Shown: piece by piece, positions 1 to 32,000 of the stretch
Position numbering within the stretch: position 1 is the stretch's first letter
Layout: the number at the start of each line of letters is the position of its first letter
Assembly (NCBI RefSeq): GCF_000021865.1
Contig: NC_014034.1
Location: 2,910,001 to 2,942,000, forward strand
Length of the DNA stretch: 32,000 nucleotides
Source of the DNA: Rhodobacter capsulatus SB 1003
Lineage (GTDB): Bacteria > Pseudomonadota > Alphaproteobacteria > Rhodobacterales > Rhodobacteraceae
Direction of reading: 5' to 3'
Notes under the pieces: generated by a model
Told to the model about the DNA's origin: nothing
Database searches by the model: none
Seen by the model: only the letters and a program-made list of their open reading frames with translations
Position numbers and translations under genes: made by a program

Positions 1-904
1 GGAGGTAGAAATCCCTGTTCTGCCGGATGAAGTTCTTCTTCCAGTCCGGAAAATGGGAAACCTGATCTCGCGCATACGAGGGAAGTGCAGCCTTCACCGC
101 CTCGTGCTTCAAGCCCTCAAGCGAGCGCCCCAGCGCCCCCGTAAATGCGCCCATTCGATTGAGCCCGATGGCATGGGGCGTACTATCAAGGTAAGGGTAT
201 GTTGCGCCGAACTCCATTGCCCATATTGGGAATGATGGCAGTTGCTCGTCTTTCGGCAGAGCGTCGATGAGCGATTGCCACGTTTCAAGATATTGAATGA
301 AGCGAGGACCGAGCGGTCGAGCCTCTTTTGGTTTCTCGTCCAGGACGCTCTTGATCGTGACTTGGTCAAGTTGGTGGGTCGGCTCAGGCCATGAAAAATG
401 CCTTAGACCTGTCCTTGATCCAACGATAATTGCGCGCTCTCGTACTTGAGGCACACCAAACATGAATGGCGAGAGCTTTTTCTTGTCGACTTCATATCCT
501 AGCTCTTCGAGTCGCACCTTGATTTTACCCCATGTCCTCCCGCCGTCGTGCCGCAGAAGATTAGGCACGTTCTCGATCAGCAGATAGGAAGGCTTGTGCT
601 TGTCGAGAATTTCAAGAACGTAATTGAACAAATCACCCCACTGTGGGCAGTCAAAACCAAGTTGCTCACCTGCTTTAGAAAATGGCTGACAAGGGAAGCC
701 AGCACATAGGATGTCGTGAGGCGGCACATCATCAATCGCTTCACGGATATCTCCGTGCGGACGAATGCCAAAGTTCTTTTCGTAGAGGTCGGCAAGCCCG
801 CTATTGAGTTCTGAAGCGAATACACAAGTGTGTCCAAGACCCTCAAGCGCCTGATGAAAACCACCCAGGCCCGCGAAGAGATCGGCGAATTTCAAGTTTC
901 CCAT
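1..904 (-). CDS. DNA (cytosine-5)-methyltransferase, 3' end beyond window edge
   Basis: Absent from the ORF track because it runs off the window. The reverse-strand ATG (complement of 902-904) opens a stop-free frame to base 1 (~301 codons, translated by hand): MGNLKFADLFAGLGGFHQALE... It carries C5-MTase motif I (FAGLGG), motif IV (GFPCQPFS), motif VI (LIENVPNL) and motif VIII (GVPQVRERAIIVG). GC is visibly lower than in the rest of the window. Confidence 0.9.
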   Translation of the reverse strand, partial: MGNLKFADLFAGLGGFHQALEGLGHTCVFASELNSGLADLYEKNFGIRPHGDIREAIDDVPPHDILCAGFPCQPFSKAGEQLGFDCPQWGDLFNYVLEILDKHKPSYLLIENVPNLLRHDGGRTWGKIKVRLEELGYEVDKKKLSPFMFGVPQVRERAIIVGSRTGLRHFSWPEPTHQLDQVTIKSVLDEKPKEARPLGPRFIQYLETWQSLIDALPKDEQLPSFPIWAMEFGATYPYLDSTPHAIGLNRMGAFTGALGRSLEGLKHEAVKAALPSYARDQVSHFPDWKKNFIRQNRDFYL

Positions 905-907
905 AGC

Positions 908-1087
908 TTAATTGTCCAAGGGAAGAGCGAGTTGGCGCGTGGCGTGCTTTTCCAGCAAGTCTTTAACCGCGACATTCAATATGTACTGCAAGGAGAGAGG
1001 CGGGCGGTGGCCCTCAGCCATGGCGCGCAAGGCGTCGTAGTCTTCCACCTCGAGCGAGATGGACAAACGCTTCTTTGAACTAGACAT
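908..1087 (-). CDS. ribbon-helix-helix (CopG/Arc-like) DNA-binding protein, 59 aa
   Basis: Distal part of track ORF 908..1684. The ATG at 1087 gives MSSSKKRLSISLEVEDYDALRAMAEGHRPPLSLQYILNVAVKDLLEKH..., a strand-helix-helix pattern typical of RHH proteins. Its stop lies 3 nt upstream of the methyltransferase ATG (operon), in the same low-GC patch. Confidence 0.7.
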   Translation of the reverse strand: MSSSKKRLSISLEVEDYDALRAMAEGHRPPLSLQYILNVAVKDLLEKHATRQLALPLDN

Positions 1088-1105
1088 GCCCACACCGCAC
1101 CTGTT

Positions 1106-1121
1106 TGCACCAGAGTGCACC
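1106..1121. promoter_or_regulatory. candidate operator: TGCACC-N4-TGCACC direct repeat upstream of the RHH gene
   Basis: TGCACC occurs at 1106-1111 and 1116-1121, 10 bp apart (one helical turn) and about 20-35 bp upstream of the RHH start. RHH proteins typically bind such tandem half-sites. Confidence 0.3.
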
Positions 1122-1227
1122 AAAATGGCCGTCTTGTCGATCCTTGATTGCCCTCCCATGACCAAACCCCGAGAGCAACATCCCTTCCAACGAGGGCATC
1201 GTTCATCAGCCATACGGAGCCAGTTCC

Positions 1228-1611
1228 TCATCCAAGTTGCTCCTGCTGTTCGAGCCATTCCATGGGGAACGGCTTCAGCGCCCGTTCCAGCGACACATCC
1301 CGCCCCTGCGTCCCGCAAACTATCGCTTCCACGATGTCGGGCGAGAGCAGTGTCAGGCGCAGGATGCGGGTCATGTAGGACTGTGCGATGCCCTCGCGCT
1401 TGGCCAGTTCGGCGATGGTGGCGTACTCGCCCGACTCCAGCAGGCGCTTCCAGCGGAACGCCCGCGCCAGCGCCTTGACCAGTGTATTGTCCGTCCGGCG
1501 TGGCGGCGATGCACCGTTCGGCAGTTGCATTTCTTTCCGCCCGCCGCGCTTCACGACGCGGAACGGTACGTGGAGCGTCACCGTCTCGGGGATCGGAGCC
1601 GCGCGGGTCAT
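1228..1611 (-). CDS. small HTH-type accessory protein of the serine recombinase operon (127 aa)
   Basis: The internal ATG of track ORF 1228..1767 gives MTRAAPIPETVTLHVPFRVVKRGGRKEM...EYATIAELAKREGIAQSYMTRILRLTLLSPDIVEAIVCG. The segment ATIAELAKREGIAQSYMTRILRL reads as an HTH. Its ATG overlaps the recombinase stop (ATGA at 1608-1611). Confidence 0.7.
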   Translation of the reverse strand: MTRAAPIPETVTLHVPFRVVKRGGRKEMQLPNGASPPRRTDNTLVKALARAFRWKRLLESGEYATIAELAKREGIAQSYMTRILRLTLLSPDIVEAIVCGTQGRDVSLERALKPFPMEWLEQQEQLG

Positions 1612-2933
1612 GCGGCTTCCCCAATGCCCCCGGCCAGCATCTCGCGAGCCAGACCTCCGAGCCCATCGACGCGCAGTCGGACATTCAGACCATCTATGCC
1701 GATTTCGACGCGCTCGACCAGCAGCGCTACGATGCGAGCCTGTTCGGCGGGGAAGAGTTCGTCCCACAGCGGGTCGAACTTTTGCAGGGCCTCGCGGGCG
1801 TCGGTCTCTGTGATATCGGCAGCCTGCGTTCGCGCGGCTTTCCAGGTGCCCGCGACGATCTCGGGTTGGTGGAACGCGGCGCGGAGCCGGTTGATCACGG
1901 CCGCTTCGACCTCGCCTGCGGGCACGCGGCCGACCGGGCAGGATCCTGCGCCATGCTTCAGCACCGTCTGGCTGACATAGTAGCGATAGAGTCGCCCACC
2001 CTTGCGGGTGTGCGTCGGTGAGAACGCGGCGCCATCGGGACCGAAGAGAAGCCCCTTCAGCAGCGCGGGTGTGTCAGCCCGGGTCCGCGCGGCACGCTTG
2101 CGCGGGCTCTCCTGCAGGATGGCGTGAACCTTGTCCCAAGTCTCGCAATCGATGATCGGGTCGTGCTCGCCCGGGTAGCTGTCGCCTTTGTGGACCGCCT
2201 CGCCGATGTACGCGCGGTTGGACAGCATCCGATAGAGGTACTTCTTGTCGATCCTGTTGCCGCGTGGCGTGCAGAGGCCCCGCGCGCCTACCTCGCGTGC
2301 CAGCAGCGTGCAGGAGCCGATTTCGATGAACCGAGAGAAGATCCAGCGCACATGCGCGGCGTTGTCCTCGTCGACCAGCAGCTTCCGGTTTGCCACCAGG
2401 TAGCCGAAGGGCGGCACCCCGCCCATCCACATCCCCTTCTTCCGGCTGGCGGCGACCTTGTCGCGGATGCGTTCGGCGGTCACCTCCCGCTCGAACTGGG
2501 CGAAGCTGAGCAGGATGTTCAGCGTCAGCCGCCCCATGGAGGTCGTCGTGTTGAAGGATTGCGTCACCGAGACGAAGGTCACGCCGTTCCGGTCGAACAC
2601 CTCGACCAGCTTGGCGAAGTCGGCGAGCGAGCGGCTAAGGCGATCGATCTTGTAGACCACCACCACGTCGACCAACCCGTCCTCGATATCTGCCATCAAC
2701 CGCTTCAGGCCGGGGCGCTCAAGAGTGCCGCCGGAGATGCCACCGTCATCATACTGGTCGCGGACGAGCACCCAGCCCTCGGAGCGCTGGCTGGCGATGT
2801 AGGCCTCGCAGGCCTCGCGTTGCGCGTGGAGGCTGTTGAATTCCTGCTCCAACCCTTCCTCGGAGGATTTCCGGGTGTACACTGCACAGCGTAGCTTGCG
2901 GACGAGCTTCGTTTTTTCGGGCGGCTTCGTCAT
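1608..2933 (-). CDS. large serine recombinase (resolvase/invertase N-terminal domain plus recombinase domain), 441 aa
   Basis: Track ORF 1608..3089, trimmed to MTKPPEKTKLVRKLRCAVYTRKSSEEGLEQEFNSLHAQREACEAYI (serine-recombinase catalytic region YTRKSS). Further matches are DVVVVYKIDRLSRSLADF, TTSMGRLTLNILLSFAQFEREVTAERIRDK and the large C-terminal extension typical of phage/ICE serine integrases. The ATG at 2933 overlaps the upstream gene's stop (ATGA). Confidence 0.9.
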   Translation of the reverse strand: MTKPPEKTKLVRKLRCAVYTRKSSEEGLEQEFNSLHAQREACEAYIASQRSEGWVLVRDQYDDGGISGGTLERPGLKRLMADIEDGLVDVVVVYKIDRLSRSLADFAKLVEVFDRNGVTFVSVTQSFNTTTSMGRLTLNILLSFAQFEREVTAERIRDKVAASRKKGMWMGGVPPFGYLVANRKLLVDEDNAAHVRWIFSRFIEIGSCTLLAREVGARGLCTPRGNRIDKKYLYRMLSNRAYIGEAVHKGDSYPGEHDPIIDCETWDKVHAILQESPRKRAARTRADTPALLKGLLFGPDGAAFSPTHTRKGGRLYRYYVSQTVLKHGAGSCPVGRVPAGEVEAAVINRLRAAFHQPEIVAGTWKAARTQAADITETDAREALQKFDPLWDELFPAEQARIVALLVERVEIGIDGLNVRLRVDGLGGLAREMLAGGIGEAA

Positions 2934-3385
2934 GACCGCCCCCTGTGGTTCTTGAGGCCGAAGAACACCCAGCCGTTCCAGCGGGTGCCAGTGATGCCGC
3001 GCGCGATGGCAGACAGCGACTTGTAGGGCCGCCCCTGCCACTCGAAGCCATCGGCGGTGACGGTGACGACATACCCGACGCCCTGCCATTCGCGCAGGAG
3101 GCGTGTGCCTGTGATGGGGCGGTCGCGGTCGAGGCGCATTCCGCGCTTCTTCTTGTCGCCGCCGTCCAGTTCTTCGCCCAGTCTTTCCAGCCGCCGGACG
3201 GTCTCGGGCTTCAGCCCGCCATAGGCGAGTTCCTGGATCCGGTAGGCCAGGCGGGATTCAAGGTAGCGCCGGTTGAACGGCGGCGGTTCGCTGTCGAACA
3301 ACTCGCGCCACTGCTTTTTCAGGTCGGGCGTCGGTGTGGTCTTCAGCGCGGCCAAGCGCGCGGGGATGGGGTCGTGTGTCGTCAT
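2930..3385 (-). CDS. DUF2924-like protein commonly encoded upstream of large serine recombinases
   Basis: Track ORF 2930..3421, trimmed to MTTHDPIPARLAALKTTPTPDLKKQWRELFDSEPPPFNRRYLESRLAYRIQELAYGGL...REWQGVGYVVTVTADGFEWQGRPYKSLSAIARGITGTRWNGWVFFGL. This matches my recollection of the DUF2924 signature; the family name is unverified. Confidence 0.8.
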   Translation of the reverse strand: MTTHDPIPARLAALKTTPTPDLKKQWRELFDSEPPPFNRRYLESRLAYRIQELAYGGLKPETVRRLERLGEELDGGDKKKRGMRLDRDRPITGTRLLREWQGVGYVVTVTADGFEWQGRPYKSLSAIARGITGTRWNGWVFFGLKNHRGRS

Positions 3386-3399
3386 GCGGTCTCCGTTGG

Positions 3400-3597
3400 C
3401 TACTGGGTTGCATGACGGCATCGGTCGGCCGGATAGTGTAGGTGAATTTCTCTAGTATCGTCAGTAGGTTCGTCCTGAGGTTCGTCCTGTTGGCGTTGCA
3501 TCAAGCGCACCAGCCCGAGGGCGAGCAGCCCGCACAATTCGGCGCGGCGCTCGGCGGGCGTCATCTGGTCGGGTGACAGTGGATTGGGGCGTTTCAT
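3400..3597 (-). CDS. small hypothetical protein (65 aa), first gene of the recombinase operon
   Basis: Track ORF; same strand and 14 nt upstream of the DUF2924-like gene. Contains an in-frame perfect 12-bp tandem duplication (AGGTTCGTCCTG x2, 3466-3489) encoding QDEPQDEP. Confidence 0.5.
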   Translation of the reverse strand: MKRPNPLSPDQMTPAERRAELCGLLALGLVRLMQRQQDEPQDEPTDDTREIHLHYPADRCRHATQ

Positions 3598-3742
3598 GCG
3601 AGCAAGTCCGTGTTGGCTTGCCTTGCCTCTACTCAGGCGAACCGGAAAACGTCCCGCAGGTTAAGATGGCGGTTATGCACAAGGCCGGACTCGACTCATG
3701 GTTGATTCATCGTTTAGAACATAATCAGAACAGGCCGGCCAT
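3598..3742. promoter_or_regulatory. divergent promoter/operator region between the recombinase operon and the plus-strand block
   Basis: The only AT-rich stretch for kilobases (gttgattcatcgtttagaacataatcagaac). It contains TGATT-N15-AATCA (3703-3727), flanked by GGCCGG at 3683 and 3733. No -35/-10 elements are assigned. Confidence 0.35.
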
Positions 3743-4996
3743 TTGCGAGGTATTCCCGTGGGTTCCGATCTCAAGAAATTTGTTAATCCGAAGTTTCTCA
3801 AAACCATTGATCCGGCCTTGATGCGGGCGTTGTTCGTTCGGCACTTCGGCGAGGATGAACTGCCTGTGTCATTCGAGGGAGAGGCCCCAACCATTCGCGC
3901 AGCTCTGGCGGCGCATTTCGAAGGAACCGTTGCCGGTTGGAACGCCGGAATGGTCGCCGATTTGCATCGCGTTGCCGAGCTTGGAACTAGCGAGGGCATG
4001 CAGCTTATTCTGAACGAAGCCCGTCGTCGTGGCGTGGTTCTTTATCCCGAGCCCGAAACTGACGATGCCGAGGCAGCGCCCATTAGCCACGATCCCAAAC
4101 ACGTCGCGCTTTACACCTACCTGCTGCATCACCGCGTTTTCGAGGCCGCAGCCGACTTCCATGCGCTTCGTGCGCCGACCTCGCCCGCAGAGTTCCGCGG
4201 GCCGGAACGCGACTTGGGAGCGGACCTGACCGAAGAAATGACCGAGGCTTTCAAGGCTGCAGTGATCAATCTGTTCTCGCAGGATCTGCAGGGTCAATAT
4301 TGCCGTCTTGGGCCCTATGAGGAAGATGGCGAAATCAACCTGGTCATCAGCCACGGGGCGCAAGTCACCACAACGCCGGTGATCACGGGCGACCGGGAAG
4401 AGATCATCACCCTTCGCGCGGTGAAATATGCAGTGCTGCGCTACTCCCCAATTGAAGGACGCCTGTTCGTGGGTGGCGTGGTCAAGGCGCAGCAAGGCGA
4501 GATCGCCGAGCTTTTTGCCCGGCATATCCTGAGGCGGCCAGGCTTCTTCTCTGGGCGGGACGCGCGCGATCTCTATACGCTCGATCCGATCAGCGATGCC
4601 GGGCCCGATTTCGCGTTCCAGCATCGCTATGACGAGACCATCAAGGAGGTGCGGATCGTTACCGCCGCCGCTGACCTCTTCGAGTGGGATGAAGAGGATC
4701 AGCGCTGGCGTCATGTGCGCAGTTGGGAATCGAAAGACGCGTCCGGCGGTGCGCTCACGCACTTCCGGGGCAGCGAGGTGCGGTTCGGCCGGGGATGGCG
4801 GTTGGGCGAGATCACCTTCCGGGTCGCATTCGAAACCGGTGCAAAGCGACCGGCACAGGTCACAGTGCGGCTGAAACCGCCAGGGACGCTCGCCTTCCGC
4901 CGGACGCGGTTCGAAAAGGCGATCCACACGCTGGTTCAGCGCAATGGGCTAGAGAAGGACCGCGATGCTGGCATGGTTGTGGACGCGGCTGAGTGA
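3743..4996 (+). CDS. hypothetical protein, ~412-417 aa, no recognisable domain
   Basis: Track ORF with good coding periodicity read by hand. The start is TTG 3743 or GTG 3758. Codons end in T/A more often than in neighbouring genes. Confidence 0.7.
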   Translation: MRGIPVGSDLKKFVNPKFLKTIDPALMRALFVRHFGEDELPVSFEGEAPTIRAALAAHFEGTVAGWNAGMVADLHRVAELGTSEGMQLILNEARRRGVVLYPEPETDDAEAAPISHDPKHVALYTYLLHHRVFEAAADFHALRAPTSPAEFRGPERDLGADLTEEMTEAFKAAVINLFSQDLQGQYCRLGPYEEDGEINLVISHGAQVTTTPVITGDREEIITLRAVKYAVLRYSPIEGRLFVGGVVKAQQGEIAELFARHILRRPGFFSGRDARDLYTLDPISDAGPDFAFQHRYDETIKEVRIVTAAADLFEWDEEDQRWRHVRSWESKDASGGALTHFRGSEVRFGRGWRLGEITFRVAFETGAKRPAQVTVRLKPPGTLAFRRTRFEKAIHTLVQRNGLEKDRDAGMVVDAAE

Positions 4997-5894
4997 GGGC
5001 GGCGCTCGGGTCGCGATCTCGGGCCGGGCGCTGAGCCGTTTTCCCGCAAACGACATTGAGCGCCTCTTGCGGGCGCAGGTGCTGATTGAAGAGCGCAAGG
5101 CCGATACCTGGTCGGTCTGTGCCGAGTGCGACTGCGGGCTAGACGCGCGCCCCGTCGAACAATTGGGTGATGCGTTCCGGGCCTGCTGCCCGCACGATCA
5201 GGCCGAAGACATGATCCTCCAGAAGGACGATCTGCGCCGCTTTTCGGTCGACGTCGACCGGCTTGTGACCCGGATTTCTGCCAGCGGGAATCTTGGCGGC
5301 GCGGTCGCCCGCATTGCTGAAGGCGTCTGGCTGATGGGGGACACCCCGTCCGGGCATGCCGTGGTCCTGTCATTCGATGCTGAAAATCTGGTTGCGCCGG
5401 GCGCGGTAATGGCGATCAGGGCGGCCGTGGGGCCGAAACCGATCATGGCAATCGTCCACGACCTTTCCCTGACAATCGCTGTCAGGTTGCGGGAGGTCGG
5501 GGTCGAGCCCCACGAAATTGCGGCGGTTTTCAAGGCGGGGTCGGATGGCGTGGAACGCCTCGTCCTTGATCCGCCATCTTCAGTGCCGCGCCTCGTCGTG
5601 AAGCTTTCGGCGCAGTCGATCACTCTCGACGGGCGTCGGCTCGACCTGCCGACACAGATGTTCGCACTGTTTCGTCTGCTGATCGAGCAATCCTCCAAGC
5701 GTGATCCAGTCCTGAAGAACCAGGAGATCGAGACGCAGACCGGCCGGCCGCCCAACCAGATCATCCGAGACCTTCGGAAAGCGCTGGTCAGTTGTGGGCT
5801 GACCAGCGACCAGGCAAAGGCGTTGGTCGCGACAGTACATGCTCGCGGCTACCGGCTCGGCCTTGCCCAAGCCGAAGTGGTCGTCGAGCCCTGA
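4965..5894 (+). CDS. hypothetical protein with N-terminal Cys cluster and C-terminal OmpR/PhoB-like winged-helix region, 309 aa
   Basis: Track ORF. ATG 4965 lies 32 nt inside the preceding gene. The Cys cluster reads SVCAECDCG...FRACCPHD. The C-terminus reads SITLDGRRLDLPTQMFALFRLLIEQSSKRDPVLKNQEI...IIRDLRKAL...VHARGYRLGL, like a trans_reg_C-type winged helix. Confidence 0.7.
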   Translation: MLAWLWTRLSEGGARVAISGRALSRFPANDIERLLRAQVLIEERKADTWSVCAECDCGLDARPVEQLGDAFRACCPHDQAEDMILQKDDLRRFSVDVDRLVTRISASGNLGGAVARIAEGVWLMGDTPSGHAVVLSFDAENLVAPGAVMAIRAAVGPKPIMAIVHDLSLTIAVRLREVGVEPHEIAAVFKAGSDGVERLVLDPPSSVPRLVVKLSAQSITLDGRRLDLPTQMFALFRLLIEQSSKRDPVLKNQEIETQTGRPPNQIIRDLRKALVSCGLTSDQAKALVATVHARGYRLGLAQAEVVVEP

Positions 5895-6002
5895 GGCCGC
5901 CACACACAATCCACACATAACAAACACACGGCAATCACACCGGCAGCGGCGGGCTGAGCGGCACATTCGGAACCACAGCAACATGTTCCGAGGTGCTCCC
6001 GC

Positions 6003-6596
6003 ATGCTTCCGCCGATTTCCCCCTCCGACCTTGCCACACTGATCGACGAAGCGGCCTTTGCCGCGCGCCGCCTGCATCGCAAGCTGGTGCTGCCCGCCGC
6101 CGATCTCGACGATCTCTGCCAAGACCTGCTGGTCGACCTGATCTGTCGGTTGCCGGGTTTCGACGCTCGCCGTGGCAGCATCGGCGCCTTCGCCAACATC
6201 GTCCTGCGCAACCAGTCCTCGCGGATCGCGATCCGCCATCACCGCCAGCGCCGCGCACAGGGTGGCACGGTTCTGTCGCTGGATGCGCCCGTTTCCGGCG
6301 GCACCGAGTCGCTGGGTTGCATGCTGGCAGAGGCGGACAGTCTGGCCGCCTGGCATGGTCAGGACCGCTCCGCCGTGGAAGATGCCGAGACCCGTCACGA
6401 TCTCGCCCGGGCGCTGGGCGACCTGCCGGAGGATGCCCGCGGGCTTTGCGCGGCACTTGGCACCTGCGCTGTCGCGGAGATTGTCGAGCGTACCGGCACC
6501 TCCCGCTCCGCCCTCTACCGCCACATCGCCCGCCTGCGGCTTGACCTCGCCATGCGCGGGTTCGGGGCGGAGTGGGACGCCTCGTATGCGGCGTGA
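6003..6596 (+). CDS. ECF-like sigma-70 family RNA polymerase sigma factor, 197 aa
   Basis: Region-2-like DLDDLCQDLLVDLICRLPGFDARRGSIGAFANIVLRNQSSRIAIRHHRQRR and region-4-like LGDLPEDARGLCAALGTCAVAEIVERTGTSRSALYRHIARLRLDL (HTH). Confidence 0.75.
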   Translation: MLPPISPSDLATLIDEAAFAARRLHRKLVLPAADLDDLCQDLLVDLICRLPGFDARRGSIGAFANIVLRNQSSRIAIRHHRQRRAQGGTVLSLDAPVSGGTESLGCMLAEADSLAAWHGQDRSAVEDAETRHDLARALGDLPEDARGLCAALGTCAVAEIVERTGTSRSALYRHIARLRLDLAMRGFGAEWDASYAA

Positions 6597-6609
6597 GTAG
6601 AGGACCGAC

Positions 6610-6966
6610 ATGGAGATGATCGTCATGCCCCTCACCGAATTCACGCCCGCAAAGGCCCGGCCGCTTACCGACATCGAGTTCTGCGCCTGGATCGGCCAGG
6701 CCATGCCGGGCGACCGGCTTGAGTATCATCCCGGCTTTCTCGGAATCGATACCACGGCGGTGATTTCCACCTTGCCGGAACCAGATCGCCGCAGGCTCGG
6801 AGCGCTGGCCAGTGCCGCCCACCGCGCCTTCGAGGCCGCGCTGGTGCATCTGGTGCAGGTCCGGGTCGGCCCCGACCGCTTCGCCTATCTGGCCATCGCG
6901 CGCACCAAGCCGCGCCATGCGCCGATCCCGCTTTCCCAACTCATCGCGACAGAGGAGGCCGCCTGA
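6610..6966 (+). CDS. hypothetical protein, 118 aa
   Basis: Track ORF with high GC3. GAGG lies upstream of the ATG, 14 nt after the sigma gene stop. Its stop overlaps the next start (TGATG). Confidence 0.65.
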   Translation: MEMIVMPLTEFTPAKARPLTDIEFCAWIGQAMPGDRLEYHPGFLGIDTTAVISTLPEPDRRRLGALASAAHRAFEAALVHLVQVRVGPDRFAYLAIARTKPRHAPIPLSQLIATEEAA

Positions 6967-7358
6967 TGCGCGCCGTGCTTGCCTGGATCGGGGATTGGCT
7001 CCCGCCGTCCCTCTACTTCGCCATCGCCGGAAAACCGACCGAAACCGCGACATCGGAGCCGCTGCCCGCCCGGCTGCCGAACCTGATGGCGCGGCTGCGC
7101 CGTGCCTTCCACAGCCTGGACGACCTGCCGGATGCAATCCCTGCGCCCTGGCGCGAGGGGAATGAGACCGAACCGCTGCTGATCGAGCTGGCGACCATCG
7201 ACGACGTCGCTTTCGCTGTCGTGGCGGCGAATGCCGACGTGTCGGCCGCGATCCGCCGCTCCTCGGCGCTCGAACGGCTCCACCGCCTGGCCCGCGAGGC
7301 CGGGGCTCTCGGCACGGACCGCGCCGTTGACGCGGCCCTGAAGCGGGAGGGGCGCTGA
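6966..7358 (+). CDS. hypothetical protein, 130 aa
   Basis: Track ORF; TGATG overlaps with both neighbours indicate translational coupling. Confidence 0.6.
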   Translation: MRAVLAWIGDWLPPSLYFAIAGKPTETATSEPLPARLPNLMARLRRAFHSLDDLPDAIPAPWREGNETEPLLIELATIDDVAFAVVAANADVSAAIRRSSALERLHRLAREAGALGTDRAVDAALKREGR

Positions 7359-7876
7359 TGGCCATGCCGTTCCCCAGCACCGATACGCCGACCGAGGGGC
7401 GCGACGGCAACATGCCGACGTTCGATGACCTCGATCGGCTGTCCATCGGCGAGATCGCCGACATGCCGCCCGACCTGCTGTTTGCGCTGCAGGAAGCAGC
7501 AGCGACCGAGACCGCCCGGGTCAAGCGCCTGAAGGACCGTTTCGAGGCGGCACTGGCGCAGCGCTATGGCACAGCGACCGAGGCCGAGCGTTCAGCACAA
7601 GGCAAGACCTCCGGCACCGTCCGGATCGAGGATACGGGCGTGGTGGTGATCGCCGACTTTCCGAAGAAGGTCACGTGGGATCAGGACCGGCTGGCCGCGA
7701 TAGCAACCCGGATCCGCGAGGCGGGCGACGACCCGACCCAGTACCTGGAAATCGCCTATCGCGTGCCGGAACGCCGTTTCGGGGCCTGGCCCGACGCCAT
7801 GCGCGAGGGCTTCGCCGCCGCCCGGTCCGAGACCACCGGCAAACCCGTGTTCCGGCTCGAGACCCGAGACCGGTGA
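7358..7876 (+). CDS. hypothetical phage-type protein, 172 aa
   Basis: Track ORF, coupled to the upstream gene. It sits directly upstream of the AAA_24-like ATPase, as in many phage recombination modules. Confidence 0.65.
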   Translation: MAMPFPSTDTPTEGRDGNMPTFDDLDRLSIGEIADMPPDLLFALQEAAATETARVKRLKDRFEAALAQRYGTATEAERSAQGKTSGTVRIEDTGVVVIADFPKKVTWDQDRLAAIATRIREAGDDPTQYLEIAYRVPERRFGAWPDAMREGFAAARSETTGKPVFRLETRDR

Positions 7877-7976
7877 CGCGCGGCGGCGGGACGCCCGAGC
7901 GGCAACGCCGGGCAGGTTCCCCTTCGGCACCCGGTCACCCCTGCCGCCGCGCCCTTTCAATCCTTCGGAGAACCCC

Positions 7977-8834
7977 ATGGCCTTCCGCATCATCACCGCC
8001 GACGAACGCCTCTCGGCCGCCGAAAACAAGACCTCGCTCGCCATCTTCGGCCCACCGGGCGTGGGCAAGACCACGCTTCTGAAAACCCTGCCCGCCGAGG
8101 AAACCGTCTGCCTCGACCTCGAGGCCGGGATGAAATCGGTGCAGGACTGGCGCGGTGCGTCGATCCCGGTGCGCAGTTTCACCGATTTCCGCGACCTTGC
8201 GGTGCTGATCGGCGGGCCGGACCCGGCGCAGCATCCGCAGTCCTGGTACGGGACCGAACGGCATGCGTGGCTGCAGGCCCAGCACCGCGACAGCGGCATC
8301 GAAGCCTTCCTTGCCTCGCGCCGCATCGTCTTCGTCGACTCGATCACCGATCTGACGCGGCAGGCGATGGCCTATGCCCGCCAGCAGCCCGAGGCCTTCT
8401 CGGACCGGACCGGCAAGCCGGATGTCCGAGGCGCCTATGGTCTTCTGGGGCGTGAGGTCATTCAGGCGCTGAAGCACCTCCAGCACGCGCGCGGCAAGAC
8501 CGTGATCTTCGTCGGCGTGCTGGAAAAGGTGACCGACGACTTCGGTACCGTCACCTGGCAACCGCAGATGGAAGGCAGCAAGGCCGGGCGGGAGTTGCCG
8601 GGCATCGTGGACCAGGTGGTGTCGATGCACCTCTTCGCCCGCGATGCCGAGGGTGGTTGGGTTCTGGACGAGACCGCCACCGACCGCCGCCTCGTCTGCA
8701 AGTCCGGCAACCCCTGGCGCCTTCCCGCCAAGGACCGTTCCGGCCGTCTCGACCTGACCGAACCGCCCGACCTTGGCGCGCTGCTCGCCCGGATCGACGG
8801 CCGCGCTCCCCATCAACCCGCTTTCGCCTCCTGA
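7977..8834 (+). CDS. phage AAA_24 / Sak4-like RecA-fold ATPase, 285 aa
   Basis: Walker A LAIFGPPGVGKTTLL near the N-terminus, Walker B-like RRIVFVDSITDL, and a size and position typical of Sak4-type ssDNA-annealing ATPases. GGAG lies 7 nt upstream of the ATG. Confidence 0.8.
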   Translation: MAFRIITADERLSAAENKTSLAIFGPPGVGKTTLLKTLPAEETVCLDLEAGMKSVQDWRGASIPVRSFTDFRDLAVLIGGPDPAQHPQSWYGTERHAWLQAQHRDSGIEAFLASRRIVFVDSITDLTRQAMAYARQQPEAFSDRTGKPDVRGAYGLLGREVIQALKHLQHARGKTVIFVGVLEKVTDDFGTVTWQPQMEGSKAGRELPGIVDQVVSMHLFARDAEGGWVLDETATDRRLVCKSGNPWRLPAKDRSGRLDLTEPPDLGALLARIDGRAPHQPAFAS

Positions 8835-8855
8835 TCCCTGAAAGGACATGATCCC

Positions 8856-9641
8856 ATGAGCTACGATCTGAACGACGCCCAGCCGCAGATGGCCCCCATC
8901 GGCGAACTGATCCCGGACGGCACCTTCGCAAAGGTGCGCCTGACCATCCGCCCCGGCGGCGTGAACGGCGCGACCCCGGCGGATGCGGGGCTTCTGAAGG
9001 CCTCGCAATCGAGCGATGCCCGGATGCTCGACTGCGAATTCACCGTGGTCGACGGCCCGCATGCCCGCCGCAAGTTCTGGCAGAGCTTCACCGTGGCGGG
9101 CGGCAAACTGGACGAGAAGGGCCAGTCCATCGGCTGGAAGATCTCGAAATCCACCTTTCGCGCCATCGCCGACAGCGCCCTTGGCCTTGATCCAAGGGAC
9201 GAAAGCCCCGCCGCCAAGGCCAAGCGGATTCTGCCCGGCCTGCGGCATCTCGAGGGCATCGTCTTTGCCGCCCGCATCATGGTGGAGCCCGCCTCCAACC
9301 CGCAGTACCGCGACCAGAACCGCATCGCCAACGTCGTTCTGCCCGACGAGCCGCACCATGCCGCCATCATGCGCGGCGAGACCGTGCCTCCGGAGCCCGT
9401 CAATGCTCCGCCGCGCAAGGCCGCGAGCGCCGCGGCGCCGGGCTGGCAGGCCCCGGCACCGGCCTGGGGCTCGGCACAACCGTCACCCGCGGCACCGAAC
9501 TGGGGCGCGGCACCGCAGCCTTCGGCGGCACCGGCGCCCGCCTGGGGGACGCAAAACGCCCCGGCCGCTCCGCCCGCGCCACAGGCCCCCGCGCCCGCCG
9601 CGCCGGGCACCCCCGCCATGCCCGCCTGGCTCAATGGCTGA
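8856..9641 (+). CDS. DUF669-like (putative phage ssDNA-binding) protein with Pro/Ala/Trp-rich C-terminal extension, 261 aa
   Basis: The position immediately after the AAA_24 ATPase and the N-terminus (MSYDLNDAQPQMAPIGELIPDGTFAKVRLTI...) fit recalled DUF669 proteins. The C-terminal ~80 aa are low complexity with repeated (A/N)WG units (GWQAPAPAWG, AAPNWG, APAPAWG, MPAWLNG). Confidence 0.6.
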   Translation: MSYDLNDAQPQMAPIGELIPDGTFAKVRLTIRPGGVNGATPADAGLLKASQSSDARMLDCEFTVVDGPHARRKFWQSFTVAGGKLDEKGQSIGWKISKSTFRAIADSALGLDPRDESPAAKAKRILPGLRHLEGIVFAARIMVEPASNPQYRDQNRIANVVLPDEPHHAAIMRGETVPPEPVNAPPRKAASAAAPGWQAPAPAWGSAQPSPAAPNWGAAPQPSAAPAPAWGTQNAPAAPPAPQAPAPAAPGTPAMPAWLNG

Positions 9642-9723
9642 GGCGCGGCGGAAACGGCGGTCGGGTGGTTCCGCAGGTTCACCCACCGCTGAGACCGATG
9701 GGGCTGGGCCGGGCGACCGGCCC

Positions 9724-9954
9724 ATGACCCCGGACGAATGGCAGGCGCATGTAACGCGCGCCGCTGCCCTGGAGATCGGAAAATGGCTCGAGGCACGAGG
9801 AAGACTGCACCAACCCATCGCAAGCCTTACCCTCGGCGACCTCGAGGCCATGGCGGTGAACGCCATCTCGCGCTGGATCGTGATGCAGTCGGAACGGCTT
9901 CACCGACAGGACTGGCCGCAGGACGACCCGATCGTGACGCTCTTGCTCGGGTAG
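9724..9954 (+). CDS. hypothetical protein, 76 aa
   Basis: Distal part of track ORF 9016..9954, starting at ATG 9724 (MTPDEWQAHVTRAAALEIGKWLEARG...). GC3 counted by hand is high in this frame, unlike the overlapping frame of track ORF 9738..10322. Confidence 0.6.
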   Translation: MTPDEWQAHVTRAAALEIGKWLEARGRLHQPIASLTLGDLEAMAVNAISRWIVMQSERLHRQDWPQDDPIVTLLLG

Positions 9955-9956
9955 CG

Positions 9957-10322
9957 CTTTGCGCTGTCTGCGCCCGGGAGGCCCGCGGCTTCGGCTACGT
10001 CCACCGTCTCCAGCACGACCGCTATCCCTATCACCGCTTCTGCTCGCTCCGCTGTCAGGACGTGGGCAGCACAATCGCTCAAAGGAACAATGGCATGATC
10101 GACAAGACTGCCCGCGAGGCACAGGCCATTCGCGATGCCCGGGTGCTGTTTGCCGAAGCGCTGACCGACCTTGGCCTGATGGCGCCTTTCTTCAACCGCT
10201 CCGCCGCCGATATCGACCGGCTGATCGAGGCGGCCGTCACCGGCTACGTCGACAGCATGCTGGCGCAAGGCGCGCACAAGGAGCGGACCGGCACGGCCCA
10301 TGACGACCCGATTCCGTTCTGA
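9957..10322 (+). CDS. small Zn-finger-like protein ending in an SSB-C-terminal-like DDPIPF tail; start codon unresolved
   Basis: Distal part of track ORF 9738..10322. High-GC3 coding begins right after the stop of the preceding gene: (A)LCAVCAREARGFGYVHRLQHDRYPYHRFCSLRCQD...AHDDPIPF. There is no ATG, GTG or TTG in frame between 9955 and GTG 10059; the first ATG is at 10095. Confidence 0.5.
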   Translation, partial: LCAVCAREARGFGYVHRLQHDRYPYHRFCSLRCQDVGSTIAQRNNGMIDKTAREAQAIRDARVLFAEALTDLGLMAPFFNRSAADIDRLIEAAVTGYVDSMLAQGAHKERTGTAHDDPIPF

Positions 10323-10332
10323 GGGGGCCGTC

Positions 10333-10542
10333 ATGATCGATCTAAACAATGAGGACGCCCCCTGGGCCGACCTTCTCGTCGCCGCGACGGCGAATGCCAT
10401 CACCGACTTCGAGGTCGAGTTCTGCGACAGCCTGCGCCAAAGGCTAGAGAGGTTCGGAGCGCGCGCCCGGCTGACGGAAGCCCAGCATCACAAGCTGACC
10501 TGCATCGCGCAGGCCGGCGGGTTCTGGGAGCGCGACCAATGA
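10333..10542 (+). CDS. hypothetical protein, 69 aa
   Basis: Track ORF 10300..10542, trimmed to ATG 10333 (MIDLNNEDAPWADLL...), which is preceded by GAGGGGG. Confidence 0.6.
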   Translation: MIDLNNEDAPWADLLVAATANAITDFEVEFCDSLRQRLERFGARARLTEAQHHKLTCIAQAGGFWERDQ

Positions 10543-11339
10543 TCGACCTGAACCACGGTTCCGGCTGCAACTATGGCGAGGCTGCGCCGCGTCCACCGGT
10601 CGCCGCCGCCGTCTCGTACGCCATCGATGCCGCCCTGACGGCGCGCAATCGCGCCGAGCGTCCCCGCACCTATGTCAGCTCCTCGGGGTTGGGGCGCGAC
10701 TGCCTGCGCCAGATTCAGTACGATTTTCTCGCGGTGCCCAAGGATGCGGGCCAGGAGTTCGAACCGCGCATCCTGCGGATCTTCGAGGCTGGCCACCGGG
10801 CCGAGGACATCGTCGCGGGCTGGTTCCGGATCGCCGGGTTCGACCTGCGCACGGAACGCCCCGATGGTCGCCAGTTCGGCTTCGAGTCCATGGCGGGTCG
10901 GTTCAAGGGCCATATCGATGGCTGCTTCGTCTCGGGCCCCGTCGCGATGGACTATCCCGCGCTTTGGGAGAACAAGGCGCTCGGCGCTTCCAGTTGGAAG
11001 GATGTGGTCAAGCGCGGCGTCAGCATCGCGCGGCCTGTCTATGCCGCCCAGATCGCGCTTTATCAGGCTTACATGGACCTGCCCAACCCGGCGCTGTTCA
11101 CCGCGCTGAACCGCGACACGATGGAATTGCACGCGGAACTCGTTTCGTTCGATGCCCGCCTTGCGCAGGAGATGTCGGATCGCGCCGTCACGGTCGTCCA
11201 GGCCTCGGCAGCGGGCGAGTGGCTGCCCCGGATGGCCACCGAGCCGACGGCGGTCGTCTGCCGGGGCGGCATGGCCGGTGGGAAGTGGCACGCGCCCTGT
11301 GCTTGGGCGGAGCGGTGCTGGAGGGGCGGCGGTGTCTGA
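10539..11339 (+). CDS. PD-(D/E)XK nuclease of the Cas4/RecB-exonuclease type, 266 aa
   Basis: GHIDG...LWENKAL (D...ExK) and the AAQIALYQAY (QxxxY) motifs match the RecB nuclease family. One N-terminal Cys (GRDCLRQ) plus C-X12-C-X5-C near the C-terminus resembles the Cas4/AddB Fe-S arrangement. ATGA overlap with the upstream gene. Confidence 0.75.
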   Translation: MIDLNHGSGCNYGEAAPRPPVAAAVSYAIDAALTARNRAERPRTYVSSSGLGRDCLRQIQYDFLAVPKDAGQEFEPRILRIFEAGHRAEDIVAGWFRIAGFDLRTERPDGRQFGFESMAGRFKGHIDGCFVSGPVAMDYPALWENKALGASSWKDVVKRGVSIARPVYAAQIALYQAYMDLPNPALFTALNRDTMELHAELVSFDARLAQEMSDRAVTVVQASAAGEWLPRMATEPTAVVCRGGMAGGKWHAPCAWAERCWRGGGV

Positions 11340-12651
11340 TTTTGTCCCCTCGGCGGCGCAGGCCGCCGCCATCGCCGAAGTCCGCGACTGGTTCGAAAAC
11401 CGCACCGAGGATCAGCAGGTGTTCCGGCTCTTCGGCTATGCCGGGTCGGGCAAGAGCACGGTCCTGAAATTCGCTCTCGACGACCTCGGACTGTCACCCC
11501 ACCGCAGCGCAAGGGACGGCAGATGCGTGCCGGGCGTCGTCACCGCGACCTTCACGGGCAAGGCCGCACTGGTCCTGAGCCGAAAGGGCACGCCCGCCCG
11601 CACCATCCACAGCCTGATCTATTCGGTGATCGAGGCGACCGAGGAGGAAATCGCCGCCGCTGCCGCCAAGGTTCAGGAGGCCGAAACCGCCGCGCGCAAG
11701 CTGACCGGTTTCGACAGGACCGCGGCCGAGGCGGGGATCGAGGCGATGCGCCAGGCGCTGTCCGCGATGAAACACCCCCGCTTCGCCCTGAACCCGCAGA
11801 GTGATGCCGCGGATGCGCGGCTGATCGTGCTGGACGAGGTGTCGATGGTGGGCGAGGAGATGGCCCGCGACCTGATGAGTTTCGGCAAGCCGATCCTCGT
11901 CCTTGGCGACCCCGGACAGTTGCCACCGATCAAGGGCGAAGGGGCCTTCACCCGTGACGCGCCCGACGTGATGCTGACGGAGATTCACCGTCAGGCGGCC
12001 GAAAGCGCGATCATCCGTCTGGCCACCATGGCGCGGATGGGAGATCCCATCGGCTTCGGGATCTACGACGCCCATGTCGCCAAGCTGCGCAAGGGCGACA
12101 TCACGCCGGATCAGGCGCTGCGCGGCGGGCAACTGATCTGCGGGCTGAATGCGACGCGCTTCCAGCTGAACAACGCGATGCGCGCGGCGGCAGGACTGGG
12201 CGGGACGTATCTGCCGACCGGCGGGGCGGAAAAGATCATCTGTTTGAAGAACGACAACTCGCTCGGTCTGATCAACGGCATGTTCCTGACCCTCGAGGAT
12301 ATCGTCGATGAGAGTAGCCTCTACTTCTCGGCCGTGGTGCATGACGAAGACGGGCGACGCGTGACGCCATTCGACAGCGACGGCCGTCCGGGCCGGTTGC
12401 GCATCTACAAGGGGCATTTCGAGGATCACGTCGCCTACGATGCCAAGCGCCATGACCGCGACTGGCGGGAAAAGCGCAAGCTGACCGAGGCGACCTTCGG
12501 CTGGGCGATCACCGCCCACAAGGCGCAAGGGTCGCAGTGGGAGAACGTGATCGTCTGGGACGACGGGCTGGGTCGCAGCGAGATGGACCGCCGCCGCTGG
12601 CTCTACACCGCCATCACCCGCGCCGAGCGCGGGCTGGTCCTCCTTGCGTGA
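11332..12651 (+). CDS. RecD/Dda-like superfamily 1 DNA helicase, 439 aa
   Basis: Track ORF 11152..12651, trimmed to GTG 11332 (VSDFVPSAAQAAAIAEVRDWF...). Walker A GYAGSGKST, Walker B LIVLDEVSMVG, then ILVLGDPGQLPPI, LTEIHRQ, AITAHKAQGSQWENVIV and LYTAITRAERGLVLL. Confidence 0.85.
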   Translation: MSDFVPSAAQAAAIAEVRDWFENRTEDQQVFRLFGYAGSGKSTVLKFALDDLGLSPHRSARDGRCVPGVVTATFTGKAALVLSRKGTPARTIHSLIYSVIEATEEEIAAAAAKVQEAETAARKLTGFDRTAAEAGIEAMRQALSAMKHPRFALNPQSDAADARLIVLDEVSMVGEEMARDLMSFGKPILVLGDPGQLPPIKGEGAFTRDAPDVMLTEIHRQAAESAIIRLATMARMGDPIGFGIYDAHVAKLRKGDITPDQALRGGQLICGLNATRFQLNNAMRAAAGLGGTYLPTGGAEKIICLKNDNSLGLINGMFLTLEDIVDESSLYFSAVVHDEDGRRVTPFDSDGRPGRLRIYKGHFEDHVAYDAKRHDRDWREKRKLTEATFGWAITAHKAQGSQWENVIVWDDGLGRSEMDRRRWLYTAITRAERGLVLLA

Positions 12652-12660
12652 GGGGGCGCG

Positions 12661-15216
12661 ATGATCGATCTCAACGATATCGCAAGGCCGAAGGCACGCC
12701 ACGATCTGGCTGCCGTGAAGGATCGGCTGGCGGCGACCGCAGGCGACTGGCTTCCCGGCATATTCCCGGAGGCGCGGCTTGCGCGCGACCGTCGCAGCCT
12801 GAGATGCGCTGACCTTTCCGGCCGGCCGCCGCGCAAGGAGGGGTCGTGCACCATCCACCTCGATGGGCCCTATGCCGGCTGGGGTTTCGACTATGCCACC
12901 GGTGAAAGCGCCGGGCCCATCGATCTGATCGCGCAGGCGACGGGGCTGAGCGACGGCGCGCTTTTCGACGAAGCGGCGCGGATTGCAGGTATGGATCGCC
13001 CCTCGCCCCAATCCGCGCCGCGCCCGAAGCCCGATCATTCAACTGAGGTTATGCGCCTGGTCGATGGCGCCCAGCCGCTCGCCGGAACCGTAGGTGAGGC
13101 ATACTTGCAAGCACGGGGCCTCTGCGATCCGGGATGCCCGGATCTGCTCTTTCACCCCGACCTGCCAGATTTCGACACGCGGCGTGGATGGCCGGGGCTG
13201 ATCGCGTTGCCTCGACTGGCGGACGGCACCCGCGCGCCAGGCATCCACAGGACCTTCCTTTTGGACGATGGCAGCGCCAAGGGCCCGGCTGGCAAGAAGA
13301 TGTTGGGTTCGGTGGCCGATGCGGCCGTGCGCCTGTTCGCAATGCCTGCGGATGGCCATCTTGGCATTGCCGAAGGGATCGAGACTGCCCTGGCGGCGCA
13401 TGCCCTGTTCGGCACCGCCGTCTGGGCGGCGCTGTCCGCGGATGGCCTCGCGCGCTTTCGCTGGCCCGAGGGCACGGCGCGGGTCACGATCTACGCCGAT
13501 GCTGGCGATGCCGGTCGGCAGGCGGCCGCCACGCTCTCGGACCGGCTGAACCGAGCCGACATTCCGAACGAGATCGTGGTCCCGCTGCATGGCGACGACT
13601 TCAACGACGATCTCATGCGTGGCGCACGCGCCGAGGACTATGGCCCGCGCCAGGAGCTTCCGTCCGAAGACCTGCCTGCAGAGACAGAGCATTTGCCGTC
13701 TGCGGGCGACATGATCGCTAACCTGGTGGCGGCCGCCGATGCGCTGACCAACCCGCCCGATATCTCTGCCCTTGGCGAGCTTCTGGGCCGCATTGCCCTC
13801 GCACGGCTGGACCCGTTGCCCGCGCGCCAGATCCTCGCCCGCATCAAAACCACGACCGGCATCGCCATGTCGATCCTCGACAAGCAGCTGGTCGAACTGG
13901 TGAAGCGCGTGAACGCCTCGGGCGATCCCCATGCGCGGATCGCCAAACCTGCCTGGTTCAACCGCATGCGACAGGATCTGGCGGGAACGCCCGAGCGCAA
14001 CGAGGCCAATGTCATCATCGCACTGACGTCCGACATCGCCTTCGCGGGCGTGCTGGCCTTCGACGAATTCTCCCAGGAGATCGTCGTGCGCCAACCGCTG
14101 CCATGGGATGCCGCGACAGGCCCGTTTCCCCGCCCGTGGGAGGACGCCGACGATGTCCGGACCGCGGAATGGCTGCAGCTGCGCGGGGTCAATGTCGCGC
14201 CGCTCGTGGTCGGCCGTGCCGTTGGCGCCGTCGCCCGCGAACACCGCATTCACCCCGTCCGCGACTGGCTGGAACATCTTCGCTGGGACGGCATCCCCCG
14301 GATCGAGACCTGGACCAGCAGCTACCTCGGCGCCGCACCGACCGCGTTCCATCATACCGTCGGCGCGCTCTGGCTAATCTCGGCCGTGGCGCGCATCTTC
14401 CGCCCCGGCGTGAAGGCCGATCACATGCTGATCCTCGAAGGCCCGCAGGGCGCGCGCAAATCGACAGCCATCAAGGTGCTGGCGGGTGAAGCCTGGTTCA
14501 CTGACGAACTCCCCGAGCTTGGGTCCAAGGATGCCGCCATCCACATGCAGGGCGTCTGGATCGTGGAAATCGCCGAACTCGACGCCATTGGCCGCGCCGA
14601 GGTCTCTCGCATCAAGGCCTTCCTGACCCGCACCACCGACCGCTTCCGCCCGCCGTACGGCCGCTACACAGTCGAGGTGCCGCGCCAATGCGTATTCGCG
14701 GGCACCGTGAACCCCGACACCTATCTGCGCGACGAAACCGGCAACCGCCGCTTCTGGCCGCTCCGCTGCGGGACCATCGACATCGCGGCGCTGGCCCGCG
14801 ACCGGGACCAGCTCTGGGCCGAAGCCGTCCATCGCTTCCGCGAAGGTGCGATCTGGTGGATCGACGATCCGGCGTTGCTGGCCGAAGCTGCTACCGCGCA
14901 GGAAGCGCGCTATCAGGCGGATGCCTGGGACGCCCGTATCGACCGGTGGCTGACGCACGACACCCGCAGCGTCAATCGCGGCCATGCGGGCTATGAGGAC
15001 TGGCAGAACGAAGAGGTTGAGCGTCCAGAGCCTATCCGTGATGTGTCGGTGGGCGAGATCCTTGAAAGTGCGCTCGGCATCGAGCCCGCGAAATGGACGA
15101 AGGGCGATCAGATGCGTGTGGGAGCATGGCTGAAATCGAGGAACTGGGAGCGGTACCGCAGTGGCGCGGGCGCGACCCGCGAATGGCGCTACCGCAGGCC
15201 GCAGGGCGGCGGCTGA
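12661..15216 (+). CDS. bifunctional primase-helicase: N-terminal Zn-binding/Toprim primase fused to VirE/D5-type P-loop NTPase, 851 aa
   Basis: Toprim-like LGIAEGIETALAAHALFGTAVWAALSADGL...VTIYADAGDAGRQAA. VirE-family core ...MLILEGPQGARKSTAIKVLAG...VWIVEIAELDAI...IKAFLTRTTDRFRPPYGRY...FAGTVNP. GAGGGGG lies upstream of the ATG. Confidence 0.85.
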   Translation: MIDLNDIARPKARHDLAAVKDRLAATAGDWLPGIFPEARLARDRRSLRCADLSGRPPRKEGSCTIHLDGPYAGWGFDYATGESAGPIDLIAQATGLSDGALFDEAARIAGMDRPSPQSAPRPKPDHSTEVMRLVDGAQPLAGTVGEAYLQARGLCDPGCPDLLFHPDLPDFDTRRGWPGLIALPRLADGTRAPGIHRTFLLDDGSAKGPAGKKMLGSVADAAVRLFAMPADGHLGIAEGIETALAAHALFGTAVWAALSADGLARFRWPEGTARVTIYADAGDAGRQAAATLSDRLNRADIPNEIVVPLHGDDFNDDLMRGARAEDYGPRQELPSEDLPAETEHLPSAGDMIANLVAAADALTNPPDISALGELLGRIALARLDPLPARQILARIKTTTGIAMSILDKQLVELVKRVNASGDPHARIAKPAWFNRMRQDLAGTPERNEANVIIALTSDIAFAGVLAFDEFSQEIVVRQPLPWDAATGPFPRPWEDADDVRTAEWLQLRGVNVAPLVVGRAVGAVAREHRIHPVRDWLEHLRWDGIPRIETWTSSYLGAAPTAFHHTVGALWLISAVARIFRPGVKADHMLILEGPQGARKSTAIKVLAGEAWFTDELPELGSKDAAIHMQGVWIVEIAELDAIGRAEVSRIKAFLTRTTDRFRPPYGRYTVEVPRQCVFAGTVNPDTYLRDETGNRRFWPLRCGTIDIAALARDRDQLWAEAVHRFREGAIWWIDDPALLAEAATAQEARYQADAWDARIDRWLTHDTRSVNRGHAGYEDWQNEEVERPEPIRDVSVGEILESALGIEPAKWTKGDQMRVGAWLKSRNWERYRSGAGATREWRYRRPQGGG

Positions 15217-15245
15217 AGGTAGCTGCAACATGTCCAGCATCGAGA

Positions 15246-15269
15246 GGGCACCCGTTCGGGTGCCCTTTT
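15246..15269 (+). terminator. rho-independent terminator after the primase-helicase gene
   Basis: GGGCACCC-GTTC-GGGTGCCC perfect 8-bp stem followed by TTTT, 30 nt after the stop. Confidence 0.7.
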
Positions 15270-15279
15270 GCGTCTTGGC

Positions 15280-15552
15280 CTTGTCCCACTTCGGGCCTTG
15301 TCCCACTTCAAGCCCAAGGTGGGACAGAAAAAGCCTTTCAAGATCAATGCTGTCCCACCTGTCCCACTTGGACCGCCAACTTCTCCCTTTCCTATACGGA
15401 GCGCATGATTTCCGGTCGACGTCATTCTTCTTTATGCGACGTAGGGAAAAAGGTGGGACAAGTGGGACAGGTGGGACAAGCATTGTTCTGAAAGGAAAAT
15501 TTGACGTCCCACTTGAGCGGTGAATGGGACAGCCCAAAGCGAGGTGGGACAT
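15280..15552. repeat. iteron array (candidate origin of replication): 9 perfect and 2 degenerate copies of GTGGGACA/TGTCCCAC
   Basis: TGTCCCAC at 15282, 15299, 15351 and 15360. GTGGGACA at 15319, 15453, 15462, 15471 and 15544. Variants at 15505 (CGTCCCAC) and 15524 (ATGGGACA). The extended consensus is CTTGTCCCACTT. Spacing is 9 bp in the doublet and the triplet. A relatively AT-rich spacer lies at ~15395-15450. The array fills the 434-bp gap between the primase-helicase and RuvC genes. Confidence 0.7.
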
Positions 15553-15650
15553 GGATGCGGTCGGGAGCATTTTCCTTGATCGAGTGCCTGCAACGTGATT
15601 CCCTGCTCATGACCAAAGCCGAAGGCCCACGATCCAGGTGAGCCTTCATC

Positions 15651-16172
15651 ATGACCCCGAACTCCGAAGTGCCGGACCAGCGCCTTGAACAGGGGCGCCT
15701 TGCTGTACTCTGCATCCTCGCCCTCGATCTCGGCACATCGACCGGATGGGCGATCCGCAGTCATGACGCCCTGATCACCAGCGGCACCGTCTCGCTGCGT
15801 CCCGGCCGCTTCGACGGCGGTGGCATGCGCTACCTGCGCCTCACCAACTGGCTGACCGAGATCGACCGACTGTCCGGACCAATCGCGGCTATCTGGTTCG
15901 AGGAAGTCCGTCGCCATGTCGGTACGGACGCTGCCCATGTGTATGGCGGTCTGATGGCCACCCTCACGGCATGGGCCGAACTGCGCGGCATTCCTTATCA
16001 GGGCGTTCCGGTCGGCACGATCAAGCGCCATGCCACCGGGAAGGGAAATGCCGACAAGGATGCAATGGTCGCCGCTGCGCGGGCCCGAGGCTTCAGTCCG
16101 GCCGATGACAACGAAGCCGATGCCATCGCTATCCTGCACTGGGCGATCGAGACGAACGGGGGTGTCGCATGA
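15651..16172 (+). CDS. RuvC-like Holliday junction resolvase, 173 aa
   Basis: ILALDLGTSTGWA (catalytic Asp), AIWFEEV (Glu), KRHATGKGNADKDAMV and DDNEADAIAILHWA (Asp) match the RuvC-fold phage resolvase pattern. Confidence 0.8.
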   Translation: MTPNSEVPDQRLEQGRLAVLCILALDLGTSTGWAIRSHDALITSGTVSLRPGRFDGGGMRYLRLTNWLTEIDRLSGPIAAIWFEEVRRHVGTDAAHVYGGLMATLTAWAELRGIPYQGVPVGTIKRHATGKGNADKDAMVAAARARGFSPADDNEADAIAILHWAIETNGGVA

Positions 16173-16369
16173 GGTGGCATCCGAGGGGCTACGGCGGCCA
16201 ACGCCGGGATCCCGAGCAGGTCAAGCGGGATGGATGGCAGGAGCAGGGACTGCTGGCGATTTCGGCGGATGATCCGCGCCTGACGTGGCCCGAGCGAGAA
16301 CTGGTGCGTGAACTGGGCGAAAAGCTTTATGAGCCGCGCATGGCCGAACGTGAGGTCGCAAATGGCTGA
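16169..16369 (+). CDS. hypothetical protein, 66 aa
   Basis: Track ORF; ATGA overlap with the RuvC-like gene stop. Confidence 0.5.
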   Translation: MRWHPRGYGGQRRDPEQVKRDGWQEQGLLAISADDPRLTWPERELVRELGEKLYEPRMAEREVANG

Positions 16370-16377
16370 CTGAACGC

Positions 16378-16785
16378 TTGCCATGGTCGAGGACCGGCTC
16401 GAGCGTGCCGCCGACGTGTTCCGGTCGCTCCCCCGAGGTGAAGCCGCAGGGTTACTTCAACGCGTGGCCTGAGTACTTCCACACCTTCGCCGATCAAGTC
16501 GGCCAGGAGCCTCGGATGCGACGGCCGAAGCCAGGCCCGCGTGACATCACGCAGGCCGAGGATACTCTCCTCTGGCTGCGCTGGCTGGACCCCGCCGACG
16601 TCCGCCTCTTGTGGCTTCGCGCGAACCGCAAGCCTTGGAAGCCGATCTGCTGGGAGTTGGGCATCAGCCGCGCCACGGCCAACCGGCGCTGGCAGTACGG
16701 CATCGCGGTCATCGTCTGGCGATTGAATGGGAAACGGGTGCCATCTAGGCGATCTATCGACTATATCGTGCGAGTAGCTGGCTGA
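16378..16785 (+). CDS. HTH protein (recalled as DUF6362-like); N-terminus apparently frame-disturbed at a C5 run
   Basis: Track ORF starting at TTG 16378. The C-terminal part LLWLRWLDPADVRLLWLRANRKPWKPICWELGISRATANRRWQYGIAVIVWRLNG is HTH-like. ATG 16383 in another frame encodes MVEDRLERAADVFRSLP and would join ...EVKPQGYFNAWPEY if the C run at 16430-16434 were one base shorter. Confidence 0.6.
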   Translation: MPWSRTGSSVPPTCSGRSPEVKPQGYFNAWPEYFHTFADQVGQEPRMRRPKPGPRDITQAEDTLLWLRWLDPADVRLLWLRANRKPWKPICWELGISRATANRRWQYGIAVIVWRLNGKRVPSRRSIDYIVRVAG

Positions 16786-16801
16786 GCACGGGAAGATAGA
16801 T

Positions 16802-17992
16802 TTGTTCGCGTTCGTTGACGAAACTGGGAATACTGGCTCGAACATCTTCGACGAAGCGCAGCCAGATTTTTTCACGGGAGCGCTCATTACCAAGTCAAAC
16901 TTCGATGTTCTGCACAAGAAATCGCTGAGCGCCCTCTGCAGGAAACACGGCATCGCGTCCCTGCATGCCTCGGTCCTTGGCTTCGGACCGATCGAGAAGA
17001 TCGCGCCCGATCTCCTCAACATCCTCAAGAGGGTCGACGCGAGGTTTTTCGTATCGCGTGTCGAGAAGCGCTATCTGGTCGCCACCAAGCTCTACGACAC
17101 CTTTTTTGATTCCGGCGAGAACCCGGCGGCGAACTGGAATGCCTACAACGTGAGGGTTCTGAAGCTGACCCTGTGCTTCAAGGTTGCGACGATCCTGACC
17201 GAAGAGATTGCCCGCGAGTTCTGGTCAATGCTGATGGCCCGCAACGAGAAACAGGCGCGCGCGAAGATCCCGGCCATTTGCGACGCCATCCTTGAGAACG
17301 TGCACCTGCTTGCCGACCAGAGGTCGAGGGATGTCGTCACAGAAACCCTGTTGTGGTCGCGCGGCCACCCGGAAGCCCTCGACATCTTCATCGCGGGGCG
17401 CCAAGCCAAGAACGGGCACATGCCGAACATGGTAGCATTCGCCAACCTGCTCGACGGCTTGGAAGGGTTCTCGAAACGGTGGAACCGCCCTCTAAAGAAG
17501 ATCATCCATGATAGGCAGTCGCAATTCGAGAGTTCGCTTGAAGAGTGGCACCGCTTGTTTTCAAACGCCTCCTGCGAGCCAATCCACCGACCCGGTGAGA
17601 CAATCGTTCTACGCAAGGTCCCAGGTTCGACCTTCGAGGTCTCGAGCTCCGACGATAGCGCGGGGATACAGATCGCAGATCTGACGCTCTGGCTGTTTCG
17701 GCAGTTCCTCGCCGGGAAGGAACTCCCCGAGGGTTCGGCTGCTCTCCTCAGCTACGTGTTCAAGAAGGGCTACCAGCAAGACTTCTCGTTTCGTGGTGTC
17801 GGGGCCCAGGTGGAAGTGCAACTCCGCGAGATCATGGAAAAGGATATTCCTCCCGAGGCGATGGAAGCAGGTCGACGTCTGCGCGAAGAGCAGGAACAAC
17901 TCCGACAGCATCTCATCGCCAAATACGAAGAAGATGGTCTAATGCCGTATCAGCGCGGCCCGTTGAAGTTGGTGTCGCCCGAAGACGACTGA
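16802..17992 (+). CDS. DUF3800-family protein, 396 aa
   Basis: TTG start. N-terminal FAFVDETGNTG and later SAGIQIADLTLWLF match the recalled DUF3800 signature (DE...QxAD). GC is clearly lower than in flanking element genes. Confidence 0.7.
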   Translation: MFAFVDETGNTGSNIFDEAQPDFFTGALITKSNFDVLHKKSLSALCRKHGIASLHASVLGFGPIEKIAPDLLNILKRVDARFFVSRVEKRYLVATKLYDTFFDSGENPAANWNAYNVRVLKLTLCFKVATILTEEIAREFWSMLMARNEKQARAKIPAICDAILENVHLLADQRSRDVVTETLLWSRGHPEALDIFIAGRQAKNGHMPNMVAFANLLDGLEGFSKRWNRPLKKIIHDRQSQFESSLEEWHRLFSNASCEPIHRPGETIVLRKVPGSTFEVSSSDDSAGIQIADLTLWLFRQFLAGKELPEGSAALLSYVFKKGYQQDFSFRGVGAQVEVQLREIMEKDIPPEAMEAGRRLREEQEQLRQHLIAKYEEDGLMPYQRGPLKLVSPEDD

Positions 17993-18133
17993 GGCTCTTG
18001 TCAATCCCATTCCGGGTAGTGAGACGATTTCTTGCGAGACATCGCATGGTGAGACGGATCGCCCAAAAGCAGCTATCCATAGCGATATACTCGGAGTGGA
18101 GCGCGCAGGCAGAGGCCGCGCCGCTGGCTTCCC

Positions 18134-18387
18134 GGGTCCAGAGAAGGGTCCAGCCGGGGTCCAATCGGCTAACCCATTGAGTTCTTGGTTCCTTCCTAGC
18201 GATATTCGTATGCTGGCGGGCGAAGCGCGGGACATCGCCAGCGACAGGGCCGGATTTTTGGGAAGCCACCCGGAAGCCACTGCCGTCTGAACCCGCCTGA
18301 AACAACGCAAAATCAGACCCTTGAAGCTGGACACCCCTGGTGGCCGCTGGACCCCACTTGGAGTCCAGTCTGGACCCCGGAGTCCGG
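18134..18387. promoter_or_regulatory. array of 8 copies of G(G/A/T)GTCCAG upstream of the ParB-methyltransferase gene (candidate operator/late-promoter region)
   Basis: Forward copies at 18134, 18146, 18157 (11-12 bp spacing), 18361 and 18380. Reverse copies (CTGGAC(A/C)C) at 18327, 18347 and 18370. The copies at 18361-18377 form a palindrome, GAGTCCAG-t-CTGGACCC. All lie in a 436-bp gap with no credible ORF. Confidence 0.45.
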
Positions 18388-18428
18388 AAGCCAGGGGTAT
18401 CCATCCTGATCCGAGGAATGACCCGCCC

Positions 18429-19805
18429 ATGACGCTGAGCTTCGCCCCAGAGCGGATCGAGATGTGGCCGCTGGCCAAGCTCCAGCCCTACGCAAGGAAC
18501 GCGAAGGCCCATCGCGCGGACCAGGTCGCGAAGATCGCCGCCAGCATGGCGGAGTTTGGCTGGACGGTGCCCTGCCTCGTGGCAGAGGACGGTGAGTTGA
18601 TCGCGGGCCACGGCCGGGTGCTTGCAGCCACGCAGTTGGGGCTGACCGAAGCACCGGTAATCGTGCTTGGGCATCTGACCGAAGCGCAGCGCCGGGCTTA
18701 CCGGATCGCGGACAACAAGCTGACCGAACTCGGCACCTGGGACGAGGCACTGCTGTCAGCGGAGCTGAACGACCTCTTGGCCGAGGATTTTGACCTGTCG
18801 CTGGTCGGCTTTTCGGACGGCGAGTTGGACAAGCTGCTGGCCTATGTGCCGGAGGGGGACGGGGAAGAAGGTGCCGCTGGGGGCTCCGTGCCGCCGGTGA
18901 CCATTCCCGAACCGCCCCGCAATCCGGCGTCTCGCACTGGCGACCTGTGGATCCTCGGCGACCATCGGTTGCTCTGCGGCGACAGCACCAGCGCGGCCGA
19001 CGTGCGCCGCCTGATGAACGGCGAGCGGGCGATCCTGTTCGCGACCGACCCGCCCTATCTGGTGGACTACGACGGCTCGAACCACCCCACCCGCAACAAG
19101 GATTGGTCCGCGTCCTATGGCACGACCTGAGACGACAGTTCGCAGGGCGCGGAGCTCTACGACGGCTTCATCGCCGCCGCGGTCGCAGAAGCCATCACTG
19201 AGGATGCTGCCTGGTACTGCTGGCACGCCTCCCGCCGCCAGGCGATGCTGGAGGCCTGCTGGGAAAAGGCGGGGGCCTTCGTCCATCAGCAGATCATCTG
19301 GGTGAAGGACCGCGGGGTTCTGACCCGCTCGCACTACCTCTGGAAGCACGAGCCCTGCTTCATGGGCTGGCGCCGCCCGAACCGCCCGCCGAAGGTGGCC
19401 GAGCAGACGCTGCCCTCGACCTGGGAGATGCCGTCCTTTGCCAAGGACGAGCGGCCCGACCATCCGACGCCGAAACCCCTCGATGCCTTCGGGATCCCGA
19501 TGCGCCAGCATGTGGCGCGGGGCGGTCTCTGCTACGAGCCCTTCTCGGGCTCCGGTTCGCAGATCATGGCGGGCGAGGCCAACGGCCGCCGCGTCTTCGC
19601 AATGGAAATCAGCCCGGCCTATGTCGATGTCGCCGTGGAGCGCTGGCAGGCCGAGACTGGCAAGGAGACCATCCTCGACGGCGACGGCCGGACCTTCGCG
19701 CAGGTGAAAACCGAGCGGCTTGGTGACGGCACCGAACCCGCGACCGATACGCCGGACACGGACGCCGCCCCCGAACCCGCGCGAAAGCGCAAGACCCCCG
19801 CGTGA
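18429..19805 (+). pseudogene. ParB-like nuclease domain / N6- or N4-DNA methyltransferase fusion interrupted by one in-frame TGA (19128-19130)
   Basis: Track ORFs 18321..19130 and 19245..19805 are in the same frame, and the 114 nt between them are stop-free with good coding sense. The ParB domain reads MTLSFAPERIEMWPLAKLQPYARNAKAH...LIAGHGRVLAA. The MTase carries motif IV FATDPPYLV, then ...YGTT*DDSSQGAELYDGFIAAAVAEAITEDAAWYCWHASRRQAMLEACWEKAG..., and motif I YEPFSGSGSQIMA (beta-class order). Confidence 0.8.
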
Positions 19806-19806
19806 C

Positions 19807-20767
19807 ATGCATGACCTGGCTTTACCTTCCTCCGGACGCGCTTCCGGAGCCGGAGACGCATGCCTCTTCGGCCTCTCCCTCTGCTCCGGCGCGGGCGGGC
19901 TCGACCTCGGGCTCACCATCGCCATCCCCGGATATCGTGCTGTGGGCCATGTCGAACGGGAAACCTTCGCCGCAGCCACTCTCGTGGCGCGGATGGAAGA
20001 CGCGTCCCTGGATCGCGCGCCTGTCTGGGACGATGTTGCCACCTTCGACGGCCGCCCGTGGCGCGGCGCGGTGGACATCGTCACTGCGGGCTATCCGTGC
20101 CAGCCATTCTCGGTCGCGGGCAAGCGCCGGGGCGCGGACGATCCGCGCCATCTCTGGCCCCATGTCGCCCGCATCATCGGCGAGGTCGAGCCGCCCTTCG
20201 TGTTCCTCGAGAATGTCGCCCATCATCTCCGCCTCGGCTTCCTCGAGGTCGCCAGCGGACTGGTCGGCATGGGCTACCGCCTTGCGGCAGGCCTCTTCAC
20301 GGCGGCGGAAGTCGGCGCGCCCCACAAGCACGAGCGGTTGTTCATCCTTGCCATCCGCGAGGGGGACGAACTTGCCGACCCCGCGCGCCTGCTCTGGCAC
20401 CCGGTCGAATGGCGGGAACCGGACGGAACTGCTCCGGCTGTGGCCGACGCCCCGTGCCAGCGCCAACGAGAACCGGCAGACGAAGCCGACGCCCTCACAG
20501 GCAGCGGGCCAGCACGGCATGAACCTCGCGACGACGGCAGCCCTATGGCCGACGCCGCAGATCGACAGTTTCCGCAGCCGGGGTGGCGAGCGGAAGGACG
20601 AGAAGGGTCTGGACCGGATGGCCCGGGACTGGCCGACGCCGATGGCGAACGACGGCTGCAAGCCGAGCGCGGGAAACCGGCGGACGGCCGACCTGACCCA
20701 TGCGGCGGGGCTGTGGATGACGCCAGCGCGAGTGCGCGCATTGCGCGAGCTCCTTGATGCGGGATGA
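19807..20767 (+). pseudogene. phage-type DNA (cytosine-5)-methyltransferase split by a +1 frameshift
   Basis: The N-terminal two-thirds lie in the frame of track ORF 19720..20757, starting at ATG 19807: motif I LSLCSGAGGLDLG, motif IV AGYPCQPFSVAGKRRG, motif VI VFLENV, motif VIII GAPHKHERLFILA. The C-terminal third makes sense only in the frame of track ORF 19802..20767, with three WPTP repeats (LWPTPRASANENR, LWPTPQIDSFRSRGG, DWPTPMANDGCKPSAGN). The switch point lies somewhere in ~20345-20430. Confidence 0.75.
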
Positions 20768-20830
20768 GGCGTCGGAGCGGTGCAGCTCTGCCGTTCCCTT
20801 GGGGAGGGGGGTCACCCCCTCCTGTCGCTG

Positions 20831-21134
20831 TCATTCATCCTCAGCATCCATGGGAAGCGGACCGTGCATCGTAAAGCACGCCTTGAGTTGCCCCTCATGC
20901 GCCAGCAAGTCCGACAGACGCCATCGCACGGAACCCGGACCGGCCTGTCGCGCCCTTGGAAAGTTCCCCTCTCGTCTCCATCGGTGAATCGATGCCGGAC
21001 TTCACCTTATAGCGCGCTGCGACTTCTTCGATCGTCAGATACTGTTCATCGGCTCGTGCTGCGGGTTCCAAATCTTCTCTCCGGTAGTGCATTCGGCGGT
21101 CGGAGTGATTCACCTGAGAACGCGCCGATGTCAA
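20831..21134 (-). pseudogene. AlpA/excisionase-family HTH gene split by a frameshift near 20990-20996
   Basis: Track ORF 20895..21134 encodes ...YLTIEEVAARYKVKSG, then turns nonsensical. Shifting the frame after GGC gives SIHRWRREGNFPRARQAGPGSVRWRLSDLLAHEGQL..., ending at the TGA complement of 20831-20833. Together these recreate the AlpA-type HTH-wing pattern. The likely start is ATG 21092 or 21134. Confidence 0.7.
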
Positions 21135-21312
21135 TTTGCGCGCAGATGGCGCAGGCGCACCATGTTACCATCTGCCTATCGAGAGGTATCCGCACATGAC
21201 GCAAGAAGGCCTAGCGAGCGCGGAATGTAGCCCAGATGTAGCCCAGAACTGGGTGAGCACAGCAATGCAGCCTCAACGCTGAAAAATTTGCTTTGCTTTC
21301 GGGGGTTTGAAG

Positions 21313-21388
21313 TGGTGCCCAGAGCCGGAATCGAACCAGCGACACGCGGATTTTCAATCCGCTGCTCTACCAACTGAGCTATCTGGGC
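21313..21388 (-). tRNA. tRNA-Phe (anticodon GAA), 76 nt with encoded CCA
   Basis: The reverse complement reads GCCCAGATAGCTCAGTTGGTAGAGCAGCGGATTGAAAATCCGCGTGTCGCTGGTTCGATTCCGGCTCTGGGCACCA. It has a 7-bp acceptor stem, D-arm GCTC/GAGC, anticodon stem GCGGA/TCCGC with loop TTGAAAA, and a T-arm with the GGTTCGATTCC motif. Confidence 0.95.
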
Positions 21389-21982
21389 ACCGGGTCTGCT
21401 TAACAAGGTCGTCAAGCCGGTGTTGGTGCGGGGTTACTAGACGAGGGCGCCGGGACTGTCCAGAGGGTATCTGCACTTTCTTGCGCAAAATCGACTGCCC
21501 CCGACACCGCGCGGAAAACGCGCACGACACCATATGCGGATCGGCCCCGCCCGCTTTCCCGGGACCTGCGCGGCCCCTTGCGGCGCCCCGTCCCTTGCGC
21601 CGCCGCCGGCGCCGCGGCGCCTGGCCCAAGCGGCTTCCGGGGGATTTGCGAGTCGGGCCCCGGCCCATCCGGGCGGAGAATATAATTCCAAAAACACGAC
21701 AAACTAAGGCGTGATTATTCCCTTGATAATCCCGACTATCTCGGTGGATATTAAATTCATACGCCGATCACCCGCCGGAAAGGAGATGCCGATGATCCGT
21801 CCCGTTCAGACCGCTCCCGCCGCAAGCCTGCGCGCGCCGATGCGGGAGATGACCTGACTCGCCCCCCGCCATCCGGGCCCCGGCCATCCCAGCCATCCGC
21901 ACCCCATCCATCCGGGCCCGCTCAGGCTGCACCCGATCCCGTCCCATCCGCTTCCGCACCTCTTTTCCTGATCGAGAGACCC

Positions 21983-23098
21983 ATGCTCACCACGATTTCG
22001 CTGTCCCGCCACATCACCGCCCAGGGCCAAAAGACCGCCGACCATGCCGACGGCCGCGTCACCATCGCCGATGGCGCCCGCCGCCTGACCGGCTGGCCGA
22101 TCGCCCGGATCGCCCGCACCACCAGCGCGCTGGTGGCCCTGCTGCTGGCGGGCCTGGCCGGGGCACCGCAGCTGCAGGCCGAAACCCTGCTCAATGTCAG
22201 CTACGACCCGACGCGCGAACTTTACCGCGAGGTGAACGCCGCCTTTGCCGAACACTGGACCGCCACCGGCCATGATGCGCCGCAGATCGAAACCTCGCAT
22301 GGCGGCTCGGGCGCGCAGGCCCGCGCGGTGATCGAGGGGCTGAACGCCCAGGTCGTCACCCTTGCGCTGGCCTCGGACATCGACAAGATCGCCAAGGCGG
22401 GCAAGCTGCCGAAGGACTGGCAGGGCAAGCTGCCGCACAATTCCTCGCCCTATACCTCGACCATCGTCTTCCTGGTGCGCGAGGGCAACCCGAAGGGGAT
22501 CAAGGATTGGGGCGATCTGGTCAAGGAGGGCATCGAGGTGATCACGCCCAATCCGAAGACCTCGGGGGGGGCGCGGTGGAACTATCTGGCCGCCTGGGCC
22601 TGGGCGGAAAAGAACGGCCAGGATCCGAAGGCCTTCCTGCATGATCTGTTCGCCCATGTGCCGGTGCTGGACAGCGGCGCGCGGGGGGCGACGACGACCT
22701 TTGCCCAGCGCGGCATCGGCGACGTGCTGCTGGCCTGGGAAAACGAGGCCTATCTGTCGCTGAAGGAGCTGGGCGAGGATCAGTTCGACATCGTCGTGCC
22801 CTCGGTCTCGGTTCTGGCCGAGCCGCCCGTCGCGCTGGTCGAAGGCAACATCGCCAATGACGCGCAAAAGGAGCTGGCGACGGCCTATCTGGACTTCCTG
22901 TACAGCCCCGAGGGTCAGGCGATCGCCTACAAGAATTTCTACCGCGCCTGGGATGCGTCGAAAGCCGATCCGGCCGATGTGGCGCGGTTCCCGAAGCTTG
23001 AGCTGGTGGACATCGCCCATTTCGGCGGCTGGGCCAAGGCGCAGCCCGAACATTTCGGCGACGGCGGCATCTTCGACCAGATCTACACCGCGAAATAA
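21983..23098 (+). CDS. sulfate/thiosulfate ABC transporter periplasmic substrate-binding protein (Sbp/CysP family)
   Basis: [22 protein letters not shown]...[24 protein letters not shown]-type core (here [16 protein letters not shown]), then [27 protein letters not shown] and [20 protein letters not shown]. The N-terminus is unusually long (~70 aa before the AXA-like cleavage site LQA/E) and contains RRLTGW. No in-frame ATG, GTG or TTG lies between ATG 21983 and the signal peptide. Confidence 0.85.
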
Positions 23099-23131
23099 GC
23101 CCGGTCCCGGCCCGGCCCCGGCCCAGCTTGC

Positions 23132-23160
23132 GGCGCCCCTTCGGGGGCGCCTTTCGTTTT
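23132..23160 (+). terminator. rho-independent terminator after the sulfate-binding protein gene
   Basis: GGCGCCCC-TTCG-GGGGCGCC perfect 8-bp stem followed by TTTCGTTTT. Confidence 0.75.
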
Positions 23161-23293
23161 GCCGCAACGGCACGGGCGCCCGCGCGCATCAACGCTTCCT
23201 TGTCGGTTTTCCTGCCCTATGATCGGGCCACCGTTCGGCCGGGCATTCCGAATCGCCCGCCCGATCCCCGGACCCGCTGCAAAGGGAGAGACG

Positions 23294-24373
23294 ATGCGCA
23301 AGACGGCGCTGCATGGCCCCGCCCTTCCGGCCCTGGCGCTGGCAGGCCTGACCGCTTTCGCCCCGCCCCTGCCCGCCGAAACGCCGCTGGCGGTGGAGCT
23401 TGTCACCGCCCATACCGCGCCGGTCTTCGTGCATTTCGAGCTGTCGGGCAGCATCGAGGCGGCCGAGGCCGTGCCCGTGGGCTTTCGCGCCGGCGGCCGG
23501 ATCGTCGCGCTGCCGGTGCAGGTGGGCGCCCGGGTCGAGGCCGGGCAGGTGCTGGCCGAACTGGACCCGACCCAGGCCGCCGCGGCGCTGCGCGGCGCCA
23601 AGGCGCAGGCCGATGCGGCGGCGGCGATGCTGACCCAGGCGGAACAGGCGCTGACCCGGGCGGCAGAGCTGACCCAGCGCGGCGCCGCGACCCAGGCCGC
23701 GCTGGATGCCGCGACCGAGGCGGCGCTGTCCGCCCGCTCGGCCCAGGATCAGGCCCAGGCCGCGCTGGCCAAGGCCCGGCAAACCCTTGCCGATTGCACC
23801 CTGACCGCGCCCGCCGCGGGGATCGTCACCGCCCGCTCGGCCGAGCCCGGCCAGATCGTCGGCGCGGCGCAGACGGTGCTGACCCTGGCCCGCGACGGCG
23901 CCCGCGAAGCCGTGCTTTACGTCCCCGATTTCCCCGCGCTCGACCGCTTTCGCGACCGCCGCGTGACGCTGCGCCCGGTCGAGGGGACCGGCCCCGTCAT
24001 GGAGGCGGTGGTGACCGAAATCGCCCCCCTTGTCGCGGGCACCACCGGCACCGTCCGGGTCAAGGGCAAGATGCGCGAGGATCTCCCCGCCCCCGGGCTG
24101 GGCACTGCCATCGTCGCCGTTCTGGACCTGCCGCTCGGCTCGGCGATGGGGCTGCCCTGGACGGCGCTGGTGACGAAGGATGGCGGCCCCGCGGTCTGGA
24201 CCGTCGATCCGCAAAGCCTGCGGGCCACGCTGCGCCCGGTGCGGATCTCGCGTTACACCGACCGCGGCATCGACGTCGCCGAGGGCCTCTCCGAAGGCGC
24301 GCTGGTGGTGGCCCGCGGCGCGCATCTGCTTTACCCCGGCCGCGCCGTCCGGCCGACGGAGACGACGCCATGA
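23294..24373 (+). CDS. efflux RND periplasmic adaptor subunit (membrane fusion protein) 1, 359 aa
   Basis: Track ORF 23159..24373, trimmed to ATG 23294 (GGGAGAG RBS): MRKTALHGPALPALALAGLTAFA signal. It contains GGRIVALPVQVGARVEAGQVLAELD (lipoyl/barrel-sandwich motif), an Ala-rich coiled-coil hairpin and CTLTAPAAGIVTA. Confidence 0.85.
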   Translation: MRKTALHGPALPALALAGLTAFAPPLPAETPLAVELVTAHTAPVFVHFELSGSIEAAEAVPVGFRAGGRIVALPVQVGARVEAGQVLAELDPTQAAAALRGAKAQADAAAAMLTQAEQALTRAAELTQRGAATQAALDAATEAALSARSAQDQAQAALAKARQTLADCTLTAPAAGIVTARSAEPGQIVGAAQTVLTLARDGAREAVLYVPDFPALDRFRDRRVTLRPVEGTGPVMEAVVTEIAPLVAGTTGTVRVKGKMREDLPAPGLGTAIVAVLDLPLGSAMGLPWTALVTKDGGPAVWTVDPQSLRATLRPVRISRYTDRGIDVAEGLSEGALVVARGAHLLYPGRAVRPTETTP

Positions 24374-25416
24374 TCCGCCCGGTCCTGCTGTGCCTGCTGG
24401 CGCTTGCCCCCGCCCCCGCGCGTGCCGAGGCCCCGGTCCGCCCGGTGGTGTCGGAAATCGTCACCGGCTCGGCCATCGCCACGCGCGATTTTCCCGGCGT
24501 GATCGCGGCCGAGGTGGAAACCACGCTCGGCTTTCAGACCGCGGGGCGGATCGAGACCCGGCCGGTCAATCTGGGCGATGCGGTCACCGCCGGGCAGGTG
24601 CTGGCGACGCTTGATCAGGTGACCCTGGCCGAGGATGTGGCCGCCGCCAGCGCCGGGCTGCGCGCGGCCCGGGCCGAGGCCGATTTCGCCCGGCAAAGCC
24701 TTGAGAGGGCGCAGGAATTGCAACGCCGCGGGGTGGCGCCGCTGGCCACGCTCGAAGCCGCCGCGGCCAAGGCCGCCGCCGCCCGCGCCACGGTCGACCG
24801 CGCCCGCGCCGATCTGACCCGGGCCCGCGATGCCGAACGCTTCGGCCGCCTCACCGCGCCTTCGGCGGGGGTGGTCAGCCAGATCCTGGCCGAACCCGGC
24901 GCCGTCGTCACCCCGGGCACGCCGGTTCTGCGTCTGGCCACCGCCGCCGGGCGCGAGGCGGTGATCGACGTCCCCGACGACCTGCGCGCCGTGCTGCCGA
25001 AAGACGCGCGCTTCACCATCGAGACCCGCGGCGACGGCCCGCAGACCCTGCCCGGCCAGCTGCGGCTGATCGAGCCGGTCGCCGATGCCTCGACCCGGGC
25101 GCATCGGCTGCGGATCTCGTTCGCCGACGGCGGTCAGGCGCTGCGGCTGGGCACACTCGTCACCGCGCGGCTCGATCTGCCCGAGGCGCCGCTGCTGACC
25201 CTGCCCATGGCCGCGATCCGCCCCGACACCGATCCGCCGCAGGTCTGGCGCCTCGGCCCCGACCGCCGCGCCGAGGCGGTGCCGGTGACGCTCGGCCAGC
25301 GCCTTGACGACCGCGTGGTGATCACCTCGGGCCTTGCGCCGGGCGACGAGGTGGTGATCCGCGGCATCCGCTCGGTCACGCCGGGCCAGCAGCTTGGACC
25401 AAGGGTATCGCCATGA
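24370..25416 (+). CDS. efflux RND periplasmic adaptor subunit 2, 348 aa
   Basis: Distal part of track ORF 23128..25416, starting at ATG 24370 (ATGA overlap): MIRPVLLCLLALAPAPARA signal. It contains GRIETRPVNLGDAVTAGQVLATLD, a coiled coil and GRLTAPSAGVVSQ. The upstream 414 codons of the track ORF are an Arg/Gly/Pro-rich alternate-frame artefact of adaptor gene 1. Confidence 0.85.
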   Translation: MIRPVLLCLLALAPAPARAEAPVRPVVSEIVTGSAIATRDFPGVIAAEVETTLGFQTAGRIETRPVNLGDAVTAGQVLATLDQVTLAEDVAAASAGLRAARAEADFARQSLERAQELQRRGVAPLATLEAAAAKAAAARATVDRARADLTRARDAERFGRLTAPSAGVVSQILAEPGAVVTPGTPVLRLATAAGREAVIDVPDDLRAVLPKDARFTIETRGDGPQTLPGQLRLIEPVADASTRAHRLRISFADGGQALRLGTLVTARLDLPEAPLLTLPMAAIRPDTDPPQVWRLGPDRRAEAVPVTLGQRLDDRVVITSGLAPGDEVVIRGIRSVTPGQQLGPRVSP

Positions 25417-28400
25417 CTTTCAACCTGTCCGACTGGGCTTTGCGGCATCGCTCGATGGTCTGGTATCTGATCCTCGTCTCGCTTCTGGCGGGGGTTCTGG
25501 CCTATCGCAACCTTGGCCGCGAGGAAGACCCCTCCTTCACCATCAAGATCATGATCGTCACCGCGATCCTGCCCGGCGCCACCGCCGAGGAGACGCGCGA
25601 ACAGGTCACCGACCGGATCGAGAAGAAGCTGCAGGAACTGCCGAACCTGAAGTTCACCCGCTCGGAGACCTTTCCGGGCCGGGCCGTGGTGCAGCTGGAA
25701 CTGACCCCCGAAACCCGGGGCGAGGCGGTGACCCGGACCTGGCAGAAGGTCCGCAACATGATGGCTGACATCCGCCCGGATTTTCCGGCGGAATTCGCGG
25801 GGTTCTATTTCAACGACAGTTTCGGCGATGTCTATGGCTCGATCTATGCCTTCACCGCCGACGGGTTTTCCCCGCAGGAGGTGAAGACCCGGGTGGAAAA
25901 GGTCCGCTCGGCGGTGCTGACGCTGAAGGCGGCGGGCAAGGTCGAGCTGATCGGCACGCAAGACCCTGTTGTCCATGTCGAATTTTCCGCCCGCAAGCTG
26001 GCCGCGCTGGGGCTCGATCAGGCGCAGGTGCTGGGCACGCTGGCCGCGCAGAACGCCATCGTGCCCTCGGGCGTGATCCGCACCGCCGACGAGCTGGTCG
26101 CGGTGCGGATGTCCGGCCGCTTTGCCGATGCCGCCGAACTGGCCGCGGCGCCGCTGCGCGTGGGCGAGATCTTCTTTCGGCTCTCCGATGTGGCGACCGT
26201 GCGCGCGGGCTTTGCCGATCCGCCCGACACCCTGTTTCGCTACAACGGCCAGCCCGCGGTGGGGCTGATCATCGGCATGAAACAGGGCGCCAACATCCTC
26301 GAGTTCGGCGCCGAGCTGAGCGCGCTGATGGACAGGGTGGCGGCCGAATTGCCGGTCGGCATCACCCTGCACAAGGTCGCCGATCAGCCGCAGGTGGTCG
26401 AGCAATCGGTGAACCATTTCCTGCGCGCGCTGGCCGAGGCGGTGGCGATCGTGCTTCTGGTCTCCTTCGTGTCGCTGGGCTGGCGGGCGGGGCTTGTGGT
26501 GACGATGTCGATCCCGCTGGTTCTGGCGCTGACCTTCGTCATTCTGGACGCGATGGGGGTGACGCTGCAGCGGATTTCGCTGGGCGCGCTGATCATCGCG
26601 CTGGGGCTGCTGGTCGATGATGCGATGATCGCCATCGAAACGATGATCGCGCGGCTGGAGGCCGGGGACACGATCGCCAAGGCCGCGTCGCATGCCTGGA
26701 CCTCGATCGCCTTTCCGATGCTGTCGGGCACGCTCGTCACCGTCGCGGGCTTCATCCCGATCGGGCTCAATTCCAGCCAGGCGGGGGAATACACGCTCTC
26801 GCTTTTCTACGTCATCGCGATTTCGCTGATGTTGAGCTGGGTCGTCGCCGTGCTGTTTGCGCCGCTGATCGGGGCCAGTTTCCTGCCGAAGACGATGCCG
26901 CATCACGACGCCACCCCGGGTCGGCTGCGGCGCGGCTTTCATGCGCTGTTGCGCGGCGCGATGCGGGCGCGCTGGCTGACCATCGTCTTGACCGTCGCGC
27001 TCTTTGGCGCCTCGCTTTACGGCATGCGCCAGATCGAGCAGCAGTTCTTCCCCGCCTCGGACCGGCCGGAACTGCTGATCGACGTGACGATGCGGCAGAA
27101 TTCGGCGATTGCCGCGACCGACGGGGCGATGGCGGAACTGGACCGCTGGCTCGCCACCCGCCCCGAGGCCGCCTATTGGACGACCTATGTCGGCCGTTCC
27201 GCACCGCGGTTCCTGCTCTCGCTTGATGCGCCGACGCCGGTGCCCTTCATCGGCCAGATCGTGGTGATGACCAAGGGGCTGGAGGAACGCAACGCCCTGC
27301 GCCGGGCCCTGGCGGATCATGCGGCGACCCTGCCCGGGGTCGATGTGTTCTCGAAGCTGATCGAGCTGGGGCCGCCGGTCGGCAAGCCGGTGCAATACCG
27401 GCTGATGGGCCCGGACCGCGGCCTGCTTCTGACCGAGGCGCGGCAGCTTGCCGAACGGCTGGCGCAGGATCCGCGGCTGTCGAACATCACGCTCGACGAG
27501 GGCGAGCCGGTGCGGGTCGCCCGCGTCGTGCTGGATCAGGAGCGGCTGCGCCAGCTTGGCCTGACGCAAAAGGACGTGGCGCAGGCGCTGCAAACGCTGT
27601 TCGAGGGCGTCACCGTCACAGAATTGCGCGACGGTCAGACGCTTGTGGACGTGCTCGCCCGCGGCGCGGCGGCGGACCGCTCGCGGGTGGGGTCGCTTGC
27701 CTCGCTGCAGCTGCCCTCGCCCTCGGGGGTGCCGGTGCCGCTGCTCAGCTTTGCGACGCTCGATTGGCAGATGGAGCCGCCGGTGCTGCATGCCCGCAAC
27801 CGGGTGCCGACGATCACCGTCAAGGCCGCGGTCACGGGGGCGAACCAGCCCGCCACCGTGACCCGCGATCTGGCCCCGGCGATTGCCGAACAGATGGCGC
27901 GGCTGCCTGCCGGAACCACGATCGAGCCGGGCGGCGTGGCGGAATCGAGCGGCGAAAGTCAGGCGCCGATCGTCGCCGTCGTGCCCTTGATGGTGCTGAT
28001 CATCCTGACCCTTGTGATGGTGCAGATGCAAAGCTTCCGGCTGATGTTCATCGTTCTGGCGGTGGCGCCGCTCGGCCTGATCGGCGTCGTCGCGGCCATG
28101 CTGCCCTCGGGGCAACCGCTTGGGTTCGTGGCGATATTGGGCGTGCTGGCGCTGGTCGGCATCCTGATCCGCAATTCGCTGATCCTGATGGCCGAGGTGG
28201 AGGTGCTGATCGGCGCCGGGAAAAGCCGCTGGGATGCGGTTTTCGAGGCCTCCGACAGCCGGGCGCGGCCGATCCTGCTGACCGCGGCCGCGGCCTCTCT
28301 GGCGCTGATCCCGATCTCGCGCGAGGTGTTCTGGGCGCCGATGGCCTTTGCGATGATGGGCGGCATCATCGCGGGCACGCTGATCACGCTGGTCTTCGCC

Positions 28401-28496
28401 CCCGCGCTCTATTGCGCCGTGTTCCGGGTGCCTGCCCCGCCGCGCCCGCCCCGGCCGCCGCGCCCCGAGCCCGAGGCCATGCCCGGGCGATCTTAA
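25413..28496 (+). CDS. RND efflux transporter permease (AcrB/AcrD/AcrF family), 1027 aa
   Basis: N-terminus [27 protein letters not shown], 12-TM/two-large-loop organisation, [19 protein letters not shown] (conserved TM4 DD) and [16 protein letters not shown] overlap with adaptor 2. Proline-rich C-terminal tail. Confidence 0.95.
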
Positions 28497-28521
28497 CCCG
28501 CCGTTCACCAATTCCTGTCAT

Positions 28522-28544
28522 CCTCGGGCATGTTTTGCCCGAGG
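28522..28544 (+). other. perfect 8-bp hairpin between the RND pump gene and the next ORF
   Basis: CCTCGGGC-ATGTTTT-GCCCGAGG. No U-tract follows, so terminator function is uncertain. Confidence 0.3.
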
Positions 28545-28551
28545 CCCGCTC

Positions 28552-29265
28552 ATGCTGACGCCCCTGCCTCTGCCCACCGCCCCCAGCCCGCTGCCCGCGG
28601 GCACGCAATCGCTGCCGCTGCCGCACGGGGCCCCGACCTTCCGACAGGGGCCGATCCCCCTGCCCGATCTGCCGGACCTGCCCGATGCGGCGCCGACGCC
28701 CCAGCCCCGACCCGGCCCCGCCGCCGAAAGGCCGCTGCCGGGCGCTTCGGCCGACCGCGCCGCCGCCCTGATCGCACGGGCCACCGCGCTCTCGGCCGAG
28801 GCGCTGGCCAGCGCCACCACCGCCGCGCCCCAGGGCGGCGCCGCAACGCCGATGTCGCTCGTGGCGGCGCAGATGCTGGTCGATCCCACGGCGCTGCAGG
28901 CGGTTCTGGCGCAACAGGCCGCCACCCGCGCCCTGCCCGGCGCGCAGCGCCGCCCGGAACCGCATTCCGACGATCCCCCCGCGCCGCTGCTCGCCGCCGC
29001 AGATGACAGCTTCGACCCGCATGCGCCGCATCCGCCGCCGGTCCCGCCCGGCACCCACGGGGCACGGCCCCCGCCCGGACCGGATCAGATCGACCCCGCC
29101 GCGCCGCAGCCAGAGCGCAAGACCGGCCCGGCGCCGCTGCCGGCGCACCGGCCCGATCTCGCCCCGCCGCCGCCCCTTGGCGATCTGACGCAACGCCCGA
29201 CGCTCTGGGCGCTGGCGGGGGCGGTCTTCACCGGCGTCTTCGTGCTGGCGCTGCTCTTGATCTGA
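28552..29265 (+). CDS. proline-rich protein with a single C-terminal transmembrane anchor, 237 aa
   Basis: Track ORF. GC3 read by hand is very high in this frame. About one third of residues are Pro. It ends in TLWALAGAVFTGVFVLALLLI-stop. Confidence 0.55.
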   Translation: MLTPLPLPTAPSPLPAGTQSLPLPHGAPTFRQGPIPLPDLPDLPDAAPTPQPRPGPAAERPLPGASADRAAALIARATALSAEALASATTAAPQGGAATPMSLVAAQMLVDPTALQAVLAQQAATRALPGAQRRPEPHSDDPPAPLLAAADDSFDPHAPHPPPVPPGTHGARPPPGPDQIDPAAPQPERKTGPAPLPAHRPDLAPPPPLGDLTQRPTLWALAGAVFTGVFVLALLLI

Positions 29266-29273
29266 CCGCCGCG

Positions 29274-29303
29274 AAAAGCAAAAGGCCGCCCCGAAGGACG
29301 GCC
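29274..29303 (-). terminator. rho-independent terminator of rpmG
   Basis: The minus strand reads GGCCGTCC-TTCG-GGGCGGCC (8 bp with one G-U pair) followed by TTTTGCTTTT, about 25 nt after the rpmG stop. A second small palindrome, CTTGCGG-T-CCGCAAG, lies at 29311-29325. Confidence 0.7.
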
Positions 29304-29328
29304 CTGAACCCTTGCGGTCCGCAAGATC

Positions 29329-29496
29329 TTACTTGATCTTGCCTTCCTTGTATTCGACGTGCTTGCGCACGACGGGGTCATATTTGTTCACCGTCATCTT
29401 CTCGGTCATGGTGCGGGCATTCTTCTTGGTCACATAGAAGTGCCCGGTGCCCGCCGTCGAGTTCAGACGGATCTTGATCGTCGTCGGCTTCGCCAT
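29329..29496 (-). CDS. rpmG: 50S ribosomal protein L33
   Basis: Not in the ORF track (55 aa). Hand translation gives [55 protein letters not shown]-stop. GGGAGA RBS upstream. Confidence 0.95.
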
Positions 29497-29626
29497 TCTC
29501 AGTCTCCCAGAGTCGGATGCGCCTGCATCCGCGAAATCCTTGAAGCCTGCCTTTTAGTCAGCCGCCGCGCGGAGTCAACCGCAAAGGCGCGGGCAGGCGC
29601 GTTTTTTCGCACCTCCCCGGACCGGA

Positions 29627-30337
29627 TCACAGCGCCGGCTTGCCCATGCCCAGATGCACCTGCGCCACGACCCCGGGATCCAGCGCCAAAGCCGCCGCAA
29701 GATTGCGCAGATAGGTCTTTTCCGCCTCGGTATCGACGGTGATCGCCATCAGCGCGGCGGAATAGACCTGCACCCGCGCCGCCTCGTGGACATCGGCCGC
29801 CAGCCCGGCAATGTCGATCGGCGCATCCAGCTCGGCCTGAACGAAAGCCACCTCTTCCTCGGTCGCCTCGCCCAGCTGCGCCAGGATCTGCGCGCGTTCG
29901 GCGTCATCGATGGTGCCGTCGGCCTTGGCGGCCTGAATCATCGCGCGGATCATCAGCTTGGCATGCGCCTCGGCACCCGCCGCCACCGCCGGATCGGCCA
30001 GCGCGGTGCTCATCATCTCGCCCAGCCCCTTCGCGCCGGTCCCCGCCGCCGCGCTCATCGAGCCCAGCATCGCGCCGATATTCGTCTGCGCCGTCTCGGT
30101 CGCCGCCGCGGCCTGGGTGCCGAACGTCGCCAGCATCCGGCTGACCGTCTCCTTGCCGCCCGGAACGCCCATCCGGGCCGCCCAGTCGCCCATCTGCTCG
30201 GCCATGCCGCCGGGCTTGCCGGCATCGCGCAGCGCCCCCTTCATCGCGTCGATCCCGCCCGCCTGCTGGAATTTCTGCACGCCCTTGGCAGCGGCAAAGC
30301 CCACCGCCAGCGTGGCCAATGTCTTGACGAAACTCAT
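29627..30337 (-). CDS. DUF533 / TerB-like (YebE-type) inner-membrane protein, 236 aa
   Basis: Track ORF 29627..30457, trimmed to ATG 30337 (GGGAGGAAC RBS): MSFVKTLATLAVGFAAAKG (N-terminal TM). The C-terminal LMIRAMIQAAKADGTIDDAERAQILAQLGE...VYSAALMAITVDTEAEKTYLRNLAAAL is typical of the TerB-like fold. Confidence 0.75.
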   Translation of the reverse strand: MSFVKTLATLAVGFAAAKGVQKFQQAGGIDAMKGALRDAGKPGGMAEQMGDWAARMGVPGGKETVSRMLATFGTQAAAATETAQTNIGAMLGSMSAAAGTGAKGLGEMMSTALADPAVAAGAEAHAKLMIRAMIQAAKADGTIDDAERAQILAQLGEATEEEVAFVQAELDAPIDIAGLAADVHEAARVQVYSAALMAITVDTEAEKTYLRNLAAALALDPGVVAQVHLGMGKPAL

Positions 30338-30519
30338 CCCGTTCCTCCCGGTTGGTGATGTCAGCCCGGCAGGGACCGCCCGGAGGCGACCGATCGCGTC
30401 CCCCCGCCGCCCCTTGCCTTCGTCTTCCAATCTCGGAGCACAGCCGCCCCGGTTCAAGAGGAATCACGTCAAAGCGAAGCGCCGCAGGCCGCCGCCGCCC
30501 CGAAAGGCGGCAGGCGCGC

Positions 30520-30916
30520 GGAAGACCTGTAAGCCGGATTTTGTCCGGGGTTGCCCCCTGGATGACCATTCCTCTGGGTCTGCGGTCACCCGCAGCCTCA
30601 AGCCGCCAACCCGGACACCTCGGGGCGAAGCTCCCCTGCCGTCCCCCGTTTCCGGTTGCGGCGCGGCATCCCTATTCGGCGTTGCTCCCGGTGGGGCTTG
30701 CCGTGCCGGTCCTGTTGCCAGTCCCGCGGTGGGCTCTTACCCCACCGTTTCACCCTCACCCCGCAAGCGGGGCGGTCTGTTCTCTGTGGCGCTTTCCCTG
30801 GGGTTGCCCCCGCCGGGCGTTACCCGGCACCGTTGCTTCATGGAGTCCGGACTTTCCTCGGAGGCCCAGCTATCCGAAAAACGGAGCTATGGGCCGCCGC
30901 GGTCATCCGGTCTTCC
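30520..30916 (-). ncRNA. rnpB: RNase P RNA, bacterial type A
   Basis: The minus strand reads GGAAGACCGGATGACCGCGGCGGCC...CCGAGGAAAGTCCGGACTCCATGAAGCAACGGTGCCGGGTAACGCCCGGCGGGGGCAACC...AGGGTGAAACGGTGGGGTAAGAGCCCACCGCGG...ACAAAATCCGGCTTACAGGTCTTCC. The universally conserved GAGGAAAGTCCGG and GGTAAGAGC blocks are present, and P1 pairs GGAAGACC with GGTCTTCC. Ends are approximate, within a few nt. Confidence 0.88.
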
Positions 30917-30957
30917 GCGCCCTCGTGCCATACGCCGCGCCCGGGGCAAAGGTCAAT

Positions 30958-31076
30958 GGGGGCTCTGCCCCCATACCCCCGGGATATTTGGAGCAAGATG
31001 AAGGGAAGGCCGGGTTTGGCTTTCATCTTGCCGGAAATATCCCGGGGGGAGGCGCAGCCGGGGGGCAGAGCCCCCC
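30958..31076. repeat. ~119-bp nested imperfect palindrome between the amidase gene and rnpB
   Basis: The arms pair outside-in. GGGGGCTCTGCCCCC (30958-30972) pairs with GGGGGCAGAGCCCCC (31061-31075). CCCCCGGGATATTT (30976-30989) pairs with AAATATCCCGGGGG (31035-31048). GCAAGATGAAGG (30993-31004) pairs with CTTTCATCTTGC (31020-31031). Confidence 0.8.
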
Positions 31077-31079
31077 TCC

Positions 31080-31769
31080 TCAACTGGCCCGCCAGGCGCC
31101 GCCGTCCGAGCCGAAGCGCAAGGCCAGATCGTTGATCATCGCAATGTCGGTGGCATCGAGCGCGCCCTCATGCCGCGGCCGGAACCGCAGCCGGAAGGCC
31201 GAAAGCAGCACGTCAAAGGGCGCCTCGGGATAGCCGAAGGTTTCCGCCAGCGCGAGGAAGGCCTCGGGCGTGACCGGCGGCAGCCGCCCCGCGGGCGCGG
31301 GCCAGATCGCCAGATCCTGCCGGGCGAGCCGGGCCCAGTCGAAGCGCGGGCCGGGGTCGATCTTGCGCCCGGGCGCACAGTCGGAATGGGCGATCACCGC
31401 CTCGGGGCCAAGGCCCCAGCGCGCGAAGATCTCGGGCAAAAGCCGCTCCAAGGCCGCCATCTGCGGTTCGGGAAAGGGCGCATCGCCCGTATTGGCCAGT
31501 TCGATCCCGATGGAGCGGGAATTCACATCCGCCTGCCCCATCCAGCCGCCCGCCCCGGCGTGCCAGGCGCGCAAGCGTTCCGGAACAAGGGCTTCCACCC
31601 GGCCATCCTCGGCGATCAGCCAATGCGCCGAGACCTCGGCCGCGGGGTCGCAGAGCCGATCCCGTGCCACGGCGCAGCTTTCCATGCCGGTGTAATGCAA
31701 AACGATCAACTCGGGCTGCGCGCCGCCGCGCCGCTCTCCGAAATTCGGAGAGGCGGGCGTTCCGGTCAT
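31080..31769 (-). CDS. N-acetylmuramoyl-L-alanine amidase (AmpD/Amidase_2 family), 229 aa
   Basis: LIVLHYTGM, SAHWLIAEDGRVEALVPERLRAWHAG, NSRSIGIELAN and VIAHSDCAPGRKIDPGPRFDW are the Amidase_2 signature blocks. Confidence 0.85.
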   Translation of the reverse strand: MTGTPASPNFGERRGGAQPELIVLHYTGMESCAVARDRLCDPAAEVSAHWLIAEDGRVEALVPERLRAWHAGAGGWMGQADVNSRSIGIELANTGDAPFPEPQMAALERLLPEIFARWGLGPEAVIAHSDCAPGRKIDPGPRFDWARLARQDLAIWPAPAGRLPPVTPEAFLALAETFGYPEAPFDVLLSAFRLRFRPRHEGALDATDIAMINDLALRFGSDGGAWRAS

Positions 31770-32000
31770 GGACGCGCCGCCTGGAAGGGTCGCGGATCCC
31801 AGGCGCAGGCGAAGCCGTCGCCATCGGGGTCCAGATTGCCCGGATCCTTGACCGGACCGCCCTTTTCCAGAAACGCGCGCTGCGCCAGATCCGAGGAGAC
31901 GAATTTCGCGCAGGCCTTTTCGGTCGAGGTCATCTTGAAGCCGTTGCGCTCATAGACCTTCTGGCCCGGCGTGTTGGTCGCGGCCAGGGCATAGGCGGCA
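31766..32000 (-). CDS. Excalibur (DxDxDG calcium-binding) domain protein, C-terminal 77 codons; 5' end beyond window
   Basis: Not in the ORF track (edge-truncated). Hand translation gives ...AAYALAATNTPGQKVYERNGFKMTSTEKACAKFVSSDLAQRAFLEKGGPVKDPGNLDPDGDGFACAWDPRPFQAARP-stop. The stop overlaps the amidase ATG (ATGA). Confidence 0.7.
   Translation of the reverse strand, partial: AAYALAATNTPGQKVYERNGFKMTSTEKACAKFVSSDLAQRAFLEKGGPVKDPGNLDPDGDGFACAWDPRPFQAARP

Follow-up and report, generated by a model that had tools for sequence, protein, structure and literature searches.

Gene content of the locus

The window, that is, the whole 32,000-nt stretch of the Rhodobacter capsulatus SB 1003 chromosome analyzed here, contains a leftward integrase module with cargo genes, a rightward early operon of phage type, two methyltransferase genes with lesions and an alpA-like pseudogene beside tRNA-Phe (Table 1). 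An earlier note had assigned a serine recombinase, a Sak4-like ATPase, a Cas4-like nuclease, a RecD-like helicase, a primase-helicase, a RuvC and a sigma factor, and profile matches supported all of these assignments. The SSB-like protein that it also proposed did not hold up: the product of 8856-9641 had no match in Pfam or the PDB, phrog_2300 was its sole profile match, and its likeness to an SSB is one of position and architecture only. As the earlier note had observed, virion genes are missing, since no ORF of the window matched a terminase, portal, capsid, tail or lysis gene in family profile searches.

Table 1. Coordinates of the features in the window
Feature	Position	Strand	Evidence or remark
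C5 DNA methyltransferase (Dcm), N-terminal two thirds	1..904	-	GC 0.52; first cargo gene
Small ribbon-helix-helix (Arc/CopG-like) protein, 59 aa	908..1087	-	Just upstream of dcm; phrog_3180, 2e-4; weak RHH_1
127-aa protein downstream of integrase	1228..1611	-	Weak ParB/MarR-type HTH matches
Large serine recombinase (integrase), 441 aa	1608..2933	-	Resolvase, Recombinase, Zn_ribbon domains
DUF2924 protein	2930..3385	-	Family match; 4-nt overlap with integrase start
First two genes of rightward early operon, 412 aa and 309 aa	3758..5894	+	No family found
Sigma-70 family regulator	6003..6596	+	Sigma70_r2 and C-terminal HTH; 25.1 bits, cut-off 24
Three small conserved phage genes, 118, 130 and 172 aa	6610..7876	+	phrog_36009, phrog_2480
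AAA_24 (Sak4-type) recombination ATPase	7977..8834	+	2.9e-43
phrog_2300 protein with long Pro/Ala-rich tail	8856..9641	+	PHROG match, function not assigned
DUF6511 protein and small phrog_7521 protein	9738..10542	+	
Cas4-domain (PD-(D/E)xK) exonuclease	10539..11339	+	phrog_1990, 3.6e-63
RecD-like SF1 helicase	11332..12651	+	Profile match
Primase-helicase, 851 aa, intact	12661..15216	+	DUF7146, Toprim_3, VapE domain
Terminator-like hairpin	15245-15266		Followed by iteron cluster, through 15556
RuvC-like Holliday junction resolvase (15651-16172) and 66-aa phrog_19772 protein	15651..16369	+	
DUF6362 gene	16383..16785	+	Extra C at 16430 shifts first ~16 codons
DUF3800 protein, moron	16802..17992	+	
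ParB-N6 adenine/N4 cytosine methyltransferase pseudogene	18321..19805	+	One in-frame TGA at 19128-19130
C5 cytosine methyltransferase, 3'-truncated	19732..20724	+	C-terminal half motifs missing
Deletion junction, 7-bp microhomology TGACGCC	20718..20724		Common to phage methylase and chromosomal DNA near alpA
alpA-like pseudogene	20831..21092	-	1-nt frameshift near 20993
tRNA-Phe(GAA), host gene	21313..21388	-	

Of the 80 related loci listed, 78 have the full trio of DUF2924, integrase and 127-aa genes, which sits at one end and is followed by variable cargo. The 127-aa partner is 55-79% identical in these 78 loci, and the two loci without it both end just past the integrase gene. The integrase itself is apparently intact, the identical protein being found in many assemblies and related proteins showing 86-92% identity. 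The cargo is of low GC and restriction-modification type (in order: Dcm, HATPase_c_3, Z1 helicase-like and DUF4420 genes), includes a type II methyltransferase and a Z1 "type II helicase" protein, and extends ∼5.6 kb to the left of the window, up to the phage end at tRNA-Ser(GCU). The 59-aa ribbon-helix-helix protein, whose gene is also called in L003 and has an 85% identical homologue in L269, is probably a controller of the cargo.

Homology with another R. capsulatus lineage breaks exactly at the 3' end of tRNA-Ser(GCU), which is the true left end of the element, and we infer that this tRNA gene is the integrase target. Beyond their cargo, the relatives carry a conserved arm of ∼150 bp ending in TGGCGGAG; the element of the window fits this pattern (arm and core aligned, 13 loci). 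The earlier note had set the bounds of the element at 1228-21312 and had raised the case of structural genes to the left of the window. The real ends are tRNA-Ser, 5.6 kb left of the window, and position 20724. The left flank instead holds the cargo and tRNA-Ser, followed by LysE, MFS and asd of the host, and no virion genes were found from the cargo through asd.

All 17 early genes proved to be full length when set against intact relatives. The 412-aa and 309-aa proteins aligned with theirs from end to end, with up to 97% identity, and the primase-helicases of the relatives were 67-96% identical to that of the window. The extra C in the DUF6362 gene is private to this assembly, as six other assemblies of the same lineage do not have it. 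The same-lineage assemblies are almost identical to one another and carry no population signal on ongoing decay. The DUF3800 moron is shared only with a Paracoccus aminovorans relative (L081, 98% identity).

Downstream of the primase gene, TGTCCCAC occurs 9 times in 15282-15551, counting both orientations, versus 0.78 expected, and the nine exact TGTCCCAC/GTGGGACA copies surround a spacer of lower GC. Of 140 relatives, 42 have 7 to 11 copies of this heptamer downstream of their primase gene. The iteron origin proposed in the earlier note is retained as a putative origin of replication.

The truncated end and its junction with the tRNA-Phe side

The inactivating lesions concern the two methyltransferase genes at the right end. 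In the ParB-N6 pseudogene, the TGA at 19128-19130 corresponds to TGG (Trp) in relatives; its product is 93% identical to an intact 490-aa protein (locus L215), which matches phrog_498 over positions 26-447. The C5 methyltransferase spans positions 4-167 of the 324 of PF00145, and its alignment with an intact homologue of 391 residues stops at residue 303; its frame is unbroken to 20721 and then ends. The earlier note was therefore right that both methyltransferases are present, but one is a pseudogene and the other is truncated at its 3' end. Of the four disruptions that it listed, the C at 16430, the TGA at 19128 and the frameshift at ∼20993 were confirmed, whereas that at ∼20400 was not, the C5-methylase frame being open there.

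The last phage-homologous position, 20724, falls inside the C5-methylase gene. Rightward from 20718, the sequence matches that of R. capsulatus CP119563.1, first at 95% and then at 93% identity; this strain carries an intact alpA (86 aa) and tRNA-Phe and has no phage genes after alpA. We placed the junction by base-by-base comparison of these two homologies, which overlap in TGACGCC. Seven independent assemblies, complete genomes among them, show the identical junction, so it is not an assembly artefact.

With its frameshift repaired, the alpA-like protein matched HTH_17 at 1.4e-10 and Phage_AlpA at 23.7 bits. The alpA-like gene reported in the earlier note thus exists, but it lies outside the phage, to the right of the junction, and belongs to neighboring chromosomal or island DNA beside tRNA-Phe, which is not DNA of this phage. 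We rejected tRNA-Phe as the attachment site of the prophage. A second copy of the 3' end of tRNA-Ser or tRNA-Phe was not found elsewhere in the element, nor was a phage right arm or a right attachment site. The comparison of related genomes and the search for att repeats suggested in the earlier note hence yielded the left boundary at tRNA-Ser and a prophage-free tRNA-Phe side (CP119563.1), but no right attachment site.

Intact relatives continue into a late region

The block 3743-20724 is colinear with >150 Rhodobacterales prophage loci from genomes and IMG/VR, at 70-98% protein identity, and colinearity covers every gene from DUF2924 to the C5 methyltransferase. In these relatives, the C5-methylase gene is followed after 1.3-2 kb by the small and large terminase genes (TerS and TerL) and then by portal, protease-capsid, tail and tape-measure genes, as the search for relatives with structural genes proposed in the earlier note was meant to reveal. 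One relative adds, in this region, genes for a portal, a fused protease-major head protein, an HNH protein, decoration, tail terminator and tail proteins, a chaperone and a tape measure. TerL is present in 43 of the 74 relatives with at least 9 kb of sequence downstream of the primase gene.

The relatives with the DUF2924/integrase/127-aa module, for example IMG/VR contigs of 37-50 kb such as IMGVR_UViG_2834868767_000009 and the prophages of Paracoccus aminovorans HPD-2 and Alitabrizicola rongguiensis J26, share with the window the early region, the iteron heptamer (in a subset) and the arm next to tRNA-Ser. They continue into TerS, a GpA-type TerL, portal, fused protease-capsid and tail genes, whereas the window copy stops in the C5 methylase. 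As the GpA-type terminase and the siphovirus late module are deleted from it, the window copy is a truncated derivative of this family and not a complete member.

Origin of the element and alternative explanations

The element shows two features of cryptic prophages, namely, colinearity and homology with complete temperate phage genomes and loss of lytic functions (head, tail and packaging genes absent, no lysis gene detected, C5 methyltransferase truncated, nonsense codon in the ParB methyltransferase). We consider it very probable that the stretch is the early half (integration, recombination and replication) of an ordinary temperate phage of Rhodobacter-type bacteria, the late half of which has been deleted, leaving a defective prophage. 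The remnant measures about 26.3 kb, of which 20.7 kb lie inside the window.

An ancestor phage would have integrated at the 3' end of tRNA-Ser(GCU) by means of its DUF2924/integrase/127-aa serine recombinase module and would have carried the restriction-modification type cargo between its integrase and left attachment site. One illegitimate recombination across the 7-bp TGACGCC, probably a single event, would then have removed the late region as a whole together with the 3' part of the C5-methylase gene (>20 kb in all). By comparison with the relatives, the late region would have comprised terminase, portal, protease-capsid, head-tail, tail and tape-measure genes, and lysis genes are expected as well. 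The right attachment site and a stretch of chromosome would have been lost in the same deletion, which would have joined the phage to DNA 114 bp beyond the alpA gene adjoining tRNA-Phe. Of the origins suggested in the earlier note, loss of a late region by deletion with subsequent decay, or two juxtaposed elements, is supported: the junction lies at 20718-20724, and the alpA remnant is neighboring DNA that is intact in CP119563.1.

P4-like satellites and PICIs have no virion genes; they encode an integrase and a primase-type replicase and possess an origin. The earlier note had seen their hallmark here, and a P4-like, PICI-like or similar satellite, natively without virion genes, with its own primase and origin and packaged by a helper, would account for the integrase, the primase-helicase, the iterons, the missing structural genes and the AlpA-type gene nearby. 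An own primase or replicase with an origin is indeed present, but it is common to ordinary phages and so does not discriminate. The relatives have the same genes in the same order together with a full late region, so that the absence of virion genes is secondary; the earlier note had itself named intact relatives of this kind as a refutation. Moreover, the right end is a truncation within a gene with no right attachment site left, and alpA is frameshifted and lies beyond the junction, in DNA shared with a prophage-free strain. Pfam, PHROG and PADLOC searches of all ORFs, whose sensitivity is limited for novel genes, revealed no terS, cos, capsid-remodelling or helper-interference genes, and thus no hijacking or packaging functions like those of satellites. 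We therefore reject a helper-dependent satellite, the chance of which we regard as minimal.

Selection might instead have kept the truncated prophage for a benefit to the host or to itself, possibly with the restriction-modification cargo as a defense or addiction module, through superinfection immunity or through the recombination functions. The early set of 17 genes is intact, as are the integrase trio and the cargo with its type II methyltransferase and Z1 protein, and the inactivating lesions all lie within the methylase genes at the truncated end, as would be expected of such a domesticated element. However, a recent deletion predicts intact ORFs equally well, and the remnant was found only in a single R. 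capsulatus lineage, with two further lineages lacking it at the tRNA-Phe or the tRNA-Ser side. Domestication hence appears unlikely to us, yet purifying selection on a still-useful element would also give full-length early genes, so that these do not demonstrate pure junk. We think it highly improbable, if slightly less so than a satellite, that the prophage was broken up by an inversion or translocation and that its late half survives elsewhere in the chromosome. A microhomology junction fits any illegitimate recombination, deletion or otherwise, but two findings tell indirectly against such a relocation: the DNA to the right of the junction is arranged and oriented as it is in the prophage-free strain, and R. 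capsulatus is not named among the best 120 TerL homologues listed (80-96% identity). Deletion of the late half from an ordinary prophage thus remains our preferred explanation.

Comparison with known phages and prophage remnants

Rac, e14, DLP12 and CP4-57 of E. coli K-12 are cryptic or defective prophages. Like the element of the window, they keep integration, recombination and early genes, have lost particle genes, and contain pseudogenes and morons (Casjens 2003 and Bobay et al. 2014, cited in PMC5026251). Several of the E. coli remnants have kept both attachment sites, making excision possible, whereas the right site is gone here. Furthermore, their integrases are tyrosine integrases and not large serine recombinases, and unlike in those remnants, a single clean block was lost from the element, leaving a 7-bp microhomology junction that could be mapped.

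The RcC group of R. capsulatus cos-type siphoviruses (among them RcBaka and RcOceanus) encodes a TerL 62% identical to that of the intact relatives. RcC phages have a fused capsid-protease (PMC8601537), which is likewise common to them and the intact relatives, so this likeness concerns late genes that are absent from the window. The early and replication modules are unrelated to those of RcC phages at the level tested, with no megablast match, and no phage record exceeds 43% identity to the window primase. Wolbachia phage WO and Acidithiobacillus phage AcaML1 gave the best phage-collection matches of the AAA_24 ATPase (45-47% identity), and in WO-derived DNA a recombinase gene lies directly downstream of a DUF2924 gene (PMC10299305). 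The likeness to WO and AcaML1 is distant and limited to single modules, and their hosts and late genes differ.

Without a right attachment site, the intact integrase has no partner site, and the element cannot excise; without packaging and virion genes, it cannot spread as a phage. The remnant is thus a dead end in its R. capsulatus lineage, although its 17 intact early genes, iteron origin and restriction-modification cargo may have retained their expression or function. The phage from which it derives belongs to a family of temperate, siphovirus-type Rhodobacterales phages that is widespread and uncultivated.

Results

Gene content of the window

Genes in the window (GC content, 67%) were called by GC3 frame bias and scanned against Pfam, PHROGs, and PADLOC, and almost all of the gene calls made in the earlier note from the sequence alone were borne out. 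A single rightward gene array starts at position 3758, and ordinary host genes (solute-binding protein, two membrane-fusion proteins, AcrB-type pump, L33, and RNase P RNA) lie to the right of tRNA-Phe. The phrog_2300 protein had been called SSB-like, an idea that stemmed from position and architecture alone; no profile or structure supported it, and the protein consists of a globular N-terminal part followed by a long Pro/Ala tail. PDB sequence searches with two early proteins of unknown function gave no match. Two ORFs were rejected as genes: a 279-aa ORF at 19822-20661 on the minus strand, which matches phrog_38519 and is antisense to the C5 methylase encoded on the sense strand, and a 139-aa ORF at 20780-21199 on the plus strand, which is antisense to alpA. 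Degenerate CCATCC(G)-type repeats were also seen in a short run at 21840-21960, in the leader upstream of the solute-binding protein gene.

Features of the window and of the region to its left (window positions unless a fetched locus, L, is named)
Feature	Position	Strand	Remark
C5 methylase, first 301 codons	1-904	-	
Small ribbon-helix-helix gene	908-1087	-	
127-aa gene	1228-1611	-	
Large serine recombinase	1608-2933	-	
DUF2924 gene	2930-3385	-	
Two unknown genes	from 3758	+	head of rightward array
Sigma-70-type regulator	6003-6596	+	
Three small phage genes	between sigma-70-type regulator and AAA_24	+	
AAA_24/Sak4	7977-8834	+	
phrog_2300 protein	8856-9641	+	
DUF6511 protein	between phrog_2300 protein and Cas4-domain exonuclease	+	
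Cas4-domain exonuclease	10539-11339	+	
RecD-like helicase	11332-12651	+	
Toprim-VapE primase	12661-15216	+	
Iteron cluster, intergenic	between primase and RuvC		nine copies in 15282-15551
RuvC	15651-16172	+	
66-aa gene	3' of RuvC	+	
DUF6362	between 66-aa gene and DUF3800	+	
DUF3800	16802-17992	+	GC 58%
ParB-N6 methyltransferase	18321-19805	+	
C5 methyltransferase	from 19732	+	
tRNA-Phe	21313-21388	-	
RNase P class A RNA, bacterial	30514-30918	-	285 bits; ordinary host content
Arm/tRNA-Ser, L001 (same-lineage R. capsulatus contig)	18379-18621		5.4-5.7 kb left of window position 1
Arm/tRNA-Ser, L317	18501-18744		
Arm/tRNA-Ser, L266	20607-20840		
Arm, L312 (attP-like)	18912-19071		

Several R. 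capsulatus assemblies (e.g., CP198954.1) are identical or nearly identical to the window. At positions 15525, 15566, 16430, and 24071, this assembly alone differs, the six other same-lineage assemblies agreeing mutually, and the four single-base differences probably reflect sequencing errors or mutations private to it. The extra C at 16430, read earlier as disrupting a gene, is present in this sequence and absent from the six other assemblies; the apparent frameshift in DUF6362 is a product of this difference. In CP198954.1, conversely, ORFs are fused by 1-nt insertions found only there, at 9544 and 9610. The frameshift suspected near 20400 does not exist: compared with two intact homologues, the methylase frame is unbroken to 20721, where homology ends. 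Both phage methylase genes are inactivated: a nonsense mutation interrupts one, and the other is truncated.

Relatives carry a late module downstream of the methylases

A protein search with the primase yielded 80 loci from species-representative genomes and 80 from IMG/VR, with 67 to 96% identity. In a tblastn matrix, every gene from DUF2924 to the C5 methylase occurred in the same order in relatives, with 70 to 98% identity, the exception being DUF3800, which was common to only one relative, Paracoccus aminovorans HPD-2 (98%). All 17 of the 17 early genes aligned end to end with orthologues, except for the first 18 residues of DUF6362. In relatives, the C5 methylase is followed on its 3' side by a small terminase and a GpA-type large terminase (TerL), and the one relative contig that we traced further continues with portal, fused protease-major head, HNH, head decoration, tail terminator, tail, chaperone, and tape-measure genes. 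TerL was reached in 43 of the 74 relatives having at least 9 kb of downstream flank; in many of the remaining ones, insertions of 4 to 6 kb between primase and RuvC put TerL beyond the flank.

Family contigs from IMG/VR that also bear the integrase are typically 37 to 50 kb long. One relative, assembled from three fetched loci (L261, L231, and L340; IMGVR_UViG_2855056715_000001), spans 42,348 bp, with at least 22 kb of late genes 3' of the methylases; we found no recognisable core of a right attachment site at its right end. Its integrase module is 90% identical to that of the window and its late module is the same as in the family. Its replication module differs, being without the VapE primase and having an AAA_24 that is only 47% identical, so the prophage family is modular, or mosaic. 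The whole element had no megablast match among 50,697 phage records, and the primase and AAA_24 proteins had only distant matches among them; thus, no cultured phage was usable as a reference. The relatives' late module is similar to that of the R. capsulatus cluster RcC phages (TerL, 62% identical), which have a fused capsid-protease and cos ends (PMC8601537), whereas the early module is without a close relative among cultured phages.

Two cargo hot spots, in addition to the one beside the left attachment site, were visible in relatives (L012, L013, L035, L082, L122, and L154): 15216-15651, where the 4- to 6-kb insertions separate primase and iterons from RuvC, and 16785-18321, where the genes that separate DUF6362 from the ParB-methylase vary and the window has DUF3800. 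A second relative of the family, on the chromosome of R. capsulatus SP18 (NZ_CP198946.1; L018 14574-15743), appears broken too. There, the 5' part of the ParB-methylase abuts an internal part of TerL (309 of 670 residues), and the methylases, TerS, and the TerL N terminus seem to have been deleted.

The right end is a deletion junction

DNA homology to eight relatives stops at position 20724, and the 590 bp from there to tRNA-Phe had no match in 419 fetched phage loci. This stretch holds a frameshifted AlpA-type gene on the minus strand, the repaired protein of which matches HTH_17 and Phage_AlpA. A search with the repaired protein retrieved an intact orthologue (86 aa, 91% identical) in CP119563.1, an R. 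capsulatus strain without a prophage beside tRNA-Phe, where alpA adjoins tRNA-Phe and the same solute-binding/RND genes. The genes beyond alpA in that strain are not phage genes. From 20718 rightward, the window is 95% identical to CP119563.1. When the sequences were aligned side by side, the window corresponded to the phage methylase up to ...GATGACGCC and to CP119563.1 from TGACGCC on, and TGACGCC (20718-20724) is an exact sequence common to both parents. This junction, found in seven independent assemblies, carries the signature of an illegitimate, microhomology-mediated deletion, which took the 3' third of the methylase gene and the entire late region, along with the right attachment site and part of the chromosome.

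The DNA beside tRNA-Phe in the comparison strain (L420 10262-15634; window 20725-21312) is a degenerate island. Besides alpA, it carries small ORFs, a gene for an IS5-type transposase, and a RES-Xre toxin-antitoxin pair, and the nearest 10 kb contain no integrase. Thus, tRNA-Phe was once host to another element, of which alpA, now frameshifted, is the sole survivor in the window. We looked for direct repeats of the tRNA-Phe end, and of any right-boundary sequence, both at the left boundary and throughout the element; only chance matches of up to 17 nt appeared, and tRNA-Phe was therefore rejected as the attachment site. Outside R. capsulatus, synteny followed via the ribosomal protein L33 neighbourhood breaks immediately.

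The left end lies at a tRNA-Ser gene outside the window

Searching for exact matches to the integrase protein led to contigs extending 8.4 kb left of the window. The leftward order is the 127-aa gene, RHH, Dcm, HATPase_c_3, Z1 (the PADLOC "type II helicase"), DUF4420, tRNA-Ser(GCU), LysE, MFS, and asd. The element does not start at 1228, as had been proposed, since its cargo reaches left to tRNA-Ser(GCU); nor did we find structural genes left of the window, a possibility that the earlier note had raised, the content there being cargo, tRNA-Ser, and host genes. The cargo from RHH to DUF4420 (window 1-1087 leftward; L001 11847-18170) has a GC content of 52% and is restriction-modification-like. 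A diverged version occupies the same position in the IMG/VR locus L269, with identity falling from 85% to 38% along the cluster, and the cargo that other relatives carry in this slot, which separates the integrase module from the attachment site, is different.

Just inside tRNA-Ser, an arm of ~150 bp is conserved in 16 other loci, located 0.7 to 10 kb past the integrase, after variable cargo. Alignment showed that the arm ends with ...GCAAG-TGGCGGAG, beyond which the sequences diverge, and that TGGCGGAG corresponds, in reverse complement, to the eight nucleotides at the very 3' end of tRNA-Ser (CTCCGCCA). The arm adjoins complete tRNA-Ser genes in three hosts, with the anticodons GCU, GGA, and CGA. 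In locus L312, a late phage gene lies 446 nt past the core in the orientation expected for attP, and this locus looks like the attP form. A different R. capsulatus lineage has a tyrosine-integrase island at the same tRNA-Ser(GCU) instead, and its homology to the window lineage ends exactly at the tRNA 3' end. This pattern suggests that the family of the integrase trio (DUF2924, large serine recombinase, and 127-aa partner) inserts at the 3' ends of tRNA-Ser genes, an unusual target class for serine integrases. Literature searches returned no description of this region or of the target of the integrase family. From the tRNA-Ser site that we infer, the remnant would extend over ~26.3 kb, with its left boundary 5.6 kb outside the window and its right boundary at 20724.

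A putative origin next to the primase gene

The heptamer TGTCCCAC is present in nine copies, in both orientations, flanking a lower-GC spacer in the intergenic region 3' of the primase gene (0.78 expected; nine copies reached in no shuffle). Directly 3' of the primase gene, 42 of 140 relatives have 7 to 11 copies and the rest have 0 to 2, as would be expected of an origin that covaries with its initiator.

Discussion

The earlier note had hesitated between a phage satellite and a prophage decayed after deletion of its late region, and the latter is right. What spoke for a satellite was a P4- or PICI-like look, but the alpA behind this look is part of the adjacent DNA and is a pseudogene. The element retains no right attachment site, and neither a small terminase nor a cos-type site nor a capsid-remodelling gene could be detected in it. 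Its lack of virion genes is secondary, and its right end is a broken gene. We conclude that it is a defective prophage of the ordinary kind whose truncation could be resolved unusually well. This clean negative establishes that an integrase, a primase, and an origin without capsid genes are insufficient to call a satellite; the question was decided by comparison with relatives and by the base-level junction.

In the defective prophage, the genes of the integrase trio and early operon look intact, as do the primase with its putative origin and the restriction-modification cargo. These intact ORFs are explained equally well by a recent deletion, and the presence of the remnant in one lineage only argues against long-standing domestication. 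The element is locked in, because an integrase without a right site has no substrate. Conceivably, a derepressed origin could fire in place, amplify the surrounding chromosome, and over-represent the region in RcGTA particles, a scenario that we regard as very improbable. If true, the remnant would boost gene dosage and gene transfer or serve as a defence island, and the amplified DNA would include the restriction-modification cargo and the neighbouring RND efflux genes. Targeting of tRNA-Ser 3' ends by the integrase trio family is likelier than such a locked-in replicon and less striking, and a serine integrase module with this apparent specificity may be of interest for genome-engineering integrase mining.

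For the B10/SB1003-type R. capsulatus chromosome, our analysis fixes the annotation of a 26-kb region, with its boundaries, three pseudogenes, and an alpA that is part of other DNA. Only two by-products are mildly novel: the apparent targeting of tRNA-Ser by DUF2924-associated serine integrases and the size of the uncultivated family. This prophage family, very widespread in Rhodobacterales yet uncultivated, is now documented.

Follow-up and report, generated by a model that had tools for sequence, protein, structure and literature searches.

A conserved, undescribed control module formed by an overlapping gene pair in a widespread family of Rhodobacterales temperate phages

The gene pair and its place in the phage backbone

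Two overlapping genes, here called A and B, lie in the window (the whole 32-kb stretch of DNA that was analyzed) between a prophage integration module read in the opposite direction and a sigma-like gene read in the same direction, with the following features at the locus.

1608–3089, minus strand: large serine recombinase gene, part of the integration module (1608–3421), divergent from A and B
2930–3421, minus strand: DUF2924 gene, part of the integration module, constantly overlapping the serine recombinase gene
3656–6015, no strand assigned: exchangeable module, made up of the promoter region, A, B, the B–sigma intergenic region and the first codons of the sigma-like gene
3717–3731, plus strand: GAAC-N7-GAAC direct repeat (GAACATAATCAGAAC), candidate host LexA (SOS) box, the sole match in the 32-kb window
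3758–4996, plus strand: gene A, 412 aa, an N-terminal helical domain and a beta-rich domain with a predicted RdgC-like fold
4965–5894, plus strand: gene B, 309 aa, a four-Cys N-terminal part, a central alpha/beta part and a C-terminal winged helix of OmpR/PhoB type
4965–4996, plus strand: A/B overlap of 32 nt, kept across module types
5903–5939, plus strand: four direct CACA repeats with 11-bp phasing (starts 5903, 5914, 5925 and 5936), candidate binding array of B
5968–5990, plus strand: conserved stem-loop CGGAAC N11 GTTCCG, abutting the Shine-Dalgarno sequence of the sigma-like gene
6003–6596, plus strand: sigma-70-family (ECF-like) gene, proposed target of B (Pfam Sigma70_r2, E 1.5e-5; C-terminal HTH)

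Both open reading frames are real and lie where an earlier note on this DNA had put them, with the start of A moved: the list of open reading frames places it at 3743–4996 with a TTG start, and we assign the start to the GTG at 3758 because homologs are 411–413 aa long and begin MGSDLKKF. The Shine-Dalgarno sequence of A, GAGG, occupies 3746–3749. As the same note had observed, the ATG of B falls 32 nt inside A; AAGGA is located 7 nt 5′ of it. Nearly all of the loci whose open reading frames are complete retain an overlap of 29–41 nt, most often 32 nt, which is therefore not a product of chance; it suggests, in agreement with the note, that the two genes are translationally coupled. A natural A-B fusion protein of 755 aa exists, and within its type the product of A is the most conserved protein, at 93–97% identity across genera. 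The shifted codon usage and the divergent arrangement from the recombinase across a lower-GC intergenic region, both noticed earlier, were seen again, with GC3 values of 0.69 for A and 0.75 for B compared with 0.80–0.85 in the flanking phage genes.

Co-occurrence and adjacency across genomes, which had been proposed as a check, were counted in 80 loci from genomes and 80 from viral sequences, 160 in total. Gene B comes immediately after A at 80/80 IMG/VR loci and, in the genomes, wherever the contig extends that far. A divergent serine recombinase is found upstream in 50/50 and a sigma-like gene downstream in 67/68, so that the order serine recombinase/DUF2924, A, B, sigma-like gene is constant wherever the contig reaches far enough. 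The module occurs in at least 155 species-level genomes and at least 104 viral contigs. Complete relatives are phages of ~44 kb with terminase, portal and capsid genes, and complete prophages with the window's module type are present in Paracoccus aminovorans HPD-2 (L008) and Phaeovulum vinaykumarii DSM 18714 (L004); the prophage in the window is a ~20-kb remnant that lacks the late region and structural genes, and the module may thus no longer lead to induction here. A variable slot just downstream of B, found in one clade only, holds GmrSD, HNH or DUF4238 genes. Between the integrase and the replication genes we found no switch of the CI/Cro type (an XRE HTH repressor with an S24 domain and a divergent Cro-like gene). 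Searches of 50,697 phage records, by megablast with the element and by tblastn with A and B, returned zero matches, and the pair is carried by no isolated phage among these records; the literature on DUF2924 with serine recombinases, on 'RdgC-like' proteins and on Rhodobacterales prophage sigma factors held no description of the module. We conclude that A and B make up a previously undescribed control module, conserved throughout a widespread family of temperate phages of Rhodobacterales. The cargo slot in which the earlier note had placed the pair is a fixed position in the phage backbone.

Domains and folds of the two proteins

Neither protein has a family match in Pfam, NCBIfam, PADLOC or PHROGs, which bears out the earlier remark that A could not be placed. 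For B, a PDB profile search yielded 20+ matches over residues 207–303, all to response-regulator DNA-binding domains (best E 1.3e-3), and Foldseek aligned its winged helix at probability 1.0 and TM 0.6–0.72 to the isolated domains of PhoB, AdeR, SaeR and CovR. Residues 210–300 of the AF2 model follow the winged-helix order of a beta platform, three helices and a C-terminal hairpin. The OmpR/PhoB winged helix that had been read from the letters at the C terminus is thus found by profile and by structure, while the N-terminal Cys cluster described alongside it corresponds to C52, C55, C57 and C75, which are kept across all B types. The window B does not reach Pfam Trans_reg_C (PF00486), with no Pfam match at E ≤ 0.1, and a PDB sequence-profile search with its N-terminal domain gave noise only. 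A receiver domain in the middle of B was considered and rejected, because no invariant Asp is present at residues 100–205 across 64 B sequences; full-length response regulators align to the B model only at rmsd 10–19 Å, and no kinase gene lies near A-B.

Protein A had zero matches in the PDB sequence-profile search. Its AF2 model (pLDDT 82, pTM 0.76) has as best Foldseek matches RdgC and CENP-N in the PDB and phage RdgC-type proteins in BFVD, the top RdgC match reaching E 1.1e-4 in the PDB and 3.8e-5 in BFVD, with probability 1.0 in both, TM 0.3–0.42 and rmsd 8–13 Å. None of 39 diverse members of the A family matches Pfam RdgC (PF04381), and hhalign of A against E. coli RdgC or an RdgC alignment gave a probability of ~0.1%, where the alignment was of low diversity, the homologs gathered being enterobacterial sequences only and at least 85% identical. 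On the hhalign and Pfam results membership of A in the RdgC family was rejected and the likeness of fold was kept: Foldseek comparison of the model suggests an RdgC-like fold. The profile and structure searches that the earlier note had recommended recovered the winged helix of B and, for A, a resemblance by fold only that sequence profiles do not support. One distant relative of A matches phrog_3767, 'nucleoid associated protein', and the A family comprises 573 representative clusters without a Pfam model. C187 and H204 of A are a conserved cross-strand pair.

Candidate control sites and exchange of the module

Upstream of A, the GAAC-N7-GAAC repeat precedes the start of A by 37–44 nt in 74/77 of the distinct upstream regions taken from genomes and in 75/78 IMG/VR loci, with its eight motif positions 90–100% conserved, compared with 30–70% in the flanks, around 28 different spacers. 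The motif is short and expected by chance about once per window; the argument for LexA is drawn from its conservation among related sequences. The same motif has been published as the LexA site of alphaproteobacteria, a GAAC-N7-GAAC / GTTC-N7-GTTC direct repeat (PMC3091678, PMC9578287, PMC6473078). We rejected B as the protein that binds this box, because the box stays invariant while the recognition helix differs among B types, and because it matches the site of host LexA. The 7-nt spacer of several module types reads as a −10 hexamer (TATGAT, TAAGAT) lying 16–17 nt after TTGCGC or TTGACC; in the module type of the window no normally spaced −35/−10 pair could be placed around the box, a consensus promoter scan of 3300–6100 gave no sigma-70 promoter match, and terminator-like matches in the same interval are at chance level. 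The upstream regions of the distant relatives L164, L166 and L170 have no recognizable box, and L170 carries a phage-borne LexA-like gene (LexA_DNA_bind and Peptidase_S24) directly upstream of its A gene. The promoter region of A-B thus carries a candidate SOS-regulon motif, which LexA would bind.

Downstream of B, the array of four CACA repeats at 11-bp intervals occurs nowhere else in the window and in none of 100 shuffles, and an equivalent 4 × 11-bp array stands ~64–108 nt upstream of the sigma ATG at nearly every locus, above shuffles in most. Its core co-varies with the recognition helix of the winged helix of B, four core classes matching four helix classes: CACAC with IVRDLR, CCACG with VINELR, CCCACC with LIRELR, and TCCCAG with LVREMR. 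The B of the window has the helix IIRDLR, and B of module type 2 has LIRELR. When cargo is inserted after B, the array stays beside the sigma-like gene. These patterns indicate that B probably binds the four phased repeats in front of the phage sigma-factor gene. For the stem-loop that follows, which was specified manually, 77% of cells are paired across 13 diverse sequences and 5/9 pairs have compensatory changes; 0/500 shuffles score as high, and pairing in slid controls is 23–40%, while RNAalifold predicted no structure on the sigma leader. The sigma-like gene matches phrog_1740, 'RNA polymerase sigma factor'. PDB sequence searches with its product, with a 118-aa open reading frame (6610–6966) and with one of 65 aa (3400–3597) found nothing.

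The array and its presumptive regulator are also exchanged together. Compared with the related loci L057–L060, DNA homology of 82–91% stops at 3655–3658 and resumes at 6016–6060; inside this segment A is 50% and B 33–36% identical, compared with 78–98% for the flanking genes, and the recombinase is 87–90% identical where A and B are 50% and 35% identical. The segment 3656–6015 is swapped as one unit between phages that are otherwise ~90% identical, and because its boundaries take in both B and the repeats, the joint travel of regulator and operator would explain the exchange. The separate acquisition that the earlier note had suggested from codon usage holds in the sense of a mosaic module swapped among related phages, and not in that of foreign cargo.

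A proposed SOS-gated circuit and its alternatives

From the sequence we propose, with a probability of about 50%, that A-B is an SOS-gated regulatory module in which the LexA box controls A and B, and the phage sigma gene is in turn activated by B. A and B would head the rightward (early) transcription unit in lambda-like temperate phages of Rhodobacterales and Hyphomicrobiales. In the lysogen, host LexA bound to the GAAC-N7-GAAC box, which lies 27 nt before the start of A, would silence them; the motif is seen, and its occupancy by LexA is what we infer. DNA damage would then activate RecA, LexA would cleave itself, and A and B would be made together from their overlapping, coupled genes. B, through its Zn/Cys domain and winged helix, would bind head-to-tail to the four 11-bp-phased repeats 5′ of the sigma-like gene. 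Head-to-tail binding to phased direct repeats is the architecture of pho-box promoters. The array and its co-variation with B are observed; activation, as opposed to repression, is the sign that we infer for B. Switched on by B, the sigma-like gene would supply a phage sigma factor for the lytic programme. The weakest step concerns A, which with its predicted RdgC-like fold may be a co-factor, either through physical contact with B or by acting on DNA or RecA. Doubtful, in our estimate, is a more far-reaching version in which host LexA is the only brake, with no phage repressor at the switch, and A-B, which is linked to large serine integrases far outside this family, is a new SOS-to-sigma relay and widespread undescribed induction module whose RdgC-fold A is the obligate partner of a Zn/Cys winged-helix activator, perhaps reading the state of DNA or RecA, or making the decision final by acting on RecA or LexA, as RdgC does on RecA.

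Regulator and matching repeats that move as a single mosaic block, as they do in the immunity regions of lambdoid phages, would also be expected if B were the prophage repressor, analogous to CI and closing the sigma promoter by way of the four repeats, with A as a sensor or antirepressor and the swapped segment defining hetero-immune types. That A-B adjoins the integrase and that no CI-like gene lies between the integrase and the early genes agree with such an immunity module. The conserved LexA box implies that A-B is off in the lysogen and on after damage, however, and a maintenance repressor needs the opposite expression; co-expression from overlapping genes is likewise awkward for a repressor/antirepressor pair, and we regard this explanation as improbable. 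We give less credence again to a role in excision, with A and/or B as the recombination directionality factor of the large serine recombinase, or as its regulator, made only on induction. SOS-limited expression is what a directionality factor needs, the closest fold match of A is the recombination-associated protein RdgC, and even relatives of A at ~20% identity, including the A-B fusion, still sit divergently beside a large serine recombinase, but this proximity may be no more than a conserved feature of prophage organization. The recombinase does not co-evolve with the pair (A and B are 50% and 35% identical where it is 87–90%), it is DUF2924 that constantly overlaps the recombinase gene, and the repeats that co-vary with B precede the sigma gene instead of lying at an attachment site.

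The earlier note had offered two functions, anti-phage defence or exclusion cargo and lysogeny control, of which the latter fits the evidence. A sensor/effector pair for defence or superinfection exclusion would accord with the proximity to the integrase, the GC3 lower than in the flanks, the lack of any known family for A and B, and two weak, sub-threshold PADLOC matches of B (E 0.004 and 0.04; none for A) to the winged-helix part of CARF proteins. Defence cargo varies in presence and absence, whereas essentially all members of the phage family carry this pair, always in the same place, and the variable behavior is seen in the other slot, downstream of B. In neither protein was an effector domain (nuclease, NTPase or pore) found, no PADLOC match passed the threshold, and LexA control with sigma-linked repeats points to the phage's own regulation, which makes defence very unlikely.

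Many communities of marine and fresh waters are dominated by Rhodobacterales, in which prophages are common; to our knowledge, little has been established about how these prophages decide on induction. The SOS-gated reading offers a concrete, testable circuit of LexA box, A/B, repeat array and phage sigma factor, and the module gives a first handle on two unannotated protein families. The co-varying classes of B helix and repeat would constitute a natural set of orthogonal regulator/operator pairs and, if host LexA is the main brake, the logic of phage GIL01 would extend to tailed phages of alphaproteobacteria.

Several known systems share parts of this design. OmpR/PhoB-family factors act at tandem-repeat promoters, such as pho boxes and, in alphaproteobacteria, the CtrA site TTAA-N7-TTAA. 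B has a C-terminal winged helix of the same type, and its candidate target is similar, with four direct repeats 11 bp (one helical turn) apart 5′ of a promoter; unlike the response regulators, B has neither the receiver phospho-acceptor Asp nor a nearby kinase gene and carries the four-Cys N terminus instead. RdgC is a recombination-associated, nucleoid-associated DNA-binding ring of E. coli (PDB 2owl, 2owy) that acts on RecA. In each of two independent libraries Foldseek ranks proteins of the RdgC, phage RdgC-type and CENP-N/Chl4 fold highest for the A model, but A has an extra helical N-terminal domain of ~145 aa, and the low TM, the missing Pfam match and the profile probability set it apart from RdgC. 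In lambdoid immunity regions a regulator and its cognate DNA sites are swapped as one mosaic block, as is the case here between otherwise near-identical phages; the present module has no CI/Cro pair and is apparently SOS-induced, not expressed in the lysogen.

The family is new, and the logic, an SOS-gated prophage switch, is already known. In GIL01 host LexA, helped by gp7, is the prophage repressor (PMC4551915), and LexA-controlled antirepressors include Tum of phage 186, AntC of N15 and the Gifsy antirepressors, as cited in that paper. As we propose for A-B, these phages have a host SOS box on the promoter of the first induction genes and read damage via LexA and not via CI self-cleavage; no CI-type repressor adjoins the integrase in the window. 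Here the genes after the box encode proteins that have no relation to gp7, Tum or Ant, namely a 412-aa protein with a predicted RdgC-like fold and a winged-helix protein with a Zn/Cys domain; a gene for a phage sigma factor comes next.

Position of the A–B pair in a temperate phage family

The overlapping genes A and B, which the earlier note had described as two ORFs and which the ORF listing of the window confirms in place on the plus strand, lie between a leftward recombinase module and a rightward run of phage genes:

1608-3089, minus strand: large serine recombinase (Resolvase, Recombinase and Zn_ribbon_recom), left of the pair
2930-3421, minus strand: DUF2924 domain match, left of the pair
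3717-3731: candidate LexA box GAAC-N7-GAAC (GAACATAATCAGAAC), the only match in 32 kb
3758-4996, plus strand: gene A, 412 aa
4965-5894, plus strand: gene B, 309 aa
5903, 5914, 5925 and 5936: CACA cores of the repeat array, a four-fold pattern that occurs nowhere else in the window and in none of 100 shuffles
5968-5990: conserved stem-loop CGGAAC N11 GTTCCG, just 5' of the sigma Shine-Dalgarno sequence with a one-base overlap
6003-6596, plus strand: sigma-70-family gene, first in order right of the pair
Then rightward, all plus strand: several PHROG families of unknown function; AAA_24 ATPase and DUF6511; Cas4-domain exonuclease; AAA_30/UvrD_C helicase; Toprim/VapE primase; RuvC-like resolvase; ParB-methyltransferase, last in order

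A 44-kb IMG/VR contig with the same A type (97% identity) runs on into a C5 methylase, GpA terminase, lambda-family portal and capsid protein, so the family is one of complete temperate tailed phages. The window copy is a ~20-kb prophage remnant, because the element ends after the methylase genes, its ParB-methyltransferase is split (18321-19130 and 19245-19805; a single 572-aa ORF in the related locus L238), and tRNA-Phe (21313-21388, minus strand) and host transporter genes (SBP, HlyD, AcrB) come next; no terminase, portal or capsid gene follows the ParB-methyltransferase in the window. A DUF3800 gene (16802-17992) of markedly lower GC (0.57) separates the RuvC-like resolvase from the ParB-methyltransferase; it is absent from the related loci compared and could be a moron or cargo gene particular to this copy. 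The left edge of the window (1-1100), where GC is much lower (0.51-0.53), closes with a short minus-strand ORF whose C-terminus (…KKRLSISLEVEDYDALRAMAEGHRPPLSLQYILNVAVKDLLEKH) resembles a ribbon-helix-helix (CopG/antitoxin-like) protein and could be an addiction-type gene or a marker of where the element ends.

When one genome per species was scanned, relatives of A turned up in 155 genomes, nearly all Rhodobacterales with some Hyphomicrobiales, and IMG/VR added 104 more; no sequenced phage in a 50,697-record collection carried A or B. Gene order was analyzed in 80 genome loci and 80 viral loci. Divergent recombinase and DUF2924 genes, then A, B and, further downstream, sigma on the plus strand, appeared in the genome loci wherever the contig was long enough, and among the viral loci B followed A in 80/80, the recombinase lay divergently upstream in 50/50 and sigma lay downstream in 67/68. 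The cargo slot to which the pair had previously been assigned is not borne out by this constant order: the A–B pair is backbone, not cargo.

Two observations concern how the family has spread. Across Paracoccus, Phaeovulum, Cereibacter, Gemmobacter and Pseudotabrizicola (loci L003-L017), A is 93-97% identical, B 84-92% and the recombinase 87-91%, which indicates recent horizontal spread together with unusually strong constraint on A. This alphaproteobacterial prophage also occurs in two Firmicutes-labelled records, L060 (CP059262.1, an Exiguobacterium profundum MAG), with a backbone (recombinase, DUF2924, sigma-like gene and the genes after it) 79-97% identical to that of the window, and L067 (WNWL01000008.1, Oceanobacillus sp.), in which only the recombinase and DUF2924 are close (81-88%) and the sigma-like gene and ORF118 (the 118-aa ORF at 6610-6966) are 54-55% identical; these labels probably arose from mis-binning or contamination, not from transfer between phyla.

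Window DNA is 82-91% identical to loci L057-L060 up to 3655-3658 and again from 6016-6060 onward, and between these boundaries does not align to them except for one short stretch in L060. The encoded proteins follow suit, with A 50% and B 33-36% identical and the recombinase, DUF2924, ORF118 and AAA_24 87-98% identical. The stretch 3656-6015 is thus exchanged as a single block, which runs from the promoter region through A and B and the intergenic region behind them into the first sigma codons. In one clade (A 47-48% identical to that of the window), 1.1-2.7 kb of extra genes separate B from the sigma repeat array (L061 12235-13893; L065 12246-12935, minus strand; L077 12252-14693; L063 12436-14045, minus strand; L070 12179-13972, minus strand), encoding a GmrSD/DUF262 restriction-like protein that also matches PADLOC PDC-M55C and HEC-05, an HNH endonuclease, a DUF4238 protein and several products with no match. 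The actual hotspot for cargo in this phage family is this B-to-array slot, which holds no insert in the window. Elsewhere, just outside the recombinase end of a related prophage in Ruegeria intermedia (L001 2590-7404), a 1604-aa Type ISP restriction-modification enzyme adjoins IS21-family transposase genes.

Gene starts and protein architecture

As listed, ORF A begins at TTG 3743; we place its true start at GTG 3758, preceded by GAGG at 3746-3749, because more than 200 homologs are 411-413 aa long and open with MGSDLKKF. B starts at ATG 4965, 32 nt ahead of the A stop and with AAGGA 7 nt upstream, and an A/B overlap of 29-41 nt is kept across related loci. The T/A-leaning codon usage remarked on earlier is evident as a GC3 of 0.69 (A) and 0.75 (B) versus 0.80-0.85 in flanking phage genes. 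Searches of Pfam, NCBIfam, PADLOC and PHROGs matched neither protein to a model; a protein of R. capsulatus R121 shares 100% identity with B.

The AF2 model of B (pLDDT 86) has three parts. Two of them had been recognized by eye: the Cys cluster, in the N-terminal ~95 residues, where C52, C55, C57 and C75 are kept in all types and C74 is lost in some, and the C-terminal OmpR/PhoB winged helix, upheld by profile and structure searches. The central alpha/beta domain was rejected as a working receiver domain, since it lacks a conserved acidic pocket.

A is modelled (pLDDT 82, pTM 0.76) as a ~145-residue helical domain followed by a beta-rich domain. Structure searches of two libraries ranked RdgC (PDB 2owl, 2owy), CENP-N and phage RdgC-type proteins highest, at probability 1.0 but with TM of only 0.3-0.42, and sequence profiles give no support for RdgC membership. 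The family comprises 573 representative clusters at E <= 1e-3, with a single distant member touching phrog_3767 ('nucleoid associated protein') and seven members touching phrog_37634, which carries no annotation. Two residues, C187 and H204, hardly vary even among relatives of ~20% identity and, from the hairpin register of the model, should be opposed on neighbouring strands.

The proteins paired with distant A relatives resemble B weakly and collinearly, and a single 755-aa ORF beside a large serine recombinase (P0373, L166 1757-4024) fuses an A-like part (1-~395) to a B-like part (448-745, Trans_reg_C match), a lone example in which an assembly frameshift is possible. Such sequence relationships point to joint action of A and B.

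Candidate control sites around the pair

The sequence upstream of A varies between module types, and a GAAC-N7-GAAC direct repeat at -37 to -44 from the A start recurs in 74/77 distinct genome upstream regions and 75/78 viral ones. Among 64 distinct anchored segments, conservation is 90-100% at the motif positions and 30-70% in the flanks, and 28 different 7-nt spacers occur. This conservation carries the case, not the single match in the window, which is not significant alone, as 54% of shuffles have one. The repeat matches the published alphaproteobacterial LexA site (GTTCN7GTTC and GAACN7GAAC; PMC3091678), as characterized in Caulobacter (PMC9578287) and with GTTC and GAAC consensus motifs used in the Rhodobacterales species D. 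shibae (PMC6473078), and is thus a candidate LexA box. Several module types have a spacer that can itself be read as a -10 hexamer (TATGAT, TAAGAT), with TTGCGC or TTGACC 16-17 nt before it, and LexA would there cover the -10; for the window's own module type no normally spaced promoter could be placed, and a consensus scan found none. An independent link of the pair to SOS-type control comes from L170, a metagenome contig whose A relative is ~20% identical, where a 208-aa LexA-like gene (6298-6924; LexA_DNA_bind and Peptidase_S24) lies directly upstream of, and co-directional with, the A and B-like genes, beside DUF2924 and serine recombinase genes.

Nearly every locus has, ~64-108 nt ahead of the sigma ATG, a set of four direct repeats that recur every 11 bp, with a periodicity score above 200 shuffles in most loci. 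Where cargo follows B the array remains beside sigma and so is part of a sigma promoter. The repeat core differs by module type, in step with the recognition helix of B.

Repeat cores and corresponding B elements
CACAC-type core: helix (I/V)RDLR; wing RGYRLGL
CCACG core: helix V(I/L)(N/K)E(L/I)R; wing RG(L/M/V)TI
CCCAC(C) core: helix LIRELR; wing not distinct
TCCCAG core: helix LVREMR; wing not distinct

OmpR/PhoB-type domains bind tandem direct repeats one helical turn apart, as at pho boxes and CtrA boxes. Given this binding mode, and because B is the sole DNA-binding protein encoded in the swapped block, we assigned the array as the candidate target of B. The stem-loop beside it, with compensatory changes in 5/9 pairs across module types and a score reached by 0/500 shuffles, could control sigma translation or serve as a protein-binding inverted repeat.

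A proposed SOS-gated switch and its rivals

We propose that in the lysogen LexA would keep the A–B promoter shut, that DNA damage would lift LexA so that A and B are made together, and that B, presumably with help from A, would then bind the four repeats and turn on the phage sigma gene, whose product would drive the later genes. Of this scheme the GAAC motif, the array, its co-variation with B and the synteny are observed, and binding by LexA and by B, activation as the sign of regulation and the role of A are inferred. Were B instead the maintenance repressor of an immunity module, the mosaic block would be accounted for, but the LexA box would be at odds with that role. Deep linkage to serine recombinases would agree with A or B serving the recombinase as an excision factor, a role against which stands the lack of co-evolution with the recombinase. 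Defence cargo, a reading raised in the earlier note, is contradicted by the universality of the pair in the family and by the existence of a separate cargo slot.

Literature searches returned no description of the A–B module, and A and B fall outside all described families. The LexA-gated switch proposed here would resemble in its logic that of GIL01, a LexA-gated prophage switch, and the LexA-controlled antirepressors cited with it (PMC4551915), and the arrangement of B and its array would be like that of pho-box promoters; LexA-gated prophage switches are already known as a kind of system, whereas the A–B proteins are new.
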